IMG/VR virus record: IMGVR_UViG_3300047552_000616
Location: 1-51,683 of that record
From: a virus
Lineage: Duplodnaviria; Caudoviricetes
DNA length: 51,683 nucleotides
Reading direction: 5' to 3' (one strand)
This document shows, one piece after another, positions 1-51,683 of the stretch. Both the position numbers and the translations under genes were made by a program. How positions within the stretch are numbered: position 1 is the first letter of the stretch; each line of letters opens with the position of its first letter. A model generated the notes under the pieces. It did not search any database and was not told where the DNA came from. It worked only from the letters and a program-made list of their open reading frames with translations.

Positions 1-123
1 TACGGATGGGACTAGCTCTCGTCTTGCTATTACATTTACTCCATTGTTAACTACTAGTTATTTGGAGCTAGAAGCTAATGTAACATTCCATTGCTCAACT
101 GGCGCTGGTGTTGGACTTTTCGT
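1..123. repeat. Terminal direct repeat (identical to 51561-51683); circular assembly overlap
   Basis: tacggatgggactagc...ggacttttcgt occurs at both ends; the ORF crossing the join stays in frame. Confidence 0.95.
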
Positions 124-382
124 GCATGATGGCACTACAATCTTTAATGTTGTAACATCCGAAATTACCTCTGCATTGGATAATGAAACACAAAGTGTAT
201 GCCTTCGCGCCCTAGTTGCATCTCCCGGTTCAGTTAAAACGTATACTGTAATGGGATTCAAGAATAATGGCGAGACTAGTGTAGTGACAATGCATCAATC
301 TGTTGATGGTAATTTTGGTAATCAAATGGCTGGATACTTCTCTATCAAAGAAGTCAATATGGGAAGTCTAGCCATACTGTAA
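1..382 (+). CDS. C-terminal part of tail fibre-like protein that starts at 50719 and wraps the origin (~407 aa total)
   Basis: ORF 44..382 is in frame with the open frame from ATG 50719 once the 123-bp overlap is removed. Confidence 0.8.
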   Translation, partial: TDGTSSRLAITFTPLLTTSYLELEANVTFHCSTGAGVGLFVHDGTTIFNVVTSEITSALDNETQSVCLRALVASPGSVKTYTVMGFKNNGETSVVTMHQSVDGNFGNQMAGYFSIKEVNMGSLAIL

Positions 383-386
383 CTTT

Positions 387-1373
387 ATGCCCCTCTCCAA
401 TATCATAGATATCATCAGCCGTCAGTTTGGCTTCTCGGTAACAGATGCCGAAGAGAAAGCCACGCTGATTGATGGTATTAATACCGCCGCGCGAAAGATA
501 TACTTAGGCAATGATGGAGTAGGAGATGATCTTGATGGCAGTCTGGTAGAGAATGTATTCAATATCAATCAATCCAGTAATCAAGTATGCTTAACTCCCG
601 ATGCTGGTTGGATTCGTGGTGTAAGATACTTTGATAGTAGACTTCGGGTTGAGATTAACGACATGTATCCACGATATCATCATGGTGGATTTAGTCGCGA
701 AGCTTGGCCTATGAAGTTCCGGGAATTAAATAAGTCCCCACTAGCTCGGGATATTGAGAATCAATCTACACTGACATTTACAATTCCAGCCGTGGATGGT
801 GATATCGTAACAATCACAATCATTGGATCTACTACAAATTCTTCTTTTGTAAGGGAGGTAGTTACCATCCCGGTCGGGCTTAAGTCGGTAGAAACTGTGG
901 CAAACTGGACCACAGTAAAATCTATAGCTAAAACCGGGCGGAGCTTGTATGATATTTCCATCACAGATGCTGGAAGTAACGTCATGGCAGTCTGGCCTAA
1001 CTACATGAAACAGTTGGAACATGTGGTATTTCAGCTATCGGATGACGAATATAATCCTCCGGTCCTTGATCGCGCATCAGTTGAAGTATGCTATAAACAG
1101 TCGTTTGTCCCGATGGAGGAAGATTCGGATGAATTCCAATGTGGACAACAATACGATGAAACTATCGCATGGAAGTTCATCGAGCTATATCAACTCCTAA
1201 AGAAAGATAATGCTCAAGCCGCGCTGGCAGCTAAAGGATTGGTAGCTGAAAGTCTAGGAGAAATTGGACAGAATGCAGATGAGAATCGAGTGAAGAAACT
1301 TAACTTTAGAAAGCCCGGAGTATATAGAGCTTTCGATAGACTTCGTAATGGATATCCATATAGGAGCCTGTAA
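387..1373 (+). CDS. Putative tail adaptor / tail tubular protein A-like
   Basis: 328 aa; helical N-terminus (LIDGINTAARKIY), beta-rich insert, helical C-terminus; precedes nozzle-like gene; mainly synteny. Confidence 0.55.
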   Translation: MPLSNIIDIISRQFGFSVTDAEEKATLIDGINTAARKIYLGNDGVGDDLDGSLVENVFNINQSSNQVCLTPDAGWIRGVRYFDSRLRVEINDMYPRYHHGGFSREAWPMKFRELNKSPLARDIENQSTLTFTIPAVDGDIVTITIIGSTTNSSFVREVVTIPVGLKSVETVANWTTVKSIAKTGRSLYDISITDAGSNVMAVWPNYMKQLEHVVFQLSDDEYNPPVLDRASVEVCYKQSFVPMEEDSDEFQCGQQYDETIAWKFIELYQLLKKDNAQAALAAKGLVAESLGEIGQNADENRVKKLNFRKPGVYRAFDRLRNGYPYRSL

Positions 1374-1378
1374 TTCTA

Positions 1379-3088
1379 ATGTCCTCTCCTGCTGAAGCAA
1401 AGATTATCCAAAGTTCATTTTCAGGTGGACTACGTAGATCAGTAGATGCTACGGAGTTATCTGAAAGTGAATACTTCTTCTTAGCTAACGGGCGCACCCG
1501 GACTAATAAAATCCGGCCTACCAAGAAACATTTGGATATAACTTCCCGAATACCTGAAGGGTTAATGCAAGGTATCTATGGAGCAGATAATTTACTCCTA
1601 GTTTTTGTTAGTGGAAATGCCTATTACTTAGATTTCCTTAATGCTGGCATGGTAGCCAACTGGACTTTCAACAAGCTAAATCCCTTCCAGCAAGTCCGGG
1701 CTGATGTAGAGTATGTCTATGCCCAACTAATTCCCCAAAGCAGTAATAAGTATACTCGTAAGCTATCCGATGAAGGTAATGTGGGAGGGGAAGTTCTACT
1801 GCCCGAAATTGTATTGAATGGTTCCCCATCATGTGCTGTAGTTCAAGATGGATATAGTAGGCCACAGATTATCGAGACAACAGGAGCATGTAGATATTGT
1901 AAGGGATTTGCGGAGTGGGCATACGATGATCCCGAATATGTCCCTGTAGGCAAGAATATGGCATATGTGGATGGGATACTATATACAGTAGATCCTACAA
2001 GTAGTTTCATATTCCGATCTGTTCAAGGTAGGCCACTAGATCATATGGTGGCGATAGACATAGAAGGGAATCCAGTAGATAGTAATGAACTTAAAGGTGG
2101 AGCATACTTCACAAGTCATGATGTAGACTATGAGCGTATTGTAGGTATTCATCAGATACCTAGCAATAACAGGGGATTCATTGTTAGTAGCAGGAAATCT
2201 ACATATATCGTAGCCCCTAACTGGGAACAGACAGTATATGCTCAGCCTACGTTCAATAACATATTTCTCTTTAGTTCAGGTGAAGTTAGTCCGAATGGAG
2301 CTACGGATATTGGTGGAGATACAGCTTTGGTTGATTTCAGTGGAATTAAGTCATTCAATGCAGTAGCAACAACTAGCTTTGATGGTAAGAATGCTCCATT
2401 TAGTAAAGATGTATTCAATCTATTTGAATACTCCCCTAACAAACCAGTTATCCAGACTGTCACAGCCGCGATAACTTATGACAATTATGGGGTCTTTGGT
2501 GTCACGACAATTCATGGGCCAGCGATTATGGTCTATGATACCCTAATTCAGAAGTGGATAAGTTGTGACCTATTAGATGCGGATGCTGGCCTAATTAAGC
2601 AATTCTGTGAAATTAAGGTAGAAGGTATCCGTAAGCTATTTTTCATCACAACTGCTAACAAGGTATTTGAGGCATGGGGAAGTGATGAAACATCTAGTTG
2701 CAAATTGTATACCCGAGAGTGGACTTCAGGCGATCCCGAAATAGAGACCACATTGAATGCAGTCAAACTTCTGTTTATCAATGTAAGAGAATCCGGGACA
2801 GTTTACCTGACACAATTCGCGGATGGCGTTAAGGGAACTCGTAAAAGCTATGCTATTACTGCTCCTACCTATACTCCTTCTTCTGGCTATGTTAGTGTTC
2901 CTTTTCAGGAAGTAGATAGTGGGAACACGGAGAATGTGACATTTGGATTACAGTCTGGTAAGCAGGGATGGAAACAGGGATTACTGATTGAGTGGGATTT
3001 TGATGCAGAACTTAGTCACATTAAACTTATTGCTATGCCTCAAGGTGGAGATGTAGCTACTAAGCAAACATTGAGGACTAGAAGCTAG
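1379..3088 (+). CDS. Putative tail nozzle / stabilisation protein (tubular protein B / P22 gp10-like)
   Basis: 569 aa; starts QSSFSGG; beta-propeller-like repeats; podovirus synteny. Confidence 0.65.
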   Translation: MSSPAEAKIIQSSFSGGLRRSVDATELSESEYFFLANGRTRTNKIRPTKKHLDITSRIPEGLMQGIYGADNLLLVFVSGNAYYLDFLNAGMVANWTFNKLNPFQQVRADVEYVYAQLIPQSSNKYTRKLSDEGNVGGEVLLPEIVLNGSPSCAVVQDGYSRPQIIETTGACRYCKGFAEWAYDDPEYVPVGKNMAYVDGILYTVDPTSSFIFRSVQGRPLDHMVAIDIEGNPVDSNELKGGAYFTSHDVDYERIVGIHQIPSNNRGFIVSSRKSTYIVAPNWEQTVYAQPTFNNIFLFSSGEVSPNGATDIGGDTALVDFSGIKSFNAVATTSFDGKNAPFSKDVFNLFEYSPNKPVIQTVTAAITYDNYGVFGVTTIHGPAIMVYDTLIQKWISCDLLDADAGLIKQFCEIKVEGIRKLFFITTANKVFEAWGSDETSSCKLYTREWTSGDPEIETTLNAVKLLFINVRESGTVYLTQFADGVKGTRKSYAITAPTYTPSSGYVSVPFQEVDSGNTENVTFGLQSGKQGWKQGLLIEWDFDAELSHIKLIAMPQGGDVATKQTLRTRS

Positions 3089-3093
3089 GGAGT

Positions 3094-3453
3094 ATGGATG
3101 ATATAACCCTAAATGATTGCTTTCAGTTTATTCTTAAGTATCGAAAAAATAAGGTATTTAGAGGATTTTCGGAAGCTCAGATTAAGGGAGCACTAAGCCA
3201 GGGATTACAGACTGAGTGTATAATCGTTGACGTTAAAGATAACAAGATATGTGGCTTAGCTTTAGGAATCCCGTTCTTCACAACTTACACGATGCACGTA
3301 TCTCATATCTTGTGTATCGAGGCTGGTTCGATGGCAAGAATTTTGCTACGTTTCATGGAACTTTGGCCAGGTTGGAATATAGAAGCAGAGCGAAAAGGAA
3401 AGCTTAAGAAATACAAACCTAGTATATTTAAGAAGATTTTATCTTATGGGTGA
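3094..3453 (+). CDS. GNAT-fold-like protein (T7 gp13-like position)
   Basis: 119 aa; IIVDVKDNKICGLAL...MHVSHILC pattern; lies between nozzle and ejection genes. Confidence 0.45.
   Translation: MDDITLNDCFQFILKYRKNKVFRGFSEAQIKGALSQGLQTECIIVDVKDNKICGLALGIPFFTTYTMHVSHILCIEAGSMARILLRFMELWPGWNIEAERKGKLKKYKPSIFKKILSYG
3332..3348 (+). promoter_or_regulatory. Candidate sigma54 -24/-12 promoter (intragenic)
   Basis: TGGCAAG-AATT-TTGCTA with GG-N10-GC spacing, ~100 bp upstream of the ejection-protein genes. Confidence 0.45.
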
Positions 3454-3892
3454 CACATTAAACCAGGACTACAAATATTCGATGCCAAGTAGCTTCGGGA
3501 GCACTAATGGTAAGGTATTTGTGCCTAATTTCCTTTTAGCTAGCACGCCATGGCAATATCCGCAATCTGTCCGGGAATCTGTTGGAGGATATTTTGGACT
3601 AAATCCTAAGACTGTAACACAGGATATTGGAGCCATGTATAAGAATCCTATTGTTGGTGACAGAAGGCTAGATCCCAATAGCCCCTGGACTGGATTGGCA
3701 CAGAAAGAGCCTACTGATAGTTTATTCCAGAAACTAGATGCAGCTATTATGGATAATAAAGGAGCTGGCACAGCTAGAGGAGCACAACAATATAGTGGTT
3801 TTGGCACTGGAATGCCAATCAATAGATCTAAAATACGGCAGCAATCCCTTAAAGATGTCTATGCATCTATGGGAATCACACCATCAATTTAA
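3446..3892 (+). CDS. Hypothetical virion protein
   Basis: 148 aa ORF overlapping the upstream stop; within the late operon. Confidence 0.6.
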   Translation: MGDTLNQDYKYSMPSSFGSTNGKVFVPNFLLASTPWQYPQSVRESVGGYFGLNPKTVTQDIGAMYKNPIVGDRRLDPNSPWTGLAQKEPTDSLFQKLDAAIMDNKGAGTARGAQQYSGFGTGMPINRSKIRQQSLKDVYASMGITPSI

Positions 3893-3909
3893 CTAACTGA
3901 TACAATATT

Positions 3910-4758
3910 ATGGGCGACTCTGGACCATCACAAGAACCTACAAGCCAACAGCTATCTAGCTTTACAGCAGCGCTGCCGGGCTATCTTCGCACAGTGGCAC
4001 GGGAGACTTTGCCATACGAACAGCAGATGCTTGGCAATAGGGCTGTTATTGCCCCACAACAGATGTCCCTTGAAGAGGGCTTGTTGGGATACTATGGTCC
4101 TCGCTATGCTGGCATTGGAGCAGATATCCAAGAACAGCTTGCCATGCGTAATGCGATGACAGAAGGTAATGTATTACGTGGTCCGGGAACTGATCTGGTG
4201 ACTTCTGCCCAACAACTTGCCCAGTATGTTGATCCCCAATATTATGCTGGTAGGCAGGCAGCCGGGGGTAAGATGGTGGATCTTATGGGGACATTGAACC
4301 CCTATGGATTGTCCGGTAGCGAACGAGAAGAAGTGGCGCGAGGGTTGAATAGAACTAATTTGGCATCTGGTAATGCTAATACTCCATCCCAAACTGCCGC
4401 GATTAGTAATGCTTTGACTTTTGGTGATAGGTATGCTGCCAAACAAAACCAGATATCCAATATCCTAGCTCAAACGCCAGCACAGTTGGCTAGCTTTAAG
4501 TCCGGAGTGGATGTATTCCAGCAAGCTACTGGTCGGCCTAGCTATGGACAGAATTTCGGGCAAGGACAATATAATACACAACAGGGTCAATTTGGGTCTG
4601 TTCCTGTTGGACTAGCGCAGAATCTATTTGGTGAGGTTGGGCAGAATGTTAGAAACTTCCAGAATATAGATGCCCAGAAGAAAGATTGGGCAGATTATCT
4701 GGGTCAAGTTACTAGCTCGGTTGGTAACCTAACTTCTGGTATGAGCTTTGGAATGTGA
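3910..4758 (+). CDS. Putative internal virion (ejection/pilot) protein
   Basis: 282 aa, Q/G/A/N-rich; first of three size-increasing ORFs typical of podovirus core proteins. Confidence 0.6.
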   Translation: MGDSGPSQEPTSQQLSSFTAALPGYLRTVARETLPYEQQMLGNRAVIAPQQMSLEEGLLGYYGPRYAGIGADIQEQLAMRNAMTEGNVLRGPGTDLVTSAQQLAQYVDPQYYAGRQAAGGKMVDLMGTLNPYGLSGSEREEVARGLNRTNLASGNANTPSQTAAISNALTFGDRYAAKQNQISNILAQTPAQLASFKSGVDVFQQATGRPSYGQNFGQGQYNTQQGQFGSVPVGLAQNLFGEVGQNVRNFQNIDAQKKDWADYLGQVTSSVGNLTSGMSFGM

Positions 4759-4766
4759 AGTAATAT

Positions 4767-6449
4767 ATGAGCACAAGAGCTAACGCAGAGAAATACGGAA
4801 GCCGTCGCGGATCTGGTGGTACTGGATTTGGCGGACTAATGCAATATGCTTTGGGTCTTGGTCCTGATCCAGAAGCTCGTATTCGACGACTGCTGGAAAT
4901 GGAGGATGAATTTAAGACAGCATCCGAAGCTCGCGCTAACGCGGCAGCGGCGGACCGGCAAAGACAGGCCACAGATGAACAGATTAGATTTGGGAAATCT
5001 GAGAGGGAAGCTAAGACAGCAGAAGAGACCAAGAAGTTTGGGGAGACATCTACTGGGATTGGGCAAGCTTTAGGATCTTTGCCTACTGAGGATCTACAGA
5101 GATATATTCCAGCCGGGACTACTTTCGAGTCTCCTGAAGAACAGGCTAGATTTGTAGCAAGTAGACAGCAATTGTTGGCTGGATTGCCCGTGATGTCCGG
5201 GAATCAACAGCAGGATATTCAAAATAGAAATCTCATTGATCTATATGGATCTAGTGAAGGTAGGACTATCCAGAGAGCTGTAGAGGCAAATAAGGGTAAT
5301 GTAAACGTGGGACCAGGACAGGCTGTATTTGGCCCACTAGATACATTTACTGGAAGTGGGAGTAAGGTGTTGAGGAAGTATGAGAAGACAATAGATCCCA
5401 CTACAAACATGGAGAAAATAGTCCCCGTCGATGTAATGGAGACTATTCCGGCCCAACGAACTACCAATGTTAGTGAAGAAGAAATGGCTAAGTTTAAGGG
5501 TGTCCCTAGCGCGGGTGGTGGTAGCCAATACTATCAGGGATATCCTGGTGATTCTCCATTCCCGGCTCGTCCTGCCGCTCCTAGTGTGCCACAAGCTAGC
5601 GCGGAAAGAGCTACTGGACCTGCTCAGAATAGTAGTGCTGGAAGTATGTCTCGCATTGCTGAGTCTATGCTTACTGGTGGTATTTCTGGAATGGGAACAG
5701 AGATTGGAAAACAGATTCAACAGAATTATCAAGAGGCAAATAGAACTGGAAATATGGGTAGATGGGGAAGTCCAGAAACTCCTAAAGTTAGTGGTCCCAA
5801 TTTTTGGGATTTAATTTGGGGTGGACCCGAAAAATATGTTGGTGATATTCTTGGACAATCTATTCAGAAATCTATCCCTAAAGCTAAGCCAGCAGCTAGT
5901 CCTGATAATCCTATCCCACGGGCTACGGGTGAACAGATGGGACCGCCCGCGCCATCTCAATGGAGTCCGGATGGAACTAAATGGATACCGCAAAAGCCGT
6001 TAGATCCAGCAACACTTCCATCTATTGTTCCACCTACATCCCAACTTAATCCCCTAGAATATCTCCCCCAAACAGGAGCTGGTAACTTTGCTCCTGTATC
6101 TACAACCTGGACCGAGCAACTCCCACAAATGACATCCGCGCTAACCGGACTCCAAGATGGCCAATATCCAACGGAGCTTCCTGCGCCCGGAACTGTGCCC
6201 CCATGGCAACCCCAACGAAGAGTCGCGCCAACTTTCGAGTTACCTGAGCCAGCAAATGACTACTTAAGAATGCTCATGAGCGAAGTGGCAAAAGCTATGT
6301 ATCCCCAGAAAGAGCGTGAGTTACAGGATGAATGGGCCGCGAATAAGGCTCTAGTTGAACAGCAACGAATGGCACCATACAATGAATTGATGGCACGGAG
6401 TAAGCAAGAATACGACACGAAGTATCCGCCCTTTGGACCGAAACGCTAA
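4767..6449 (+). CDS. Putative internal virion (ejection) protein
   Basis: 560 aa; N-terminal coiled coil, Pro-rich low-complexity C-half. Confidence 0.55.
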   Translation: MSTRANAEKYGSRRGSGGTGFGGLMQYALGLGPDPEARIRRLLEMEDEFKTASEARANAAAADRQRQATDEQIRFGKSEREAKTAEETKKFGETSTGIGQALGSLPTEDLQRYIPAGTTFESPEEQARFVASRQQLLAGLPVMSGNQQQDIQNRNLIDLYGSSEGRTIQRAVEANKGNVNVGPGQAVFGPLDTFTGSGSKVLRKYEKTIDPTTNMEKIVPVDVMETIPAQRTTNVSEEEMAKFKGVPSAGGGSQYYQGYPGDSPFPARPAAPSVPQASAERATGPAQNSSAGSMSRIAESMLTGGISGMGTEIGKQIQQNYQEANRTGNMGRWGSPETPKVSGPNFWDLIWGGPEKYVGDILGQSIQKSIPKAKPAASPDNPIPRATGEQMGPPAPSQWSPDGTKWIPQKPLDPATLPSIVPPTSQLNPLEYLPQTGAGNFAPVSTTWTEQLPQMTSALTGLQDGQYPTELPAPGTVPPWQPQRRVAPTFELPEPANDYLRMLMSEVAKAMYPQKERELQDEWAANKALVEQQRMAPYNELMARSKQEYDTKYPPFGPKR

Positions 6450-6454
6450 ATCAT

Positions 6455-9400
6455 ATGCCAGTATTTCTACAGCCAGAAGAAAAAGCTAACTTACTGCGAG
6501 CTAAGGGATATGATCCGGCTCAATATGATGTCAATGAATTTGGCATCATTAGCCAGAAGCCACAGCAAACAGTAATCAATCAGCAACCCCCGTCTGGATT
6601 CTCTCCTACCGTAAATCCACCTACAACTGACAAAGTTAGTAGAACACAGGCTTTGGTATCAGGTGCGGGGAGTAGTGCTGGATCTACTGTTGGTGGTCTT
6701 GGGTTACCTGCTTTGGCTATGGGTCTAGGAGTATTCTCTGGAGTTGGGACAGTCCCCAGCTTACTGGGACTAACTGCTCTAGGTATTGGTGGTAGTTATC
6801 TAGGTGGCAAAGCTCAGCAGGGAATTGAGTCAGCAGTGCTCCCGCAACCCGCATTTGAATCTTTGCAGCAATCTAGGGCAGTAGCTCAAGCTGAACATCC
6901 CTATGCATTTGGTGCGGGTGCAGTATTACCTTCGGGTTTTGCTCTCCGTCCCAGTGTCTCAATGCTTCGCGACGCTGGAAAGGCTCTTGTTGGTGCTCGG
7001 CCTATTGGTAGTTTGGCAATGAGAGACTTACCGCTTATTCAACAGCAAGCATTAGCCAACACTGCTATTGGCGGAGCACTTGGAGCAGGTATTCCCACGG
7101 CTCAAAGTTTGATTCAACGTGGTGAATTACCTCCACTGTCCGAATTAATCCCCTCAACTGCTGCGGGATTACTTTTGAATACTCCTACCAAGCTAGTTGG
7201 ACAGAAGATTCTGCGATTTCCTGCCCCAGCTAACAGGGAAATAGACTCTGTGACCGCCGCTAAGTATCAAAAGCGAGTGGATTACTTCAAGGGAATGGGA
7301 TTGGGAGATGAAGAAGCTGCTGCTTTAGCGTTAAAGGAAGCAGAATTACTTCGAGCAAAGGAAAGTGCTGACCTAGAGACCAAGAAATATGGTGATGAGT
7401 ATCGAAGATTGCAAGAAGGTCAGACTGAAGCTGAAAGATTCGCGCAAGAACAGCAGGAAAGAGAGCTTGTAACCTTCCGCGAACAACTTCGGGAGCGCCA
7501 AAAGCTTGCTAGAATACCGGTTGAAGATCAACCTACTCAAGGTCCAGCCTTTACTGCTAAGGATTCGGAAGGGAATTACATTTGGGACAAGAAATCCTTC
7601 GGGCAAGCTGTTAAAAAGGCTGTGGCTACTGGTAGATTTCCAGAATCTCTGCTAAAGAAATACAGAATTGAGTCGGGTGACCCGCGAAGTGTAGATACAT
7701 CCATTAAACTCAATGAATCACAGTTACGGGAGTTCATGGACAAAGAATTCAACCCCGCTATTGGTGAAGCAATGGGGATTGAACAAGATATTCTCAAGCA
7801 ACAGAAGGCAGCAGCGGATGTAGAGAGACAACAAGCTGATGTTAAGAAGGCTAGGGTAGATGCTGCTAATTTACTTAAGCAACAAGCTGCATATAATGAG
7901 AGATATCGTCTATACACTGAGCTAAAGAAGAATAATGTCCCAGAAGAGAAGATCAAGGATTTTGCTGGCCCGGATTATCGGGATTTTTCTAGTAAGTGGA
8001 ACCGGGAGCGTGTAAGCGCGACGGTTAAAGCTGCTCCGGGACTAGATACTGCAGGACGAGAAGGTGAATTAGCATCCGGATTAGAGGGTGGATTGGATGT
8101 GAGGGATATCCAACAGCAAATTGCTGAGGAAGTTAAGCCTAAGATTGAGCCATTTAAGCCAACAGAGCCTGCCGCGCCAACTTATCCCAAACCTGCTGAG
8201 GATATTGATTTGCGACAGCTTCAGGCTACAATGAAGCGGAATCAGTTGGGTGAACCACCAGCAGAAGGGACTACTAGGTATGCTCCCGACGAAGAATCCA
8301 CTCCAACTTCCCCCAAACTTCCATCTCCTCCAGAAGAACCCTCACCAGAAGCCCTAAAGATAGCCGGGCGTGCTGGACTCACAGATATCGTCGGTCGTGA
8401 AGAACTCACTGGCGACAAAGGTGAACCTGTCTTTGGTAAGTGGCAACCAAAGAAACCACAGGAAGCAGAGGTATCCCAACAAGCTCCAGATCCAGATTCA
8501 ATAGCTATCCATGAAGCTAATCACCGGCTGCGGATGAATGATTACGCCGGGATGACTAAGACTGGCAAAGCATTGTGGGAGAGGGGAGAAGCATTGGGTA
8601 ATGATGCAGCCAAGGCTTTGGGTATTAGTCCCGAAGAATTACTTGTTCGCGCTATCACGCCCCGGACTAAGGAACTAGCTCGGATGCGCCTAAGTCGCGA
8701 GCGCGGGAATCAGCTTAAAACATGGTGGCGAGATTTCATGTCCAATGTGCGCTATACTTTGGGCAAGGATACTGCTGATGATATTGCCAATATACTATCA
8801 AGACGACAACTGGATCAGATTAACTATTGGGAAAGTCCATTGGCAGGTAAGGATATCTTGACAATGGTTAAGGGAATTCCGGGATATGGACAGGGAGACA
8901 CTAGACTTGCCCCCGAAAAAGATAAGTTCGGATATGTGGATATGGATATCCCAGCAGCTAAAGCTATAGCTGAGAAGGTCGGACTTAGGTGGGATGGTGA
9001 ACAGGGATGGTATGGGGAGAATGATCAGGTAGAAGGTATTTGGGGATTTACTGATACAAATCCGAAATCACCAGCATATAAGGCTACGTTCTACACTAAG
9101 GCCGGGGCTAGTGAAGGGGAAGTTCGGGCTAAGTTTGAGGAGAAGGTGGGGCAGTTTAAGAGTGGGGGGGAGGGGGAGACTAGATATGCTCCCGCTACAG
9201 ATACAGGAGAGAGTCCTGCTAGTGCTAAGCTTCCCTCCCGTCCCGATCCATTTCACCATCTCCTAATGCCAGTAAATGAGAAGGTAAAACTCATTGGTGG
9301 ATCTTCTGCTGGATTGTTGAGTAAACAGCTTAAAGCATTCGAGGGTGGCAGTAAATACTATCGGGGACAGTTTGTCAGTAAACTACAGAATATCTCCGAG

Positions 9401-11665
9401 GAATTTAAGCCTGCTGTCCAGGACTCCGTTAACTCCAAACTTATCGAGGCAGATATCGCGGGTGCTGAGCAGGGGTATACACCTGAAGAACAGCAGCTAG
9501 TTAGTAGCTTAAGACAGGAGCTAGTAGGTATCCACGACTTACAACGAAAGTTGGACTACAAGATTGGTGGCATACGTAATCCCAAAGATAACCCGACATA
9601 TTGGCCCAGTGTATTGAGCAAGGAATCTCTAGATATCCTCACGAATCGCCCCCTTAGCCAAGAGGCCAAAGACATTAAGAATACCATCGCGGACTACTAT
9701 GTCCAAGCTTCCGGAGGTAAAATCCAGAAACCTGAAGCCTTAGATATCTTCCAAGAATACTTGAATGCTCTTCAGGGGATTCGTCGCGCCGGGATTGATC
9801 GGATTAAATTTGGTGCATTAAACAAAGCAGAAGGTTTAGGCCTACCTGCTAGTGTTCGTGAGAAGTCCTTGCTAGAGACTATAAGACGATATGGCCAACG
9901 AGCGGCTCGCGATATGGCCTTCTTCCAGTATCTCCAATCTAATCCCGCAATCCGAAAGATATTAAATATAGATGATCTTGAAGGCAAACGATTCGGGCCA
10001 AGTGAAGAGGTTAAGATACCGGGAACTGAAGAGAATGCTGAGACCCTGATATCTGACGATAGGGTTAAGCGAGCATTGCAGTATGTATATGAGCCAGGTG
10101 GTAATATCCTAGAAGTTCCGCCATGGCTTAGGCAGACAATGCGTATCGTAAGTAACTCGATATTTGGCGCGGGAACGGGGGTTAGGGATACTATATCTTC
10201 TGTTGCCCAGATGATGCCATATATTAGGATGCAGGATTATGGGACATACTTCAATGCTCTAGGTAAGGTGGCTGGGAATTATGGTAAACTTAAGCAAACA
10301 GTAGAGAATCTCGGGCTATTGCGCAAAGACCAGCAATCTATGTATTTCGGTGAAGATGAGTTCATGAAACTCACTGACCGATATGCTAGAAATGCCTCCA
10401 AGTTGGCAGATACACTCTACAAATATTCAGGTCGCCAGAAGCTAGAGGAATTCAACCGGATATATACCTATGCCATCGGGGAAGATCTAGCTATCAAGAA
10501 TTTCCTCCGAGCTAAATCCGGAGATAAGCAAGCACAAAAGATGCTCCAGGAATTTGGGGATATTGTCGAGGGTGGCGTCGAGCAATATTGGACCGAGCCA
10601 GGGAAAGATATCCCGGAAGATGCTATCCAGAAGGTAGCGACTAGATTCACTGATAGAGTTCAGCAGGAATACAATCCCAACGATCTTCCCGCTTGGGCTA
10701 TCAGTGGTCCCATTGCACCATACTTTACCGTCGCGCGCTGGAGTATTGGTAAGGCCAATAATATCTACCGGGATGTATTTGTGCCCGCGAAGAATGGGGA
10801 TTTTGCTCCACTGCTAGCCTATACGCTTGGTAGCTTTATGACTGGCGCGGCAATCCAACAGATCAATAAGTTCCTAAATGCCAAGAAAGATTACAATCCA
10901 ACTGTAGTTGAAGCTTTCAGTGAACAGGGAACAGATATTCAGGAGCAGGTAAATAGTATCCTGAACTTAGCATCCCTCGGCTCCTATGCTGGAATCACTT
11001 CAGATATGGCCAAGATGTTAGGTGATGCAATGTCCGGACGTATGCCTAGGGGATACAATATCCCAGTGATTAATACGTTAACGGATACCATTATGGGTAA
11101 TCTTATCAACGCTAAACAAGCGATAGAAGAGGGCGCACCGCCAGTAGAGACTATGCTATCGTTCGTTGAGGATGTATTGGTTAACACTGTGCAGGATGTG
11201 AGGATGGTAGCTAACAGAACATGGAAGGCTGAAGAAGTAGAGAAGAAGGAGAAGTTTAGAGACTTAGCTACCTACGAGAAGATCACGGGAAGGAATACTC
11301 CGGAATTGCGTCCGAGTATGCCTAACCGTTATTTGCGCCCAGAAGAGCGGGCGTTTAAAGAAGAGAAGAATCCCCAGGTTGCAGGTCAAATGGCTGGGGA
11401 TTTGGTGAGGAAACTTGTGGCTGAAGCTACTGATAAAGCTACGGGTAGAGTTGATGTGGAGAAATTACAGTCTGGTTTAAGTCGGGTTAAGCGAATGAAT
11501 TACCAGACATTCCCTGCGCCCGAAACAAATCCACAGAAATTCATGGGATATAAACGCTTCCTTGAAGAGACACAAGGGCCGGGGGAAGCACAAGGCCGGA
11601 TGACTGACTTCCTAAAGACACGGGAAATCAATAGGGCTAAGAGTTTGATGATACCAAATCTTTAG
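6455..11665 (+). CDS. Large internal virion / polyvalent ejection protein with zincin HExxH motif
   Basis: 1736 aa; Gly/Ala-rich hydrophobic N-terminus, coiled coils, IAIHEANH, three GxTR(Y/L)AP repeats; last late gene. Confidence 0.7.
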   Translation: MPVFLQPEEKANLLRAKGYDPAQYDVNEFGIISQKPQQTVINQQPPSGFSPTVNPPTTDKVSRTQALVSGAGSSAGSTVGGLGLPALAMGLGVFSGVGTVPSLLGLTALGIGGSYLGGKAQQGIESAVLPQPAFESLQQSRAVAQAEHPYAFGAGAVLPSGFALRPSVSMLRDAGKALVGARPIGSLAMRDLPLIQQQALANTAIGGALGAGIPTAQSLIQRGELPPLSELIPSTAAGLLLNTPTKLVGQKILRFPAPANREIDSVTAAKYQKRVDYFKGMGLGDEEAAALALKEAELLRAKESADLETKKYGDEYRRLQEGQTEAERFAQEQQERELVTFREQLRERQKLARIPVEDQPTQGPAFTAKDSEGNYIWDKKSFGQAVKKAVATGRFPESLLKKYRIESGDPRSVDTSIKLNESQLREFMDKEFNPAIGEAMGIEQDILKQQKAAADVERQQADVKKARVDAANLLKQQAAYNERYRLYTELKKNNVPEEKIKDFAGPDYRDFSSKWNRERVSATVKAAPGLDTAGREGELASGLEGGLDVRDIQQQIAEEVKPKIEPFKPTEPAAPTYPKPAEDIDLRQLQATMKRNQLGEPPAEGTTRYAPDEESTPTSPKLPSPPEEPSPEALKIAGRAGLTDIVGREELTGDKGEPVFGKWQPKKPQEAEVSQQAPDPDSIAIHEANHRLRMNDYAGMTKTGKALWERGEALGNDAAKALGISPEELLVRAITPRTKELARMRLSRERGNQLKTWWRDFMSNVRYTLGKDTADDIANILSRRQLDQINYWESPLAGKDILTMVKGIPGYGQGDTRLAPEKDKFGYVDMDIPAAKAIAEKVGLRWDGEQGWYGENDQVEGIWGFTDTNPKSPAYKATFYTKAGASEGEVRAKFEEKVGQFKSGGEGETRYAPATDTGESPASAKLPSRPDPFHHLLMPVNEKVKLIGGSSAGLLSKQLKAFEGGSKYYRGQFVSKLQNISEEFKPAVQDSVNSKLIEADIAGAEQGYTPEEQQLVSSLRQELVGIHDLQRKLDYKIGGIRNPKDNPTYWPSVLSKESLDILTNRPLSQEAKDIKNTIADYYVQASGGKIQKPEALDIFQEYLNALQGIRRAGIDRIKFGALNKAEGLGLPASVREKSLLETIRRYGQRAARDMAFFQYLQSNPAIRKILNIDDLEGKRFGPSEEVKIPGTEENAETLISDDRVKRALQYVYEPGGNILEVPPWLRQTMRIVSNSIFGAGTGVRDTISSVAQMMPYIRMQDYGTYFNALGKVAGNYGKLKQTVENLGLLRKDQQSMYFGEDEFMKLTDRYARNASKLADTLYKYSGRQKLEEFNRIYTYAIGEDLAIKNFLRAKSGDKQAQKMLQEFGDIVEGGVEQYWTEPGKDIPEDAIQKVATRFTDRVQQEYNPNDLPAWAISGPIAPYFTVARWSIGKANNIYRDVFVPAKNGDFAPLLAYTLGSFMTGAAIQQINKFLNAKKDYNPTVVEAFSEQGTDIQEQVNSILNLASLGSYAGITSDMAKMLGDAMSGRMPRGYNIPVINTLTDTIMGNLINAKQAIEEGAPPVETMLSFVEDVLVNTVQDVRMVANRTWKAEEVEKKEKFRDLATYEKITGRNTPELRPSMPNRYLRPEERAFKEEKNPQVAGQMAGDLVRKLVAEATDKATGRVDVEKLQSGLSRVKRMNYQTFPAPETNPQKFMGYKRFLEETQGPGEAQGRMTDFLKTREINRAKSLMIPNL

Positions 11666-11846
11666 GCCTCACCGGATTCTTACAATATTCTTTAATGAAA
11701 GTTTCTGTTTCTAGCTTTCCCCATCGCGCCTCTGCCCATCGAATCATCTTACGTATTGGATCGTCAGATAATCCCAATACTTGATTTCTGTGCATTCCAT
11801 GATGCCAAGCTACTGCGAATATATGTTGTAATTTACTAGTATTCAT
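11637..11846 (-). CDS. Hypothetical protein
   Basis: 69 aa; ATGA overlap with the upstream helicase gene. Confidence 0.6.
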   Translation of the reverse strand: MNTSKLQHIFAVAWHHGMHRNQVLGLSDDPIRKMIRWAEARWGKLETETFIKEYCKNPVRPKDLVSSNS

Positions 11847-13318
11847 AGCAATCCAAGCTCTTTAGCCTTCTCTCTCAATGCTTGCATTTGATTACCAACT
11901 GCAAGCATTTTTTCATTTCTAATTTGCATCTCCAAAACATCCCGGTCCGAAGCTCGGGGTGCATTAAGCGGGACATACACTACCTTAGGTTTATTGTTAA
12001 TTAATGTTGTTGTATCTTTCTCCACACCGATCTTACCTACTGTTTGGAGATATCTGACTACATCTAGAAGTTCGTTTTCCTTCATGGGAAACTTAGCCCA
12101 TATGTCCCGGAAAGATTGTCGCGGATGGGAGAATAGCCATCGCTCAACTTCGCCGCAAATTGTGGAGAATTCATTTGAGCCAACTAAGCTCAGAGCTTTT
12201 GACATCTTAGGTTCGATAGCTTCTAGTTGGGCTAACACTTTCTTAACCGTGGGCAATCTTATCACGAAATCTGTAGTTTGATCTGCAAAGTGATGCGCCA
12301 TGGCTAGCTTCTGTGTGGTTATGTTCTTGCGAGCATAGTAGGAATCTAGCTTAGGATCTGTATTGATTCGTTCATTGGGTAAGATCTTAGTGAAATATGT
12401 ATGGAGGAATTCATCTGCTTCCGGGTCAAAACTAACCTGGCCGAAAGCCTTACTTAGTGCTAATAGGTGATCCAATATATGTTTCTTACACTCTAGTTGT
12501 TCATCATTGAAGTCCGGGATTCTGAAAGCATACCGTCGCGGGACTTCCTCGTAGATAATCACCGTCCTACCAAAGAATCCTTCATGAAGTAATCCTTTGG
12601 CCTTACCTTCCATTAAGAAATCACTGACAGTTCCAGCTATTAAACTAGTGCATGTATTTTTCAGCAGGTCATTACCCTGTGTTTTAGTCCGATATTCAAA
12701 TGGACCACAATCATATGTGGTTAGCAGATATCGGACTACCTGTTCAGCTTCGCGACGAAATAGCGTGGACATTTCGGGAAGGATAAAGCATATGCTATTA
12801 TGCATATATCTACCCTTTGGAGCTAATACTCTAGTGGGTTTTTGATCAACTAGATACCGGGGATTAGATCCATTAAAACGAACCAAATCTTCAAAGCTAG
12901 TAGCATCAGCACCAACAGGGAACACAAGAGAATCCTCGATTTGTCGCGGACCACGCTGACCATTCCTTAAGTTCTGCATTGCAGCCATACCATCTAGCAT
13001 CCCGGCCAATGCTGCTTGAAAGTCATCGGGACTTATTCCCTGAGTTTGGGCTTTAGCTTCCTCTTTGGCTGGTAGCTTTCGTTTTACTATATGATGACTG
13101 AGGAAACTCCTAACAGGCCCAAGGACTAGTCCCTTGCCTACTCCTGGTGGCCCAACAAGCATCACATACATATTGGCGAAAAGTGGCATCTCTTCACCAC
13201 CACACCAAACTCTTCGTTGAAGCGCAGCCGCGATAAGGAAATAAAACCCGAAGTCAATAAAATGATCCGGTGATGTTATGTCCTTAAGGTAGTATCTCCA
13301 GCGATCTAGGTTGGTCAT
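11843..13318 (-). CDS. AAA+ replication ATPase/helicase (DUF3987-like)
   Basis: Walker A GPPGVGKG, Walker B-like FILPEMS, GFFGR, C-terminal winged-helix-like region; follows polymerase. Confidence 0.7.
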   Translation of the reverse strand: MTNLDRWRYYLKDITSPDHFIDFGFYFLIAAALQRRVWCGGEEMPLFANMYVMLVGPPGVGKGLVLGPVRSFLSHHIVKRKLPAKEEAKAQTQGISPDDFQAALAGMLDGMAAMQNLRNGQRGPRQIEDSLVFPVGADATSFEDLVRFNGSNPRYLVDQKPTRVLAPKGRYMHNSICFILPEMSTLFRREAEQVVRYLLTTYDCGPFEYRTKTQGNDLLKNTCTSLIAGTVSDFLMEGKAKGLLHEGFFGRTVIIYEEVPRRYAFRIPDFNDEQLECKKHILDHLLALSKAFGQVSFDPEADEFLHTYFTKILPNERINTDPKLDSYYARKNITTQKLAMAHHFADQTTDFVIRLPTVKKVLAQLEAIEPKMSKALSLVGSNEFSTICGEVERWLFSHPRQSFRDIWAKFPMKENELLDVVRYLQTVGKIGVEKDTTTLINNKPKVVYVPLNAPRASDRDVLEMQIRNEKMLAVGNQMQALREKAKELGLL

Positions 13319-13319
13319 A

Positions 13320-13811
13320 TTAAGGCTGCCTTCCCAATAGTAAATATTCTTCGGGAACGAGTAATACTCCTTCCATCCATGGCAATACTACAAGAAGCAT
13401 TCCAAGTAATATATTAGGAGTATGGATATTATATTGTTCTAGCTGTTTAATTACGAGTGGTTGATATATCATTAAATTAGAACCCATTAAAGCATTAAAA
13501 TGTTCTATTCCCATTAAGATAGTAAATTTTCTAGAGGTACAAAAATTATACTCACGATGAAGATGAGAGGAAAGCTTTATAATTTCAGTATAAAGTTTTT
13601 CTTTATCTATTGTAACAGTTTCCGTGATAGTAAGTTCTTCTTGCTTCTTCTTTACCCATCCGATTTGCTGCAAGAATTTAATATATGAGTTAGCTCTCTT
13701 GCGAATAGTTTTCTTAACCGGCCTAAGTCGCTTAAGAATAAATTCTTCTTTTGAGTCTATCCACTTAGAAATTCTTTTACGATTATTTACAATAAATTTT
13801 TGGTATCTCAT
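13320..13811 (-). CDS. Hypothetical AT-rich basic protein
   Basis: 163 aa; coupled to the pol C-fragment stop; visibly AT-rich. Confidence 0.6.
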   Translation of the reverse strand: MRYQKFIVNNRKRISKWIDSKEEFILKRLRPVKKTIRKRANSYIKFLQQIGWVKKKQEELTITETVTIDKEKLYTEIIKLSSHLHREYNFCTSRKFTILMGIEHFNALMGSNLMIYQPLVIKQLEQYNIHTPNILLGMLLVVLPWMEGVLLVPEEYLLLGRQP

Positions 13812-14836
13812 ATTTCCTTCATCCCTTCCGGATTTACTTTTTCATCGTAGTCATCCCAATTATATCCTGCACATACCTCAACCTTCATCTTAAATTCTTC
13901 TCCCTGCTCATTCTTTAAATCCTGCTCTAACATTGTTCTTAATGTGTTAGCCATTTCTTCAACGTCTGCTGTATTGTCTGGCACCTGCGTTAATATCGAA
14001 TCATGTTCATTGTTCAATATGTGCCAAATACTAGCTCGCATCGTAGTCTCAATATACTGCTGCAATCCATAGAATGCTATATTCGTTATTGTCCCTACAG
14101 TAGATTGAGGTATCCATGCTGTCATATCTCGCATGGCCTTTTCTGTTATGGGGCCATAGTAGTAGCATGGATGCCCGAAAAGATTTCTAAAAGCTAGCTT
14201 ATGTTTTAGCTTGTAGTCTATCGAATTAGCGTGCCACTCCCTTATTTCGGGAAAGAGCGAATGATATCCATCTAGAAAGGCATCAGCTTCTTTCCGGGAA
14301 ATGACCACCTTCCCTTCGGACTCTCGTAAGATGTCCTGCTGAAAAGTAGGTCCACGCATACGGTAATTTGCTGATAGCCCAGTCTTTTTGCCGATGAAAT
14401 ATCTGATCGGACTTGCTTTAATAGCTTTTTCCAATCCGGCCCATGCGTGAAATTGTTTGATTTCTCTGACAGGCAATGATAAGATTGTGTCGATGTGATG
14501 ATGACCTTCTTCTTTCCAATAGTTCCTGAAGATTTTTGCTGTGACATAAGTATGTAGTTTAATTTTGTTAAGAAATAACTGACGTAAATTACCGTCCCGA
14601 CATAACCAAGCAACAATTAAGGCTTCTGCTCCCGCTTGATCTGCTTTGACAAATTTATACCCCTGATCGGGAATGACTAATCGCTTCTCTTCTTGCGATA
14701 AGTTCTGGCAATTCCGTCCCCATATACCAAGGAGCTTGGAAGATCGGTTACGGAAGCTATTAGCTAGTCCGACTTTCCATGCTCCAGTGAGGCGGGATGG
14801 TGATAGGTTAGGGAGCATTGGAATAATCCCATTCAA
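13808..14836 (-). CDS. polA: DNA polymerase family A, polymerase (palm/fingers) fragment; likely ATG at 14818
   Basis: RSSK..GRNCQN, motif A DQAGAEALIVA, motif B KKTGLSANY, PQST, motif C NEHDS. Confidence 0.9.
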   Translation of the reverse strand: MNGIIPMLPNLSPSRLTGAWKVGLANSFRNRSSKLLGIWGRNCQNLSQEEKRLVIPDQGYKFVKADQAGAEALIVAWLCRDGNLRQLFLNKIKLHTYVTAKIFRNYWKEEGHHHIDTILSLPVREIKQFHAWAGLEKAIKASPIRYFIGKKTGLSANYRMRGPTFQQDILRESEGKVVISRKEADAFLDGYHSLFPEIREWHANSIDYKLKHKLAFRNLFGHPCYYYGPITEKAMRDMTAWIPQSTVGTITNIAFYGLQQYIETTMRASIWHILNNEHDSILTQVPDNTADVEEMANTLRTMLEQDLKNEQGEEFKMKVEVCAGYNWDDYDEKVNPEGMKEI

Positions 14837-15224
14837 AAGGATACCTAGATTTCAATGTCTCATACAACTCCATCAATACAGCATATAGTCTTGGGGCATT
14901 ATTCTTCATCATACTTCCATCTTCCCATTCACCTGTTCCGGGAATAAGGACATGATAACGGGGTTCGGGATATGCTGAAGCTATCTTTGTGAATTCATCT
15001 ATAATAATACCCTCATATGTCCGGAGTTCCATATCCCAAAAGAAATCCTGTTGCTTATTGCATGGTGCTCTCTTGGTTGTTATGGGAAAGCAATTGGGAT
15101 ACTTATTCCATGTGCATCGCCAATGATCTTCTCCTGCTCGCTTTAAGTTATCACCATATATGAAGCTTATTTCAGGATGCTCCATTACATACAGTGGAGT
15201 TATTTTATAGGGTATCTTAGTCAT
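14808..15224 (-). CDS. Conserved phage protein (DUF7831 / macro-like family) between polA fragments
   Basis: FIYGDNLKRAG...PNCFPITTKRAP...PGTG pattern. Confidence 0.5.
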   Translation of the reverse strand: MTKIPYKITPLYVMEHPEISFIYGDNLKRAGEDHWRCTWNKYPNCFPITTKRAPCNKQQDFFWDMELRTYEGIIIDEFTKIASAYPEPRYHVLIPGTGEWEDGSMMKNNAPRLYAVLMELYETLKSRYPFEWDYSNAP

Positions 15225-15556
15225 AGAACCTCAGTCAAGATTCGCCATGATTTTAGTGTGTTATTATCAAACACAAGTTCAACTGGAGTATCTTTAAGCT
15301 CCTCCACTGAATTCACTTTTGCTTCATCAAGAAACTTTGAGATTAGTCTAACCAATTCATCATGGAATTTACTCCGCTCTTTTTCTGTCCATACAGCATG
15401 CTTAGATTTCTTTATCTTAGTTGGGTCCCATGTAGTGAATCTCCAACCAACACCTCCAAAGGGACCGCCAAATTCAACATGAAGTCCAAGTCTTCCCTCG
15501 CATACACCAAACTTAATGCTTGTGATTTTTCCTAGTTTAATGTCGTTGTCATTCAT
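15221..15556 (-). CDS. Hypothetical protein between polA fragments
   Basis: ATG at 15556 overlaps the stop of the pol N-fragment (ATGAATGA); 111 aa. Confidence 0.65.
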   Translation of the reverse strand: MNDNDIKLGKITSIKFGVCEGRLGLHVEFGGPFGGVGWRFTTWDPTKIKKSKHAVWTEKERSKFHDELVRLISKFLDEAKVNSVEELKDTPVELVFDNNTLKSWRILTEVL

Positions 15557-17111
15557 AACAATTCCATCTAATAAACTGTAATCCACTTGTTTGTTTTTGT
15601 ATCCGCCTAAATTCAATGGTGAGATCCAATATGGGATTGAATGCTTCCTTACTCTTCAACCATAGCTTCATCTTATATAGCTGACTTTTACCAAGGCTAG
15701 CCCGATGTGTTTTCTCGCTTCGGGCCATTACCTTATATCCCATCAGTTCATGGAAGTAATGAATGCATTGCTTATTGCTGGATGGTAGTAGCTCAAAGCC
15801 AGCTAGGATCTTAATCATCCGCATTATCTGCATCATTTTTCTGTCGTTCTCTTGGATCTTAGCTGTGGCCTTATCTTCATCAAAACAGATGCCCATTAAA
15901 CTATTCACTAGATAAGCATATAGTGCATTGTTAGTGCATTCTATGCTGGACTTCAACCCAGCATCCTTACTCGCCAGTCCATCCAGCCCTTCCTTTACCA
16001 ACATCATCCCATAGATATCCTTGCCATTATATTCCCACAGCTTACGCTCATCCCCGGCATTATGTGGTGCAAAGATACCCTCATCTTTATGGTAAGGTAA
16101 CCATGTTAAGTGACTCATTGCATGGCCAAGAGATTTCTCCACACCAACAAATGCCTTATGGTGGGATATCATCGTATCATATATCTTTCGGCCAAAAGGA
16201 ATCTTGTAGTAGTGTGCCAAGATAAATAAATCAAACATACTATTGTGCACCACTACTTCGTTATCCCTCATTCCCGCAGCCAATGCTCTAACCAAAAGTA
16301 TAGTCCTTTCGCCATAAGCCAGAGAACCATCATAGCGAAATATAGGCACAACAAACACAGAAGGAAATCCAAAGCTGAATCCGATACACCGAAGATTCGG
16401 CCTCTCTTCCATATCCGTTTCGATATCCAAGTATAGTGTTTTGTTTTTCGTGGTAATGAGCGTTTCATAAGCTTCCTCAAATGTGGGATAGATAACATAT
16501 TGAGGTGTGGGATGACATGGAACTTTACCGTTAAAGTTTAGTAGGATATCCTTAACCCGTCGCGTGTCTGTGGTCAGCCAAAAGCGATAATTAGATCGGC
16601 GGGTTTTACCATGATCTTTGATGGACTCATCTTCGGCATCAGCATCCTCTTCTCCATCTTCATTGTATCGTGGTGTAAGTTCACCGTCCGGGATAGCTTC
16701 GGCGGGATTTAGGTAGGGATTCTTATCCTTCTCCCAGTCCTGCATATCGAATGCATCCACGGGTAAGTAGCTTGCAATCGCCGGGATATCTGGATATTCC
16801 TTTAGCGATAACGGAGTGCCACGATGTTGATTGAGACTTAGCGCGGGATCGACTAGAGCTTTAAGGGCATCCGCACCAAGGATGAGGATAGATTTAGTGC
16901 CATCACGGAGTCTCTTGCCTCCGGCCCGATATGCCTCCAAATCCATCACGTCACATTGGAGGTTATTTATTTCGGGACGGAGGCAGTCTTCCCTAAACCA
17001 CAATCCTGCATTGCCAGCTAGGAGTTGCTTGGCTTGCATATCAAATCGCGATGGATTCGATAGGATTATTGTTAATCCTTTGTAGGAGAATTTAGGGGGA
17101 TGGTGGAACAT
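15549..17111 (-). CDS. polA: DNA polymerase A N-terminal fragment: UDG-like domain, 3'-5' exonuclease and thumb
   Basis: UDG-like (NPSRFD..LAGNAG..ILILG..RGT..YLP); ExoI LDIET, ExoII HNSMFD, ExoIII YNGKD; GICFD, SSNKQ, IEFRRIQK. Confidence 0.85.
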   Translation of the reverse strand: MFHHPPKFSYKGLTIILSNPSRFDMQAKQLLAGNAGLWFREDCLRPEINNLQCDVMDLEAYRAGGKRLRDGTKSILILGADALKALVDPALSLNQHRGTPLSLKEYPDIPAIASYLPVDAFDMQDWEKDKNPYLNPAEAIPDGELTPRYNEDGEEDADAEDESIKDHGKTRRSNYRFWLTTDTRRVKDILLNFNGKVPCHPTPQYVIYPTFEEAYETLITTKNKTLYLDIETDMEERPNLRCIGFSFGFPSVFVVPIFRYDGSLAYGERTILLVRALAAGMRDNEVVVHNSMFDLFILAHYYKIPFGRKIYDTMISHHKAFVGVEKSLGHAMSHLTWLPYHKDEGIFAPHNAGDERKLWEYNGKDIYGMMLVKEGLDGLASKDAGLKSSIECTNNALYAYLVNSLMGICFDEDKATAKIQENDRKMMQIMRMIKILAGFELLPSSNKQCIHYFHELMGYKVMARSEKTHRASLGKSQLYKMKLWLKSKEAFNPILDLTIEFRRIQKQTSGLQFIRWNCYE

Positions 17112-17117
17112 GCTGTG

Positions 17118-17153
17118 TAAATTAAAAGTCCCGATATTATATCCGTCGGGACC
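17118..17153 (-). terminator. Intrinsic terminator after SSB gene
   Basis: Minus strand GTCCCGA-CGGATATAATA-TCGGGAC followed by TTTTAATTT. Confidence 0.65.
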
Positions 17154-17176
17154 AGCGGAGGGTGGTAGTCTAGAGC

Positions 17177-17716
17177 TTAGAACTTATCGCTAGCTCCCTG
17201 CTGCGCAACAACAGTGCTAATCCCGAGGATACCATTCAACCCAATATTAACCCGATATCCACGGATAACATTATTGCCCTGAGCATCCTTAATGATATCC
17301 CCTACTTGTTGCCCCGGCTTAGGCGCGAGCCTCGCATAGTTTGGCTCGGCATTAACGATGGCATCCAAGAGCATACCATCGAGCCAATTCAAGTCCGGCG
17401 GATTCTCGGGATCAATATCATCAATCTCCGGATGTCCACAAGCCTCAAAGAAGTTGAACACATTATCCATGTTCTTCTCTGAGTATGTCAAGTAAACAGT
17501 TCCCTTAACTCCAGCAATGTTATACTTGACACCATCCACTTCGATGATATCCAGCCCGTTACCATCGCACACCAATTCCACAGGCAAGGTATGCTGTGGA
17601 TTGCCACTTCCCTTGGACTCACCAAAGGAAGGCTTACCACATCGGATGACATACCGATTTTGTGGGATGGGACAACTAGCACCAGACTTAACTACTTCGG
17701 ATTTTTTATATGACAT
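17177..17716 (-). CDS. Single-stranded DNA-binding protein (DUF669-like)
   Basis: PIPQNRYVIR...ESKGSGNP pattern; follows Sak4-like ATPase; ends DKF. Confidence 0.55.
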   Translation of the reverse strand: MSYKKSEVVKSGASCPIPQNRYVIRCGKPSFGESKGSGNPQHTLPVELVCDGNGLDIIEVDGVKYNIAGVKGTVYLTYSEKNMDNVFNFFEACGHPEIDDIDPENPPDLNWLDGMLLDAIVNAEPNYARLAPKPGQQVGDIIKDAQGNNVIRGYRVNIGLNGILGISTVVAQQGASDKF

Positions 17717-17802
17717 ATGTTTTATGTTTATGTTTTGTTATGTTGTTGTTACTTTACTTCTACATTAACCATACATACACATATATAGTTAATGTAAATT
17801 CT

Positions 17803-18702
17803 TTAAATCCTATATTTCAAGAAGCTACCATATTCAGCAGGCACATACTTAGCACCGTCCGCTTTAGTCAACGTGCTTGTTGCAGAGAATTCATCATCAG
17901 AAGTTATCTGCCAGAAATACTCTACATCTTTCGATAAACTGTAGCTCCTATTCCCTGGCACATGAAGCTTGACTTCCTCTCCCTTCCTATTATATCGTGG
18001 CACAGCTATCTGCCTGAAGAAGTCCGTGAAGTGAGAAGCTATCTGCGTAGTAAACTTACCCTGCATCAGGGGCTGGATCTTTTCTAATAGCATCCCGGAC
18101 TTAGGGTCACGTTGGGGCATCTCATGAAATGTACAGATAACATGACAGTTCAGGGATTTCAGTAAACTACAAACATCCGCTGACCAATCAATCTTAGCCA
18201 TCCAGAATGCGAACTCATTCACCTTACCATCCCGGCCTACTTCTGGTTCAATTTCTGTCTGTTGATCAAAGGCTGCTTGAAGTGAGGTCCATGAATCGAG
18301 GATTAATGTTTGGTCATTTTCTAATTTCTGTCCTTCAGTGCTTAACCACCAAGTTAATGCATCCCTTCGATTAGGTGGCAACTTCGGGTCAGGTTTACCA
18401 ACTCCACCCCGCGTTGTCTTGCCAATATATCCATTGGAAAATGGAGCATTGTTTATCTTCAGATCTTCATTGATAAATCGGGCACTCCAGAACGGGAGCA
18501 CTCTGACATCAGTTCGATCTTTGTGGACTCCGAGCTTATTGTCGAAGTCTGCTACTACGATAGGTCCGGGCCAGCCATTAAGGCTAGCATATGTTTTACC
18601 TTCACCGGGAGCACCCTGAATTCCCAGCCTAATTTGCTGGAAGGGTATTTCGGATATAGGTTTTGAGTGTGTAGGTAGGTAGGCCATATCAATTCTTTCC
18701 AC
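17803..18702 (-). CDS. AAA_24 / Sak4-like ATPase (likely start 18687)
   Basis: GAPGEGKT, DFD, LILDSWTS, VICTFHE, P.MQGK. Confidence 0.8.
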   Translation of the reverse strand: MERIDMAYLPTHSKPISEIPFQQIRLGIQGAPGEGKTYASLNGWPGPIVVADFDNKLGVHKDRTDVRVLPFWSARFINEDLKINNAPFSNGYIGKTTRGGVGKPDPKLPPNRRDALTWWLSTEGQKLENDQTLILDSWTSLQAAFDQQTEIEPEVGRDGKVNEFAFWMAKIDWSADVCSLLKSLNCHVICTFHEMPQRDPKSGMLLEKIQPLMQGKFTTQIASHFTDFFRQIAVPRYNRKGEEVKLHVPGNRSYSLSKDVEYFWQITSDDEFSATSTLTKADGAKYVPAEYGSFLKYRI

Positions 18703-19147
18703 TATACAATATCACCAAGTTCATGTATCTCTCTGCTCTATCTCTAATCTTACGAGATACTTTAGTAAGATCAAAGCCATGGCGACGATAGCCATCAAAT
18801 CCCATATTCCACATAACATAGACTTCATGATATGTGGCATGTTTACCTGTTGCTTTTTCATATTGGATTAGTAGATGATGTAGATACTCACCAGCTACGC
18901 GAGTAGATATGCTGCTATCTTTAGCATAATGTTTGAAGCTCATAGTAGAACTATATGCTTTCCAAACATCCGCTGTAATCTGATACCGTCCGCGCTCTCC
19001 AGCTCGGCCCACAACATGATCCCGGCATCCAGTCTCTATCATAGACAGAGCTTTGAATACGGGTAGCTCGGGTGTGGCTGAAGTTCTATCTACGAACATA
19101 AAGCCTAGTAATCCCAGATAACAAAGCTTGAGCTGGGATTTAGTCAT
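18689..19147 (-). CDS. Lysozyme-like / lytic transglycosylase with N-terminal hydrophobic anchor
   Basis: ALSMIETG..GRAGERGRYQIT..W and WNMG; N-terminal LCYLGLLGFMFV. Confidence 0.7.
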   Translation of the reverse strand: MTKSQLKLCYLGLLGFMFVDRTSATPELPVFKALSMIETGCRDHVVGRAGERGRYQITADVWKAYSSTMSFKHYAKDSSISTRVAGEYLHHLLIQYEKATGKHATYHEVYVMWNMGFDGYRRHGFDLTKVSRKIRDRAERYMNLVILYSGKN

Positions 19148-19457
19148 GTTTAGCTGTTCCTAGTTGAGATAGTAAACTTGGAAGTGCCTCATATTTCTTC
19201 CAGAATTTATCTTGTTCATCTTTAGTCATTGGCTGTAGTTCGGTTTCTCCGGTATGCAATTCATCATAAGCATCATCCCAAAATCTACTATCAGATATTT
19301 TCTCACGCAACCAATCTTGCATAGCATTAACTGCGTTTGGAAGCATGTGAGTCATTATACCAGATTCTCCTACGATGTATTCTATATCTTTGTAGATATC
19401 ATCCATACACGTATGAAGCCTACCTGTTGTAAGATTTCTAATTCGTTGATTAGTCAT
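19140..19457 (-). CDS. Conserved phage hypothetical protein
   Basis: LTTGRLHT...MTHMLP; ATG at 19457 coupled to the upstream gene. Confidence 0.6.
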   Translation of the reverse strand: MTNQRIRNLTTGRLHTCMDDIYKDIEYIVGESGIMTHMLPNAVNAMQDWLREKISDSRFWDDAYDELHTGETELQPMTKDEQDKFWKKYEALPSLLSQLGTAKHD

Positions 19458-19647
19458 ACTTCCCATTCGTTTCCCAATCCAAAATACATGCAAACATAGC
19501 CCGACGTATCATATCATCAGGTAATGCTACTACTCGAAAGTGATCACACACATTAGGATTGTGTGATCCCCAATCTTTCCACCATTGCTCAAAGGCTTGT
19601 TTGAGCCGAAGGTCATGACATACTACTGGAGGTTTTACTGTTGCCAT
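19450..19647 (-). CDS. Hypothetical protein
   Basis: 65 aa; fits operon packing. Confidence 0.55.
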   Translation of the reverse strand: MATVKPPVVCHDLRLKQAFEQWWKDWGSHNPNVCDHFRVVALPDDMIRRAMFACILDWETNGKYD

Positions 19648-19660
19648 ATAGGTTATTGTG

Positions 19661-20713
19661 TTATTGTGTTACTGTTGTTACTTTACTTTTCATTTCTTCC
19701 AACATCTGTCCCATCTTAGAGATATCGCTTAGCTTAACTCTATTCTTATCCCTATCCAATGGGTTATAAATCTCTTGTTTAAACTCCCGCTTGAGTAATA
19801 CCTCAGCACTATACTCATCAGGCGCGGCGCAACCAACGAAGAATGGACATTCCCCATAGTTACCACTACAAGCTCCATTGCTTAATCCCTGCCTGTTGGG
19901 TATCCATCCATTTGCCAACAGCTGATCCATCCGGCCAATGAGATGCAATAGTTCTCCCTCATATTCCATCAAATCTTTATCAGTAAAGAAGAATGTATCA
20001 GAGAAAGCATACTGTCTTGTTTCACCACTCGAAACAAATATCCCATCAATCATCACGCCAATTCTCTTGTGAACAAATTGGCTATAGAACTCTGAAGTCT
20101 CACCATATGTTTTGACAAACCATTTCCATGCATATAGATATGTCAACATCTGATGGCTGAGTCTATATTGCTTGAAGTAATCCTTAGGTTTATATGCTCC
20201 GGTTGTTTTGTAGTCCCGGATTACATAGACATCATTATGTTTACCTACCCAGTCTATTGTGCCTTGGAGTAGGTAATGTGCTGTGGGAGTTTCTAGAATT
20301 TGGATTGCGAAATTCTGTTCGACAGTGGGACGGGAATTCTTATCGCGACATGGTTGAAGATTGTGGCCACCGAGATATACTTTCTGGTGCCATTCAATAC
20401 ATGTAGCCGTCAGGTATTCTATTGTTAGATAGGATCTATTGGACTTAATTCCCATTGGTGTATCCCGAAAATAGTCTTGGGCTTTGGATACTGCTTCTGG
20501 TAAGCTACCTGTTAACTCTAATTCTTTAGTGAATATATGGAAGGCAATCCCGAACTCTATATCATTGGCATGGATATGGGATCTATATCCATCTATGACA
20601 TTACGCCAGAATTTAAGTAGGCATACAGCAGACCTTAAGGCGGTCGCGTCGAATCTTACTATATACTTTCCGGTCTTTGTGTCGCGTGCTAGGTAGGGGT
20701 AGGTAGTGGTCAT
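19661..20713 (-). CDS. PD-(D/E)XK exonuclease, Cas4/RecB-like with probable Fe-S cluster
   Basis: FGIAFH, E..F, GTIDW, IRDYKTT, QMLTY; one N-terminal Cys plus C-terminal CSGNYGECPFFVGC. Confidence 0.85.
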   Translation of the reverse strand: MTTTYPYLARDTKTGKYIVRFDATALRSAVCLLKFWRNVIDGYRSHIHANDIEFGIAFHIFTKELELTGSLPEAVSKAQDYFRDTPMGIKSNRSYLTIEYLTATCIEWHQKVYLGGHNLQPCRDKNSRPTVEQNFAIQILETPTAHYLLQGTIDWVGKHNDVYVIRDYKTTGAYKPKDYFKQYRLSHQMLTYLYAWKWFVKTYGETSEFYSQFVHKRIGVMIDGIFVSSGETRQYAFSDTFFFTDKDLMEYEGELLHLIGRMDQLLANGWIPNRQGLSNGACSGNYGECPFFVGCAAPDEYSAEVLLKREFKQEIYNPLDRDKNRVKLSDISKMGQMLEEMKSKVTTVTQ

Positions 20714-21058
20714 TTAATTTGTATTTATTTTTTGTTCGGGAGTAAGAGAATCCCAGAAATCTTCGAGAGCTTCGGGCGCGATGGCATTGAGTATGTTGGT
20801 GAACTCAGGAGAATTAAATGTCCCCATTACAATATCCGTGCTTTTACTTTCAATGGGCATAGTTGGACTTATACTTGTAGTGGCACGTGCACCCAAGTCT
20901 TTCGACGAGATTGCAACAGGGACAAAAACGGTATTAGTTATATAGACTGGAACTTGCTTCTCACTATGACATTCGCGAATGCTTAATGGCACAGCAATCA
21001 TAGCAGCTATGATTGTAGCAATAGCAATAACAGAAGCATTCTCAGCTAGATCATTCAT
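20714..21058 (-). CDS. Membrane-anchored hypothetical protein
   Basis: N-terminal TM VIAIATIIAAMIAVPL; YITNTV segment. Confidence 0.6.
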   Translation of the reverse strand: MNDLAENASVIAIATIIAAMIAVPLSIRECHSEKQVPVYITNTVFVPVAISSKDLGARATTSISPTMPIESKSTDIVMGTFNSPEFTNILNAIAPEALEDFWDSLTPEQKINTN

Positions 21059-21065
21059 AAACTTG

Positions 21066-21815
21066 TTAGTTCAATGGCACCTGATTTGAGTTTCCCATAA
21101 CCGGATTCTCAATTATGGCATCCTTTACTCCATAGGGATAAGTTTCCTTCTGTGCATATCCAACCTTCTGCATCCATATAACTCCTGGAATAAGTGTGCG
21201 TGCTTGTGTGAGTGAAGGTTGCCATGAGACTACTGCGCCAGCACTTACTTGAGTGTAGTATTTCAGGTAGGTATCCTCGCCAGCCGGTGCAATCCTAAAG
21301 TTAAACATGATCCAGTAGTTCCTCCCTGTATTACGGCTGTTGTCTATCTTATATACCACATCTCCTTCCCTACTCTCACTTACTCCATTAGTCCCAGCAT
21401 AGAATATCTTCCCATGAAAACTAATAGGTGCTTCAGCTATCTTCACTGGCCAGCTTGGTGTATAGTTAGTGACCCATACGCTACTGCTAAATGTGATAGA
21501 TATATTGGTATAGGAACAGAAGAGTTTGGTTACTGGGTCTTTATAATACCATCGCTCGGTAATATTGACAGCTCCACTCACAGGAATAACATAAGCATTT
21601 GTGGATTTATTCCATGTTTTCATTAAGCATATCCGCTCAATACAATAGTCCGGCCAGACTGTCCACTTAGTTGTTTGGACTGTGCTGTTGGTTAAGTCAT
21701 TCCGTCTGTATAATGTAAACCCCTTTAAGGGCATCACCCGTGGGACATACTCTTGTGCACAGGAAAGGTTAACAGCAGTGAGAACACCTAGGACTAGTAT
21801 TGATTTATTTACCAT
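21066..21815 (-). CDS. Secreted / lipoprotein-like hypothetical protein
   Basis: Signal peptide MVNKSILVLGVLTAVNLSCA; Thr/Asn-rich beta protein. Confidence 0.65.
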   Translation of the reverse strand: MVNKSILVLGVLTAVNLSCAQEYVPRVMPLKGFTLYRRNDLTNSTVQTTKWTVWPDYCIERICLMKTWNKSTNAYVIPVSGAVNITERWYYKDPVTKLFCSYTNISITFSSSVWVTNYTPSWPVKIAEAPISFHGKIFYAGTNGVSESREGDVVYKIDNSRNTGRNYWIMFNFRIAPAGEDTYLKYYTQVSAGAVVSWQPSLTQARTLIPGVIWMQKVGYAQKETYPYGVKDAIIENPVMGNSNQVPLN

Positions 21816-21817
21816 AA

Positions 21818-22114
21818 CTATTTCTTTACGTTCACTTTACTAACATCAATTCCCTTATCTTTAGCCATCTTCAACATCATTGCCATCATCAAATCCATCT
21901 GTCCTGTTGAAGGTCTCGCGCTAGCATTGGGAGATTTCCTGACATTTGCTGTGGGTCTCCTTATCGCGGTGCCTTCTATCGCGGATGACTTCTTAGCTAA
22001 TGTAGATTCAGGTCTACAGAATTTGAAATAGGGCTGAAGTTCAGCTATCAATTCCTGATCCGATATTGCTTCTAGTTCACCAGCGGACTTAGCTAACAGG
22101 AGATCTATGTTCAC
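21818..22114 (-). CDS. Hypothetical protein
   Basis: 98 aa; operon packing. Confidence 0.6.
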   Translation of the reverse strand: MNIDLLLAKSAGELEAISDQELIAELQPYFKFCRPESTLAKKSSAIEGTAIRRPTANVRKSPNASARPSTGQMDLMMAMMLKMAKDKGIDVSKVNVKK

Positions 22115-22797
22115 TAGCTCAACGCTCCTTCCAGTGCACTACTGTATGCTATGATAAATCCGGTGTAGGTTAACTTCAAAACATGAGCATGAGGTATCCC
22201 GGCTATCACTGTGGTAATGTAATCCACATCTGCCTCATACAACTGTAGTCCATTCTTGATTATTGTTGTGCCTTCCTCTGCTGTTAGTAAGAATTCCTCT
22301 AACTCTATCTTCCATTTCTTCTCCGGTTTATCCGGCATGTTAGTTGCGACTTGTCTTGCTCGAAGTTGCTCCATAAAAACTTCATTGCGTTGCTTGACAA
22401 TTTCCTTCCACCTTATCGCGACACAAGAACGCTCCACAGATACGATAGTCCAATCGCGGATTAGTCTGTAGATTCTTGTCGCGGGATTGTCTAGATGCTC
22501 CACTAAGTAACACCATGATTGAGTTATGCGCTGTCGCAATGTCCGGCGTTGCGGGCCATGTGCATCTGGCTTAAGCGGGAATTCAAGTTCGGCTAAGATA
22601 TTGATACTGCCATCGGGGAATAGTAATGTGCTGTCGATATGCTTCTTAAGTTCACTAGCATAGCTATGTCGATAGTATGGATAGTTGCTTAGCGTGCTAC
22701 CACTAGACCGGGGACGATAGTGTCTAGGTCTAACGTAAGTTGTCTTGATTTTAACTAGGTCCATACTAGTCTGTGTCTGATTCTTCCCACGGATCAA
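22114..22797 (-). CDS. Hypothetical protein
   Basis: 227 aa; operon packing. Confidence 0.65.
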   Translation of the reverse strand: MIRGKNQTQTSMDLVKIKTTYVRPRHYRPRSSGSTLSNYPYYRHSYASELKKHIDSTLLFPDGSINILAELEFPLKPDAHGPQRRTLRQRITQSWCYLVEHLDNPATRIYRLIRDWTIVSVERSCVAIRWKEIVKQRNEVFMEQLRARQVATNMPDKPEKKWKIELEEFLLTAEEGTTIIKNGLQLYEADVDYITTVIAGIPHAHVLKLTYTGFIIAYSSALEGALS

Positions 22798-22966
22798 TAG
22801 GATCTAATAGTTTAAGACCTTCCTTTAAGCGAAGAAGGTTTGCTATGTAGCGCATCTCATGAACAGTAAGTGGGATTTCTTCTTGATAATCTTTGTTGAA
22901 GGTATCATCCCAAAGATCACCACATATCTTAGCAGAACAGGCTGCTTCAAATTCTTTTGTTGTCAT
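22766..22966 (-). CDS. Hypothetical protein
   Basis: 66 aa, ATG start. Confidence 0.55.
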   Translation of the reverse strand: MTTKEFEAACSAKICGDLWDDTFNKDYQEEIPLTVHEMRYIANLLRLKEGLKLLDPIDPWEESDTD

Positions 22967-23109
22967 AAACCAAATTTATTCCCAACCAAAATCTCCCCTA
23001 GATACAGACAAGCATCAGGCGAATAGTATATAACATGTTTTGTGTTTTCATCACGACAACTTGAGTTTTAGTTAGCAGTTTGTTACAACTATTGTTTTGG
23101 TTGGGAAAT

Positions 23110-23218
23110 TGGCGAGCGCGGCAGGATTTGAACCTGCAACATGTCTGCCAATTCTGCAAAGTTGACATTGGCTCTGCATCTATTCGGCTTTTGCGTCTTT
23201 ACGTTCCGCCACGCGCAC
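23110..23218 (-). tRNA. Atypical tRNA-like RNA (109 nt) with expanded, non-canonical anticodon/variable region
   Basis: Acceptor GUGCGCG/CGCGCUC+GCCA, D-arm GCG-GAACGUAAAGA-CGC, T-arm GCAGG-UUCAAAU-CCUGC; no standard anticodon arm. Confidence 0.7.
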
Positions 23219-23352
23219 ATAAATTAAACGGTAGCCAGGCGCTGAGCATCTTAGCTACCGGGACATTTATACACCTAAATGTATTTGCCTACTGGGCCTT
23301 GTGCCTTCTGCCCTTACCACTATACTCACAGAAACAACATAACATAAAGCAG

Positions 23353-23487
23353 TGGCGAACTGCCTAGCCTGATTTAGTTTATTGTTAGTAGTCATATAGC
23401 GTGGTCAGTTACTCTACATATTTATTTCACGAAGTTCCTTACGGTTGACTTGGCTCTGGAGACAACTGAATATCAAGCTGACAGAGC
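23353..23487 (-). ncRNA. Candidate structured ncRNA ending CGCCA
   Basis: CUGUC-AGCUUGAU pairs with AUCAGGCU-A-GGCAG; inner UCAGUUG/UAACUGA; CC-GUAA-GG tetraloop. Confidence 0.5.
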
Positions 23488-23496
23488 TTAAATGAA

Positions 23497-23669
23497 TGGC
23501 GACAACGGAGTATGTTTCATGTTCAGTTTTCCGATATAATCGCGGGCCGAAGTTTCTATACAGTTGCCTCGACCGTTAAACAGTCCTCGGAATAAGCGGG
23601 ACTCTCCGCACGATGTCACAAGCATTCTAGAAATGCTTCCAGACTTACGTAGCTTTCGCATTGCCGCCA
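23497..23669 (-). ncRNA. Candidate structured ncRNA ending CGCCA
   Basis: Closing stem UGGCGGCAA/UUGUCGCCA; GC-GAAA-GC, AC-GUAA-GU, AAGCAUU/AAUGCUU and GACUG/CGGUC hairpins. Confidence 0.55.
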
Positions 23670-23682
23670 AAAGTAATATCAC

Positions 23683-24042
23683 CTACCGAATTACAGTCTT
23701 TCCCGTTGGCTTAAATTCCCATTGCTTAATTCCACAGTTAGGCTGCTCAGGTAATGCCAAGATCTTCTGTCCCACTTCCACAGCTTCATCATCCTCTGCC
23801 CATGCTATAATCAAAGCATCGAATCCACTATGCTTGGCCCATAGGAAAGGATTAACATCATCCCGGCCTACCTGACTCTGCAAGTATTCATTAAGCTTGT
23901 TGATCTTTTCGTTGACAGCAGCTTGAGAATATTCTTGTGGGGCTTCAGTCGCGGGCGCTGTAGGTTCCGGCTCAGCTTTAACTTCAGGAATCTCAGCCAG
24001 AGATTTGAGTGTCTTCAATTTACTTAGGTCTAATTTACCCAT
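23683..24042 (-). CDS. Hypothetical protein, first gene after sigma54 promoter
   Basis: 119 aa; A/P/E linker. Confidence 0.65.
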   Translation of the reverse strand: MGKLDLSKLKTLKSLAEIPEVKAEPEPTAPATEAPQEYSQAAVNEKINKLNEYLQSQVGRDDVNPFLWAKHSGFDALIIAWAEDDEAVEVGQKILALPEQPNCGIKQWEFKPTGKTVIR

Positions 24043-24085
24043 ACTATTTTCTTTCGTATAATATTATGCTATTCATTACTCGGCA

Positions 24086-24102
24086 TAGCAAGAACCATGC
24101 CA
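24086..24102 (-). promoter_or_regulatory. sigma54 -24/-12 promoter (ncRNA and replication operon)
   Basis: TGGCATG-GTTC-TTGCTA, intergenic, 44 bp before ATG 24042. Confidence 0.85.
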
Positions 24103-24132
24103 GATATTTGATAGCCTAGTGTTACGTTATCG

Positions 24133-24354
24133 CTAACATCCCCAATTCATCAGTAAGTCATAAGCATTGTATAATTTTCTTAGCCCCTCATATCTACATA
24201 ATACAAAGTCACCATCAGCAAACATACTAAAGTCAGGTATCATTCCATCCCTTGTTATTAGCTTGCCATCTTTAATAATCAATCGGGATGGTTTAGTAAA
24301 TATTTCAGAGATATGTTGAGGTACTATAACTTTTGTTTTCGTTTTCTTTTTCAT
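24133..24354 (-). CDS. Hypothetical protein
   Basis: Likely start MKKKTK at 24354. Confidence 0.55.
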   Translation of the reverse strand: MKKKTKTKVIVPQHISEIFTKPSRLIIKDGKLITRDGMIPDFSMFADGDFVLCRYEGLRKLYNAYDLLMNWGC

Positions 24355-24358
24355 ATTA

Positions 24359-24535
24359 TTAAGGTGCCGGATATTTCTTTGCTGTAAAGTATCCATCTTC
24401 CCATGCTTCGCTCTGAATTTTCTTAATCCAATCTTCTATTGTTTCATTGTTTTGTGCTGTTGATTGAACATCAGTAAAGATCCAATGATTAACTAGAAGT
24501 GCTAGTTCTTCTCTTAATTCAGTGGGTGATTTCAT
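24359..24535 (-). CDS. Small hypothetical protein (58 aa, not in ORF track)
   Basis: MKSPTELREELALLVNHWIF...IKKIQSEAWEDG...; fills the gap; resembles KQIQLDAWKQG in 27711..28064. Confidence 0.55.
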   Translation of the reverse strand: MKSPTELREELALLVNHWIFTDVQSTAQNNETIEDWIKKIQSEAWEDGYFTAKKYPAP

Positions 24536-24540
24536 GTAGC

Positions 24541-25416
24541 TTATTCCATATTAAATATATACTGCGTTATCATACTCTGCAACTGTCGAACATTTCCCAA
24601 CAATGAAAACTCCATCAAACTATCCATTAATGGTTTCCATTCTATGTCATCGGGATCTTCAACCCCATACTTCATCGCGATAGGTTCGATATCTTCTCTG
24701 CGGTTTCGCAATGGCAATATTCTCAACGTAAATGTAGCTAGTCGCCAGTAGAGATCTTCCCTCAACACTGCCATGGGGTTCTGATGTGTAGCTGCTATCA
24801 CCCGTGTGTCGAATGGGATATCTCCTAGTGCTCCAATAGGTCTAGCTTTATGTTCCTGTAAGGCTCTCAATAACTTAGCCTGCAATGGCTTAGGCATATC
24901 TCCAATCTCATCTAGGAATAATGTGCCCTTGTTAGCATAGAATAACAATCCTTCCTTATCCTCATACGCTCCCGTGAAGCTACCTTTCTTGTGACCGAAT
25001 AGCTCGGACTCTACTAGGTAGTCAGGCAAGCTAGTGCAATTCAATGCTACGAAATTCCCGACCCTATTCCCATGCAATGCTCGGGCAATAGTCTCTTTAC
25101 CCGTCCCGGTCTCCCCTAGAATTATCACGGGATGGTTTTCTATGGCTAGCCTGCGGACTATATCTTTCAGCTTAAGCATCTCGGGATTCTTGGTGATGAA
25201 TTTCCTTAGCTCAAATTCACATTCGATACTGGGGATCTTTAGGTCAGTGTATTTGGTTTGGATTCCTCGCCAGAAAGTATTAGCTTGCTGGCGATCACCC
25301 ATTGTGTAGAATCCTTCTACGATTTTAAGTTGCTGTTGAACAATTAGGGGTAAGTGTTCAATGTGTTGGAGGATTGTTAGACCAGATGTTGCTTGTTCGT
25401 GTAGGGGGATAGGCAT
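24541..25416 (-). CDS. sigma54-dependent transcriptional activator (NtrC-family bEBP AAA+), lacking C-terminal HTH
   Basis: GETGTGKE, FVALNC, ESELFGHKKGSFTGA, LFLDEIGDMP, LQAKLLRALQ, RVIAATH, REDLYWRL, PLRNRREDI, GNVRQL; ends ~11 aa later. Confidence 0.95.
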   Translation of the reverse strand: MPIPLHEQATSGLTILQHIEHLPLIVQQQLKIVEGFYTMGDRQQANTFWRGIQTKYTDLKIPSIECEFELRKFITKNPEMLKLKDIVRRLAIENHPVIILGETGTGKETIARALHGNRVGNFVALNCTSLPDYLVESELFGHKKGSFTGAYEDKEGLLFYANKGTLFLDEIGDMPKPLQAKLLRALQEHKARPIGALGDIPFDTRVIAATHQNPMAVLREDLYWRLATFTLRILPLRNRREDIEPIAMKYGVEDPDDIEWKPLMDSLMEFSLLGNVRQLQSMITQYIFNME

Positions 25417-25422
25417 AATGTA

Positions 25423-25716
25423 TTAGTCTTTCAGTTGTTCAACTACTTCGAGTAGTTCATAATTTGTAACAGAAAAATCTTTTATATATTTCTCTGCTTG
25501 TTCTTTTTCTGTGAACAGGAGATTTATATTCTGGCACATAAGAACCCAAAACCTATGTGGTTCAGGTTTGATGCGATAGTCTTCTGGATAACTATTGAAT
25601 ATTGGTTCTGATATATCTTGCCATGTCTCAGCGTTTGCTGACTTTACTTGAATAGTCTTGCCATTTGCATATGCTTCAAACACTGGTAATAATATTTTAA
25701 CTGCTTTTCTTGTCAT
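25423..25716 (-). CDS. Conserved phage hypothetical protein
   Basis: AYANGKTIQ...YRIKPEP motif. Confidence 0.65.
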   Translation of the reverse strand: MTRKAVKILLPVFEAYANGKTIQVKSANAETWQDISEPIFNSYPEDYRIKPEPHRFWVLMCQNINLLFTEKEQAEKYIKDFSVTNYELLEVVEQLKD

Positions 25717-25747
25717 AATGTTATTTGTTACTTGTTATTACTTGTTA

Positions 25748-27022
25748 TTATTTGTTTTGATCCAACTCATCATCTTCAATAAATAATCCCGCCGCTTCTT
25801 CCTCTTCTTCATCCTCTTCCTCATCTCCATCCGCACCTTTCAATAACCTTATGCTTCCCGCCATACTCTCACTGTTAGCATGAGATTGCCCGGCTGCTTC
25901 TAGGATAACATCTTCCCAGCTTTCCTTCTGCCTAACTACTTTCTTTAGGCACTTAAGTTTCATGCTCACTATCGCGGCGACGTGTTCTTCTACTGTGCCC
26001 TTATAGAACAATACAACTTGTGACGTATCACTAAGGCTAGTTAATCGCGGTGCTCGGCCTAAGCCTTGGACTAATTCAATGGCAGAGTATGTTGTGTTGA
26101 GAAATGTTACTCGTTGTCTAGTGGATACCAATGGGATATCTTCTTCATATGCATATCCCGATTCATCTTTCCTTCGGACTTTGTGCTTGGTTAGTTCGTC
26201 AGTGTGATGTAAACTTAGTCCTACTCCACCCGACTTAAATGTGTAGAAACAATACCTGCTTCGGCCCGACTGGAATCTATCTATCTCTTCCTGTCGTTGA
26301 GTCCGGGATTGTGACCCTAAGTTATACCCAGACATATCCCCTAGTCCAGCATCATCCGATTTAAGTTGTTGCTTAATCTTCTTGATTGTTGCTTTCGGGA
26401 TATCATCAAACTTCCCGGACATCATTAATCCAAACACTCGAATAAACTCTGCATTATCAATTCGTTCTGTTTGATTATAGGCTGCATTTCCTCCCCATAT
26501 CAGGGAGATTTCATCTCGCTTTACTTTATATTTCTCTATCAAACATTTAACTGCACGTGCTATTCCTTGTTTGAAGCAGAAGACTGCCACAGGACTTTGA
26601 TCATACTTTGTCCTCGCATCATACATAGCTTCAGCTATTGCTTCAGCTTTACAATTCTCTGCTGCTTCCTTGAACTTCTGCATCTCAGCGAATAGCATGT
26701 AGCCCCTTACCCTGCCATCCAGCTTATCTGCCTTGCTACAAAATTCCATCCACCTTTCCCATGCCGAAGCATAATGCTTACGTTCCCATTCCGTTCTAAA
26801 CTCTAGCAACTGAACACCATTACGAGCATGGAATTGTGGACGTAGATTCTTGATGTCAACTACATGGGGCATGATCTTCTTCATTAGCCTCTCCATAGCT
26901 GATGGAGAATTTTCATCAGGATCTTGCGGGAACGCTATAGCTTTAGCGAATCCAGCCCAGTTTTGGTTAGTGACTTTGCGTTTGGGTGTAGTTATGTTCA
27001 TATCTATATCTATTCTTTCCAT
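25748..27022 (-). CDS. SF2 (SNF2/Strawberry-notch-like) helicase, C-terminal RecA2 fragment
   Basis: AVFCF, IWGG, RQEEIDRFQSG, SGGVGLSLH, QGLGRAPR, GTVEE; acidic tail. Confidence 0.85.
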   Translation of the reverse strand: MERIDIDMNITTPKRKVTNQNWAGFAKAIAFPQDPDENSPSAMERLMKKIMPHVVDIKNLRPQFHARNGVQLLEFRTEWERKHYASAWERWMEFCSKADKLDGRVRGYMLFAEMQKFKEAAENCKAEAIAEAMYDARTKYDQSPVAVFCFKQGIARAVKCLIEKYKVKRDEISLIWGGNAAYNQTERIDNAEFIRVFGLMMSGKFDDIPKATIKKIKQQLKSDDAGLGDMSGYNLGSQSRTQRQEEIDRFQSGRSRYCFYTFKSGGVGLSLHHTDELTKHKVRRKDESGYAYEEDIPLVSTRQRVTFLNTTYSAIELVQGLGRAPRLTSLSDTSQVVLFYKGTVEEHVAAIVSMKLKCLKKVVRQKESWEDVILEAAGQSHANSESMAGSIRLLKGADGDEEEDEEEEEAAGLFIEDDELDQNK

Positions 27023-27333
27023 TTACCTAGTGTCTTTAAGAATGCTTCGGCTCGTTGGCGGGAGGTGGCATTGATGGTTCTGTCGAGAATGAAAGGCTCA
27101 TTTGGTCTTAGTGTCTCCATCAAGACGTGATTGATGCTTACGCGAATGGAGCCTGGTTGAGACATGATCGCCTCGTGCATGGCATTGAGATCTGCGCAGT
27201 AGTTGGGAACATAGGACCAAACGTCGCCCTCGCAATCTGGTTTGTATCCTTCTGGACCATTAACTCTCACAGGATCGATGTCATGCCACCCACAGCACTC
27301 CGCAATCGCGATATTGATTTCGGTGTCGGTCAT
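27010..27333 (-). CDS. Phage hypothetical (ABA-sandwich-like) between helicase fragments
   Basis: INIAIAE..GW...VPNYCADLNAMHEA...ATSRQRAEAFL. Confidence 0.6.
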   Translation of the reverse strand: MTDTEINIAIAECCGWHDIDPVRVNGPEGYKPDCEGDVWSYVPNYCADLNAMHEAIMSQPGSIRVSINHVLMETLRPNEPFILDRTINATSRQRAEAFLKTLGKWKE

Positions 27334-27707
27334 ACATTCACACTGGCATAAAAGTTATCAATTGCTTTCTGTGTTGATTCGAGCCTCTGGTATTCTGGAA
27401 TCTCTTTTGAGAACTCCACTTCTAATTCAACAAGTGCATTGCATAGATCGCAAGCGATGTTCTTCCATGTTGTGGTGTCTGGCACTTGCATAAGTGGAGG
27501 ACTATCCTTGAAGTCCCGTAACCGTTCCCCAAGAATGTTAGAATACTGAACCATGATTTCATGTTGTCGCTTGAGTAAAATCTTGTGCCGATCAGACACC
27601 CCGAAGAGCAAGCGTCCAGAGATGAAGTCATACAGGCGGGCAATTTTGGAATCCAGTTCCTGCTTTTCCGTTGCTACCCGTTCTTCTACATTTTCAGATA
27701 TTTTCAT
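27330..27707 (-). CDS. crAss001_48-like coiled-coil protein between helicase fragments
   Basis: RVATEKQELDSKIARLYDFI...LLKRQHEIMVQYSNILGERL. Confidence 0.6.
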   Translation of the reverse strand: MKISENVEERVATEKQELDSKIARLYDFISGRLLFGVSDRHKILLKRQHEIMVQYSNILGERLRDFKDSPPLMQVPDTTTWKNIACDLCNALVELEVEFSKEIPEYQRLESTQKAIDNFYASVNV

Positions 27708-27710
27708 ATG

Positions 27711-28064
27711 TTACTTGATTTGTTTTATTTGTTGTTGAGAGATAAGAATTAGAATAATGATTACCAAAACAATCTGAACCAAATTAAATGGTTCTTTTTG
27801 AAGACCTGAAAGCCATCCCAGAACAACCAGCAGTAAAACAATGGTTATCATGGTTCCATTGCAAATGTCAGCAGCATCCGTCATCCCCTGCTTCCATGCG
27901 TCGAGTTGGATTTGTTTGACAAATTCCATTAAGTTCTCTGCGCTATGCTCTGATTCATAGGAGAATGTTAGTGATGATAGACTTGTAGCTTTCTTTTCTT
28001 TGGTGTATTGAAAGTCAGGTATAACTGTATCTTCATTCATTACCCACTCTTCTGCTGTTTTCAT
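27711..28064 (-). CDS. Hypothetical protein with C-terminal TM hairpin between helicase fragments
   Basis: MKTAEEW...QLDAWKQG followed by two hydrophobic segments. Confidence 0.55.
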   Translation of the reverse strand: MKTAEEWVMNEDTVIPDFQYTKEKKATSLSSLTFSYESEHSAENLMEFVKQIQLDAWKQGMTDAADICNGTMITIVLLLVVLGWLSGLQKEPFNLVQIVLVIIILILISQQQIKQIK

Positions 28065-28071
28065 ATCTTAT

Positions 28072-29058
28072 TTATTCTTGCTTATAGCTAGCCACTTCTT
28101 CAACATTCATCTCTACCCCACACCCAACACTAACAACCTTAGCTTCACTAACTTTAGTGAATGGTGTTGCGCTGGCGAATACGAATCTTAACAAAGGATG
28201 TCCTATGTCACATGCTGCCTGGAATACTTTGCTTTGCATACTCTTCTCATTCTTTACAGCCTGACATTCATCTAGGATAAACAATACAGGATGGAATAAC
28301 TTCCATTTGATTTCATCTTCCTCCTGCCCATATCTAATTACTGTCTTCCAATCAATATACATCTCCCCAAAGCTAGCCCGGAGTTGATCGTAGTTGGTTA
28401 GCAAGACATCTCGTTTCATATCTAGTCCGAACCAATTAGTTAGCACTCTTCTAGTTTGTTCCACGATACTAGCTTTTGTCACGTAGAATACACTATATGG
28501 GCATAAGTGTTTGCCTTTGATGACTCCCGACTCTATGCTATCACTAATGAACTGACCCAATACGAATGTCTTACCTGTGCCTACACCTGCCGGAATTAGT
28601 GCGCCACGTAGGTTATCTATCCACAATCTAGTGAATAGATTTCTTGCTGCTTCTCGCTGTGGTTTGTAGAGAAACAATCCCGGCTTAGCTTTAGGGGATT
28701 TGTGTAGCTTCAGCTTAGTCGTTGCGTTATCTTCGGGGAACTTATCGCCACATGTAGTAGAGAATACTGTTTCGTAACTAGAGTCCGGGAAGCCTACAGT
28801 ATCTCCGGGGAAATGCAGGTTAGCTAGTTCGGGAGGGAGTTTGGATCTATCAAGCCTAGGGGATTGGGATTCTTCTTTCGCCATCGCACTACTCGTCGCA
28901 GGCAAGCTAGCTTTTGTTGTAGTAATGAGGGCTGTTGAACTTTTGCTTTCTTCTTGTTTGTTTTTGTTTTCATTTTTATTGCCTGGTAACCTTAAGTTAT
29001 TCCAATTGATTGGCGTAGGTTTAGGTAGAATTGTTTTCATTTCATATATTCTTCTCAA
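28072..29058 (-). CDS. SF2 helicase, N-terminal ATPase (RecA1) fragment (likely start 29040)
   Basis: Q-motif LYKPQ, Walker A GVGTGKT, TNYDQLR, Walker B ILDECQ, motif III ASATPF. Confidence 0.85.
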   Translation of the reverse strand: MRRIYEMKTILPKPTPINWNNLRLPGNKNENKNKQEESKSSTALITTTKASLPATSSAMAKEESQSPRLDRSKLPPELANLHFPGDTVGFPDSSYETVFSTTCGDKFPEDNATTKLKLHKSPKAKPGLFLYKPQREAARNLFTRLWIDNLRGALIPAGVGTGKTFVLGQFISDSIESGVIKGKHLCPYSVFYVTKASIVEQTRRVLTNWFGLDMKRDVLLTNYDQLRASFGEMYIDWKTVIRYGQEEDEIKWKLFHPVLFILDECQAVKNEKSMQSKVFQAACDIGHPLLRFVFASATPFTKVSEAKVVSVGCGVEMNVEEVASYKQE

Positions 29059-29494
29059 TTTCTCCGAGGTATTTATCTAGTGGAAATCCCGGTAAGTTCT
29101 TGCGAATCATTTCGGGATTCTTTGTCATGGCATTAACCATCATCAAGAACATGGGACTGCTGGCAATGTCAATACCTTGATGTTCCTTCATCCACTTAGC
29201 CATTGCTAATGCTAGTCCACCTTGAACAAGTGCTTCCTTATTGCGCTTAGCCATCCCGGCCTTAGCGCGATCTTGTTTCTCCTTGTCAGATTCCCAGTCC
29301 GTTCGGTTCCAAATTACTGGTGCTTTGTCGGGAGAGTCTGGCTTGATTAATACCAGTGTTGGTGGCAGTGAACTATTTAACTTTTCCAATGCTTCAACTA
29401 CTGGCTTACTTGGGCAATATCTATCGCGACCACGTAAGAGGAAGTGATGGAATTCTTCTATGTCTGTGAAGCGAAAGGTTATTGTTATTTCCAT
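29042..29494 (-). CDS. Hypothetical protein
   Basis: ATG at 29494, MEITITF. Confidence 0.6.
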   Translation of the reverse strand: MEITITFRFTDIEEFHHFLLRGRDRYCPSKPVVEALEKLNSSLPPTLVLIKPDSPDKAPVIWNRTDWESDKEKQDRAKAGMAKRNKEALVQGGLALAMAKWMKEHQGIDIASSPMFLMMVNAMTKNPEMIRKNLPGFPLDKYLGEIEKNI

Positions 29495-29498
29495 TAGG

Positions 29499-29714
29499 CT
29501 AGCCTTTCTTTTCTTCAAAGTTAATACACCCAAAGTTCTCACCCATTAAGACATCACTATCCCATCCACATACAATACCAATATCGCGAGAACTTCCATC
29601 AAACCTTGTGATATTGGGGGGAACGATAGAGCATGAGCCTAGGGGATGGCTAGTCATGTCTGCAAATTCTGTTGTTGATTTATAGTGTTTGCAATTCTTA
29701 CAGATAGGTTTCAT
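29499..29714 (-). CDS. Small Cys-rich metal-binding protein
   Basis: CKNCKHY...GSC...FGCINFE. Confidence 0.65.
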   Translation of the reverse strand: MKPICKNCKHYKSTTEFADMTSHPLGSCSIVPPNITRFDGSSRDIGIVCGWDSDVLMGENFGCINFEEKKG

Positions 29715-29715
29715 A

Positions 29716-30096
29716 TTAGATTAGCCGTTCTTCTATCTTAACATATATTGTTTGTGGTTCAAAGGATCTTTCCTTGAAGTTTTCTATCCAAGATTCCATT
29801 GCAGTATGTGTATCATACCATACAGCATAGCATGGATCATCTGGATCAAGATGTGGATAGGAATATTCCAAACATGAATATTCTCTACTCCATCTTATCT
29901 GTAACTCTATTCCACCCTCTAGCTTTTCACCATCAAAAGCTATTGTTAGTTTAATATCTTTTGGAAGATCTTTCTTCTCTATGATAGTGGGGAAGAATTT
30001 CCACACAAAGTCAGAGCATATGAATGGAGAATCATATTGTGGACTATAGTATGCTCCATGATAACTGTGGAGAAATAGATCAATAGATTGTTTCAT
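29716..30096 (-). CDS. Hypothetical protein
   Basis: 126 aa; operon packing. Confidence 0.6.
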   Translation of the reverse strand: MKQSIDLFLHSYHGAYYSPQYDSPFICSDFVWKFFPTIIEKKDLPKDIKLTIAFDGEKLEGGIELQIRWSREYSCLEYSYPHLDPDDPCYAVWYDTHTAMESWIENFKERSFEPQTIYVKIEERLI

Positions 30097-30105
30097 GTTA
30101 TGGTA

Positions 30106-30426
30106 TTAGCCTTTCTTAGCCTTAGCCTTCCCCTTCCCACCAAACACATAAGCTTGCCATGCTTTCCATACACTCTGGGCTTTCTCCCCTGTATAGCTTA
30201 AGCTATGGTTTGCTGTGAGTTGGAGATATAATACGGGTGTCCAGATATCATAGATGCCTAGATTCTTAGCCATCAAGATATCCTTAGCTGTTCCCAATGG
30301 ATATCCTCTAGCTGTGGGAATTACCGGCCTTGTGTCCATTCGCATCCCGTGTTGGTTTGCCCACATTAGTTTGGCCCATTGGACATGGCGTAGGTTGACT
30401 ACTGCTTTGTTGTCTATGATTTTCAT
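30106..30426 (-). CDS. Hypothetical protein
   Basis: 106 aa. Confidence 0.6.
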   Translation of the reverse strand: MKIIDNKAVVNLRHVQWAKLMWANQHGMRMDTRPVIPTARGYPLGTAKDILMAKNLGIYDIWTPVLYLQLTANHSLSYTGEKAQSVWKAWQAYVFGGKGKAKAKKG

Positions 30427-30519
30427 ACTCGTAATGGCGATCTTCTTTATCTTGTGCTTTAGGTTGTAGCTTAGGGGATTCAGGTTTGAATCTATCGAAG
30501 AAGTTAGGGGATGGTTTGT

Positions 30520-30924
30520 TCATGCGATAGTATGATTGGTTTCATATGATGGATAAATTAACTCTGCGATTGGTGTAATGGAATCACATTCAAGAGCATG
30601 TTCACAGCCATAAGCAGGTCGCTTATAATTAAATGGCGATGACAGACTATAAACAGTGTCTGGTGCCAACTTAACTCCGGTTGCCCGACAAAGAAAGACG
30701 CGACGGTTTTCTCTTGGTACTAGAAGAAATTCTCCACATAATTCCTTGTCAATGTCCATTCCAAAAGCAAACAATCCAAACTTCCAGCCTTTACGTTTCC
30801 TTGTTGTCTTGCCTATGGCATAGTGTTTGGTGAATCTTTTGTTGTCTCTGCATGAATTAGTGTAGAGTGATGTTTGATCTGTTCTTGTAATCTTATAGAC
30901 TATAGTGGTAGTTTGTTTATTCAT
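30520..30924 (-). CDS. Hypothetical protein
   Basis: 134 aa. Confidence 0.6.
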   Translation of the reverse strand: MNKQTTTIVYKITRTDQTSLYTNSCRDNKRFTKHYAIGKTTRKRKGWKFGLFAFGMDIDKELCGEFLLVPRENRRVFLCRATGVKLAPDTVYSLSSPFNYKRPAYGCEHALECDSITPIAELIYPSYETNHTIA

Positions 30925-30930
30925 AAAATG

Positions 30931-31272
30931 TTAACAGAATTCCAATGTCTTTTTCCAGTTAGCACATTCTTCCATTCCTTTTGCAAGAAGAAGTGCTTGT
31001 TGCTTATCATAATCAGTATCATCCCAGCTTTCGATTAGTCTCCTTAATCGCGGAGCGACTTTCTTGCAAAGAGTGTGTGAAATTGTTCCATCACAATCTG
31101 AATGATTAAGTAATATGCATATAGGATCTTGGATATTTTTCCATGATAAATCTCCTCCAAATCCTTGCATTGAATCAAGATTAATACCTATTTCTTTAGC
31201 TAGCTTTCGTCTGAATGCACTGAAGCCAGAGTAAGACCAATGTGCTTCTGCTCCATTAAAATCTAGTCCCAT
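30931..31272 (-). CDS. Conserved phage hypothetical protein
   Basis: WSYSGFSAFRRKLA...LLNHSDCDG. Confidence 0.65.
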   Translation of the reverse strand: MGLDFNGAEAHWSYSGFSAFRRKLAKEIGINLDSMQGFGGDLSWKNIQDPICILLNHSDCDGTISHTLCKKVAPRLRRLIESWDDTDYDKQQALLLAKGMEECANWKKTLEFC

Positions 31273-31276
31273 AATA

Positions 31277-31525
31277 TTATGTTTCCTTTCTCACTTCCCA
31301 ATGCACACAACCAAACAATGCGCCAACACTAATGGTAATCCCATCCGTTAGTGCTGTGCTTTCCGCGCTGTGGTCACAGACTACCTGACTACTGTATAGT
31401 TCTGTGACATCATATTGGAATGCCATCTTATGCTCACAAGTTCCATGTGTTGGAACGGGAGCATGTTTATCTATTGCTATTAGTCGTTGCCAATGCTGGC
31501 AATCTTTACATCTGTTGGGGTTCAT
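31277..31525 (-). CDS. Small Cys-rich metal-binding protein, paralog of 29499..29714
   Basis: CKDCQHW...GTC...FGCVHWE; ATG at 31525. Confidence 0.6.
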   Translation of the reverse strand: MNPNRCKDCQHWQRLIAIDKHAPVPTHGTCEHKMAFQYDVTELYSSQVVCDHSAESTALTDGITISVGALFGCVHWEVRKET

Positions 31526-31685
31526 TGCTCTTGTTCGCTTTCTCTTTCCAAGTTTCCACAATCTTTTCATCCCGTGCCTTGATATATGTTCCCATGCTAG
31601 CTGGCCACATAACAGCGGCGCGATGGTGGTTAGATTGCTTCTGTTGTTTCTTGTGTTCTGTGTATTCTTGTTTAGTCATAAATCA

Positions 31686-31871
31686 TTATCGAGTCCTTAA
31701 TGCTTGGCGAAGCTTGGGGATATTTACTTCAATGACATAGTTTAATCCTTGTTCTATACATTCTCCAACAAGGAATTCTTTTGTTGTTTCTTTTTGGCGC
31801 TTTAAGTCACGGATTTCATCTGTTCTTTTTTCGTATTGGTTAAGTGCATCACGAAGTTTATCTGTGTTCAT
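31686..31871 (-). CDS. Hypothetical coiled-coil protein
   Basis: 61 aa. Confidence 0.55.
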   Translation of the reverse strand: MNTDKLRDALNQYEKRTDEIRDLKRQKETTKEFLVGECIEQGLNYVIEVNIPKLRQALRTR

Positions 31872-31918
31872 ATGTGTAGGTAGTATAGGTAGTATGTAGA
31901 TTAGTTAATAGAAACACT

Positions 31919-31962
31919 AAAACCCTATAGGGATTTGATGTTATCTCTACCCTATAGGGTTT
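31919..31962 (-). terminator. Intrinsic terminator
   Basis: AAACCCTATAGGG...CCCTATAGGGTTTT after 31999..32559; each arm is itself palindromic. Confidence 0.75.
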
Positions 31963-31998
31963 GCGTTGCTATGGATGGTAGACTGTTGCTAGCTAGCT

Positions 31999-32559
31999 TT
32001 AGGCCGCAGCTTCAGCAGCAGGTTCACCTTCCTTGCGCTTGCGTGACTTCCTGTCAGCTGCTTCCTTCAACGCCTGAGCCTCAGCTTGCAACTGCATCAC
32101 CCGACCAAGCATCTCGATAGTAGCCGTACCACTGTTAATCGCGGCGGTAGCATCAGCCGCTGCCTTGTTCATCTCCGCGAACTTATCATCAAACAAGGCC
32201 AACAGTTCGGCCTTAGTTTCAGTCCGGGAGCTGAGTTCACTCCAGAACTTAGCAACCTTATCCAGATCCAATGCGCCTGCTGGATCTGTGGCATCTTCCA
32301 TGACAGTCTGTGCCATCTGACGCACTTTGGCTGTCAGGTAGTCAATGATAGTTTCCACGCCGAAGAACTTGACAAGGTTATCCCAATTCCCCTTGTCAAA
32401 AAACTTAGGTGATGGCATGTAGAAATACTCCGCAGGCTGTCCTTCCTTCACTCGTTTCTTGTCCTCAACGAGCACGACACTTACGCCATTGCGTTCAATG
32501 GGCAATGGTTCAAGCGTTACGGGAGTAGCAGTCGCGGGGGTAGTGTTATTGTCTGGCAT
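31999..32559 (-). CDS. Hypothetical protein with its own promoter and terminator (probably highly expressed)
   Basis: 186 aa, Ala-rich helical, basic tail RKSRKRK; A-rich leader. Confidence 0.75.
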   Translation of the reverse strand: MPDNNTTPATATPVTLEPLPIERNGVSVVLVEDKKRVKEGQPAEYFYMPSPKFFDKGNWDNLVKFFGVETIIDYLTAKVRQMAQTVMEDATDPAGALDLDKVAKFWSELSSRTETKAELLALFDDKFAEMNKAAADATAAINSGTATIEMLGRVMQLQAEAQALKEAADRKSRKRKEGEPAAEAAA

Positions 32560-32670
32560 ATGTTTTATTTACTTGTTTATCTTGTTTGTTTACTCGGACT
32601 ATGTAAGTTAATAGCTTTGTGTCTACACACGTAGATTAAGTTATTAACTAAATTCTATAATGGATAGCTT

Positions 32671-32687
32671 TAGCAAAAAGCATGCCA
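32671..32687 (-). promoter_or_regulatory. sigma54 -24/-12 promoter
   Basis: TGGCATG-CTTT-TTGCTA, intergenic, upstream of 32559. Confidence 0.85.
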
Positions 32688-32730
32688 TGTTGTGAGATAG
32701 GTTGAGGATACGTTAACGGGTAAAGATAGC

Positions 32731-32892
32731 CTACTCTCTTTCAATCAAATACAATATTCCACTTGCTATCATCACAATTCCCATTAGACTAAGTCCCAAT
32801 GTGTGATATTCATAGGCTCTGTATATGGCTAGACTGCCGGTAACAATTAAACTTAAGCCAAATAGGAGATTAAGTTTTAGGAGAGCTTTCAT
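32731..32892 (-). CDS. Small two-TM membrane protein (53 aa, not in ORF track)
   Basis: MKALLKLNLLFGLSLIVTGSLAIY...LGLSLMGIVMIASGILYLIERE; ATGA overlap. Confidence 0.6.
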   Translation of the reverse strand: MKALLKLNLLFGLSLIVTGSLAIYRAYEYHTLGLSLMGIVMIASGILYLIERE

Positions 32893-33143
32893 TCAATCTC
32901 TATTGTATCAGCTATATCATAGCTTACATTGTCGTTTGTATAGCGTCCATCCCTATCTTCATCATACCTAAGATTGTGGAATTTAGAATCGAGCTGTTCA
33001 ATCCATTCAGATACAGCATCACGATTTGATGCCATAACTATGAATTGTTCTGTATGCTTAACATCATCTGATACTGTGATCCATGACAATGTTATGAGAT
33101 AGGGAAGCTTAAGTTCAACTGTGATGGGCATAAATCCTTTCAA
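32889..33143 (-). CDS. Hypothetical protein
   Basis: 84 aa acidic ORF. Confidence 0.55.
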   Translation of the reverse strand: MKGFMPITVELKLPYLITLSWITVSDDVKHTEQFIVMASNRDAVSEWIEQLDSKFHNLRYDEDRDGRYTNDNVSYDIADTIEIE

Positions 33144-33306
33144 TGTGGATATTCTTACGGCTACCGGTTATCCACACGGAGCATTGGATATGTTGCTGAT
33201 TAGGTCGCGACGGTTGAAGCATGGCCTTAGCTTTCCGGCCACTTCGCACCGATTGTGTTACTGGCTTGCTGCCATTGACGATTCTGGTTTTCGATTGCTT
33301 GGTCAT
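33115..33306 (-). CDS. Small basic hypothetical protein
   Basis: MTKQSKTRIV...; start at 33306. Confidence 0.4.
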   Translation of the reverse strand: MTKQSKTRIVNGSKPVTQSVRSGRKAKAMLQPSRPNQQHIQCSVWITGSRKNIHIERIYAHHS

Positions 33307-33442
33307 ATGTTTCTCTACTTTCTCTTTCCCTTTCACCACAGGGATAGCATAGGTTTTTGTGTTGGGGATGTCTGCAGCTGATAATGCAGCCACAGTAATT
33401 GCATAGGCGGTTGTTGCTCACGTTATTGGATCTCCAAGTCAT
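33227..33442 (-). CDS. Small zinc-finger-like protein
   Basis: CNYCG...LCYPCG. Confidence 0.45.
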   Translation of the reverse strand: MTWRSNNVSNNRLCNYCGCIISCRHPQHKNLCYPCGERERESRETYDQAIENQNRQWQQASNTIGAKWPES

Positions 33443-33505
33443 ATGGCCATCTTGCTATGGGAGTTAATGCGAATTCTTCAATTGTGTGGTTATTCATAAC
33501 TTTTC

Positions 33506-33693
33506 TTTAATCTCACCAGAAAACTAATCCCCGGAGGGAATTACTATCTACATTACGGTCATGCGTTATACAATAACTAACTAACTAACTAACTAATCCA
33601 CGATAACAACTCAGTCAACTTTTGTAAGTGTCGTTGAAGTTGAGGGGATACTAACAGGGGATATTTGGGGATTAGTTTTCTGGGAAGATTAAA
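33506..33693. repeat. Long inverted repeat enclosing a (TAAC)n tandem repeat
   Basis: tttaatct-ca-ccagaaaactaatcccc / ggggattagttttctgg-ga-agattaaa; taactaactaactaactaactaa at ~33574-33596. Confidence 0.8.
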
Positions 33694-33729
33694 TTAATAT
33701 TTAATCTTCTTTGGTAGTAATATTAACTA

Positions 33730-33918
33730 CTAAATATCTTTACTATTAAGTATAACTGTTGCTATACTATCTCGAAAATCTATAAAAGCATCTGTAGACA
33801 AAGACCAATATATGGTAGCATTGATCTCTTTCTTATCATACTTTTCTTTGATAGTATTTTGTAGCTTAATGTAGTTAGCTTTGTGCTTTCGGATTTTATT
33901 TATTGTTGTTTTGTTCAT
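33730..33918 (-). CDS. Hypothetical protein
   Basis: MNKTTINKIRKH..., ATG at 33918. Confidence 0.55.
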   Translation of the reverse strand: MNKTTINKIRKHKANYIKLQNTIKEKYDKKEINATIYWSLSTDAFIDFRDSIATVILNSKDI

Positions 33919-33998
33919 AAGAAAGGGGAAAGGGCAAGCTACTGTCACGTTAGTTGCCCCTTTTGTTGTTATTTAAATGGCCTAAGTGCTAAGTGCTA

Positions 33999-34014
33999 AG
34001 CACATAGAATGCCA
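33999..34014 (-). promoter_or_regulatory. Candidate sigma54 promoter
   Basis: TGGCATT-CTAT-GTGCT, GG-N10-GC, intergenic, upstream of 33918. Confidence 0.55.
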
Positions 34015-34377
34015 TCGCCCTAGTTTATGAAAGCCAGAATCCGGTATTATATTCAGGTTACTGGTAAGACTGCGCATTGAGGCAGTATTCTAGCTTTAGC
34101 TAAGGACTCATCCAGTCTAACACTTGCGCAAGGTTAAGTGAGCTTACTTTATAATTAGTGCTCTACTTCTCAAAAACCTACCGCATTACTTGTTCCCGGA
34201 TGTTTCGCGATGGCAATAGTTCAGCCATTACAGTGATTATTAAGTTATCATCTTTCATTTAGCTATGTCGGACATAGCATCTAGTTATTCGGCAGCCTAT
34301 CTATTGCTAGATAACTTTCCTTTAGCTAGTATGTCAAAGGAACTAAAGTGGTGGAAATTATTGTTAGCTTTAGCTTA

Positions 34378-34536
34378 CTAAATCTTAGCATATCCCCTTA
34401 TGCTAATATATCTTCCCCTTACAAATCCACTTTCCCGGCCTTTCGCAATTCTTTTGCTAGGGGCGGAATTCTTGGCTATTTTGATTTGTTTGGCTTTCCA
34501 AAAGCCAAGGAGTCTGTTGAATTCTTGCTTACTCAT
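34378..34536 (-). CDS. Small basic protein (52 aa, not in ORF track)
   Basis: MSKQEFNRLLGFWKAKQIKIAKNS...GYAKI. Confidence 0.45.
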   Translation of the reverse strand: MSKQEFNRLLGFWKAKQIKIAKNSAPSKRIAKGRESGFVRGRYISIRGYAKI

Positions 34537-34554
34537 AAAGTCTAAGGTGGTGCG

Positions 34555-34609
34555 GAAAAAGAATAAGGGCGGGAGAGTAGGCTTTATCAGCCCTAACTCT
34601 CCCGCCCTT
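34555..34609 (-). terminator. Strong intrinsic terminator after first early gene
   Basis: AAGGGCGGGAGAGT...ACTCTCCCGCCCTT followed by ATTCTTTTT. Confidence 0.8.
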
Positions 34610-34622
34610 GCTGGTCTATCTT

Positions 34623-35051
34623 TTACTTCAGCCCATCAATCCACTTCACGAATTTCTCTGCCAAGTGCCATTGCGTATTGACTACGCTAATGTTGTGCTT
34701 CAATGCCTCGTTGGCGTAAGCTACGGCCCTTGCGATTGCGATGCTGAACGTTTCGGCACAACCTTTGACTTTGCAGGACTCTCCCAAAGTCAGTTGGCCA
34801 TTATCATTGACTTTCTTGCCCAGCTTAACACTGACTTCAGCGTCACGCATATAGGCGCCAAAGTCAGAACCGAATTGCCGTGCAACTTTCTCGGCCTTGT
34901 CGGAAGTCAGCTTGAAAATACGCTGACTGTCCTGATACAGTTCCTTCATGGCCAAGCTATATCGGCCATTGCCAAAACTGATTTCAGCTTGCTTCGCGTT
35001 GGATTGCTGGTTATTGGATTGCGTTGCGTTCTCAACTGTAGGTGTAGACAT
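34623..35051 (-). CDS. First early gene, hypothetical (142 aa)
   Basis: ATG at 35051 (MSTPTVEN); GC-richer than neighbours; has its own promoter and terminator. Confidence 0.7.
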   Translation of the reverse strand: MSTPTVENATQSNNQQSNAKQAEISFGNGRYSLAMKELYQDSQRIFKLTSDKAEKVARQFGSDFGAYMRDAEVSVKLGKKVNDNGQLTLGESCKVKGCAETFSIAIARAVAYANEALKHNISVVNTQWHLAEKFVKWIDGLK

Positions 35052-35198
35052 AACTCTTAGCTTGTGTTTTACTGTTTCCTCATGCACCGTTCGCTTCTGG
35101 CGAACATTCAAGCGCACAAGGCAAATCCAGAACTGCCAACGCATTCCCGGTTCACTGCTTCGCGACGGCAGATTTCTCCGCCCGCCCGCATGACCAGC

Positions 35199-35266
35199 TT
35201 GTCAAAGATCTGAGGAGAACCTAGCACATCTCTCCATCTTGGCAACATTTATTTTACATTTTTTTT
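35199..35266 (-). promoter_or_regulatory. rRNA-like sigma70 early promoter with UP element and boxA-like site
   Basis: A-tract UP element, TTGCCA-16 bp-TAGGTT (with upstream TG), then GATCTTTGACAA at 35210-35199. Confidence 0.55.
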
Positions 35267-35391
35267 CTAATCATGACAACCATATCCTTTAACTTCCTCT
35301 TATATCATCTATTCTACTTTTCACCCTACTTTCCCATTACTTCCCCTTGTATAACTACCGTTTGCAAGTTTCGGAAAATATGCCCCTATGG

Positions 35392-35455
35392 CTTATATAA
35401 TATATATATATAATATACATATATATATACTATAGTATATCTAATTATTAATTAA
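35392..35455. other. AT-only tract in the divergent intergenic region (possible origin or terminus element)
   Basis: ttatataatatatatataatatacatatatatatactatagtatatctaattattaattaa. Confidence 0.45.
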
Positions 35456-35790
35456 ATGCGTATAACTTATTTCAGTAGCCAGACAACCAGAGGGAGCAAA
35501 ATTAGCCTAGATTCAGAATGTTAGTATACTCCGGGATTCTTTACCCTACCAAGCAATCTTAGCCCATACTATACCTTTTGCTCCATTTAGGAAATTAGCT
35601 AAATGGCTAAATGTCCTTGCCCACTACCAAAGCCATCCCGAACTATCTAGACGGCAACCATAGCCACCCATCCCCCCAGAAACGAAATCCGAATCCTATA
35701 CATGCACTCTCTTTTCCCCACCCTAAAATATCTCCATGCGCAGAAGGGTAAGATAAGAGGAGGTAAGTGGAGGGGGCAGAAGATATTAAA

Positions 35791-35807
35791 TGGCATGGGG
35801 GGTGCTA
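35791..35807 (+). promoter_or_regulatory. sigma54 promoter for packaging/head operon
   Basis: TGGCATG-GGGG-GTGCTA, GG-N10-GC, upstream of terS. Confidence 0.7.
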
Positions 35808-35874
35808 GAGGATAGGGGATTATGAATACTGTTGATGACATACTAGAAAATAACGATTTGAAGAGATTAGTCTA

Positions 35875-36378
35875 ATGACAGCCGCGAATACCCAAGTGGT
35901 TAAGGCATACGAAGACTGTGGGATGCTTCCATCCGAAATTGCGGAGACGCTCGGATGGGAGGAATCTGCGATCAAAGCTATCCTTGCAATCCATAGCAGG
36001 AAATACCGTAGTGATACCAAAGATCTGGGGGGTCCCCTGGAAGTATCCTCTAATGCTATACAGAAAGTAGATCGCGAGGGGGAAAGCGGGGCAGAAGATG
36101 TAGAAATAACAGACCCCGAATACCAAGAGATAATCTCTGCCTACAAACAACTAGCCCTATATAGTGAAGTAGACAGCGTTCGCGAAAGAGCGCTCCGGAA
36201 CCTTATTGATGAAAAGAAGGGTCGAAAACGAATCCTCAGCCCAAGCAAGGTTGGAAGCCTGAATATTGCACAGATTAATGTTTACATAAAACAGGCGCGG
36301 GAGGAGCTTCGGGGAATGATTGAAGGGATAAATCCCATTAACATAGAAGCTGAAGTTAAGCAGTTGAAACAGGGATGA
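35875..36378 (+). CDS. terS: Putative terminase small subunit
   Basis: N-terminal HTH (GMLPSEIAETLGWEESAIKAIL); immediately upstream of terL. Confidence 0.6.
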   Translation: MTAANTQVVKAYEDCGMLPSEIAETLGWEESAIKAILAIHSRKYRSDTKDLGGPLEVSSNAIQKVDREGESGAEDVEITDPEYQEIISAYKQLALYSEVDSVRERALRNLIDEKKGRKRILSPSKVGSLNIAQINVYIKQAREELRGMIEGINPINIEAEVKQLKQG

Positions 36379-38345
36379 TGAAATCTGGTATCCACAAATT
36401 TTCTAGTCCAGAAGAACTTCAGAAGTTCCTTAATCCCATATTAAGGAAAGCAGCAGGGAGGGTAGCTAATGATCCCATATCAGTATCAACAGCAGATCCA
36501 AAAGATAATCTTACTAAATCCCAAAATAATGGAAAAGGGAAAGAGGGAATTGACCTTACTAAACAAGGTAAGGAAATTACGTATGATGTCAAGAGGGAAG
36601 CTAATTCCAATGACATATACGTTCCCGACCTATCCTGTCCCGATTCAGATGGCCAAATCTATCGCGGAGACTTCAAGGTAGAAGATAACACGACAGAAGC
36701 CGAAGTTCGCGAACGCCTAAAGCCTAGAAATCTAGGAGAGTATGAACCACTTGAATTTGCTAATCCCGCAGAAATGTTCATATTCTTTGAGCGAATGGCT
36801 CAGGGACAACGTAAGCCATATTCCTGGCAAATAGAAACATTGTTGTTTCTAGGCAAACAATACTTCAAAGAAAATCCCCTTAGATTCTTCCTGCAAGCAT
36901 GTAATGGTAGTGGAAAGGACTCCTATATCATAGCATTATTTGCTGTATGGTTTATCGCAAGCAAAATCCGGAGTAGATTTATCGGGACATCTAGCTCATA
37001 TACACAGCTCGAAGGTCAAACAGAGAACTATATCCGGACCTATGCAGCACAAATTAATGCAGCAATTGGTGAGAATATCTTCCTAATCAAAAAACAACAC
37101 ATTGTATGCACTAAAACTGGTAGTGAAATTGTATTGTTCAGCACCAATGAACCTGGCCGGGCCGAGGGGTGGCATCCCCATCCGGACTATCCTGATGCAG
37201 AAATGTGCATATGTATCAATGAAGCTAAAACTATTCCCGATGAAATATTCTTGCACCTAAAGAAATGCACAGGCTATAACATATGGTTAGAGGTATCTAG
37301 TCCCGGAGGCACTAGTGGGCATTTCTACAATGAATGCCGGGTAGCAAGACAGTGGAGCGAGGGGTATGATGGAAGAAGTAAATTTAAGCGGAAAGTAACC
37401 TATGCTGATTGTCCACACATAAGTAAACAGGAAGTAAAGGATGCTATAGATGAACATGGAATTGGTAACTTCTGGGTAAGAGCAACCTATTTCGCGGAAT
37501 TCACAGACTTAGATAGTGAAGTAGTAATTGGGGGAATCCTGATAGATAATTGTGTAGAGAATCCCCCACCCATAATAGAAGAATGTCCCGAGCTTCCCTT
37601 AAGGGCGGGGGTCGATTTTAGCGCGGGAGGGGATGAAGATACCATATATGTATTCCGGGGTAACTATCTCTGGAAATCTAAAGCATTCCGGGAAGCAGAC
37701 ACTGTGATAGCAGCGGAGATAGTAATTCAATTCCTATCCTCATGTGGATTTAAGCCGGGGGAAGCTGAGAATGTAAGTATAGATGATGGTAATGTGGGAC
37801 ACATGCTAGTAGATACAATGCAACATAGGGGGTGGTCGGTATCCCGCGTTGCATTTGGTGGCAAGGCAATCAATTCCCTGATGTATGGAAATAAGGGCAC
37901 AGAAATGTGGTTCAATGTTAAGAACCTATTTGAGCAGGGATTACTCCACATACCAAAACAAGTCGCGGCAAGTGACAGGAAACTTCTCGATCAACTTAAG
38001 GGCAGGAAATACAAGAGATCCAATGCTAGCGGTAAACTCATATTACTAAGCAAAAAAGAGCAGAAAGAAGATGGATACCTTAGCCCGGACCGCGCTGATG
38101 GATTTGTTCTAGGTAACCATAGACTTCGTTGGAAAGATCTAGAATCCTTCTTCCGGACTAAACTTGAAGAAACTAAAGTCAAAGGAGTATCCCCTGAAGC
38201 ACTGCCGGGATACTATGATGATAACTTTGTATACAATCGCTTTGAGCAACATCCCCGTGGAACAAAACCTGCTTTGGTTGGAGATCAATATCGGATAGGA
38301 AAGAAACAGATTTTTAGTCACATTAAACGAATGATTGGAATATAA
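36375..38345 (+). CDS. terL: Terminase large subunit
   Basis: YSWQ, Walker A ACNGSGKD, Walker B variant CINEA, SSPG, RuvC-like GVDFSAGGDED, SPDRADG. Confidence 0.9.
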   Translation: MMKSGIHKFSSPEELQKFLNPILRKAAGRVANDPISVSTADPKDNLTKSQNNGKGKEGIDLTKQGKEITYDVKREANSNDIYVPDLSCPDSDGQIYRGDFKVEDNTTEAEVRERLKPRNLGEYEPLEFANPAEMFIFFERMAQGQRKPYSWQIETLLFLGKQYFKENPLRFFLQACNGSGKDSYIIALFAVWFIASKIRSRFIGTSSSYTQLEGQTENYIRTYAAQINAAIGENIFLIKKQHIVCTKTGSEIVLFSTNEPGRAEGWHPHPDYPDAEMCICINEAKTIPDEIFLHLKKCTGYNIWLEVSSPGGTSGHFYNECRVARQWSEGYDGRSKFKRKVTYADCPHISKQEVKDAIDEHGIGNFWVRATYFAEFTDLDSEVVIGGILIDNCVENPPPIIEECPELPLRAGVDFSAGGDEDTIYVFRGNYLWKSKAFREADTVIAAEIVIQFLSSCGFKPGEAENVSIDDGNVGHMLVDTMQHRGWSVSRVAFGGKAINSLMYGNKGTEMWFNVKNLFEQGLLHIPKQVAASDRKLLDQLKGRKYKRSNASGKLILLSKKEQKEDGYLSPDRADGFVLGNHRLRWKDLESFFRTKLEETKVKGVSPEALPGYYDDNFVYNRFEQHPRGTKPALVGDQYRIGKKQIFSHIKRMIGI

Positions 38346-40275
38346 TAACATGGACACACAGACTGCAAATTTTACTGGCAATATGGTTCCCGGAGCACCT
38401 AGCTCTGAAGGTGCAGTTATGGTTGATGAAATCTCCCAGTTCCTAAAAGATGAAGCTGAAAAGCAGCTAGATTTCAATCAAGCTAGGCAATATCTAGACA
38501 TAATGCTTAATGATTGGAAGGATGAAGAAGATAAGACATTGGAAAGGCGGAAGCTTCGTAAAGTAGAAATTAACATTGAAGAAGAGCGAAATGAAGGTAA
38601 CCTGGGGCAGGATGAGACAATAATTCCTGTTCGCGTCATTGATACCAATATCCGTCGCGAACAACCGCCGTTCGTAAGCTACCTAAAGCAAAGTAGAAGA
38701 TTGGCGGTATTCAAAGTAGATGCAGAACCTGGACTAGATACCCAGCAAGTAGAGACGGCATTTACTAACGGGATGACCTATGAGAACTGGGAGACACCAC
38801 TCTATAAGACATTAGATGGTGCACAGACTCATGGTTGGGATAGCGTAGAAATCGTTTACGATAAAGATAAACCACTAGCTGTAGGCATAGAACATATTGG
38901 TCACGATAGGCTCATATTTCCGAAAGATGCAATTAGCATACAGCATGCTAATCGGCTAATCCGGAGATACGATATCACAATAACCCAACTCATAGCCTTC
39001 ACGGAAAGCTTTGGCTTTAATCGGGAGCAAGTAATCCTAGTCCTGAACAAATACAAAGAACGGAATACTGGGAAGCTAAATGCTAGCACGATTAAGGTAT
39101 ACAAAGTATTCTTCCGAATTAATGGTGTAGTTCATACGGCATGGTTCGCAGACAGGGAATGCGGGACTAATGATTGGCTTAAGAATCCCACTAAACTAGA
39201 GCTGGGAATTAGTAGGCTTGAATCATATATGGAGATGGGGATGCAGATAGATCCCATGTCCGGGATGCCTGTGCCCATGCCCATGCAAAAGCAAAGATGG
39301 GTTCCCGCTGATGTTAGGCTTTATCCTGTATTCTGCTTACCCTATGCTGAAACTGAAGAAGATCCCATATTCAGCTATAAGGGCAGGGTATTCCTAGACC
39401 AATACATGCAAGAAGCCCAGACATATATTACGTCGGGCTATGTTAATGCAATCGGTAGGGCTAGTAATCTCTATGCAGCAGTAGAGGGAGATGATGGATC
39501 TTCGGCCGCGATTAAGCAAGTGGCAAGTTTGGAGTCCGGGGTTATCCTGAATAAAGCCATCCGGTTCTTCCAGCCAGAATATCCCGATGCAAGTGTTGTG
39601 TCGGCTTTGCAATACCTATCTACTAGCAATGCCAATGAAACTGGACAGGTAGCTTGGGCAGTAAATAACAGGGAAGATAGCCGAAAGACAGCTACTGAAA
39701 TAGGTGCGGCACAGCAACAGCAAAGCCTACTGAATTCTGTTCAGCTAACCTTATTCTCAACCTTTATCCGACAGATCTATTCTTTTGCTTGGCAGATAGT
39801 TAAATCCCAAGCACTACAGAATAATATCCAATTCCTTCTAGACCCACAGACCGGGATGAACCGGACTGAGCTAGTAGACAAGAATTACTCTATACGGGCC
39901 GCTGGTGATATTGATGTAGTTCAGAGAGCTGAGAAGTTGGCTGAGATGAAACAATTCTGGCCAATCGTGGCAGGAACTCCCGCAGCACTACCGTTCCTGA
40001 CTAACATGCTCAAACTAGCATTCCCGGACGATGGTGAGAAATATGAGATGATAATGCAGCAAGGAGATATCCAGAAAGCTATCATCCAACAAATGTATGG
40101 AATCTTAGCCGCACTTGGTGATGAAGTAATCAAGGGATTACCTCCACAGCAACAGCAGAACTTTATGATGTTGATGCAACAGGCGCAGCAAGTATTGGGA
40201 CAACAGGGACAACAGGAACAACCGCAACAGCAGTCTACCACACAACAAAATGGCCAACCTAGTAGCAATATATGA
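38335..40275 (+). CDS. Portal protein
   Basis: 646 aa after terL; KTATEI motif; Gln-rich C-terminus (P22/T7-type portals). Confidence 0.85.
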   Translation: MEYNNMDTQTANFTGNMVPGAPSSEGAVMVDEISQFLKDEAEKQLDFNQARQYLDIMLNDWKDEEDKTLERRKLRKVEINIEEERNEGNLGQDETIIPVRVIDTNIRREQPPFVSYLKQSRRLAVFKVDAEPGLDTQQVETAFTNGMTYENWETPLYKTLDGAQTHGWDSVEIVYDKDKPLAVGIEHIGHDRLIFPKDAISIQHANRLIRRYDITITQLIAFTESFGFNREQVILVLNKYKERNTGKLNASTIKVYKVFFRINGVVHTAWFADRECGTNDWLKNPTKLELGISRLESYMEMGMQIDPMSGMPVPMPMQKQRWVPADVRLYPVFCLPYAETEEDPIFSYKGRVFLDQYMQEAQTYITSGYVNAIGRASNLYAAVEGDDGSSAAIKQVASLESGVILNKAIRFFQPEYPDASVVSALQYLSTSNANETGQVAWAVNNREDSRKTATEIGAAQQQQSLLNSVQLTLFSTFIRQIYSFAWQIVKSQALQNNIQFLLDPQTGMNRTELVDKNYSIRAAGDIDVVQRAEKLAEMKQFWPIVAGTPAALPFLTNMLKLAFPDDGEKYEMIMQQGDIQKAIIQQMYGILAALGDEVIKGLPPQQQQNFMMLMQQAQQVLGQQGQQEQPQQQSTTQQNGQPSSNI

Positions 40276-40570
40276 CAAGGTTCGAGAGAAAGATAAATCT
40301 CCCGAAGAAATTGCAAGAGTCAAAAACGAAGAAGCTGACAAAGCAGTATTTCAGGCGCAGCTTAAAAATCAGCGTGAAGCATGGCTGGAGCATGAAGTAA
40401 CTAAAAGATTTCTCGGTGAATTGTGGAAATTCTATCGAGATAACTCTGATATGGCAGTAACTCTAACGGGAAGATCTGCTAGTCAGAGTGATGTTAATAA
40501 CCTATTACTCGAAAACAAAACAATAAGAAAGGTAATCAAGTATGCCAGCACCGGAGTCTACGGGGAATAA
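40250..40570 (+). CDS. Hypothetical protein (post-portal)
   Basis: 106 aa; AWLEHEVTKRF. Confidence 0.65.
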   Translation: MANLVAIYDKVREKDKSPEEIARVKNEEADKAVFQAQLKNQREAWLEHEVTKRFLGELWKFYRDNSDMAVTLTGRSASQSDVNNLLLENKTIRKVIKYASTGVYGE

Positions 40571-41783
40571 TCTACCTGCGTTCACACCAGGGGAAGTTCA
40601 GAAAGCAAGTCAGTCTGTAAATCCAGACCAAGTATTCCAGGGAAAACCTGTTGGGAATGATGCTGACGTTAAGCCAGCATCTACTGAACAGGTAGAGGAT
40701 ATTCCCGGAGCAACAAAACGAGAGGATACTTCTGAAGGGAAGGATCTATCTAAAGTATCTTTTGATGACTTTCAGTCAGTATTAGATAAACATGCTGAAA
40801 AGCAAGGGGAAGAGTTAAAAGATAATGAAAAGAAAATCGACACATCACACAAAGCAACAGAGCCTGACATCAAGAAACAACAGCAATCTACTCAGCAAGC
40901 TACTGAACAAAGGCCGGGTAGTGATAAGGAAAGATCGCCGGACCAACGAGATTATTCTGGGCTTCCTGAAGAAGTAGTTCCCTTATTCAAGAAAATGGGA
41001 AGAGAGTCTTTCGATAGACTTAAGCCCATGTATCTTGAGCATGCTGAGCTAAAGAAAAAGATCGCAGATGTAGAGAAACAAGCTAGAGATGGACGACTAG
41101 CTAACAAGATCCCTGATAACTGGTATGAACATGAAGAGGCTTATGCTCTAACTCCGGAATTCCGTCAAGTTAGTAGTGACATAAACGAGGCTGCAAGTGT
41201 TATCCGACATTGGCAGCAACAAATTAGTAACATTCGTCAGGGTAAGGATTGGGAGGGATTGGCTTGGGATACGCAGAATAAGAGGATTGTGAGGACAGCG
41301 CCGGTAGCAGGGACGCCTGAAGCTGAAGCTGCCATTATCGCAAATCTTAACCATGCTCAAAACCAGCTAGTCCAATTCCAAAATGAGGCCCGACAAATTC
41401 AGCAGCAATTTCGGGGTGGCTATGAAGGTGCCCGGAATGAAGTCACAGAACTTACCAAGCAATTCTTTGGCAACTATGAGACAGAAGGAGAGAAGCATCC
41501 TATGGCTCAAGTTGTGAAGAATGTATTTGATAAGATTCCACAAGCATATCGCGGGCATCCACTGGCCAAACTTGTAGCATATACTGCTGCGAATAATGTT
41601 CAGCTAAGACTGATCCTTGATGATATGCAGAAGAAACAGGGAGCAACTGAGCGGGTAACTCAGACTGCTAAAGCTGCCGGACCTAACATGAATGATATTA
41701 ATGGAGTCACAACAGGAACAGGACGAAAGTCTGATGTAGCCTATGATGACTTTAAGCGTATTATTTCGGGGTATACTGAATAG
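40542..41783 (+). CDS. Putative capsid scaffolding protein
   Basis: Charged, disordered N-terminus, coiled coils; directly precedes MCP. Confidence 0.65.
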   Translation: MPAPESTGNNLPAFTPGEVQKASQSVNPDQVFQGKPVGNDADVKPASTEQVEDIPGATKREDTSEGKDLSKVSFDDFQSVLDKHAEKQGEELKDNEKKIDTSHKATEPDIKKQQQSTQQATEQRPGSDKERSPDQRDYSGLPEEVVPLFKKMGRESFDRLKPMYLEHAELKKKIADVEKQARDGRLANKIPDNWYEHEEAYALTPEFRQVSSDINEAASVIRHWQQQISNIRQGKDWEGLAWDTQNKRIVRTAPVAGTPEAEAAIIANLNHAQNQLVQFQNEARQIQQQFRGGYEGARNEVTELTKQFFGNYETEGEKHPMAQVVKNVFDKIPQAYRGHPLAKLVAYTAANNVQLRLILDDMQKKQGATERVTQTAKAAGPNMNDINGVTTGTGRKSDVAYDDFKRIISGYTE

Positions 41784-41808
41784 ATTACCTTAATCTCTAA
41801 CGATATCG

Positions 41809-41848
41809 AACTCCTAGTCTGGCTATTCCAGCTAGGAGTTTTTTGTTT
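41809..41848 (+). terminator. Intrinsic terminator
   Basis: AACTCCTAG-TCTGG-CTATT-CCAG-CTAGGAGTT followed by TTTTGTTT. Confidence 0.85.
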
Positions 41849-41865
41849 TGGCATGTTTATTGCTA
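41849..41865 (+). promoter_or_regulatory. sigma54 promoter of major capsid gene
   Basis: TGGCATG-TTTA-TTGCTA directly after the terminator. Confidence 0.9.
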
Positions 41866-42019
41866 TATCCGCTCTTGCCACTTCTTGTTGTCCTGGGCAA
41901 ACAACTTCTGCCACTAATTCAGAAGTGAATGGGCATCGCTTCCAGCCAAATTGTTGGTTTCCGGCTGAGATGTGAAACCTATAGTTAATTAACTGTAGTT
42001 TTAAAGTAATTTCTGAATT

Positions 42020-43330
42020 ATGCCTAGTTATGCGATTCCGGCACTAGATGCCAATTATTGCTCAGGATGGAATGAGCAGGACATTAACCTTTACAATAAA
42101 CTTGATTTCTACTTTGCTAAAATGCAAGTAGAGATGAAGAAAGGTTGGCCGCTCTGGAGTAAACTTCTTGGTAAAATCCGATGGCAGCCCAATATGGGTA
42201 ATACCATGCGTGGTGTTACTAAGATGCCCTCGCCCCATCTTCGTCAGTTCGCAGTTCCATCGCCAATTCTTAATGGAACTCTCCCTAAGAAAGATATTCT
42301 TGATGTTCGTGAGCGTAAAGAAGATGTGACGATTTATCGTCATCGCTTTGAGTCTCAGATCATGAACTTCATTCCGAGCTTTCGTGACTTCTTCAAAGAT
42401 CACGTATCTGCTCACTCTACTGATATTGCTGAAAAGCAACTGAGGTATGATGATATCTATATTCGTGGTAACATCTTCCATCAAGCTCCGTTTGTATTCC
42501 TGCCTGATTCTGCTCAGGCTGCTGGTAGCTTGATTGATGCTCCTTATGGCGTGGGTGATGATGCCGGACGGAGTGAAGCAAATGGATATCAGTCTAGCAA
42601 TACAGCTAAAACTAAGGTTTGGCTGCAAGCTAAGTTGGCTGAGATTGGAACTCCCGGCAATCTGAGCTTTAATGCTCTGAATCTGCTGCTAACTATTATG
42701 GAAAACGATCTGCGTATTCCATACTATAGTGGTAGTGATATGCCGAAGGATGATGCTGGACTGAGTGGTAAGTATGTTCTTATCTGCTCAGGGGAAGCTT
42801 GGAACCAATTCCTGTATGATCCCTGGATGCTTGCTAATAAACCTATTGATATGGATGTAGTCCACAATGGGTGGAAAGGTAGCTTCTTTGGTCGCATTAC
42901 AACTAAGATTGAAGATCTTCCTCTTCGTATCTCGGCTGATGGAACATTCCCCAATCCCCAAACTCGGGAAGTTAATCCGAATGCTTATAACTACCAGGAA
43001 ACTATCAACAATCCTGCATACAATAATGCCCCCTATGAAGTGGCATTCCTTGCTGGTGCTCAGGGTTATGATAGTATTGAGATTGGACCGCCGCCGTCGC
43101 CATTCGCGGGTGGAATGCCTGATGGTTTTGGCAAGATGATTTGGAATGGCGAAATTGTCATGACCAAGAATATCTTGATTCCTTGCACAGATGATCGCAA
43201 TCAGCTTACGTATGATACCAATAACTATGGTGAATACCTTAAGTTGATCTCTCAGGTTACTTATGGTATTATGCCTAAGCAACGTCGAAATATCATTCCG
43301 ATTATCTTCCAGCGTAAGCGTGGGGCATAA
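42020..43330 (+). CDS. Major capsid protein
   Basis: 436 aa; W.PNMGNTMRGV; position after scaffold; dedicated promoter; T-ending codon bias. Confidence 0.8.
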   Translation: MPSYAIPALDANYCSGWNEQDINLYNKLDFYFAKMQVEMKKGWPLWSKLLGKIRWQPNMGNTMRGVTKMPSPHLRQFAVPSPILNGTLPKKDILDVRERKEDVTIYRHRFESQIMNFIPSFRDFFKDHVSAHSTDIAEKQLRYDDIYIRGNIFHQAPFVFLPDSAQAAGSLIDAPYGVGDDAGRSEANGYQSSNTAKTKVWLQAKLAEIGTPGNLSFNALNLLLTIMENDLRIPYYSGSDMPKDDAGLSGKYVLICSGEAWNQFLYDPWMLANKPIDMDVVHNGWKGSFFGRITTKIEDLPLRISADGTFPNPQTREVNPNAYNYQETINNPAYNNAPYEVAFLAGAQGYDSIEIGPPPSPFAGGMPDGFGKMIWNGEIVMTKNILIPCTDDRNQLTYDTNNYGEYLKLISQVTYGIMPKQRRNIIPIIFQRKRGA

Positions 43331-43374
43331 GCTGAAGGAATAGAAAGGATACAACGTAATTACTAAATAAGAAT

Positions 43375-44076
43375 ATGAAAAAACTATTTGTTTCAATTGG
43401 ACTTAGTGTAATGGCAACAGTTGCCTTTGCGCAAAGTGGATGGGTGGTGACGAACTTCCCTGCGGTTACTGCTGGTGGTGGACATTCTTCTCTGGTTGGC
43501 ACAACCAACTATTGGAAGTTGTTTACGCCTGCTAATACTGTGGTAGAAGTTGATAGCATTACGGCTCAGCTTGTTGATGTGCCTAGTTCTGGATGGACGA
43601 ATACTCTTCCAGTCAAGTTCTACTTGCATGACAACTGGACCGCGACAAATCGGTGGAAGGTTTCAACGACTGATGCCACAGCTTCGGAACACACGTTTAC
43701 TAATTATTCTGGCTATGCCACGAATTATATTACTGTAGCGTGTCCGGGCGGAGTTACTGATCCGGGTGCTCCTGGTGCCCATTTCACTAACTATCTGACT
43801 GCTGGTGTATATACTAATTGGTTCACTAATTCTGCTTGGTTCACATTGCCAGTAGCAACTACATGGACCAACTTGTTTACACCAACTCCTAGTGGTCAAG
43901 TTAAGAAAACATGGCAGCAGAGTCCGAGCACTACTGTAACGCATAACGATCTCGGTATCATTTGCACTAAAGGTGGTGTGTTTGGTTGGGTAGTTGATGG
44001 TGGGGCTAGGATTGAAACCAACACTGTCAACGTATCCATTAAGTATCGCACGCTCTTCGGTCCGAATCGTCCTTAA
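43375..44076 (+). CDS. Signal-peptide-bearing Thr/Asn-rich protein (possible capsid decoration)
   Basis: MKKLFVSIGLSVMATVAFA-QS; many TN dipeptides. Confidence 0.7.
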   Translation: MKKLFVSIGLSVMATVAFAQSGWVVTNFPAVTAGGGHSSLVGTTNYWKLFTPANTVVEVDSITAQLVDVPSSGWTNTLPVKFYLHDNWTATNRWKVSTTDATASEHTFTNYSGYATNYITVACPGGVTDPGAPGAHFTNYLTAGVYTNWFTNSAWFTLPVATTWTNLFTPTPSGQVKKTWQQSPSTTVTHNDLGIICTKGGVFGWVVDGGARIETNTVNVSIKYRTLFGPNRP

Positions 44077-44129
44077 TGATTGGGTGTGTGGAGGAACAAC
44101 GACGCACGCATGTAGAGTAGTAGGGTAGG

Positions 44130-44228
44130 TAGACATAATGCACACAGAGCTTAACTGGACAGAAGTTTTCTCTGTGTGCATTAGTCTATATAAGAGGCAA
44201 TAAATAATCTAACAAGAAACTTCTGTCC
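44130..44228 (+). promoter_or_regulatory. Hairpin / H-type pseudoknot between 44076 and 44240
   Basis: tagac-a-taatgcacacagag / ctctgtgtgcatta-gtcta; loop ggacagaagttt (44157-68) complementary to aaacttctgtcc (44217-28). Confidence 0.65.
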
Positions 44229-44239
44229 GCTCCAATTTT

Positions 44240-44668
44240 ATGGCAAATACAGCAGAACAAGCAAACATTCCGGGACTCGGGACAATGTATCCCCGTGCTG
44301 AAGTTCAGATCTTTGATGATTTGAATTACAGGAACATGATTAAGATTAAGCGTGGCACGAAGACGGCCCCACTTATTGGCTCTGCTGCTCGCGAGATCTA
44401 TATTGGACCATGTGTTCTCTATGATATTGTTATCAAGAGTTACTCTGCTGCGAATTGCGATATCCTTGTGTTTGATCTAGCAACAGAGCCGGATACTGAG
44501 GATGAAGATTTTATTTTTGATGTGCTAGCTGGTAAGACTTCTAGCTGGACTAGCGCGAAGGGTTGGCTAATGCGTAATGGTCTTTGGATTATATTTGGAA
44601 CATTAGTTACTGACACATATGTTGCAACTGTTCAATTACGTCCGTTGCCAGGTGCTGTAGTTTCTTAA
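44240..44668 (+). CDS. Hypothetical virion protein
   Basis: 142 aa, beta-rich; GWLMRNGLWI. Confidence 0.65.
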   Translation: MANTAEQANIPGLGTMYPRAEVQIFDDLNYRNMIKIKRGTKTAPLIGSAAREIYIGPCVLYDIVIKSYSAANCDILVFDLATEPDTEDEDFIFDVLAGKTSSWTSAKGWLMRNGLWIIFGTLVTDTYVATVQLRPLPGAVVS

Positions 44669-44711
44669 TTATTAACAATTTATTGGAGAGTGTTCTGGAG
44701 GATCACCAAGT

Positions 44712-46271
44712 ATGAATAAACTAATAGTAATGCTGAGTATAGCTCTCGTAGCAACACTCTCTGATTCTTTCTATGTTGCAAAAGGAGCAGTAGGTAGCAC
44801 GGGAGGGACCGGAGGGGGGACGACAACTGTAAGTGCAGTTGGGGCTATGACTACCAATCTGTATTTGATGAGCACGTTTTCAGATGACCAGAAACTCTCC
44901 CTTCGCATCAGCTACGACGGCACGAATTGGGGAGAGTTTGTGCCAAACTTTCGCGAAGTTTATTCTGATCCTGAATATGCGTTGGTGGGACCAGTGGTGC
45001 GCGATCCGAGTATAATCTACGATGAAGCCACGGAATCCTGGTTGTGTGTTTATACCTATACCTACGATGGATCGAATGCTTTTGGGATTGCTCAGAGCTT
45101 CGATTTGATTAGTTGGAATCGCATTGCCATGATCGACGCGTACGATACGACAGCGGTAACTGCCACCTGGGCACCTGAGTTCTTTGTCGATACGGATGGA
45201 ACTCTCCGCGTTCTTGGTGCACTTGCCACAGGGACAAGTGGTGAGATGGAGATTTACGAGTTCAATGCTACGAGTGGCACTCGCTTGGCATGGTCTGCGC
45301 GCAGCCTACAAATAGCGAAACCGGCTGCTAATGTTAATTTGATCGATCCCTTCATGATGATTCACACCAATGGTGCCTATTGGTTGTGGGTCAATCAATA
45401 TAATACGGGTTCTCCGTATAATCGCTATTATGTGGCCTATACGAATACTGCTGGAGTCGGCAATACATGGTATCCACACAAGACCAACACCACCTGGACG
45501 GTGGACTCATACGAGGGCCTGAGCATCGTCACTAAGCCGGGCGGCGGTTATCGGGCGTATCTCGACAAGACTCCGGGCGGCGTTGGCAACATATTCACCA
45601 GCGAAAGCGCTGACCTGTATACCTGGACTGCTCCTGCTGCTATTGTATGTGCATCCAATGCTGTGCATGGAACAGTAGTGAGATTATCTGATCCGCTGCA
45701 ACGGGCGAATGTGATGGCGAATTGGGGGAAGTCTACGAATCTGGTATTGGGCGATCTCACGGTAAACGGGACTTTGACTTATGATTTGCTTACTGTTGAT
45801 ACAGCAATCGTCACCAACCTCTACGGAAAGATTGGCTGGATTACCAATGCCAATGGGGAATACGTTCCTACGGGGAGTAGCAATGTGACATGGAGTGGTA
45901 TTCAAACATTCAGCGGGAACAACCTATTAAGTGGGTCCAATGTCCAGTCAGGCACACTGCAATATTCAACCAACGCGGCACTTGGAGGAGCAGTAATCAG
46001 TCTTGCAGAAGCCTATCAATACACCAATTGCCTGAACTGGGATGCAGTGCGATATACTTCGCTATCAGGAACCAACGATGCTTATGTGCAATCAACTGTT
46101 CTATTCTTGGAATGCAGCACGAACAAAGTCATTGAAGTGGCTATTCCAGGCGTGCGGTCAGTGGATGGTATTTACACGAACACCATCAACACCACAAGCA
46201 ATGCAGTAATTTCAATTGTTCGTTATGGGAACACGCTAACCAACATGGCGTTTAAAGTATTCCGCCCATGA
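44712..46271 (+). CDS. Secreted GH43/GH32-like five-bladed beta-propeller with fibre-like C-terminus
   Basis: Signal peptide; RDPSII, SFDLISW, WAPE, IDPF, YEG, SADLYTW. Confidence 0.7.
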   Translation: MNKLIVMLSIALVATLSDSFYVAKGAVGSTGGTGGGTTTVSAVGAMTTNLYLMSTFSDDQKLSLRISYDGTNWGEFVPNFREVYSDPEYALVGPVVRDPSIIYDEATESWLCVYTYTYDGSNAFGIAQSFDLISWNRIAMIDAYDTTAVTATWAPEFFVDTDGTLRVLGALATGTSGEMEIYEFNATSGTRLAWSARSLQIAKPAANVNLIDPFMMIHTNGAYWLWVNQYNTGSPYNRYYVAYTNTAGVGNTWYPHKTNTTWTVDSYEGLSIVTKPGGGYRAYLDKTPGGVGNIFTSESADLYTWTAPAAIVCASNAVHGTVVRLSDPLQRANVMANWGKSTNLVLGDLTVNGTLTYDLLTVDTAIVTNLYGKIGWITNANGEYVPTGSSNVTWSGIQTFSGNNLLSGSNVQSGTLQYSTNAALGGAVISLAEAYQYTNCLNWDAVRYTSLSGTNDAYVQSTVLFLECSTNKVIEVAIPGVRSVDGIYTNTINTTSNAVISIVRYGNTLTNMAFKVFRP

Positions 46272-46957
46272 AAACCCTCCTCGCTTTTCTCCTATTCCCG
46301 CTGTGCCTATTTGGCCAGCCGTTCACGTTCAACGACACGGCCTTCATGGGCAATTTGACGGCGGCTGCGAGTAGCGCGTACTTGATAGATGAAGACTTCG
46401 AGGGCACTGGCGCTCCATCAGTCTGGACAACCATTGGCGGCCTTCCAGACTGGGATCATACCGATACACCGTTGGAAGGATCTCAAAGCTGCTGGACCAA
46501 TTCAATCAATGCGTACATCAATTACGACTTTGGAGCGAATTATGATACACTCTCGATTTACTTCATCGTCTCCATTACCAATGCGCCCGCGTCGTCAATA
46601 CACTGCGTTGCATTTCAAAACGATGGAACTAATCTTTCCTCTTTTTATCTATTAACAACCTCTGGAAGCATCAGGGTATACAATGGCACGGTAAACTCTA
46701 CAGCGGCAGGAGTTCTTAACTATGCGGAAGCTGTGTATGTGTGGATGGACTACACTAAGGGAACCGGTGCAGATGGCATAACAAGAATCTATATGTCAAA
46801 CACTTCCAGTAAGCCAGGAACAGTCACTGTAGAGCGAGTTAATGGCAATGCGATGCAAGGAGTGAAGGCTTTGAAAGTGCGATTCGTAGACACGGGAATG
46901 CTCATTGACAAAATCCGAGTCAGCACATCCATCCTTGGAAACGGTGGTGTGCCATGA
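46268..46957 (+). CDS. Secreted concanavalin/LamG-like beta-sandwich protein
   Basis: Signal peptide MKTLLAFLLFPLCLFG; EDFEG...IDKIRVS. Confidence 0.55.
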   Translation: MKTLLAFLLFPLCLFGQPFTFNDTAFMGNLTAAASSAYLIDEDFEGTGAPSVWTTIGGLPDWDHTDTPLEGSQSCWTNSINAYINYDFGANYDTLSIYFIVSITNAPASSIHCVAFQNDGTNLSSFYLLTTSGSIRVYNGTVNSTAAGVLNYAEAVYVWMDYTKGTGADGITRIYMSNTSSKPGTVTVERVNGNAMQGVKALKVRFVDTGMLIDKIRVSTSILGNGGVP

Positions 46958-48378
46958 GAACTTTTCTTGCATTTCTACTTGGCTGCAATATGGCGTTTTC
47001 CGCCACCACAAACCAGCTTGTTCAGTGGGGGATTACGTTCCAATTCGATGCCGCAGTAGACTACGGCACATTTGCCAACGGCGATTACTGGGTCGTTACC
47101 CCAGTTACAGTAACAAATCTGTTACCAGAATGGGATTTGCGCAATCACGGATGGGAAATTAATCCGACGTTCGTAACAGCACAGGGATTTACGACCAACC
47201 TATCAACATACAGTGAAGATAAGCGCCCGGCGCTTCCTTTCACGCTTACCACAAATTGTTCGCTGGTGAAAGTGATTAGCACTAATGTGGAAACGGATTC
47301 AAGCTATGTGCTGTCGGCGGCTGTGTTGACTGCGCTTGAATCTACTCCTGCGGGAGGCGGCGCGGGTTATTTTCGACCGCCATACGTCGGCACAAACAAG
47401 CCGCTTTATTTGGTGAGCGATTTGCAGAGCAGCATTCTTCCAAGTATTGGAACAGCAAGCAATGCAGTGGGACTTGCCGATGTGCTTGCAGACTTTTCAA
47501 AGTGTCTTAGGATGGATCACAACTCAGGATCGCCTCGCTCGACAAGGCCAACGTATGCAATGAAAGGCTACCAGCCAAACAACACTCCAGAGTTAAACGA
47601 GGCCATGATGCAGTTGATGCTAAATGACAGTTACGCCGATAAACTTCCTGCATTGATTCAGTTCACGCAGCACACAATTGACCAGTTACACGTTGTGATG
47701 CTGGGATACCGAGCGAGCGACAACGGGCACAACCCGAATCATCGAGTTTTGGCAGCATGGGCGGCTACCATGCTGAACATAACCGAGGGCAAGACTTACA
47801 TGGCCACGGCGACGAACTTTCATGAGGACATATACCTTTCGGATGGAACAGCAGGGTTTGCTTTGTGGGGTAGAAGTTATCCCGAAGCAAGCTATTGGAC
47901 CTACATAATTAGTGGGGACGGAGATCGGTCAATTCGCGATCCATATTTCATAATCGACGGAGGAGATTTGGAAGGCACGGGTTATCAGAACATTGTTTCT
48001 CAATCTCTAAAAGGTCAGGCGTTGGCGTTCATTCTATTCACAAATATGCAAGCGTGTTTGCCCGCAAGTCGATTTAATACGCTGTCGAATTACGCTTACC
48101 GTTGGGTTAACACAGGAAAGTGGGCAACTCCAGACCCAGTGGCGCCCTACGATGGAACTCCAGAGAATTACGGTGTTACCTTTGGACCTGATGGAATGGG
48201 AAGTTACATCGCAGGATCTGGTAGATTTCCAGCAGCGCATGGGACATTGAAAGATGAAGGCACATACAGGAGCGAGTTTGTGGCAACGATGTGGGACCAG
48301 TATTGGAATTATAGAGCGCCTCTTCCACGATCCAGCACCATCCAAACCCTGCGCGTGGGAACTTTGCGGACGCCATAA
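46954..48378 (+). CDS. Secreted hypothetical protein, possibly carbohydrate-active
   Basis: Signal peptide MRTFLAFLLGCNMAFS; GTFANGDYWVV, FRPPY; helical core; C-terminal TIQTLRVGTLRTP. Confidence 0.6.
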   Translation: MRTFLAFLLGCNMAFSATTNQLVQWGITFQFDAAVDYGTFANGDYWVVTPVTVTNLLPEWDLRNHGWEINPTFVTAQGFTTNLSTYSEDKRPALPFTLTTNCSLVKVISTNVETDSSYVLSAAVLTALESTPAGGGAGYFRPPYVGTNKPLYLVSDLQSSILPSIGTASNAVGLADVLADFSKCLRMDHNSGSPRSTRPTYAMKGYQPNNTPELNEAMMQLMLNDSYADKLPALIQFTQHTIDQLHVVMLGYRASDNGHNPNHRVLAAWAATMLNITEGKTYMATATNFHEDIYLSDGTAGFALWGRSYPEASYWTYIISGDGDRSIRDPYFIIDGGDLEGTGYQNIVSQSLKGQALAFILFTNMQACLPASRFNTLSNYAYRWVNTGKWATPDPVAPYDGTPENYGVTFGPDGMGSYIAGSGRFPAAHGTLKDEGTYRSEFVATMWDQYWNYRAPLPRSSTIQTLRVGTLRTP

Positions 48379-48411
48379 AGGAAACAAGGAATAGCACAAC
48401 TCAGTTAAAAT

Positions 48412-48738
48412 GTGAGCCATAATGATAATCAAAGAAATCAACCAAGAACTAACGGACGAGGTCTTGAAACGGCACAGAGGGTGGCGGCGATTGCTTTGGC
48501 TGCTCTCACTTTCGGCGGGATTGTCTTTAGTGCTGGCAGCCTTTTCCAGCGGATTGGTAGCGTCGAGCGAACCATTGCCGTTAATAGCGCCCGGCTTAAC
48601 GAACTTGAGCTATGGCGACGAGAGGCCTATGGAGCTGTTATTGACAACGCGGCACAGCACAAGCGTATCGAGGAATTGATTAGGGATATGAGGGAGGATA
48701 TTGCGAAACTGGAATTACTGATAAGGAATAGACCATGA
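48412..48738 (+). CDS. Single-TM coiled-coil protein (holin/lysis-associated)
   Basis: TM VAAIALAALTFGGIVFSAG followed by coiled coil. Confidence 0.6.
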   Translation: MSHNDNQRNQPRTNGRGLETAQRVAAIALAALTFGGIVFSAGSLFQRIGSVERTIAVNSARLNELELWRREAYGAVIDNAAQHKRIEELIRDMREDIAKLELLIRNRP

Positions 48739-48938
48739 TGAAAGACTGGAAAACAACATTAGGTGGAGCATTGAGTGCTCTAGGAACAACATTAATGGGT
48801 GTTGGAACTGTCACCGCACTAAATGGCACCAATACTAAATGGATTCAAGGGATGATGATTGGTGGCTTTATTCTTAGTGCATTTGGTAAGTTCTTCACTG
48901 CACTATTTACTCCTGATAAAACTAATGGGCAATCATAA
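48735..48938 (+). CDS. Putative holin
   Basis: MMKDWKTTLGG; two TM segments; 67 aa. Confidence 0.65.
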   Translation: MMKDWKTTLGGALSALGTTLMGVGTVTALNGTNTKWIQGMMIGGFILSAFGKFFTALFTPDKTNGQS

Positions 48939-48991
48939 TGCTCATTGATGGATTCCGGGGAGTGTAAGTGAGAGTGGTGATCATTAACTAA

Positions 48992-49007
48992 TGGCATGTG
49001 AAATGCT
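48992..49007 (+). promoter_or_regulatory. sigma54 promoter for tail operon
   Basis: TGGCATG-TGAA-ATGCT, GG-N10-GC, intergenic, before ATG 49024. Confidence 0.7.
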
Positions 49008-49023
49008 TTAACGATATATTAAT

Positions 49024-49518
49024 ATGAATCGAAGATCCTTTATGTTTGGTGGTGGTAGTGTTGTAGCTTTCGGTTTAGCTGGATGCGCAACTGCTCCTGA
49101 TGGAACAGTAGTGCCCCCGGACTATGTTGCTATCGCGTCTGCTGTAGCAAAGACAGCCGCGACCGCTGCTGTAATTAAGTATCCCAAATTCAAGACAGCA
49201 TTTCAGTTGGCTGAAGTGGGATTGACTAAGTTGATTAATGCCGAGGACTACGATAGGGTGAAGTTAGCTGAAATCCTAGCTAGCCTTAATATCGCTGAAT
49301 TTCAAGGAGCAACGGGAACAATCTGGATCTCCGGGATTATCTCCATTTGGGAAGCTGTGACTGGAAATGTGTATATTGTGGATAGCACTAAAGCTCTTGG
49401 CAAGGTGATCACGGCGATTCGCGATGGATTTAGAGTTGGATTAGCCATGCCTGCTAGTAGGGGAATTGCCACGCCAGTTCGACTTAGGCATCCTGTTAAG
49501 AAATCCTTTGTGATCTAA
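49024..49518 (+). CDS. Lipoprotein with twin-arginine-like signal
   Basis: MNRRSFMF...GLAGC lipobox. Confidence 0.7.
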   Translation: MNRRSFMFGGGSVVAFGLAGCATAPDGTVVPPDYVAIASAVAKTAATAAVIKYPKFKTAFQLAEVGLTKLINAEDYDRVKLAEILASLNIAEFQGATGTIWISGIISIWEAVTGNVYIVDSTKALGKVITAIRDGFRVGLAMPASRGIATPVRLRHPVKKSFVI

Positions 49519-50696
49519 TGGATTATATGGCACGGGATATTTGGCAAACATTACGTAAGGCGCCTTTAGTTGGGCGCCTTAACAAGTATGTTACTATACC
49601 TGCGTTTAGTGTGGAGTGTGGTCCAACTAGAGGGTGTTTGTATGCAGCACATGAAACATGGGATGTTATAGAATTACCTATTGGATCTCAATATGATTCT
49701 TTCGCTGTAGAATTCTGGATTAAACCACAAGCTACTGTTGATGGTCCTGCCACTGCTGATTATCTTAGTTCCTTTGTTACATTAACATATGCTTTATCTG
49801 GTGATACATATACACTAGAACTCCGATGTGCTCCTAGTGTAAGCCAGGTTGTTACCTCTATCAATGGTGTAGAAGCTATTGATATGACAACTCCTAACAT
49901 TGGACATAATGTTTGGTCTCATGTAGCTATTGTTAATGATGCTGGTTCTGATAATGAAATTCGGCTATATGTAAATGGAGTTCTTGCTGACACAAAAGCT
50001 ACAGCTACTGGTGGTATTGGTGTAGGGGAGCTTGCAATTACGATTGGTGATGTTGGTATATGTAGGGTTGCTGATGTTCGAGTTTGGAACAATGCAATCT
50101 CATATGATGAAATCTTGTATAGAATGGATAAATATACAAGTCATGCTAACATGTTGTATCATTTTCGATTTAATGAAGATTTTGATGATACAACTGCAAC
50201 ATATACTGGAACAACAACTGATGCAAGTTTAGTCTATATTGATGATGAAAGTTATCCACCGATAGGATTTGGAGCATCTTTTATCGCGGCAGAATTTCAG
50301 TGTGCATTAAGTTATCCAACATCATTTAAATATCCAGTAGAGAAGCCTACTACTGATTGTAATTTCTGCTTATGTGTTAGATGGGAAGATGAAGATGGCA
50401 GCATTCAGCGAAGAAAGTTCTGGACGGTTGGAGAAGATATCGCGCCAGATCCCGCAGAATATGCAGGGGAAAGATTACCTGTAGATTGTGTGCTGGAAGT
50501 CTGGAACATTGATGGGAATGATACTGTGGATTTAGCTACGGCTTTGAGCTTAGACATCGGACTAACAGTAAAAGCAACAAGTGGTGAGGATTTCACACAG
50601 ACAGCAGAGCAAACATTAACAAAAGATTCTGCATTGTATGTAACATTTCCAACAGCAGATGATACATTAACTCCTAGTGCAGAACCTAGTTACTAG
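49518..50696 (+). CDS. Virion protein with LamG/concanavalin-like domain
   Basis: FAVEFWIKP, WSHVAIV, IRLYVNG, DVRVWNNAIS. Confidence 0.75.
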   Translation: MDYMARDIWQTLRKAPLVGRLNKYVTIPAFSVECGPTRGCLYAAHETWDVIELPIGSQYDSFAVEFWIKPQATVDGPATADYLSSFVTLTYALSGDTYTLELRCAPSVSQVVTSINGVEAIDMTTPNIGHNVWSHVAIVNDAGSDNEIRLYVNGVLADTKATATGGIGVGELAITIGDVGICRVADVRVWNNAISYDEILYRMDKYTSHANMLYHFRFNEDFDDTTATYTGTTTDASLVYIDDESYPPIGFGASFIAAEFQCALSYPTSFKYPVEKPTTDCNFCLCVRWEDEDGSIQRRKFWTVGEDIAPDPAEYAGERLPVDCVLEVWNIDGNDTVDLATALSLDIGLTVKATSGEDFTQTAEQTLTKDSALYVTFPTADDTLTPSAEPSY

Positions 50697-50718
50697 ATAA
50701 TATTTATTTGATTTATTT

Positions 50719-51683
50719 ATGGCAACACAATATGATGTAAATCCGGGACTTGATTTAAGTGCGCTTAGCTCGGCAACGCTAGCCCAAATCCAACAAGCTA
50801 TTGCGCAGATTGCACCACTGAGTAATATTGGTGGAATCGTATATTCTGCTACCACACCAGATGTAGCTAACAATCCGCGATTTGCTCGATACATGTGGAT
50901 TGACATTGGTGTGAGTGGAACTCCAACCGCGCCAGTGTGGAAGTTGTATGATGGTGTTTCGGCGTGGAACTTGGCAACATTAGCTGATGCGAGTGTCACT
51001 AACGCTAAGATTGCTAATTATGCAGTGAGTGTCCTGAATGCTTCTAGTGCTAACAAGATAGCATACAAGCATGATGCATCTGCTGTTGGAGCTAAGAGTA
51101 ATTATATCCTGCGACTTGACTCTGCTGGACAATATGTGGAAGTGGTTGCCTTGAGCACAATCCTAGCTGCTGATACTGTTCCGTTGACTGCGCTCGCGCT
51201 TGGACCTACGGCTAGATCTAGTTCAGGTAGTGCTAATAAGATTCTATCATTTGATAACACTGGAGCCAACATAGGATTCTATGCGTTTAGTAATAGCTTA
51301 ATCGTGGATGGTAGTTTAGATGGAGCTAAGCTTGCTGATACAAGTGTTACTAACGCTAAGCTTATTGATAAGACTATTAGTCCTGGAAAACTATTGTTTA
51401 CAACTGGAGATAAACATAAAGTTCCAACTGTTAATGCAGGGGAGACAGCTATTGCATTAGCTATTCCCACGATTGTTCAACAAGCCGCAGTAAAGACTAT
51501 TACTCCTACCGTTGCTGCTGCTCTTGGTGCTGGTAATATGGGAGCTTCTGGCTTGTTTGTTACGGATGGGACTAGCTCTCGTCTTGCTATTACATTTACT
51601 CCATTGTTAACTACTAGTTATTTGGAGCTAGAAGCTAATGTAACATTCCATTGCTCAACTGGCGCTGGTGTTGGACTTTTCGT
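50719..51683 (+). CDS. Tail fibre-like protein, N-terminal part (continues at 124..382)
   Basis: MATQYDVNPGLDLS...; LADASVTNAKIA and LADTSVTNAKLI repeats; no stop before the window end. Confidence 0.75.
   Translation, partial: MATQYDVNPGLDLSALSSATLAQIQQAIAQIAPLSNIGGIVYSATTPDVANNPRFARYMWIDIGVSGTPTAPVWKLYDGVSAWNLATLADASVTNAKIANYAVSVLNASSANKIAYKHDASAVGAKSNYILRLDSAGQYVEVVALSTILAADTVPLTALALGPTARSSSGSANKILSFDNTGANIGFYAFSNSLIVDGSLDGAKLADTSVTNAKLIDKTISPGKLLFTTGDKHKVPTVNAGETAIALAIPTIVQQAAVKTITPTVAAALGAGNMGASGLFVTDGTSSRLAITFTPLLTTSYLELEANVTFHCSTGAGVGLF
51561..51683. repeat. Terminal direct repeat copy
   Basis: Identical to 1-123. Confidence 0.95.

What the first reader, a model, noticed from the sequence alone, without database searches (positions are those of the whole stretch)
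23110..23669. Tandem cluster of three structured RNAs, each ending in CGCCA
Seen: downstream of the sigma54 promoter at 24086, an ORF-poor stretch holds three minus-strand folds with end-to-end closing stems. They are 23669-23497 (..UGUCGCCA), 23487-23353 (..GUUCGCCA) and 23218-23110 (..GCUCGCCA). The first two have GNRA tetraloops and G-U pairs that favour the minus strand. Inference: a processed ncRNA cassette of CCA-ended, possibly tRNA-mimicking RNAs (decoys or sponges for host defence or translation factors).
Basis: partly seen in the sequence, partly recalled or inferred. Interest (0 to 1): 0.75.

Follow-up and report, generated by a model that had tools for sequence, protein, structure and literature searches.

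The report
Phage tRNA-like scaffold RNA with variable insert
Only the third of the three proposed RNAs is a true tRNA look-alike, and it belongs to a widespread phage family that keeps a leucine-tRNA-like frame while each phage carries a different structured insert where the anticodon arm should be.

Summary
The window is a complete 51.7-kb phage genome. The stretch 22967-23682 (minus strand) holds no conserved ORF, and the three stated sequences do end in CGCCA.

Only one of the three is a tRNA mimic. Element 3 (23218-23110) has a 7-bp acceptor stem, a Leu-type D arm, a canonical T arm, a discriminator base and an encoded CCA. A 55-nt hairpin replaces the anticodon and variable arms. A covariance model built from 24 relatives, without the window, scores it 74.5 bits (E 5e-19) and finds nothing else in the genome.

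In 31 distinct relatives the frame is nearly invariant. The acceptor stem covaries. The insert is unrelated from phage to phage and runs from 32 to 505 nt. In one related pair the insert shows 6 compensatory changes and no broken pairs.

Element 1 is a 180-nt strain-variable insertion closed by a 9-bp helix, so its CGCCA is base-paired. Element 2 does not fold better than shuffled sequence, and its CGCCA sits in a small hairpin loop.

I read the locus as a mosaic of RNA modules downstream of a sigma-54 promoter, with one natural tRNA-scaffold RNA. Processing and function are inferred, not shown. The closest precedent is T4 RNAC/RNAD.

The parts
24541..25416 (-). Phage-encoded sigma-54 activator (AAA+ domain of a bacterial enhancer-binding protein), 291 aa
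   Evidence: Pfam PF00158, 3.5e-54. The same search method found relatives in 230 IMG/VR stretches.
24087..24102 (-). Sigma-54 promoter consensus TGGCATGGTTCTTGCT, upstream of the 119-aa ORF and the RNA region
   Evidence: Exact match to TGGCAY-N5-TTGCW. A like promoter directly follows the activator gene in most related loci.
23683..24042 (-). 119-aa ORF of unknown function between the promoter and the RNA region
   Evidence: ORF list. No Pfam family. No relative in viral or metagenome contigs.
23490..23669 (-). Element 1: a discrete 180-nt module closed by a 9-bp helix (UGGCGGCAA with UUGUCGCCA). It is present here and absent from a variant contig.
   Evidence: MFE -54.1, z -2.30. One 151-nt contig of run X6 joins 23489 to 23670 and skips exactly these 180 nt, with 7 letters fitting both sides. 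No other copy found.
23310..23501 (-). It is held at near identity, as isolated short contigs, in three other freshwater or aquatic runs.
   Evidence: Contigs of 151-195 nt with 0-1 differences in X3, X4 and X5, from three studies. The fold is not better than shuffles, z -0.47. No exact copy in IMG/VR or JGI metagenome contigs.
23347..23365 (-). Small hairpin (7 pairs) with the second CGCCA in its loop, followed by a U-rich tail. It is terminator-like but weak.
   Evidence: 1 site found against 1.2 expected in shuffles, so not significant in itself.
23219..23270 (-). Hairpin CGGUAGC...GCUACCG followed by the leader UUUAAUUUAU, immediately 5' of the tRNA-like RNA
   Evidence: Inverted repeat I2 and fold. 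A U-ending leader (AUUUAU or AAUUU type) precedes 23 of 29 family members.
23212..23218 (-). tRNA-like RNA, acceptor stem 5' strand GUGCGCG
   Evidence: Pairs with 23120-23114, with one U-U at 2:71.
23193..23211 (-). tRNA-like RNA, U8-G9 and the Leu-type D arm UGGCGGAACGUAAAGACGC. The D loop is two nucleotides shorter than in T4 tRNA-Leu and has only one G of the GG pair.
   Evidence: Alignment with T4 tRNA-Leu and the Rfam tRNA alignment.
23138..23192 (-). 55-nt insert in place of the anticodon and variable arms: a 5-bp plus 7-bp hairpin with a 10-nt loop
   Evidence: Constrained fold. The insert alone gives z -3.07. Rfam places 49 nt where the 17-nt anticodon arm belongs.
23121..23137 (-). 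tRNA-like RNA, T arm GCAGG-UUCAAAU-CCUGC
   Evidence: The loop is identical in 29 of 31 distinct family members.
23110..23120 (-). tRNA-like RNA, acceptor 3' strand CGCGCUC, discriminator G, encoded CCA
   Evidence: The CCA is encoded in only 6 of 31 distinct members.
22979..23107 (-). Element 4 (not in the finding): a 129-nt structure closed by a 13-bp perfect helix. It starts 3 nt after the CCA and ends 12 nt before the ATG of the 66-aa ORF.
   Evidence: Inverted repeat I1, 100% complementary. MFE -38.5, z -4.86, 0 of 200 shuffles; the plus strand gives z -2.60.

Best explanation
The 716-nt ORF-free stretch is a mosaic of separate RNA modules. It lies downstream of a phage sigma-54 promoter and ahead of the replication genes. 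Only one module is a tRNA mimic.

Element 3 (23218-23110, minus strand) belongs to a phage family of tRNA-scaffold RNAs:
- The frame derives from a class II, Leu-type tRNA. It has a 7-bp acceptor stem, a D arm, a T arm and mostly an A discriminator, and it is kept almost letter for letter.
- The anticodon and variable arms are replaced by an insert that differs in sequence and length in every phage lineage.

Inferred mechanism:
- The frame makes the host treat the transcript as a pre-tRNA.
- RNase P cuts after the conserved U-ending leader.
- The 3' end is trimmed, and CCA is kept or added.
- The result is a stable small RNA that displays the insert as its working part.
- The same cut sets the 3' end of the upstream RNA and frees the downstream message.

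What the insert binds is unknown.

Elements 1 and 2 are not tRNA-like. Element 1 is a strain-variable 180-nt insertion whose end-to-end stem comes from terminal inverted repeats. Element 2 is a module shared at near identity with other freshwater sequences but has no fold signal of its own. The three CGCCA words are not a common processed end.
For: Shown:
- The Rfam tRNA model aligns the acceptor, D and T arms of element 3 at 26.5 bits, with 49 nt in place of the anticodon arm.
- Model R3 was built from 24 relatives without the window. It scores the element 74.5 bits, E 4.8e-19, and this is the only match in the 51,683-nt genome.
- The D-arm word occurs in 35 IMG/VR stretches. By my rule, 32 of 36 occurrences carry the T arm and a matching acceptor strand.
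- On the 24-sequence alignment all 360 cells pair. Six of 7 acceptor pairs show compensatory changes, 0 of 500 shuffles reach this, and slid controls pair at 27-45%.
- Inserts are 32-505 nt and unalignable between lineages.
- In four other runs, 22 of the 28 listed contigs cover only 23094-23140 and run on unlike sequence on both sides.
- The insert is under structural selection in the one related pair examined. L101 against L122 gives 72 pairs, 6 compensatory, 0 one-sided and 0 broken.
- The leader ends in U in 23 of 29 members.
- Only 2 of the 11 word matches in 185,579 species genomes are real frames, both on small MAG contigs, so the element is phage-borne.
- ORFs across element 3 hit relatives only as two split pieces that match the two frame halves.
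- Elements 1 and 2 score at most 2.9 bits on R3 with filters off.
- Element 1 is skipped exactly in one contig.

Inferred from established knowledge (recalled, not from a call): RNase P recognises the acceptor/T-arm helix and prefers U at position -1. Bacterial LeuRS does not read the anticodon.
Against: - No transcript data. No RNA run holds the stretch, so transcription, processing and stability are all unshown.
- ARAGORN at default settings calls no tRNA, and the Rfam tRNA score is below the gathering threshold (26.5 against 29).
- The D arm's invariance is by construction, because it was the search word.
- The acceptor pairing was partly required by my extraction rule (at least 6 of 7 pairs).
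- Insert folds are only modestly better than shuffles: mean z -1.07, with 5 of 30 below -2.
- Structural selection on an insert is shown for one pair only, on a structure derived from those same two sequences.
- The window has U-U at acceptor pair 2:71 and a G discriminator, unlike most members.
- The skipped form of element 1 rests on a single 151-nt contig of depth 4.
- The isolated element-2 contigs could be low-coverage sampling of the same phage.
Confidence: 0.55

Rival explanations
1. Element 3 is a true tRNA-Leu gene interrupted by an intervening sequence. The sequence is removed from the RNA to give a decoding tRNA.
For: - The frame is Leu-like, and A is the discriminator in 23 of 31 members.
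- In L102 the element sits inside an array of ordinary tRNAs.
- The shortest member is 82 nt, the size of a class II tRNA.
Against: - No anticodon stem-loop can be made from the ends of the inserts. Their first and last letters differ in every lineage.
- The 32-nt and 42-nt inserts do not form an anticodon arm either.
- ARAGORN with introns allowed gives only a forced low-score Asp(GUC) reading.
- No group I intron match at gathering score in 10 loci with long inserts.
- The phage has no RNA ligase, RtcB or CCA enzyme. Bacteria have no known enzyme for short tRNA introns (recalled).
Confidence: 0.08
2. The frame is only a tRNA punctuation mark. It is a cutting signal for RNase P and 3' nucleases that separates upstream and downstream RNAs, and the insert is unconstrained filler that drifts.
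For: - The insert is hypervariable in sequence and length while the frame is invariant.
- The leader is conserved and ends in U.
- Most inserts do not fold much better than shuffles; 25 of 30 have z above -2.
- The element sits between an upstream RNA region and downstream genes.
Against: - Six compensatory and no disruptive changes in the L101/L122 insert.
- Inserts of 161-505 nt are kept in compact phage genomes.
- The window's own insert gives z -3.07.
- A short motif, CAGAGCCAA..GUCAAC, recurs in unrelated inserts and in element 2 (seen by eye).
Confidence: 0.17
3. One reading: three processed, CCA-ended, tRNA-mimicking RNAs form one cassette.
For: - Three CGCCA words in 560 nt against about 0.44 expected.
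- Similar words follow the first two, UCGCCA-UUCAUUUAAGCUCUGU and UCGCCA-CUGCUUUAUGUUAUGU (D3).
- Relatives hold tandem tRNA-like RNAs.
Against: - Elements 1 and 2 have no T arm and no acceptor/D architecture. No tRNA match at E<=10 and at most 2.9 bits on R3.
- The CGCCA of element 1 is inside a helix, and that of element 2 is in a hairpin loop.
- Element 2's fold equals shuffles.
- The CCA is not conserved even for element 3.
Confidence: 0.05
4. Elements 1 and 2 (and perhaps 4) are small mobile DNA insertions of the MITE kind. Their closing stems are terminal inverted repeats with no RNA function.
For: - Element 1 is a precise 180-nt indel. It has 9-nt inverted ends and similar 7-nt words on both flanks, TTACTTT and TTCATTT.
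- Element 2 has 13-14-nt imperfect inverted ends. It appears as isolated near-identical contigs in three other studies.
- Element 4 has 13-bp perfect inverted ends.
Against: - No second copy of element 1 or 2 anywhere: nhmmer against about 115 loci, and exact words in IMG/VR and JGI metagenomes.
- The terminal-repeat pattern gave 119 or more stretches. None resembles element 1, and 100 of 119 lie in open frames, so they are chance matches.
- The flanking 7-mers are not identical.
- The folds of elements 1 and 4 are better on the transcribed strand, which DNA repeats alone do not explain.
Confidence: 0.15

Closest known systems
Bacteriophage T4 RNAC and RNAD (species 1 and species 2 stable RNAs)
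   Same: - Small stable RNAs encoded in tandem beside tRNA genes.
- RNAC carries a T arm and an acceptor-like end, and RNAD ends in CCA.
- Their roles are still unknown (passages read in PMC3014915 and PMC9697503).
   Different: No sequence or model relation. T4 RNAC scores 13.9 bits, E 0.69, on the family model R3. RNAC has a long 5' extension rather than an insert in the anticodon position. That these RNAs are processed by RNase P is recalled, not read here.
Class II tRNA-Leu
   Same: A 7-bp acceptor stem, U8, a D arm of the GGCGGAAU..GUAAAGACGC type that aligns with T4 tRNA-Leu, the T loop UUCAAAU, and an A discriminator in most members.
   Different: - No anticodon arm and no regular long variable arm.
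- The D loop is two nucleotides shorter, with one G instead of GG.
- Below Rfam's tRNA threshold and not called by ARAGORN.
Engineered tRNA scaffold for expressing recombinant RNA in E. coli
   Same: The same design: the anticodon arm of a tRNA is replaced by a cargo RNA, so that the cell processes and stabilises it as a tRNA.
   Different: That scaffold is man-made. The principle is recalled; of PMC3753655 I saw only the search listing and the start of its abstract. Here the design occurs naturally, with a Leu-type frame.
tmRNA
   Same: A tRNA-like acceptor/T-arm domain with foreign RNA inserted where the anticodon arm would be.
   Different: - No tmRNA called by ARAGORN or Rfam.
- The insert is 55 nt, without a tag reading frame or pseudoknots.
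- No G3-U70 pair.
Bacterial Y-RNA-like YrlA of the sigma-54-dependent rsr-yrlBA-rtcBA operon
   Same: A tRNA-mimicking non-coding RNA transcribed from a sigma-54 promoter under a dedicated activator. That operon arrangement is recalled; the papers appeared in search listings only.
   Different: - Rfam YrlA scores 14.3 bits against a gathering score of 69.
- In YrlA the RNA ends lie in the Ro-binding stem, not in the acceptor stem (recalled).
- The phage has no Ro (TROVE) or RtcB gene.
GOLLD and ROOL large phage RNAs
   Same: Structured phage RNAs of unknown function encoded near tRNA islands, sometimes with tRNAs embedded in them (passages of PMC12286853).
   Different: No Rfam match to either family, in the window at gathering score or in 22900-23800 at E<=10. 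The modules here are much smaller.

Membership tests
tRNA (Rfam RF00005) | Score at or above the curated gathering threshold (29 bits) | tested here: not met
   26.5 bits, E 0.0041 in a 901-nt search. No match at gathering score in the whole window.
tRNA (Rfam RF00005) | Acceptor stem of 7 pairs, T arm with the UUCRANY loop, D arm, discriminator and CCA | tested here: met
   GUGCGCG with CGCGCUC (one U-U), GCAGG-UUCAAAU-CCUGC, D stem GCG with CGC, then G and CCA.
tRNA (Rfam RF00005) | Anticodon stem of 5 pairs with a 7-nt loop | tested here: not met
   49-55 nt stand in its place. ARAGORN finds a tRNA only with a lowered threshold and a forced intron.
Phage Leu-type tRNA-scaffold RNAs (family defined here, model R3) | Match to a covariance model built from 24 members without the window | tested here: met
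   74.5 bits, E 4.8e-19, the only match in the genome. Ordinary class II tRNAs score 26-29 bits.
Phage Leu-type tRNA-scaffold RNAs (family defined here, model R3) | A lineage-specific insert between the D arm and the T arm | tested here: met
   A 55-nt insert unrelated to those of 30 other distinct members, which run from 32 to 505 nt.
Phage Leu-type tRNA-scaffold RNAs (family defined here, model R3) | Membership of elements 1 and 2 | tested here: not met
   Best minus-strand scores are 2.9 and 0.6 bits with filters off.
tmRNA | tRNA-like domain plus tag reading frame; detection by ARAGORN or Rfam RF00023 | tested here: not met
   ARAGORN finds 0 tmRNA, also with a lowered threshold. No Rfam match.
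YrlA / Y-RNA-like | Rfam RF02553 gathering score and a neighbouring Ro (TROVE) gene | tested here: not met
   14.3 bits against 69. No TROVE or RtcB in the phage.
Group I intron in a tRNA gene | Match to Rfam Intron_gpI in the insert | tested here: not met
   None in the window. None at gathering score in 10 loci with long inserts. The window's 55-nt insert is too short.
Sigma-54-leader RNA of related phages (family defined here, model R2) | Match to the 127-position model with three covarying helices | tested here: not met
   The window's best minus-strand match is 2.1 bits with filters off. Ten related loci score 42-124 bits.
MITE-like mobile insertion (elements 1 and 2) | Terminal inverted repeats | tested here: met
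   Element 1 has 9 nt. Element 2 has 13-14 nt, imperfect.
MITE-like mobile insertion (elements 1 and 2) | Several copies in different contexts, and a target-site duplication | tested here: not met
   No further copy. The flanking 7-mers differ at two places.

The most novel reading that the evidence does not exclude
Phages have a so far undescribed class of natural tRNA-scaffold RNAs. A Leu-tRNA frame is kept nearly invariant across unrelated phages, so that host RNase P, the CCA enzyme and perhaps LeuRS (which ignores the anticodon) accept it. This frame presents a fast-changing structured cargo that acts on a lineage-specific host or phage target. Examples would be a decoy for tRNA-directed defence nucleases, or a charged but non-decoding tRNA that diverts a tRNA-dependent enzyme. 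The sigma-54-driven RNA region of this phage would then be a small arsenal of exchangeable RNA modules.
Probability: 0.3. Interest if true: 0.8.

Novelty: new variant of a known kind. Interest (0 to 1): 0.6.

Why it matters
Phage-encoded tRNA look-alikes such as T4 RNAC and RNAD have been known for decades without a function. This locus points to a much larger family: 35 IMG/VR stretches from a single 19-nt word. Its anatomy is unusually clear, with an invariant tRNA frame, a covarying acceptor stem and a free cargo position.

That anatomy gives a direct experimental handle. The frame can be kept while the cargo is swapped or deleted.

If the cargo is the active part, these RNAs would be a natural counterpart of the engineered tRNA scaffold. 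They would also be a new layer of phage-host conflict or gene control.

The finding matters for annotation too. Standard tRNA finders miss these genes, and spurious ORFs are called across them.

Tried and rejected
- Close relatives of the window for covariation in elements 1 and 2. The search for related loci with the 119-aa and 227-aa neighbours found none in viral contigs. The 119-aa ORF found none in metagenome contigs. blastn against the phage collection gave no match. nhmmer of the upstream 478 nt against all loci gave no hit. The structures of elements 1 and 2 therefore remain untested by comparison.
- An alignment of the roughly 200-aa downstream proteins was too divergent to scan with.
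- MAFFT plus RNAalifold on the leader RNA failed because the alignment was out of register. mafft-qinsi and mafft-xinsi are not installed. Single-seed covariance models solved this.
- RNase P RNA and group I intron readings of the upstream RNA rested on short word likeness seen by eye. I dropped them because the order of the elements does not fit and Rfam has no match.
- Antisense targets of the window's insert in its own genome: only one 11-mer, about what chance gives.
- The sigma-54-like word inside the insert (23135-23150, one mismatch) arises from the T stem. Other members lack it.
- The terminal-repeat scan for a MITE family gave only chance matches.
- Expression: no RNA holder is listed for the stretch. 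The run labelled RNA-Seq (X6) is probably DNA.
- Parts of the stretch without cover in runs X3-X6 say nothing.
- Supplementary tables of PMC10690425, a catalogue of 10,006 candidate viral RNAs, could not be opened. That catalogue may already list this family or the leader RNA. In its main text I saw only passages on five tRNA-overlapping candidates.
- Four full-text searches found no description of a Leu-type tRNA frame with variable inserts in phages.
- Structure prediction, fold search, complex prediction, the large protein searches and the atlas were not used.
Full report
What the window is

The window is a complete phage genome of 51,683 bp with direct terminal repeats. It encodes a sigma-54 activator at 24541-25416 on the minus strand (Pfam PF00158, 3.5e-54). 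It carries three exact sigma-54 promoter consensus sites, one of them at 24102-24087. Downstream on the minus strand lie:
- a 119-aa ORF;
- a stretch with no credible ORF, 23682-22967;
- a 66-aa ORF and a 227-aa ORF;
- replication genes: a PD-(D/E)XK nuclease, an AAA_24 protein, DNA polymerase and primase.

The phage has no integrase, reverse transcriptase, RNA ligase, CCA enzyme, RtcB or Ro.

Checking the observation

- Element 1 folds better than shuffled sequence on the minus strand only: z -2.30 against -0.23.
- Element 2 does not: z -0.47.
- Element 3 is unremarkable as a free fold: z -1.30.

ARAGORN and Rfam at their curated thresholds find nothing in the window. With a permissive threshold, the only notable Rfam match in 22900-23800 is the tRNA model on element 3. 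It scores 26.5 bits against a gathering score of 29. The acceptor, D and T arms are aligned, and 49 nt stand in place of the 17-nt anticodon arm.

The CGCCA of element 1 is paired inside a 9-bp closing helix. The CGCCA of element 2 is in the loop of a small hairpin. Three CGCCA words in 560 nt exceed the 0.44 expected from the genome-wide count, but they do not mark one kind of RNA end.

Element 3 and its family

The activator served as a handle to fetch 13 and then 80 related phage loci. One of them, L064, holds a clear homologue of element 3 at the same place. It has the same D and T arms, a compensatory change in the acceptor stem, another insert and no CCA.

A scan of IMG/VR with the 19-nt D-arm word gave 35 stretches. 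By my rule, 32 of the 36 occurrences carry a T arm followed by a 7-mer that pairs with the 7 letters before the D arm. One further occurrence is cut by the end of its locus, and three failed my rule. With two MAG contigs and the window, this makes 31 distinct sequences.
- The frame reads GAGCGCG-UGGCGGAAUGUAAAGACGC ... GCAGGUUCAAAUCCUGC-CGCGCUC.
- The T loop is UUCAAAU in 29 of 31.
- The discriminator is A in 23, G in 4 and U in 4.
- The CCA is encoded in 6 of 31.
- The insert ranges from 32 to 505 nt and cannot be aligned between lineages.

On a MAFFT alignment of 24 members without the window, all 360 cells of the 15 frame pairs are standard pairs. Six of the 7 acceptor pairs have compensatory changes, no shuffle in 500 reaches this, and slid controls pair at 27-45%. 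Two caveats apply. The D arm is invariant by construction, and my extraction rule required at least 6 of 7 acceptor pairs.

The model built from that alignment scores the window's element at 74.5 bits (E 4.8e-19) as the only match in the genome. Ordinary class II tRNAs score 26-29 bits and T4 RNAC 13.9 bits. Elements 1 and 2 score at most 2.9 bits with filters off.

The D arm aligns with that of T4 tRNA-Leu but is two nucleotides shorter and keeps only one G of the GG pair.

Of the 11 matches to the word in one genome per species (185,579 species), only two are real frames, both on contigs of about 3 kb. The rest are chance matches in coding DNA. The element is therefore phage-borne.

In four other environmental runs, 22 of the 28 listed contigs cover only the T-arm and acceptor half (23094-23140). 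They diverge at once on both sides. This shows independently that the frame is shared and the insert is not.

Is the insert filler or cargo?

Insert folds are on average only a little better than shuffles. The mean z is -1.07, and 5 of 30 fall below -2. The window's insert gives -3.07.

L101 and L122 are the one pair of related long inserts that I compared. They are 89% identical. All 12 substitutions in paired columns form 6 compensatory double changes, with none one-sided or broken. The structure was derived from these two sequences, so this is suggestive rather than proof. It still argues against pure drift.

I could not rebuild an anticodon arm from any insert, including the shortest, 32 and 42 nt. 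Rfam finds no group I intron in ten loci with long inserts. I therefore rank the interrupted-tRNA reading low.

The letters just before the frame end in U in 23 of 29 members, often AAUUU or AUUUAU. This fits RNase P's known preference, which I recall rather than tested. A sigma-54 promoter lies within 2.5 kb upstream in only 4 of 29, so the family is not tied to sigma-54.

Elements 1, 2 and 4

- Element 1. Laying contigs of four runs on the stretch showed one contig that joins 23489 to 23670 and so skips exactly element 1. Element 1 is thus a discrete insertion. It has 9-nt inverted ends and similar, but not identical, 7-mers on its flanks.
- Element 2. Three runs from three studies hold 23310-23501 at 0-1 differences as isolated short contigs.
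- Mobility. Both patterns would fit small mobile modules, but I found no second copy of either element in any collection. The scan with the terminal repeats returned only chance matches: 0 of 119 are similar to element 1, and 100 of 119 lie in open frames.
- Element 4. A fourth element, 23107-22979, has a 13-bp perfect closing helix and the strongest fold signal of the region, z -4.86 on the minus strand.
- The 64-aa ORF. It has no relatives in about 115 loci and no Pfam family.

The syntenic RNA of related phages

In ten related phages, the gap between the sigma-54 promoter and the conserved gene of about 200 aa holds a different, well-supported structured RNA.
- It has three helices and 15 pairs, and 95.4% of cells are paired.
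- 14 pairs show compensatory changes, and 0 of 500 shuffles reach this.
- The window's stretch does not match this model: 2.1 bits. L064 matches weakly: 8.9 bits.

The window's upstream RNA is therefore not a detectable member, despite a few shared words seen by eye.

Comparison with what is known

The nearest precedent is the pair of T4 stable RNAs, RNAC and RNAD. They are encoded in tandem next to tRNA-Arg, have a T arm or a CCA end, and their roles are still unknown (passages in PMC3014915 and PMC9697503).

The design, a tRNA frame with cargo in the anticodon position, matches the engineered tRNA scaffold and, more loosely, tmRNA. The tests for tmRNA, YrlA, group I introns and ordinary tRNA all fail on a defining feature (see Membership tests).

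Four full-text searches found no description of this family. The supplementary catalogue of candidate viral RNAs (PMC10690425) could not be read.

Verdict

What is shown:
- a widespread phage-borne family with a covarying tRNA frame and a lineage-specific insert;
- this window's element 3 as a clear member of it;
- element 1 as a strain-variable insertion;
- no tRNA character in elements 1 and 2.

What is inferred: transcription from the sigma-54 promoter, processing by RNase P and 3' trimming, stability, and a working role for the insert.

Noticed in passing
L035:4366-4492, L005:4423-4545, L039:4430-4554, L004:6030-6158, L031:4472-4601, L036:4893-5017, L052:4466-4593, L078:4700-4820, L065:4366-4489, L042:4488-4602, L129:285-403(-): A structured RNA of about 125 nt with no Rfam match. 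In most of these phages it lies between the sigma-54 promoter after the activator gene and a conserved gene of about 200 aa. It has three covarying helices (95.4% paired, 14 of 15 pairs compensatory, 0 of 500 shuffles) and the conserved words UGACUU and GUUGAAYAGUAAC. By eye there are two likely pseudoknots: the loop of the first hairpin with the segment before UGACUU, and GACUU with AAGU after a GUGA loop.
   Followed up: partly
window 22979-23107 (minus strand): A 129-nt element closed by a 13-bp perfect helix, directly after the tRNA-like RNA and just before the ATG of the 66-aa ORF. It gives z -4.86 (0 of 200 shuffles) and is the best fold signal of the region. It may be a 5'-UTR structure or another RNA module.
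   Followed up: partly
window 24087-24102(-), 32672-32687(-), 41849-41864(+); one-mismatch sites at 33999, 35791, 48992: The phage appears to run several operons from sigma-54 promoters with its own activator. There are 11 sites at up to 1 mismatch against 4.25 expected. Relatives of the activator occur in 230 IMG/VR stretches, most with a like promoter just after the gene.
   Followed up: partly
L124:5008-5880, L125:5020-5407(-), L002:4395-4656: Other phages hold two or three different tRNA-like RNAs with inserts, in tandem. In L124 they are separated by about 500 nt of non-coding sequence.
   Followed up: partly
L113:8960-9075(-) and L124:5335-5470: The two loci share an RNA-like stretch upstream of their tRNA-like genes: CCCGYGCCUGUGCUGGCCGA ... 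GGACNCUYGCGGCGGG, whose ends can pair. It was seen by eye and not found by nhmmer.
   Followed up: no
window 23450-23466, window 23161-23178, L110 and L100 inserts: A short word, CAGAGCCAA(U)GUCAAC, recurs in element 2, in the loop region of the window's tRNA-like insert and, in similar form, in the inserts of L110 and L100. Its meaning is unknown.
   Followed up: no
L004:6174-6247: An ordinary-length tRNA (49.7 bits) at the position where relatives have long tRNA-like RNAs. Its anticodon loop is UUACUAA (anticodon ACU as read by ARAGORN) and its variable arm is short, which is odd for a serine tRNA.
   Followed up: no
window 19518-19590 (minus strand): A low-score tRNA-Arg(CCU)-like fold in the intergenic gap 19494-19660, found only with ARAGORN's lowered threshold. 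Related loci L010 and L011 carry a true tRNA-Arg(CCU) at 66 bits.
   Followed up: no
L102:202-583 and L102:8141-13176: A 78-kb phage contig with a tmRNA gene (76 bits) and an array of eleven tRNA matches, two of them long tRNA-like RNAs.
   Followed up: no
L141:2120-2150(-) (T4 RNAD) and window 23640-23655(-): T4 RNAD holds GCUACCGGUAAGUCG, and element 1 holds GCUACGUAAGUCU. Similar words (ACGUAAGUC, GGUAAGUG) stand near the 5' end of the RNA regions of L007 and L005. This may be chance.
   Followed up: no
L121:1567-2121: One family member has a 505-nt insert that contains words like the group I intron R and S elements (GAGACUAGAAGC, GAUAUAGUCC). Rfam gives no intron match at gathering score.
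   Followed up: partly

Follow-up and report, generated by a model that had tools for sequence, protein, structure and literature searches.

The window, which is the complete 51.7-kb record of an uncultured freshwater phage, carries a gene for a sigma-54 activator (bEBP), a major capsid gene, and six short sites resembling the -24/-12 promoters of sigma-54 RNA polymerase, while most of the phage proteins have no family match. The features discussed below are listed by coordinate.

24087..24102, minus strand: site TGGCATGGTTCTTGCT (24.1 bits, the top score); heads the replication unit; predicted start ~24076.
24541..25416, minus strand: phage bEBP, 291 aa, with a ~70-aa helical N-terminus, an AAA+ sigma-54 interaction domain (74-231) bearing the loop ESELFGHKKGSFTGA, and a lid.
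32672..32687, minus strand: site TGGCATGCTTTTTGCT (22.3 bits); heads a long leftward unit in which the helicase pieces and the bEBP gene lie; predicted start ~32661.
33999..34014, minus strand: site TGGCATTCTATGTGCT, a variant with GTGC at -12 (14.9 bits); lies before the first of the leftward units (33948 to 32731); predicted start ~33988.
34565..35279, minus strand: unit lacking a sigma-54 site, with a 173-aa gene (35144-34623) and a sigma-70-like TTGTCA-17-TAAAAT at 35279-35251.
35791..35806, plus strand: site TGGCATGGGGGGTGCT, a variant (13.4 bits); heads genes for a small HTH protein, a terminase-like protein, and a portal-sized protein; predicted start ~35817.
41818..41836, plus strand: hairpin with a T run, terminator-like, immediately ahead of the 41849 site.
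41849..41864, plus strand: site TGGCATGTTTATTGCT (19.4 bits), the predicted capsid promoter; predicted start ~41875, leader ~145 nt.
41887-41905 and 41922-41942, plus strand: stem-loop pair in the leader of the capsid mRNA, loop core TGGGCA, an instance of a family-wide AGGGCA-loop element.
42020..43330, plus strand: major capsid protein, HK97 fold, nearest to N4-type capsids (predicted fold pLDDT 85.4; best match 9e99_B, E 8.1e-12).
48992..49007, plus strand: site TGGCATGTGAAATGCT, a variant (13.4 bits); heads genes for a lipoprotein and a lectin-domain protein and downstream virion genes; predicted start ~49018, leaving just ~6 nt to the ATG at 49024.

The canonical sigma-54 consensus is TGGCAC-N5-TTGCW (TGGCACG-N4-TTGCW in the form given by an earlier note on this DNA), and transcription from such promoters starts about 12 nt past the GC and requires both rpoN and an activator. 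A pattern search recovered all six sites where that note had placed them. The stringent form TGGCATG-N4-TTGCTA occurs at 24086-24102 (-), 32671-32687 (-), and 41849-41865 (+), three matches against 0.00 in 100 shuffles, and the looser TGGCAY-N6-TGCW has exactly six (minus strand: 24087, 32672, 33999; plus strand: 35791, 41849, 48992) against 0.50 in 100 shuffles and 0.62, with a maximum of 4, in 200 dinucleotide shuffles. In each site the GG and GC doublets stand one helical turn apart (GG-N10-GC), and the T preceding the GC deviates in three of them. As the note had also held, all six are non-coding and all six lie on the same strand as the next gene; the non-coding share of the window is 11.2% (greedy ORF calls, at least 80 aa).

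Site scores give a less uniform picture, and it is here that chance or sequence composition, as the source of the matches, finds support. Using a weight matrix trained solely on 25 sites from five relatives and compared with 20 shuffles, the three perfect sites (24.1, 22.3, and 19.4 bits) exceed the best shuffle (17.8), and the three variants (14.9, 13.4, and 13.4 bits) fall within the shuffle range of 9.0-17.8. The matrix scan that the earlier note had proposed as a check thus sets the perfect sites above every shuffle and leaves the variants inside the range, so the case for the variants is their position, orientation, and counterparts in relatives, not their score. A seventh candidate, TGGCAAGAATTTTGCT, absent from the earlier note, lies at 3332-3347 (+) in sense orientation inside ORF 3094-3453, 99 nt ahead of the next gene; its score of 16.0 bits is within the shuffle range and its status is uncertain.

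Seventeen gaps in the window reach at least 40 nt and six of these hold a sigma-54-type site; among the gaps that lack one are four long ones, of 163-521 nt. Perfect sites head the helicase/bEBP, replication, and capsid units, and a weaker one, with GTGC at -12, sits at the divergent junction. The replication unit encodes a nuclease, an AAA_24 protein, a split PolA, and a DUF3987 primase-like protein. The gene label TerL is supported at lead level; of the labels used in the earlier note, "terS" is plausible from a weak HTH match and its position before the terminase-like gene, and "tail operon" is plausible from position and lectin-like domains only. Every recognized transcription unit but one is headed by a sigma-54-type site. 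The exception comprises the 173-aa gene, which has no family match and is followed by a perfect 14-bp hairpin (34565-34609) and then a T-rich run; this gene (34623-35144) is a candidate early gene.

That the phage encodes a bEBP, as the earlier note had recognized, is established by a match to Pfam Sigma54_activat (PF00158) at E 3.5e-54 and 183.4 bits, against a curated cut-off of 20.2. The protein aligns with solved NtrC-family and FleQ AAA+ domains through ESELFGH-KG-FTGA (PDB E 7.7e-45 and weaker) and belongs to PHROG 7998, currently labeled 'unknown function'. Its sigma-54 contact loop reads GSFTGA in the window and GSFTGA or GAFTGA across the clade, and is thus not strictly GAFTGA. Among 25 short phage homologues the F, T, G, and A of G(S/A)FTGA are invariant, as are the Walker A residues, the DE, the arginines, and the sensor II N-x-R (invariant columns G101, G104, G106, K107, D169, E170, R219, R225, N275, and R277), and all 25 proteins stop 10-25 residues past sensor II.

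A C-terminal enhancer-binding HTH is typical of bEBPs, though not universal; Helicobacter FlgR, Chlamydia CtcC, and PspF minus its HTH work without DNA binding. The phage protein ends after the lid, and Pfam detects neither HTH_8 nor a receiver domain in it; GAF and PAS domains are likewise absent. Its sequence places it with the minority of bEBPs that have no DNA-binding domain. The N-terminal ~70 residues form confident helices in the predicted fold, are poorly conserved, and match no family; they may have a DNA-binding role.

The conservation of the system was assessed in genomes at least 90% complete that share the capsid protein, 25 including the window, six of which were fully analyzed. 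Genes for the bEBP, the helicase, PolA, the terminase-like protein, the portal-sized protein, and the capsid protein occur in all six fully analyzed genomes, at 22-57% identity. The sigma-54 activator gene is present in 25/25 genomes, with a Sigma54_activat frame in 19/19 beyond the fully analyzed six, and each genome has 4-10 sites. In the 19 further genomes the pattern finds 137 sites, against seven for a reversed-pattern control. Spacing in the six genomes is selective, with 44 sites at N6 and only 2-7 at each of N3-N5 and N7-N9, so that N6 alone is enriched. The consensus of 31 non-coding sites, T-TGGCA(T/C)G-nttc-TTGCT, agrees with the canonical consensus in the form given by the earlier note. 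A sense site lies 126-283 nt upstream of the capsid gene at 38/38 loci, against 0/38 for both the antisense and the in-gene control. The earlier note had named non-conservation in related genomes as grounds for refutation; the motif set is instead conserved, and with six window matches where 0.6 were expected, all of them non-coding and sense, the excess over both kinds of control in relatives, and enrichment at a single spacing, chance and composition are effectively refuted. Two unrelated high-GC viral contigs with a bEBP homologue show no genome-wide motif excess.

Individual sites also have counterparts in relatives. A site lies just downstream of the bEBP gene in 5/6 genomes, as TGGCATGGTTCTTGCT does, and another precedes the orthologous small gene of the packaging unit in 5/6. 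Sites placed like that of the helicase/bEBP unit occur in relatives G003, G004, G006, and G007, comparably weak sites occur at the divergent junction of relatives, and in G006 a site precedes the orthologue of 49518-50696.

The capsid label of the earlier note holds, since the predicted structure has an HK97 fold closest to N4; the top Foldseek matches are the N4, Moo19, B2, and DEV capsids (E 8e-12 to 6e-10). Its placement of the capsid site directly behind a terminator is consistent with the terminator-like hairpin and T run. Of 394 relatives of the capsid gene in a 90%-identity protein collection, none is functionally named ('hypothetical protein' or nothing). The only run labeled RNA contains a 90-95% relative in contig form and is itself probably DNA. 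The stem-loop pair with an AGGGCA loop in the capsid mRNA leader is conserved across the phage family and matches no Rfam family.

We consider it likely, with a probability of roughly 0.85, that all six sites genuinely serve as -24/-12 promoters for host sigma-54 RNA polymerase and are switched on by the phage bEBP. Two other readings accept the sites as functional. In the first, host bEBPs would activate the promoters, and the phage ATPase would act on host genes or otherwise, for example by reprogramming the host sigma-54 regulon. A sigma-54 site precedes the phage bEBP gene too, which requires something else to fire first, and Mosigvirus AV110 encodes Htm (Gp204), whose fold is bEBP-like and which is reported to lack the GAFTGA loop, to have an altered Walker B, and to change host expression (10.64898/2026.10.06.757011). 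The bEBP studied here, unlike Htm as described there, retains G(S/A)FTGA and DE and has matching promoters on the phage genome. Host bEBPs, moreover, normally need their own upstream enhancers, yet no 8-mer is common to at least three of the six 300-nt regions upstream of the window sites, and 32 non-redundant capsid upstream regions carry 2 bits at fixed motif positions and ~0.15 bits in the flanks. The missing enhancer word fits an activator working from solution. Together with the status of the bEBP as a core gene (25/25 complete genomes) and the recurrence of a promoter directly after it, these observations make activation by host bEBPs very unlikely.

In the second, a phage factor or polymerase that escaped recognition would read a sigma-54-lookalike motif, and the AAA+ protein would serve replication or packaging. 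A giant virion-packaged RNA polymerase is a hallmark of N4-like phages (Schitoviridae), and N4 injects one. The present phage is not filed as a member of Schitoviridae despite its N4-type HK97 capsid, and that capsid, the many proteins without a family match, and an unexplained 1736-aa virion protein with no Pfam or PHROG match all lend this reading some support. The 1736-aa protein, however, lacks a D-x-D-x-D motif, and the language-model clusters closest to it consist of polyvalent or internal core proteins (leads only). Searches of the phage detected no sigma-54, no sigma-70 region 2 or 4_2, and no RpoN-box-like peptide in any of the six frames; no T7-type RNA polymerase (PF00940) was detected either, a weak negative since the model matched no control genome. 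The earlier note's statement that no phage polymerase or sigma factor was recognizable is therefore upheld, less firmly for the T7 type. Further against an unrecognized factor, the motif match spans both elements with exact spacing and a flanking T, and the phage clade shows an invariant sigma-54 contact loop and invariant ATPase residues. We regard this reading as highly improbable.

Activation by the phage's own bEBP suggests the following mechanism. Once made, the bEBP would be constitutively active; in the manner of bEBPs deficient in DNA binding, it would reach promoter-bound sigma-54 from solution and spend ATP to open the closed complex at every phage promoter. A sigma-54 promoter stays silent until an activator is present, and for this reason the amount of phage bEBP would act as a clock. 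The unit behind the 32672-32687 site includes the bEBP gene itself, which points to positive feedback: an initial small dose would be amplified through this unit, after which the replication (24087), packaging (35791), capsid (41849), and tail (48992) units would fire, with differences in site quality perhaps grading strength or timing. As for what might supply the initial dose, neither sigma-70-type nor Bacteroidota-type promoters show convincing enrichment. The phage would do without its own polymerase or sigma factor but would require a host with rpoN, host sigma-54 being assumed here. A related 49.9-kb phage contig is binned in a MAG titled Deltaproteobacteria that carries rpoN; binning is weak evidence of a host. 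The earlier note's picture of a sigma-54 regulon driven by the phage bEBP over replication, packaging, capsid, and tail modules is supported in the parts that sequence can test: the activator, the lack of a recognizable phage polymerase or sigma factor, the conservation of the motif set, and the capsid label.

The proposed system resembles the bacterial sigma-54/bEBP systems of the NtrC, PspF, FleQ, and ZraR type in its -24/-12 architecture, contact loop, Walker motifs, arginine fingers, and sensor II. It differs in that the activator is virus-encoded, lacks a receiver or sensor domain and a C-terminal HTH, and has no enhancer sites that we could find, and in that its proposed targets are replication and virion genes of the phage itself, not an operon for stress or metabolism. 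Like FlgR, CtcC, and PspF minus its HTH, it is a minimal activator that should work from solution on whichever sigma-54 holoenzyme is bound at a promoter; those proteins are cellular and still under a receiver domain or partner protein, whereas the phage bEBP has just its ~70-aa poorly conserved helical N-terminus.

Among phages, N4 SSB and Mu Mor/C are factors that activate host polymerase (compare 10.1101/2025.05.02.651988). For T4, late activation of host polymerase by gp55/gp33/gp45 has been described (PMC2988020). The likeness to T4, N4, and Mu is that a phage-made factor steers host RNA polymerase to phage middle and late promoters, as the bEBP would here. Those systems, however, use sigma-70-family holoenzymes or a phage sigma, whereas the present phage would use host sigma-54 and an ATP-driven activator. 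For Pseudomonas phage YuA one sigma-54-like promoter region is described, with no mention of a phage-encoded bEBP; compared with YuA as so described, the present family has 4-10 sites per genome and a core activator gene. In the literature searched, we found no earlier description of a phage gene programme run by its own sigma-54 activator and its own sigma-54 promoters.

Our broader reading, which we hold as probable, is that a widespread uncultured lineage with ~50-kb genomes and an N4-like capsid conducts nearly all of its transcription via host sigma-54, with an enhancer-independent, sensor-less bEBP in a positive-feedback unit whose dose is the developmental clock, and with capsid mRNA also controlled by a new paired stem-loop element. 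Few ways are known in which phages take over transcription: they bring their own polymerase or a sigma-70-family sigma, or they modify the sigma-70 holoenzyme with activators, inhibitors, and antiterminators. Sigma-54 is usually viewed as a cellular stress, nitrogen, or flagellar pathway. A sigma-54-based cascade would keep promoters fully silent until the phage ATPase appears and insulate them from host sigma-70 regulation, at the price of strict dependence on host rpoN; this dependence predicts a simple route to resistance and a host range limited to sigma-54-bearing bacteria. The ~290-aa, apparently enhancer-free bEBP and its compact cognate promoters could be useful orthogonal expression parts. 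PHROG 7998 would gain a function, and the -24/-12 motif would help to mark out transcription units when members of this phage family are annotated in metagenomes.

The earlier note, made from the sequence alone, had read six motifs of the -24/-12 type (TGGCAY-N6-TGCW) as promoters for sigma-54 driven by a phage-encoded activator (bEBP). Our analysis confirms the sites and supports this interpretation, and we put the probability that the phage bEBP drives them as sigma-54 promoters at about 85%. The record is that of a complete virus (51,683 bp, 43% GC) with 123 bases identical at both ends; one ORF exits at the right end and another enters from the left, so that either the map is effectively circular or the 123-base repeat is intragenic. 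Gene orientation diverges from a control region at ~34.0-35.8 kb.

Gene modules and sigma-54-type sites of the window
34.0 to 11.6 kb, minus strand: leftward module with small genes, two-piece helicase, bEBP, PD-(D/E)XK nuclease, AAA_24, two-piece family-A DNA polymerase and DUF3987
35.9 kb to 11.7 kb across the ends, plus strand: rightward module with virion genes
34565-35279, minus strand: stand-alone unit with sigma-70-like promoter, 173-aa gene (34623-35144) and perfect 14-bp hairpin terminator
24087 and 32672, minus strand; 41849, plus strand: perfect sites
33999, minus strand; 35791 and 48992, plus strand: variant sites

All six sites were located as first described, against ~0.6 expected. 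Each is non-coding, in a genome of which 11% is non-coding, and each is oriented with its downstream genes, as the earlier note had claimed; six of the 17 gaps of at least 40 nt hold a site. A matrix trained only on sites from relatives, scanned against shuffled sequence, split the set: the three perfect sites exceed every shuffle, whereas the three variants score within the chance range and thus depend on context. A counterpart of each variant is present in at least one relative. The packaging unit is preceded by a site in five of six genomes, the divergent junction carries weak sites in several, and relative G006 has a site upstream of its orthologue of the 49518-50696 gene. Nearly all transcription units of the window are predicted to be headed by canonical sigma-54-type promoters, with starts expected at about 24076, 32661, 33988, 35817, 41875 and 49018. 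The gene after the 48992 site (49018-49090 region, plus strand) starts ~6 nt past the predicted transcription start, which would make its mRNA nearly leaderless, and its product begins with a lipoprotein-signal-like N-terminus (MNRRSF...LAGC).

Other promoter classes were not enriched in the window, where the Bacteroidota-type word TAnnTTTG occurs 40 times (40.8 expected), its TTTG-at--33 form 7 times (6.2 expected), and the sigma-70 consensus 30 and 22 times (35.1 and 32.3 expected). The proposal that the phage lacks its own sigma factor or RNA polymerase held, none being detected in the window, although the T7-type polymerase profile matched no control genome and is a weak negative. No common enhancer word was found upstream of the sites. 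The sole unit in the window without a sigma-54 site is that of the 173-aa gene at 34623-35144, a candidate immediate-early gene whose product has no family match; its orthologue in G006 sits behind a sigma-54 site.

The motif set is kept in related genomes; its absence there would, by the earlier note, have spoken against the reading. A search with the bEBP retrieved 13 viral contigs, nine of the same phage kind with 2-9 sites each and four with 0-1 site each, and the reversed pattern, used as a motif control, totals two across all 13 records. Left out of the family counts were G009 and G013, which this search had brought in and which are unrelated and of 63-66% GC, and G010 and G012 (0-1 sites each). 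Five genomes of 90-100% completeness have a set of core genes in common with the window (22-57% identity), and together with it hold 44 sites against ~3.4 expected, 31 of them non-coding and 40 in the sense orientation; enrichment occurs at the canonical spacing only. A capsid-alignment search gave 38 loci; in every one a sense site lies 126-283 nt upstream of the capsid match, while the antisense reading and equal in-gene lengths gave none. After removal of near-duplicates, the 32 remaining lineages carry ~0.15 bits per position in the flanks versus 2 bits at motif positions. A Sigma54_activat frame is present in 20 of 31 further records, among them every one of the 19 with a completeness of 90% or more; for the 11 records that lack it, completeness is 14-74%. 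In the 19 near-complete genomes the motif occurs 137 times and the reversed pattern 7 times.

Two unrelated high-GC viral contigs encode a bEBP homologue and show no genome-wide excess of sites, which argues that the genome-wide regulon is a trait of this phage family and not of every virus with a bEBP. One of them, G009 (a 46-kb contig, 63.5% GC), has a local cluster of four TGGCA-N7-TGC words (three loci, one palindromic; 3311-4863) near its bEBP gene and no genome-wide set. Another virus may here use sigma-54 in a different, locally confined way.

The activator postulated by the earlier note was borne out: the gene at 24541-25416 (minus strand, 291 aa) clearly encodes a sigma-54 interaction AAA+ protein. 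Its contact loop, GSFTGA, can be aligned position by position with GAFTGA in the solved domains of FleQ and the NtrC family. No helix-turn-helix, receiver, GAF or PAS domain was found in it, and the structural model (pLDDT 88.4) consists of ~55 helical N-terminal residues, an AAA+ core and a lid, with nothing else. In a large protein collection the nearest relatives are 267-306 aa long, of like architecture and often on contigs of ~52-55 kb, followed in the list by ordinary bacterial GlrR/NtrC regulators. When 25 short bEBPs were aligned, catalytic and sigma-54-contact residues proved invariant and the N-terminus barely conserved. The PHROGs family is phrog_7998, labelled "unknown function". 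Among 50,697 deposited phage records, 66 match the bEBP, all at less than 60% identity; many listed rows stand under bacterial regulators (atoC, glnG, zraR, prpR, rtcR) or are records named for bacterial strains, most of the rest are unannotated, and no annotated isolated phage with this type of bEBP is among the matches listed.

These features allow a model to be proposed. Host sigma-54 holoenzyme would sit at the sites as closed complexes, which the phage bEBP, active once made, would open from solution. In the unit that the 32672 site heads, the bEBP gene comes at the distal end, with the best-scoring site directly after it, and this order is repeated in relatives. Such a recurring position suggests feedback amplification of the bEBP, after which the replication unit would fire.

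Gene labels used in the earlier note were of unequal firmness. The label MCP (42020-43330, 436 aa) could be verified, since a structural model built on 80 relatives (pLDDT 85.4) matches the capsids of N4, Moo19, B2 and DEV (best E 8.1e-12); no named protein occurs among the 120 listed of its 394 relatives. A match of 31999-32559 to the PHROG "major head protein" (E 2.4e-4) is regarded as spurious because the capsid gene was identified elsewhere. Packaging is the likely role of 36375-38345, whose 656-aa product clusters with terminases by language-model features (score 0.99, lead-level). The label terS for the preceding 167-aa protein, which has a weak helix-turn-helix match only, and the label tail for the genes 3' of 48992, which include a lipoprotein-like signal and a lectin-like domain, are plausible. 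The large-terminase and portal candidates, compared by sequence with solved structures, gave no useful match. No tRNA genes were found in the window, nor any close DNA relatives of it among deposited phages.

Several further genes and tracts of the window deserve mention. The helicase is encoded by two ORFs (25748-27022 and 28072-29058, minus strand) that match one fused ORF in relatives; three small ORFs lie between them, one (27330-27707) with a crAss001_48 domain, and the gene looks as if it had been interrupted by an insertion. The family-A DNA polymerase is likewise in two ORFs (15549-17111 and 13808-14836, minus strand), separated in the window by a 138-aa ORF and a 324-nt gap, and is also split in relatives. 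The last part of the virion module, 6455-11665 (plus strand), encodes a 1736-aa protein (orthologues 1444-2450 aa) with no Pfam or PHROG match and no D-x-D-x-D motif; language-model features place it near large proteins of the polyvalent or internal-core kind. Within the same module, the products of 44712-46271 and 49518-50696 (plus strand), with a sub-threshold Glyco_hydro_43 match (31.1 bits, cut-off 32.2) and a clear lectin-like Laminin_G_3 domain, are candidates for receptor binding or depolymerase activity. No site occurs in the 336-nt gap at 33394-33729, which contains the 27-nt arms of an inverted repeat (33506-33532 and 33667-33693, 93% complementary) as well as a run of CTAA repeats, and the divergent control region contains an AT-only palindromic tract (35394-35434); both are candidates for an origin or a regulatory role.

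A conserved, structured element is found in the capsid mRNA leader. In 35 of 39 leaders (window, L032-L069) there are one or two stem-loops with an (A)AGGGCA(U) loop and freely covarying stems, often flanked by GCTTCTA-like words.

Leader stem-loop copies in the window
41887-41905, plus strand: leader stem-loop
41922-41942, plus strand: leader stem-loop

Shuffled leaders contain the stem-loop in a mean of 2.1 of 39 cases and reverse complements in none of 39. In a count made regardless of pairing, a stem of 4 or more base pairs encloses the AGGGCA word in 34 of 35 distinct cases in leaders versus 0 of 51 elsewhere in these loci. The element is absent after other sigma-54 sites. Rfam returned no family at gathering score, only one sub-threshold, chance-level match near the capsid promoter, and folding of the entire leader is not unusual (z -1.63). 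Support extends to the two local stem-loops only. The element may be a translational-regulator operator, a stabiliser or a nut-like site.

By run labels the habitat is freshwater: the two runs that contain the full sequence are freshwater DNA runs, from which this DNA may itself have come, and no RNA run is listed as containing it. A wastewater run labelled RNA-Seq, in which a relative (mostly 90-99% alike) is present as contigs, is probably DNA. Shine-Dalgarno-like words precede 5 of 52 window genes, and 4-12 of 39-52 per genome across the window and five relatives, in all of which upstream gene regions are A-rich. This scarcity suggests a host that initiates translation mostly without Shine-Dalgarno pairing and, with the crAss001_48 domain, hints at a Bacteroidota-like host. 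The sole binned relative, a 49.9-kb family contig with four sites (C112, L030), lies in a 1.5-Mb MAG (G014) titled Deltaproteobacteria bacterium, a weak lead to the host. This MAG has rpoN and 16 more motif matches on other contigs, with 5 for the reversed pattern in the entire MAG.

Sigma-54 and bEBPs are individually textbook matter. A search of open-access papers and bioRxiv found no natural phage described as combining a bEBP of its own with promoters to match. The nearest precedents are a sigma-54-like promoter in Pseudomonas phage YuA and Htm, a bEBP-like phage protein described as lacking a GAFTGA loop, unlike the window bEBP with its GSFTGA loop. What would be new here is a viral programme built around sigma-54 and a bEBP, with neither enhancer nor sensor.

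What the first reader, a model, noticed from the sequence alone, without database searches (positions are those of the whole stretch)
24541..25416. Phage-encoded sigma54 activator (bEBP) without a DNA-binding domain
Seen: all bEBP AAA+ motifs are intact (Walker A GETGTGKE, ESELFGH, sigma54-contact loop GSFTGA, Walker B DEIG, REDLYWRL, sensor II GNVRQL). The N-terminus is only ~70 aa with no receiver or GAF domain, and the protein stops before any Fis-type HTH. Known: sigma54-RNAP cannot open promoters without a bEBP, and HTH-less bEBPs (Helicobacter FlgR, Chlamydia CtcC) act without enhancers. Inference: the phage supplies an enhancer-independent activator to run its own genes on host sigma54, and may also switch on host sigma54 regulons. 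I know of no characterised phage that does this.
Basis: partly seen in the sequence, partly recalled or inferred. Interest (0 to 1): 0.95.

Follow-up and report, generated by a model that had tools for sequence, protein, structure and literature searches.

The report
Phage-encoded sigma54 activator with matching promoters
A complete 52-kb phage genome encodes a minimal sigma54 activator (ATPase domain only) and carries textbook sigma54 promoters in front of its capsid, packaging and replication genes, a pairing kept across a whole clade of uncultivated phages, which suggests they time their own gene expression through the host's sigma54 RNA polymerase.

Summary
ORF 24541-25416(-) encodes a 291-aa protein with a full Sigma54_activat AAA+ domain (E 3.5e-54). 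The window is a complete phage genome with 123-nt terminal repeats and no sigma54 gene.

The proposed promoters are real. TGGCAY-N6-TGCW occurs 6 times against 0.5 expected, and all six sites are intergenic and co-oriented with the gene downstream.

Relatives show the same pairing. All 9 related viral records with a short HTH-less homolog carry 2-9 such sites, while 4 records with long, HTH-bearing homologs carry 0-1. One such site lies 110-267 nt upstream of the probable major capsid gene in 40 of 40 relatives. In 19 of 19 further near-complete genomes of the clade the activator gene is present.

Best reading (0.78): the phage makes a DNA-binding-domain-less activator that opens host sigma54-RNAP complexes at phage middle and late promoters. 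All evidence is computational, and the host is unknown. My searches found no characterised phage system of this kind.

The parts
24541..25416 (-). Gene for the 291-aa phage bEBP: N-terminal helical extension (aa 1-72), AAA+ sigma54-interaction core (aa 74-231, window 24724-25197) and a short lid (aa 237-291). It has no DNA-binding domain.
24087..24102 (-). Sigma54-type -24/-12 site TGGCATGGTTCTTGCT, intergenic, 45 nt upstream of ORF 23683-24042. It heads the arm that holds the exonuclease, DNA polymerase and primase genes. It lies 439 nt downstream of the bEBP gene.
   Evidence: In relatives a matching site lies within about 100 nt after the bEBP match in 6 of 9 loci.
32672..32687 (-). Sigma54-type site TGGCATGCTTTTTGCT, intergenic, 113 nt upstream of ORF 31999-32559. 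It is upstream of the bEBP gene on the same strand.
33999..34014 (-). Weaker sigma54-type site TGGCATTCTATGTGCT, intergenic, 51 nt upstream of ORF 33730-33948.
35791..35806 (+). Sigma54-type site TGGCATGGGGGGTGCT in the divergent intergenic region, 69 nt upstream of ORF 35875-36378 and the terminase large subunit gene 36375-38345.
   Evidence: A site lies upstream of the orthologous small ORF in 5 of 6 compared phages.
41849..41864 (+). Sigma54-type site TGGCATGTTTATTGCT, 156 nt upstream of the probable major capsid gene. A terminator-like hairpin with a T-run (about 41808-41846) lies directly upstream.
48992..49007 (+). Sigma54-type site TGGCATGTGAAATGCT, intergenic, 17 nt upstream of ORF 49024-49518 and the Laminin_G_3-domain ORF 49518-50696.
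42020..43330 (+). Probable major capsid protein (436 aa) and the best-supported target gene. No Pfam or PHROG match; the Atlas links it to N4-gp56-type capsid clusters.

Best explanation
The gene encodes a phage-made bacterial enhancer-binding protein cut down to its AAA+ motor. By inference from the family, it forms a ring, hydrolyses ATP and uses its GSFTGA loop to remodel host RNA polymerase carrying sigma54. The phage encodes no sigma54 of its own. Host sigma54-RNAP would sit in closed complexes on the six phage -24/-12 promoters, and the phage activator would open them. These promoters stand in front of the capsid gene, the terminase operon, a tail-region operon and three units of the replication arm. 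Because the protein has no DNA-binding domain, it probably acts from solution without enhancers, as engineered AAA+-only bEBPs do. It would then be the switch from early to middle and late transcription. Shown here: domain identity and fold, motif enrichment, intergenic placement and orientation, positional conservation, and co-occurrence across the clade. Inferred: ATPase activity, ring formation, sigma54 dependence, enhancer independence and timing.
For: Protein: Sigma54_activat at E 3.5e-54, with the motifs intact. Among 28 aligned homologs, F147, T148, G149 and A150 of the sigma54-contact loop, Walker B D169 and E170, and N275 and R277 are invariant. Cellular full-length bEBPs P0042 and P0057 also read GSFTGA. 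The fold matches solved bEBP AAA+ domains.

Promoters in the window: TGGCAY-N6-TGCW occurs 6 times against a mean of 0.50 in shuffles; the largest shuffle count was 3, and 0 of 100 shuffles reached 6. All 6 sites fall in the 8.4% of the genome that is non-coding, and all 6 point at the next gene.

Relatives: the five whole related genomes have 6-9 sites each, against 0-1 for the reversed-pattern control. Four further records with a short homolog, three of them incomplete, have 3, 4, 6 and 2 sites.

Capsid promoter: 38 of 38 viral loci with a capsid relative (29-58% identity) have exactly one site 110-267 nt upstream on the coding strand. Only 2 other matches occur in the rest of those loci. 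Adding the window and a MAG contig gives 40 of 40 loci and 33 distinct sequences. Only the TTGGCAyg...tTGCTat block is conserved among them.

Co-occurrence: 20 of 31 further capsid-bearing records have a Sigma54_activat frame of 202-379 aa. Among records at least 90% complete the count is 19 of 19. The 11 without a match are 14-74% complete.

Other support: in a tree, 45 of 48 short proteins form one clade containing no long protein, with support 0.65. No sigma54 domains or Sigma70_r2 were found in the phage, and no Sigma54_DBD in 5 relatives.

Precedent: DctD250, an AAA+-only fragment, activates sigma54 promoters constitutively and without an enhancer (passages of PMC3844500).
Against: There is no experimental or RNA evidence. 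The host is unknown, so the presence of sigma54 in it is not shown. The only lead is a related 50-kb contig binned in a Deltaproteobacteria MAG that has an rpoN-like frame.

Two of the six sites (32672 and 33999) lie upstream of the activator gene on the same strand, so the circuit needs another promoter to start. Sigma70-like sites are not enriched in 22000-37000: 31 were found against 40.4 expected.

The 72-aa N-terminal extension has no known fold (best Foldseek E 4.1, on a model of pLDDT 62). It could bind DNA or a signal, so 'constitutive' and 'enhancer-independent' are not established.

The lid is short, and AAA_lid_14 scores below its cut-off.

Two window sites read GTGCT at the -12 element rather than TTGCT.

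Conservation of the pattern positions is partly by construction, because the sites were picked with the pattern.
Confidence: 0.78

Rival explanations
1. The protein mainly reprograms the host. As a free AAA+ motor it fires host sigma54 regulons (for example membrane-stress, RNA-repair, nitrogen or motility genes) to the phage's benefit, and the phage sites are secondary.
For: An AAA+-only bEBP is promiscuous: DctD250 raised expression of 16 of 20 predicted sigma54 operons in Salmonella (passages of PMC3844500). The best NCBIfam score is to the core of RtcR. The phage bEBP-like protein Htm changes over 700 host genes (abstract of 10.64898/2026.10.06.757011).
Against: It does not explain the site kept upstream of the capsid gene in 40 of 40 relatives, or the 6-9 sites per genome. 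The RtcR match covers only the shared AAA+ core, at 210 bits against a cut-off of 650. This reading is compatible with the main one as a side effect rather than an alternative.
Confidence: 0.08
2. The phage promoters are served by host bEBPs. The phage protein modulates them, for example by forming mixed rings or by titrating sigma54.
For: Phage YuA depends on both sigma70 and sigma54 (passage of PMC10914365 citing Ceyssens 2008b). YuA is in the phage collection, yet it gave no tblastn match to this protein at E <= 1e-5. Phage sigma54 promoters can therefore work without a phage bEBP.
Against: All catalytic and sigma54-contact residues are invariant in the phage clade, which would not be expected of a decoy. 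Host bEBPs normally need enhancers near each promoter, and no shared upstream word was found: at most 9 of 33 sequences share any 7-mer. The gene is present in 19 of 19 near-complete genomes.
Confidence: 0.05
3. The motif is not a sigma54 promoter. It would be the site of an unrecognised phage factor or polymerase, and the AAA+ protein would have another substrate.
For: Most proteins of this phage match no family. The search for a T7-type RNA polymerase was uninformative, because its control rang nowhere.
Against: The conserved block TTGGCAYG-N4-TTGCT matches the canonical sigma54 consensus (recalled) at positions beyond those I searched with. It co-occurs with a protein whose only recognisable function is sigma54 activation. 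The 1736-aa protein resembles internal-core or polyvalent virion proteins, not a polymerase (Atlas lead only).
Confidence: 0.04

Closest known systems
Engineered AAA+-only bEBP fragments (DctD250; PspF 1-275 as in PDB entries)
   Same: They consist of the central AAA+ domain only, with no receiver and no HTH. DctD250 is constitutive, promiscuous and enhancer-independent, acting from solution (PMC3844500 passages). PspF AAA+ structures are among the fold matches.
   Different: They are laboratory truncations of cellular regulators. This protein is a natural full-length product of a phage, has a 72-aa N-terminal helical extension of unknown fold and a shorter lid, and comes with its own set of target promoters.
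Natural DNA-binding-domain-less bEBPs: Helicobacter FlgR, Chlamydia CtcC, Rhodobacter FleT (recalled, not checked in any call)
   Same: They are bEBPs without a C-terminal HTH and are thought to act without enhancers.
   Different: They are cellular proteins. FlgR and CtcC keep a phosphorylation receiver domain, whereas this protein has no recognisable regulatory domain.
Pseudomonas phage YuA (Yuavirus)
   Same: The phage relies on host sigma54 for part of its transcription (PMC10914365 passage citing Ceyssens et al. 2008b). I recall that the original paper placed those promoters in the virion and lysis region, but it is not held here.
   Different: YuA gave no tblastn match to this protein at E <= 1e-5, although it is in the collection. 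It therefore encodes no detectable bEBP. No capsid or portal similarity to any record of that collection was found either.
Bdellovibrio phage phi1422 'sigma54-type regulator'
   Same: It is a phage genome annotated with a sigma54-type transcriptional regulator (PMC3391216 passages).
   Different: It is only an annotation. The authors suggested a stress role and reported no promoters. I did not compare the sequences. No Bdellovibrio record was among the 66 tblastn hits.
Htm (Gp204) of Mosigvirus AV110
   Same: It is a phage-encoded AAA+ protein structurally similar to bEBPs, lacks the C-terminal HTH and changes host transcription.
   Different: Htm lacks the GAFTGA loop and has DD in place of DE in Walker B. 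The protein here keeps GSFTGA and DE, and has matching promoters in its own genome.
PHROG 7998 (unknown function)
   Same: The protein matches this phage protein family at E 7.4e-40, so relatives already sit unannotated in phage databases.
   Different: The family carries no function. Its profile is longer (339 positions, of which 17-230 are matched).

Membership tests
bEBP (sigma54 activator, Pfam PF00158) | Match to the Sigma54_activat profile above its curated cut-off | tested here: met
   183.4 bits against a cut-off of 20.2, covering profile positions 2-167 of 168. The six-frame search gave 177.6 bits.
bEBP (sigma54 activator, Pfam PF00158) | Walker A GxxGxGKE and Walker B hhhhDE | tested here: met
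   GETGTGKE and LFLDEIG are present. G101, G104, G106, K107, D169 and E170 are invariant in 28 sequences.
bEBP (sigma54 activator, Pfam PF00158) | GAFTGA sigma54-contact loop | tested here: met
   It reads GSFTGA at aa 145-150. G145, F147, T148, G149 and A150 are invariant, and S/A varies at the second position in cellular homologs too.
bEBP (sigma54 activator, Pfam PF00158) | Arginine fingers and sensor II (RxDLxxR, GNxR) | tested here: met
   REDLYWRL and GNVRQL are present. R219, R225, N275 and R277 are invariant. Assigning these residues to the named roles is from recall.
bEBP (sigma54 activator, Pfam PF00158) | AAA+ fold of solved bEBP cores | tested here: met
   The model has pLDDT 89.2. 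Foldseek E-values run from 1.6e-22 to 2e-17 against FleQ, NtrC4, FlrC, NtrC1 and PspF, with target TM-scores of 0.74-0.81 for isolated cores.
bEBP (sigma54 activator, Pfam PF00158) | C-terminal Fis-type HTH (HTH_8). This is typical of the family but not universal. | tested here: not met
   No HTH_8 appears at E <= 1, and the protein ends right after the sensor II helix.
bEBP (sigma54 activator, Pfam PF00158) | ATP- and sigma54-dependent open-complex formation, and ring assembly | not testable with these tools
   This needs biochemistry. I did not run a complex prediction.
Sigma54-dependent promoter | GG and GC doublets 10 nt apart within TGGCAC-N5-TTGCW (consensus recalled) | tested here: met
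   6 exact matches to TGGCAY-N6-TGCW against 0.5 expected. The family-wide consensus is TTGGCAyg..a.tTGCTat.
Sigma54-dependent promoter | Placement upstream of, and co-oriented with, transcription units | tested here: met
   6 of 6 sites are intergenic and co-oriented, 17-156 nt from the next start codon.
Sigma54-dependent promoter | Conservation at orthologous positions while the flanks diverge | tested here: met
   40 of 40 capsid loci have the site, in 33 distinct sequences.
Sigma54-dependent promoter | Host has rpoN, and transcription depends on it | tested here: inconclusive
   The host is unknown. One MAG that holds a related contig has a Sigma54_DBD frame at E 5e-66. Binning is weak evidence.

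The most novel reading that the evidence does not exclude
A whole clade of about 50-kb uncultivated, apparently virulent phages has handed its middle and late gene programme to the host's sigma54 polymerase. At least 26 near-complete genomes were seen here. One minimal, constitutively active, enhancer-free AAA+ activator serves as the single timing switch: capsid, packaging and replication operons stay shut until the phage activator accumulates. As a by-product, every host sigma54 regulon fires during infection. This would be a natural counterpart of the engineered promiscuous activators, and a new class of phage temporal control beside phage sigma factors, phage polymerases and sigma70 appropriators.
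Probability: 0.5. Interest if true: 0.9.

Novelty: new variant of a known kind. Interest (0 to 1): 0.85.

Why it matters
Phages are known to time their genes in several ways: with their own RNA polymerases, with their own sigma factors, or with proteins that redirect sigma70. A phage that brings only the activator and borrows sigma54 would be a distinct strategy. Sigma54 promoters are silent without an activator, so they give a tight off-state and a sharp switch, which suits capsid and packaging genes.

The finding also gives a function to an unannotated phage protein family (PHROG 7998). It defines a conserved regulon across a dark-matter phage clade whose structural genes match no family. 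It predicts that infection fires host sigma54 regulons.

The protein could also be useful as a tool. A compact natural activator of about 290 aa that needs no enhancer, together with its short promoters, would form an orthogonal expression switch.

The hypothesis can be tested directly in laboratory strains with reporters.

Tried and rejected
Close DNA relatives among deposited phages: none found by megablast. The 66 tblastn hits of the protein in that collection were below 60% identity. Many lie in records that look like bacterial contigs filed as phage, with features such as atoC, glnG, prpR and zraR. I did not use them.

Capsid and portal proteins gave no tblastn match in the phage collection. 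The terminase matches Akkermansia phages at only 27-31% identity, too distant to name a host. A single-protein search for capsid relatives in viral contigs found none; the six-sequence alignment then found 38.

N-terminal extension: the single-sequence model was poor (pLDDT 62.1) and its best PDB fold match had E 4.1. No conclusion can be drawn beyond 'no recognisable DNA-binding fold'.

Enhancer search: no 8-mer is shared by more than 2 of the 6 upstream regions in the window. No 7-mer is shared by more than 9 of the 33 capsid-promoter upstream regions. This is a crude word count, not a motif finder.

The site 23135-23150(-), TGGCAG...TTGCA, was rejected as a promoter because it lies inside a tRNA-like element. 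The sites at 3332 and 6391 (one and two mismatches, inside coding sequence) were left open.

RNA evidence: no RNA holder was listed. The two runs laid are contigs flagged 'probably DNA', made of short pieces from related strains. They say nothing about transcript starts or habitat.

The T7-type RNA polymerase search was uninformative because its control rang nowhere.

The original YuA paper is not held; what I say about its content beyond the citing passage is recall. Supplementary tables, for example Table S3 of PMC10914365 with the YuA promoter list, were not opened and may bear on the YuA comparison.

Rows dropped: in the tree I used all 121 stored proteins plus 13 locus ORFs, duplicates included, trimmed to query residues 72-288. 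In one search, L060 was not held and so not searched. The six loci already known from the first scan (L032, L040, L041, L043, L056, L062) were not sent again.

Full report
**What is there.**
Pfam places a complete Sigma54_activat domain at aa 74-231 (E 3.5e-54) and a weak lid match at aa 237-287. It finds no HTH_8, receiver or GAF domain, and nothing at all for aa 1-73. NCBIfam matches only the central core of many named activators, all far below their cut-offs, so the protein is not an ortholog of any of them. PHROGs places it in family 7998, of unknown function. An AlphaFold model built on 28 sequences has mean pLDDT 89.2. All listed PDB fold matches are bEBP AAA+ cores: FleQ, NtrC4, FlrC, NtrC1, PspF, ZraR, LuxO, NifA and DmpR. 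The N-terminus forms a few helices with no significant structural match. It is poorly conserved in sequence and length among homologs.

**The genome.**
The window is a whole IMG/VR virus record of 51,683 bp with a 123-nt direct terminal repeat. Plus-strand genes run from 35875 across the ends to 11665. They include a terminase large subunit (27-31% identical to Akkermansia phage terminases) and a 436-aa protein that the ESM Atlas links to N4-gp56-type capsid clusters (feature score 0.97; structure TM 0.61 by query and 0.83 by target). They also include a 1736-aa protein resembling internal-core or polyvalent virion proteins (lead only). Minus-strand genes run from about 35248 to 11637 and include helicase pieces, the activator, an exonuclease, a family A DNA polymerase and a primase. 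No Sigma54_DBD, Sigma54_CBD or Sigma70_r2 domain is encoded.

**Promoters in the window.**
The pattern TGGCAY-N6-TGCW occurs six times, against 0.50 expected; 0 of 100 shuffles reached six. All six sites lie in the 8.4% of the genome that is non-coding, and each points at the next gene, 17-156 nt away. The sites stand in front of the following:
- the terminase operon (35791)
- the capsid gene (41849)
- a distal structural unit (48992)
- three units of the minus arm (33999, 32672 and 24087)

The last of these sits 439 nt downstream of the activator gene and heads the replication genes. A seventh, looser match (23135) lies inside a tRNA-like element and was set aside.

**Relatives found through the activator.**
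A scan of viral contigs found 13 records.
- **Short homologs.** Nine records encode short proteins of 241-304 aa without an HTH, in genomes of 36-46% GC. All nine carry the motif, with 8, 7, 9, 6, 8, 3, 4, 6 and 2 sites. The lower counts are in incomplete records. The reversed-pattern control gave 0-1 per record.
- **Long homologs.** Four records encode proteins of 361-704 aa with C-terminal extensions, at 63-64% GC or in a provirus. They have 1, 1, 0 and 1 sites. These are cellular-type regulators in other contexts and do not test the hypothesis.
- **Placement.** In 6 of the 9 short-form loci a site follows the activator gene within about 100 nt on the same strand.
- **Kinship.** The window and five whole relatives share 27 window proteins with at least one relative, at 22-57% identity and in conserved order.

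**Relatives found through the capsid gene.**
An alignment of six capsid orthologs retrieved 38 viral loci at 29-58% identity. In 38 of 38, exactly one motif match lies 110-267 nt upstream of the match start on the coding strand. Only two other matches occur anywhere else in those loci. Adding the window and one MAG contig gives 40 of 40 loci and 33 distinct 58-nt sequences. In these, only TTGGCAyg..a.tTGCTat is conserved and the flanks are free. The positions I searched with are conserved by construction. The extra T before TGG, the G after TGGCAY, the T before TGC and the A/T after it are not, and they fit the canonical consensus (recalled).

Of 31 further records searched, 20 hold a Sigma54_activat frame of 202-379 aa. 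Among records at least 90% complete the count is 19 of 19. The 11 without a match are 14-74% complete, and one record was not held. Together with G000-G005 and G007, this makes 26 near-complete genomes with both the gene and the capsid promoter.

In a FastTree of 134 proteins, 45 of 48 short ones form one clade containing no long protein (support 0.65, midpoint root). The sample is biased toward the query's nearest hits.

**Mechanism.**
Sigma54 polymerase binds its promoters but cannot open them without an AAA+ activator; this is established knowledge of the family. The phage supplies the activator and the promoters, but no sigma54. An AAA+-only fragment of DctD activates sigma54 promoters constitutively and without enhancers, though less strongly than an enhancer-bound activator (passages of PMC3844500). 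A phage can compensate by making a lot of protein. Two findings fit action from solution: the protein has no DNA-binding domain, and no word is shared upstream of the promoters. A terminator-like hairpin sits directly upstream of the capsid promoter. The activator gene's position at the end of an upstream unit, followed by a sigma54-type site, fits an early-to-middle/late switch.

**Weak points.**
- No RNA or biochemical data exist.
- The host is unknown.
- Two sites lie upstream of the activator gene on the same strand, so another promoter must start the circuit. Sigma70-like sites are not enriched. One 10-of-12 match at 35279-35251(-) is a candidate only.
- The role of the N-terminal extension is unknown.

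**Literature.**
Seven searches found no characterised phage-encoded sigma54 activator that drives phage promoters. Three partial precedents exist.
- **YuA.** It depends on sigma70 and sigma54 (passage of PMC10914365). It has no detectable homolog of this protein.
- **Bdellovibrio phage phi1422.** It is annotated with a sigma54-type regulator of unknown role (passages of PMC3391216).
- **Htm of Mosigvirus AV110.** It is bEBP-like but lacks GAFTGA (abstract and passages).

**Verdict.**
The protein is a true member of the bEBP family in a new setting. The system, a phage activator plus a phage sigma54 regulon conserved across a clade, is a new variant of a known kind and can be tested directly.

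Noticed in passing
window 41865-42019 (+); hairpins at 41887-41905 and 41922-41942: The capsid gene's leader holds two hairpins with GGGCA-containing loops, each preceded by a TGCCACT-like word. In relatives the unit is TTGCTTCTA or GCCTCTAAT followed by a hairpin with loop AAGGGCAT. That word occurs in 21 of 33 distinct leaders. Such hairpins were not seen after the other sigma54-type sites in six genomes. It may be a translational operator or a protein-binding RNA. No Rfam family matches.
   Followed up: partly
window 23113-23218 (-): A tRNA-like element with a full acceptor stem, D arm and T arm, but 49 nt where the anticodon arm's 17 nt should be. The Rfam tRNA model scores 26.5 bits, below the gathering score of 29, with E 0.0039 for the small search. 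ARAGORN calls it only at 70% threshold, as an intron-bearing tRNA. It sits in a roughly 500-nt non-coding stretch downstream of the site at 24087.
   Followed up: partly
window 25748-27022 (-) and 28072-29058 (-): A helicase appears to be split. The two ORFs (a C-terminal helicase part, and an N-terminal ResIII/DEAD part) both match one single ORF of 630-771 aa in relatives G001-G004. Three small ORFs (27010-28064) lie between them in the window. G005 is split in the same way.
   Followed up: no
window 13808-14836 (-) and 15549-17111 (-): The family A DNA polymerase is encoded as two ORFs here and in all five whole relatives. In the window they are separated by about 700 nt that hold small ORFs (14808-15224 and 15221-15616).
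   Followed up: no
window 41808-41846 (+): A strong hairpin followed by a T-run (terminator-like; fold energy -22.1 kcal/mol for the 70-nt segment) lies directly upstream of the capsid promoter, so this promoter looks insulated from read-through.
   Followed up: no
L068 (contig of 49,908 bp in a MAG titled Deltaproteobacteria bacterium): This was the only hit for the capsid alignment among 185,579 species genomes. It is a phage-sized contig with the same promoter 168 nt upstream of its capsid gene. The MAG has a Sigma54_DBD frame and 9 bEBP-like matches, the best being a 253-aa frame. It is a weak host lead only, because binning can mislead.
   Followed up: partly
window 6455-11665 (+): A 1736-aa protein with no Pfam or PHROG match. 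Atlas features point to large polyvalent or internal-core virion proteins (scores 0.94-0.95; lead only).
   Followed up: no
G003 (loci L021-L023) and G001, upstream of several sigma54-type sites: Repeated TATATAAC-like words lie 10-50 nt upstream of some sites in two relatives (for example G003 34413, 39463 and 46369), but not in the window. Their meaning is unknown. They could be sites for another factor, or overlapping sigma70 -10 elements.
   Followed up: no

Follow-up and report, generated by a model that had tools for sequence, protein, structure and literature searches.

The window, by which we mean the whole stretch of DNA analysed, is a complete virus record of 51,683 bp with terminal repeats, and its genes fall into two divergent arms. 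As these start at 35875 on the + strand and at 35144 on the - strand, the 730-bp gap between them (35145-35874) is a divergent control region. The arms, and the features at the head of the leftward one, are as follows.

35875 through the record end to 11665, + strand: rightward arm, with a small HTH-like gene, the large terminase and structural genes
36375-38345, + strand: large terminase gene
35144 down to 11843, - strand: leftward arm, with small genes, a helicase in two pieces, a sigma54 activator (bEBP), an exonuclease, a split family-A DNA polymerase and a primase-like gene
35279-35251, - strand: alternative sigma70-like site, TTGTCA-17-TAAAAT
35266-35246, - strand: A-rich tract 5' of TTGCCA, called an UP element in a preliminary description from its sequence only
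35245-35240 (TTGCCA) and 35223-35218 (TAGGTT), - strand: candidate sigma70-type promoter TTGCCA-16-TAGGTT, consensus fit 8/12
35236-35224, - strand: apparent relic of a sigma54 promoter, with TGG at 35236-35234 and GC at 35225-35224
35210-35199, - strand: boxA-like word GATCTTTGACAA, the sole GNTCTTTRANA match in the window
35198-35052, - strand: untranslated leader, from boxA to the start of gene X
35182-35167, - strand: GAAA-loop hairpin GGCGGA-GAAA-TCTGCC, six pairs, 16 nt 3' of boxA
35051-34623, - strand: gene X, 142 aa
about 34608-34557, - strand: strong intrinsic terminator 3' of gene X, with a GC-rich stem of 12 bp and then TTATTCTTTTT
34536-34378, - strand: ORF2, 52 aa, very basic and conserved, about 20 nt after the T run of the terminator

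All listed sequencing runs that contain the DNA carry the label freshwater metagenome, and none is an RNA run. Megablast against deposited phages found no close relative of the window. By terminase, the nearest cultured phages are Akkermansia phages, at 31% identity at most, and of 18 terminase relatives from genomes (29-38% identity), 14 are labelled Verrucomicrobiota; as pointers to the host, these Verrucomicrobiota and Akkermansia affinities are hints only. The gene starts are without Shine-Dalgarno sequences and their leaders are A-rich. Because such sequences are absent, we looked for TAnnTTTG, the Bacteroidota-type -7 promoter box; the window holds 40 copies against 41.7 expected, with one copy in the control region, and the idea of Bacteroidota-type promoters was dropped.

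The leftward (replication) arm is headed by a cassette that runs promoter, boxA, untranslated leader, gene X and intrinsic terminator. With the start of gene X placed at the ATG at 35051, as judged from homologues, the distance from boxA to the start codon is 159 nt here and 109-339 nt in relatives. An exhaustive search gave 336 cluster representatives homologous to gene X, and its AF2 model is confident (pLDDT 86.5); the protein has no match among Pfam, PHROG, PDB sequences or folds. Matches to HU-like folds were weak and not significant, and were rejected. A hairpin and T run stand 3' of gene X in all 11 viral-contig cassettes and, by eye, in all 13 metagenome cassettes with downstream sequence, two of these with weak T runs. 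ORF2 has homologues in L020, L106, L101, L025, L016, L076 and L012, and no family match. In this phage, L020 and L101, the gene X stop and the start of ORF2 are 63-99 nt apart; the distance is similar in L106 and larger in four other relatives. In this phage there is no room for a promoter between terminator and ORF2, and wherever ORF2 follows the terminator at so short a distance some read-through is required.

The leaders contain 26% G and 22% C. Not being C-rich, they are unlike Rho loading sites, which weakens the simplest role that a boxA might have here, that of shielding the leader from Rho. The GAAA-loop hairpin of this phage appears in both the minimum-free-energy and the centroid fold; the leader as a whole folds no better than its shuffles (z -0.85), and RNAalifold found 0 pairs across 16 leaders, from an alignment poor enough to leave room for structure. 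No common boxB or boxC partner emerged from that same poor alignment. In L003 and L102 a hairpin stands between promoter and boxA, and in L105 another stands 5' of boxA. Several leaders share a palindromic block of the CACAAATTTGTG type, namely those of L011, L105 (CATAAATTTATG), L074 (CACAATTTTGTG), L110 (CACAAATTTTGTG) and L108.

Re-reading of the sequence placed all the motifs on the - strand where the preliminary description had put them. Within the window, the boxA-like word is a chance-level match and it becomes significant only through its conservation in relatives. The cross-phylum pattern GNTCTTTRANA occurs once against 1.32 expected, the E. coli boxA consensus gives 4 matches with at most two mismatches against 5.6 expected, and Rfam reports no family at gathering score in the whole window; around the site, a limit relaxed to E = 10 brings up just noise.

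Viral contigs scanned with single proteins yielded no relatives, and a search with a terminase alignment recovered 80 viral-contig loci, at most 43% identical. Across these and 18 genome-contig loci, boxA-like matches cluster on the strand opposite to the terminase gene, 0.7-3.7 kb upstream of it, and the non-coding matches all lie upstream of a homologue of gene X, the first leftward gene of the window. A search with a gene X alignment of a narrower set recovered a further 18 metagenome loci. With duplicates and two truncated loci set aside, 26 distinct cassettes were counted. Of the 26, 19 carry the core G.TCTTTG (G-N-TCTTTG) in sense orientation in the 450 nt that precede gene X, and none carries it antisense; its background, 273 matches in 2.33 Mb, amounts to 0.05 per 450 nt (P = 1.5e-19). 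Near variants (GYTCTTTTCAA and GTTCTTTACCA) account for three further cassettes, and four have neither the word nor a near variant. The metagenome subset, fetched after the pattern had been fixed, carries the core in 8 of 15 cassettes (P = 2e-7). The boxA call has thus moved from a match at chance level to a conserved element. Among 16 aligned leaders the only invariant columns are the G, the TCTTT and the final G; these leaders were preselected for carrying the word, so that the weight rests on the 19/26 count and not on the invariance. As the gene X proteins of the relatives share 17-54% identity, we infer that an invariant core beside so divergent a gene points more to a partner from the host, under strong conservation, than to one specific to the phage. 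Further boxA-like words lie 3' of the gene X terminator in L012 and L107, with a related TTTTGACAA in L116; they contain TTGACA and may be -35 boxes, and were for that reason left uncounted.

The conserved bases match those of a ribosomal (rrn-type) BoxA. According to PMC3177189, NusB-NusE contact 8 nt of BoxA, the last of which is a U that sits at the NusB/NusE interface, with a G coming next in the Aquifex RNA; the invariant bases of the cassette leaders coincide with these 8 nt, and in the window the A at 35211 together with the first eight bases of GATCTTTGACAA corresponds to the recognised core. The phage word shares the 9-mer GAUCUUUGA, without mismatch, with the rrn-leader consensus that PMC13753749 gives for B. 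subtilis (AUGAUCUUUGAAA). The word departs at two positions from GYTCTTTAANA, which PMC5725501 gives as the boxA consensus of gamma-proteobacteria. As a stand-in for a host comparison, we sampled rrn loci across the phylum to which a Verrucomicrobiae MAG with a related prophage terminase belongs. Seven of 10 Verrucomicrobiota genomes (9 of 14 operons) have G[TCA]TCTTTGA in sense orientation in the 900 nt that precede the 16S gene, and none of the ten has it antisense; the other three genomes show no word of this type there, and one Azospirillaceae rrn leader, of which 569 nt were available, has no boxA-like word. The words found, among them GTTCTTTGAAAT, GCTCTTTGAAAA and GATCTTTGAAAA, are the same as those in the phage cassettes. 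The comparison shows the nature of the word in real bacteria and implies no match with the host of this phage. We lean, if only slightly, towards reading 35210-35199 as a conserved leader element of the rrn boxA type, with predicted binding of Nus factors.

The promoter that precedes the word differs between this phage and most of its relatives. A sigma54 motif (TGGCA-N8-GC-W) stands at most 60 nt upstream of the word in 14 of the 26 cassettes. Eleven of these relatives have a gap of 12-14 nt between the C of the -12 element and the word's initial G; one has 18 nt, and two, with a hairpin between motif and word, have 27 nt. A gap of 12-14 nt would set the word at about +2, at the predicted 5' end of the RNA. 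The word does not follow other sigma54 sites in the same genomes, and cassettes without a sigma54 motif (those of this phage, L011 and L076 among others) keep it, so that it does not belong to the promoter as such. In this phage, 8 nt lie between the TGG and GC of 35236-35224, two fewer than the 10 that a sigma54 promoter requires, and GTGCT lies 13 nt before boxA, in the same place as the -12 element of the relatives. We infer that 35236-35224 is a sigma54 promoter disabled by a 2-nt loss.

The sigma70-type candidate TTGCCA-16-TAGGTT overlaps this relic. It had been described as an rrn P1-like promoter, a class that combines an A/T-rich UP element with a GC-rich discriminator. In its favour, the predicted start, about 35211, falls directly at boxA, as do the starts predicted for the sigma54 promoters of relatives. 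The likeness to rrn P1 is weak. TTGCCA fits the consensus at 5/6 positions and TAGGTT at 3/6, and the total of 8/12 is under the threshold of our promoter scan, which did not list it; a sigma70 fit of at least 8/12, placed to start at a given base, is met by 9.4% of random positions; and the stretch between the -10 element and the start, CTCCTCA, is not GC-rich in the rrn manner. The alternative TTGTCA-17-TAAAAT, listed by the scan at 10/12, overlaps the A-rich tract and predicts a start at about 35244, which would add about 33-34 nt before boxA. Promoter-like sites as a class show no enrichment in the window (31 against 41.8 in shuffles).

Beyond the cassette, sigma54 motifs are the prevailing promoter signal, and the leftward arm encodes an activator for them.

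35791-35806, + strand: sigma54-type motif TGGCATGGGGGGTGCT, heading the rightward operon (terminase and structural genes)
34014-33999, - strand: sigma54-type motif TGGCATTCTATGTGCT, upstream of the ORF at 33948-33730
32687-32672, - strand: sigma54-type motif TGGCATGCTTTTTGCT, upstream of gene Y (32559-31999)
31961-31912, - strand: hairpin with T run 3' of gene Y, the second of the intrinsic terminators
25416-24541, - strand: bEBP gene, 291 aa (PF00158, E 3.5e-54), 9.8 kb downstream of boxA

The window holds 12 sites of the form TGGCA-N8-GCW against 2.2 in shuffles, six of them intergenic and co-oriented with the genes that follow (35791, 41849 and 48992 on the + strand; 34014, 32687 and 24102 on the - strand), all with the 10-nt GG-GC spacing. 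The segment 35791-35811 has zero substitutions in a relative contig that is roughly 7% divergent; relative contigs cover 35666-36400 and two short stretches within 33916-34069, and the boxA site lies outside them. Across the loci of the relatives, 42 strict sigma54 sites occur in 1.3 Mb, where a rough expectation, an estimate and not a shuffle, is below one. Sigma54 control is thus apparently a family trait, and these phages appear to run nearly their whole programme through sigma54.

The bEBP carries an AAA+ sigma54-interaction domain with a Walker A motif and a GSFTGA loop, and has no DNA-binding domain (no HTH). All five relatives tested encode it, at about 290-315 aa (one is cut by the contig end), on the same strand and 10-12 kb past the cassette, inside the replication operon and with no gap before the gene. 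FlgR and CtcC are enhancer-independent sigma54 activators of this kind, bEBPs without a DNA-binding domain. The phage protein resembles them in its AAA+ domain with GSFTGA and no HTH, in phages where sigma54 motifs head most transcription units; it differs in being phage-encoded, in appearing to run nearly the whole programme and in its combination with a boxA leader. As with gene Y, three of the five relatives (G007, G009 and G008) have a gene of 179-209 aa with a flagged terminator after it, and in G008 a sigma54 site lies directly 3' of that second terminator.

The sequence, conservation, position and architecture of the element, as described above, lead us to put slightly better than even chances on an explanation through Nus factors, in which Nus binding, the start site and an effect on elongation are all predicted. 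Host NusB and S10 (NusE) would bind the G-N-UCUUU core once it emerges in the nascent RNA and would nucleate a Nus-modified elongation complex, which may help RNA polymerase to finish the long untranslated leader and gene X; a fraction of the polymerase would probably go beyond the terminator into ORF2 and further. The promoter in front of BoxA would be interchangeable, sigma54-type in most relatives, and here either the weak TTGCCA-16-TAGGTT or the stronger TTGTCA-17-TAAAAT probably drives the cassette.

The closest parallel is the BoxA of rrn leaders with its antitermination complex (NusB, NusE/S10, NusA, NusG and SuhB), with which the phage word shares the core G-Y/A-UCUUU and a G or A after it. 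Like it, the phage word stands on the predicted transcribed strand just past a candidate promoter, and no dedicated phage protein of the N type is evident. Unlike it, the phage word heads a short protein-coding cassette instead of an rRNA operon, and lies at the predicted very 5' end of the RNA, behind a sigma54 promoter in most relatives. A second parallel is suhB of E. coli and Salmonella, which, according to PMC5725501, has a boxA in its 5' untranslated region that regulates elongation or termination. Both would be boxA elements in the 5' untranslated region of a non-ribosomal unit. The suhB element lies near the start codon and represses, whereas the phage word lies 109-339 nt upstream of the start codon, and the phage leaders are not C-rich and the phage unit ends in an intrinsic terminator.

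Against the Nus explanation, the word may instead be a conserved RNA or DNA signal unrelated to Nus, serving 5'-end stability or translation control or acting as the operator of an autoregulating phage protein; we regard this as unlikely, but as the foremost of the alternatives. It would account for the predicted location of the word at the extreme 5' end, a position not known for other boxA sites, and for gene X, which looks like a discrete, self-contained and probably abundant unit, while the palindromic blocks in the leaders suggest additional regulatory sites. A phage-specific partner should, however, co-vary with its site, yet the core stays invariant beside gene X proteins as divergent as those above; the word also equals real rrn-leader words, and it persists with both sigma54 and non-sigma54 promoters.

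Nus factors might also act together with a phage protein. In such a module, akin to that of lambda N, the boxA, the leader and a phage factor (gene X or ORF2) would let polymerase pass the gene X and gene Y terminators into the replication and bEBP operon. The order of the cassette (promoter, boxA, first small gene, terminator, then promoterless genes) parallels lambda PL-nutL-N-tL1; cassette and terminator are both conserved, ORF2 lies directly 3' of the terminator in this phage, L020, L101 and L106, and this phage has, as in lambda nutL and nutR, a phage setting with a hairpin shortly after boxA, here the GAAA-loop hairpin 16 nt past it. [quoted passage not shown] The fold of gene X, although confidently predicted, shows no similarity to N, Q or any other solved protein, and gene X has no arginine-rich motif; no N-like protein was detected here. 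G008 moreover has its own sigma54 promoter after the gene Y terminator, so read-through is unneeded there, and the cases differ in that the promoters of the relatives are sigma54-type and that this is an unrelated phage family, its nearest cultured terminase, of an Akkermansia phage, reaching 31% identity. We therefore hold a lambda-like module to be distinctly improbable.

Still less probable, to the point of being hard to credit, is the full scheme of the preliminary description, in which an rrn P1-like sigma70 promoter and boxA antitermination by host factors alone carry polymerase 10 kb to the first bEBP, which then amplifies itself. Its geography is accurate: the bEBP gene lies 9.8 kb downstream, behind two terminators, both hairpins with T runs, and behind two sigma54 motifs. 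The cassette promoter is the one leftward promoter here that is clearly not sigma54-type, the remaining intergenic and co-oriented promoter motifs that we found being all sigma54-type; ORF2 requires read-through; and the sigma54 motifs upstream of the bEBP operon would permit feedback, so that positive feedback of the bEBP on its own operon is plausible. The start of the cascade is where the scheme lacks support. Fourteen of the 26 cassettes have their own sigma54 motif within 60 nt upstream and would need the bEBP first; being sigma54-type in most relatives, the cassette cannot serve as a general way into the cascade. The two terminators in between are hairpins of the intrinsic class, which Nus factors are not known to overcome by themselves (PMC5725501). 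The promoter fits its consensus at chance level, and sigma70 consensus sites of equal or better score, such as ATGACA-16-TATTAT at 25716-25689 (10/12), are found nearer to the bEBP gene; they carry as little weight as the site proposed at boxA.

Chance resemblance without function, which would agree with within-window counts that are all at the chance level, can be set aside on 19 of 26 cassettes against 0.05 expected, with none antisense (P about 1e-19).

Besides the elements upstream of some CRISPR arrays, the known BoxA sites outside rRNA operons are those of lambdoid phages and suhB, and nearly all work on them concerns E. coli and its relatives. A full-text search of the literature, judged at the level of abstracts, found neither boxA in sigma54-driven phages nor a bEBP of phage origin in charge of a phage programme. 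In this uncultured family of freshwater and soil phages, the predicted first bases of a transcript hold, as a fixed feature, a boxA word identical to those of rrn leaders. It is conceivable, though we would not expect it, that a host-type BoxA at the 5' end of a sigma54 (here sigma70-like) transcript forms one half of an N-like switch of which gene X or ORF2 is the protein half. If so, expression of the cassette would license polymerase to pass hairpin terminators into the replication and bEBP operon, and the switch would represent a new family of antiterminators and, for the first time, tie Nus-dependent antitermination to enhancer-dependent sigma54 transcription. In either case, a concrete short RNA and two small proteins, gene X and ORF2, are now testable. 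If the word binds Nus factors, phages far from lambda would borrow the ribosomal antitermination machinery, such borrowing would be possible without an obvious N protein, and Nus-modified elongation could be combined with enhancer-dependent initiation.

Gene X (34623-35051, − strand) is the small leftward gene with a boxA-like word in its leader. Its family comprises 336 cluster representatives, and the best 150 of these are all 107-198 aa long. Its predicted fold, modelled with confidence, comprises two helices leading through a β-hairpin into further helices, and comparison of this model with solved structures and with viral predicted structures returned no match. Within the untranslated leaders of related gene X cassettes, we also observed a recurrent palindromic block of the CACAAATTTGTG type, positioned mid-leader in L011, L105, L110, L074 and L108. 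The block reads CACAATTTTGTG in L074, CACAAATTTTGTG in L110 and CATAAATTTATG in L105, where both halves are altered together; it could act as an RNA hairpin or as a protein operator.

Directly 3′ of the gene X terminator lies ORF2 (34378-34536, − strand), a conserved and very basic 52-aa open reading frame that carries the motif QEFxRLLxF ... GRYISIRG and for which a family search gave no match. The non-coding stretch 3′ of ORF2 contains three copies of TAGCTAAA in 235 nt (34095-34328, − strand), an element present eight times across the window compared with 2.7 copies expected. On the other side of gene X, a striking (TA)n-rich tract occupies 35380-35470, between both divergent promoters; the relatives G007, G009 and G008 have similar tracts, but downstream of the gene X cassette. 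The tract could be an unwinding element or an origin.

Across all gene starts in the window, a Shine-Dalgarno sequence is absent from almost all genes and A-rich stretches lie 5′ of the start codons. Two replication genes are split. The helicase (25748-29058, − strand) is encoded by two ORFs of 328 and 424 aa, which match consecutive segments of the same PHROG helicase profile and are separated by three small ORFs; in relatives it is a single ORF of 718-777 aa. The family-A DNA polymerase (13808-17111, − strand) is divided into ORFs of 520 and 342 aa lying about 700 bp apart, the intervening sequence including a 138-aa ORF and a coding-looking stretch of 324 nt.

Six intergenic motifs of σ54 type, each co-oriented and matching the consensus TGGCATG-N4-(T/G/A)TGCT, were identified in the window:

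35791-35806, + strand, σ54-type motif
41849-41864, + strand, σ54-type motif
48992-49007, + strand, σ54-type motif
34014-33999, − strand, σ54-type motif
32687-32672, − strand, σ54-type motif
24102-24087, − strand, σ54-type motif

TGGCA-N8-GCW sites total 12 in the window, compared with 2.2 in shuffles. The motif at the head of the terminase operon lies within 21 nt (35791-35811) free of substitutions in comparison with a related contig that is about 7% divergent (run X4), with heavily substituted flanks on either side. Another motif (32672-32687) opens a second self-contained leftward cassette, followed by gene Y (31999-32559; 186 aa; weak PHROG match to 'major head protein', E 2.4e-4) and a terminator (31912-31961). 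Three of the five relatives (G007, G009 and G008) similarly encode a gene of 179-209 aa with a σ54 motif 5′ and a flagged terminator 3′. The relatives' loci contain 42 strict σ54-type sites, and a short bEBP, the phage-encoded σ54 activator, is present in all five relatives tested. Host σ54 seems to drive the programme of the entire phage family.
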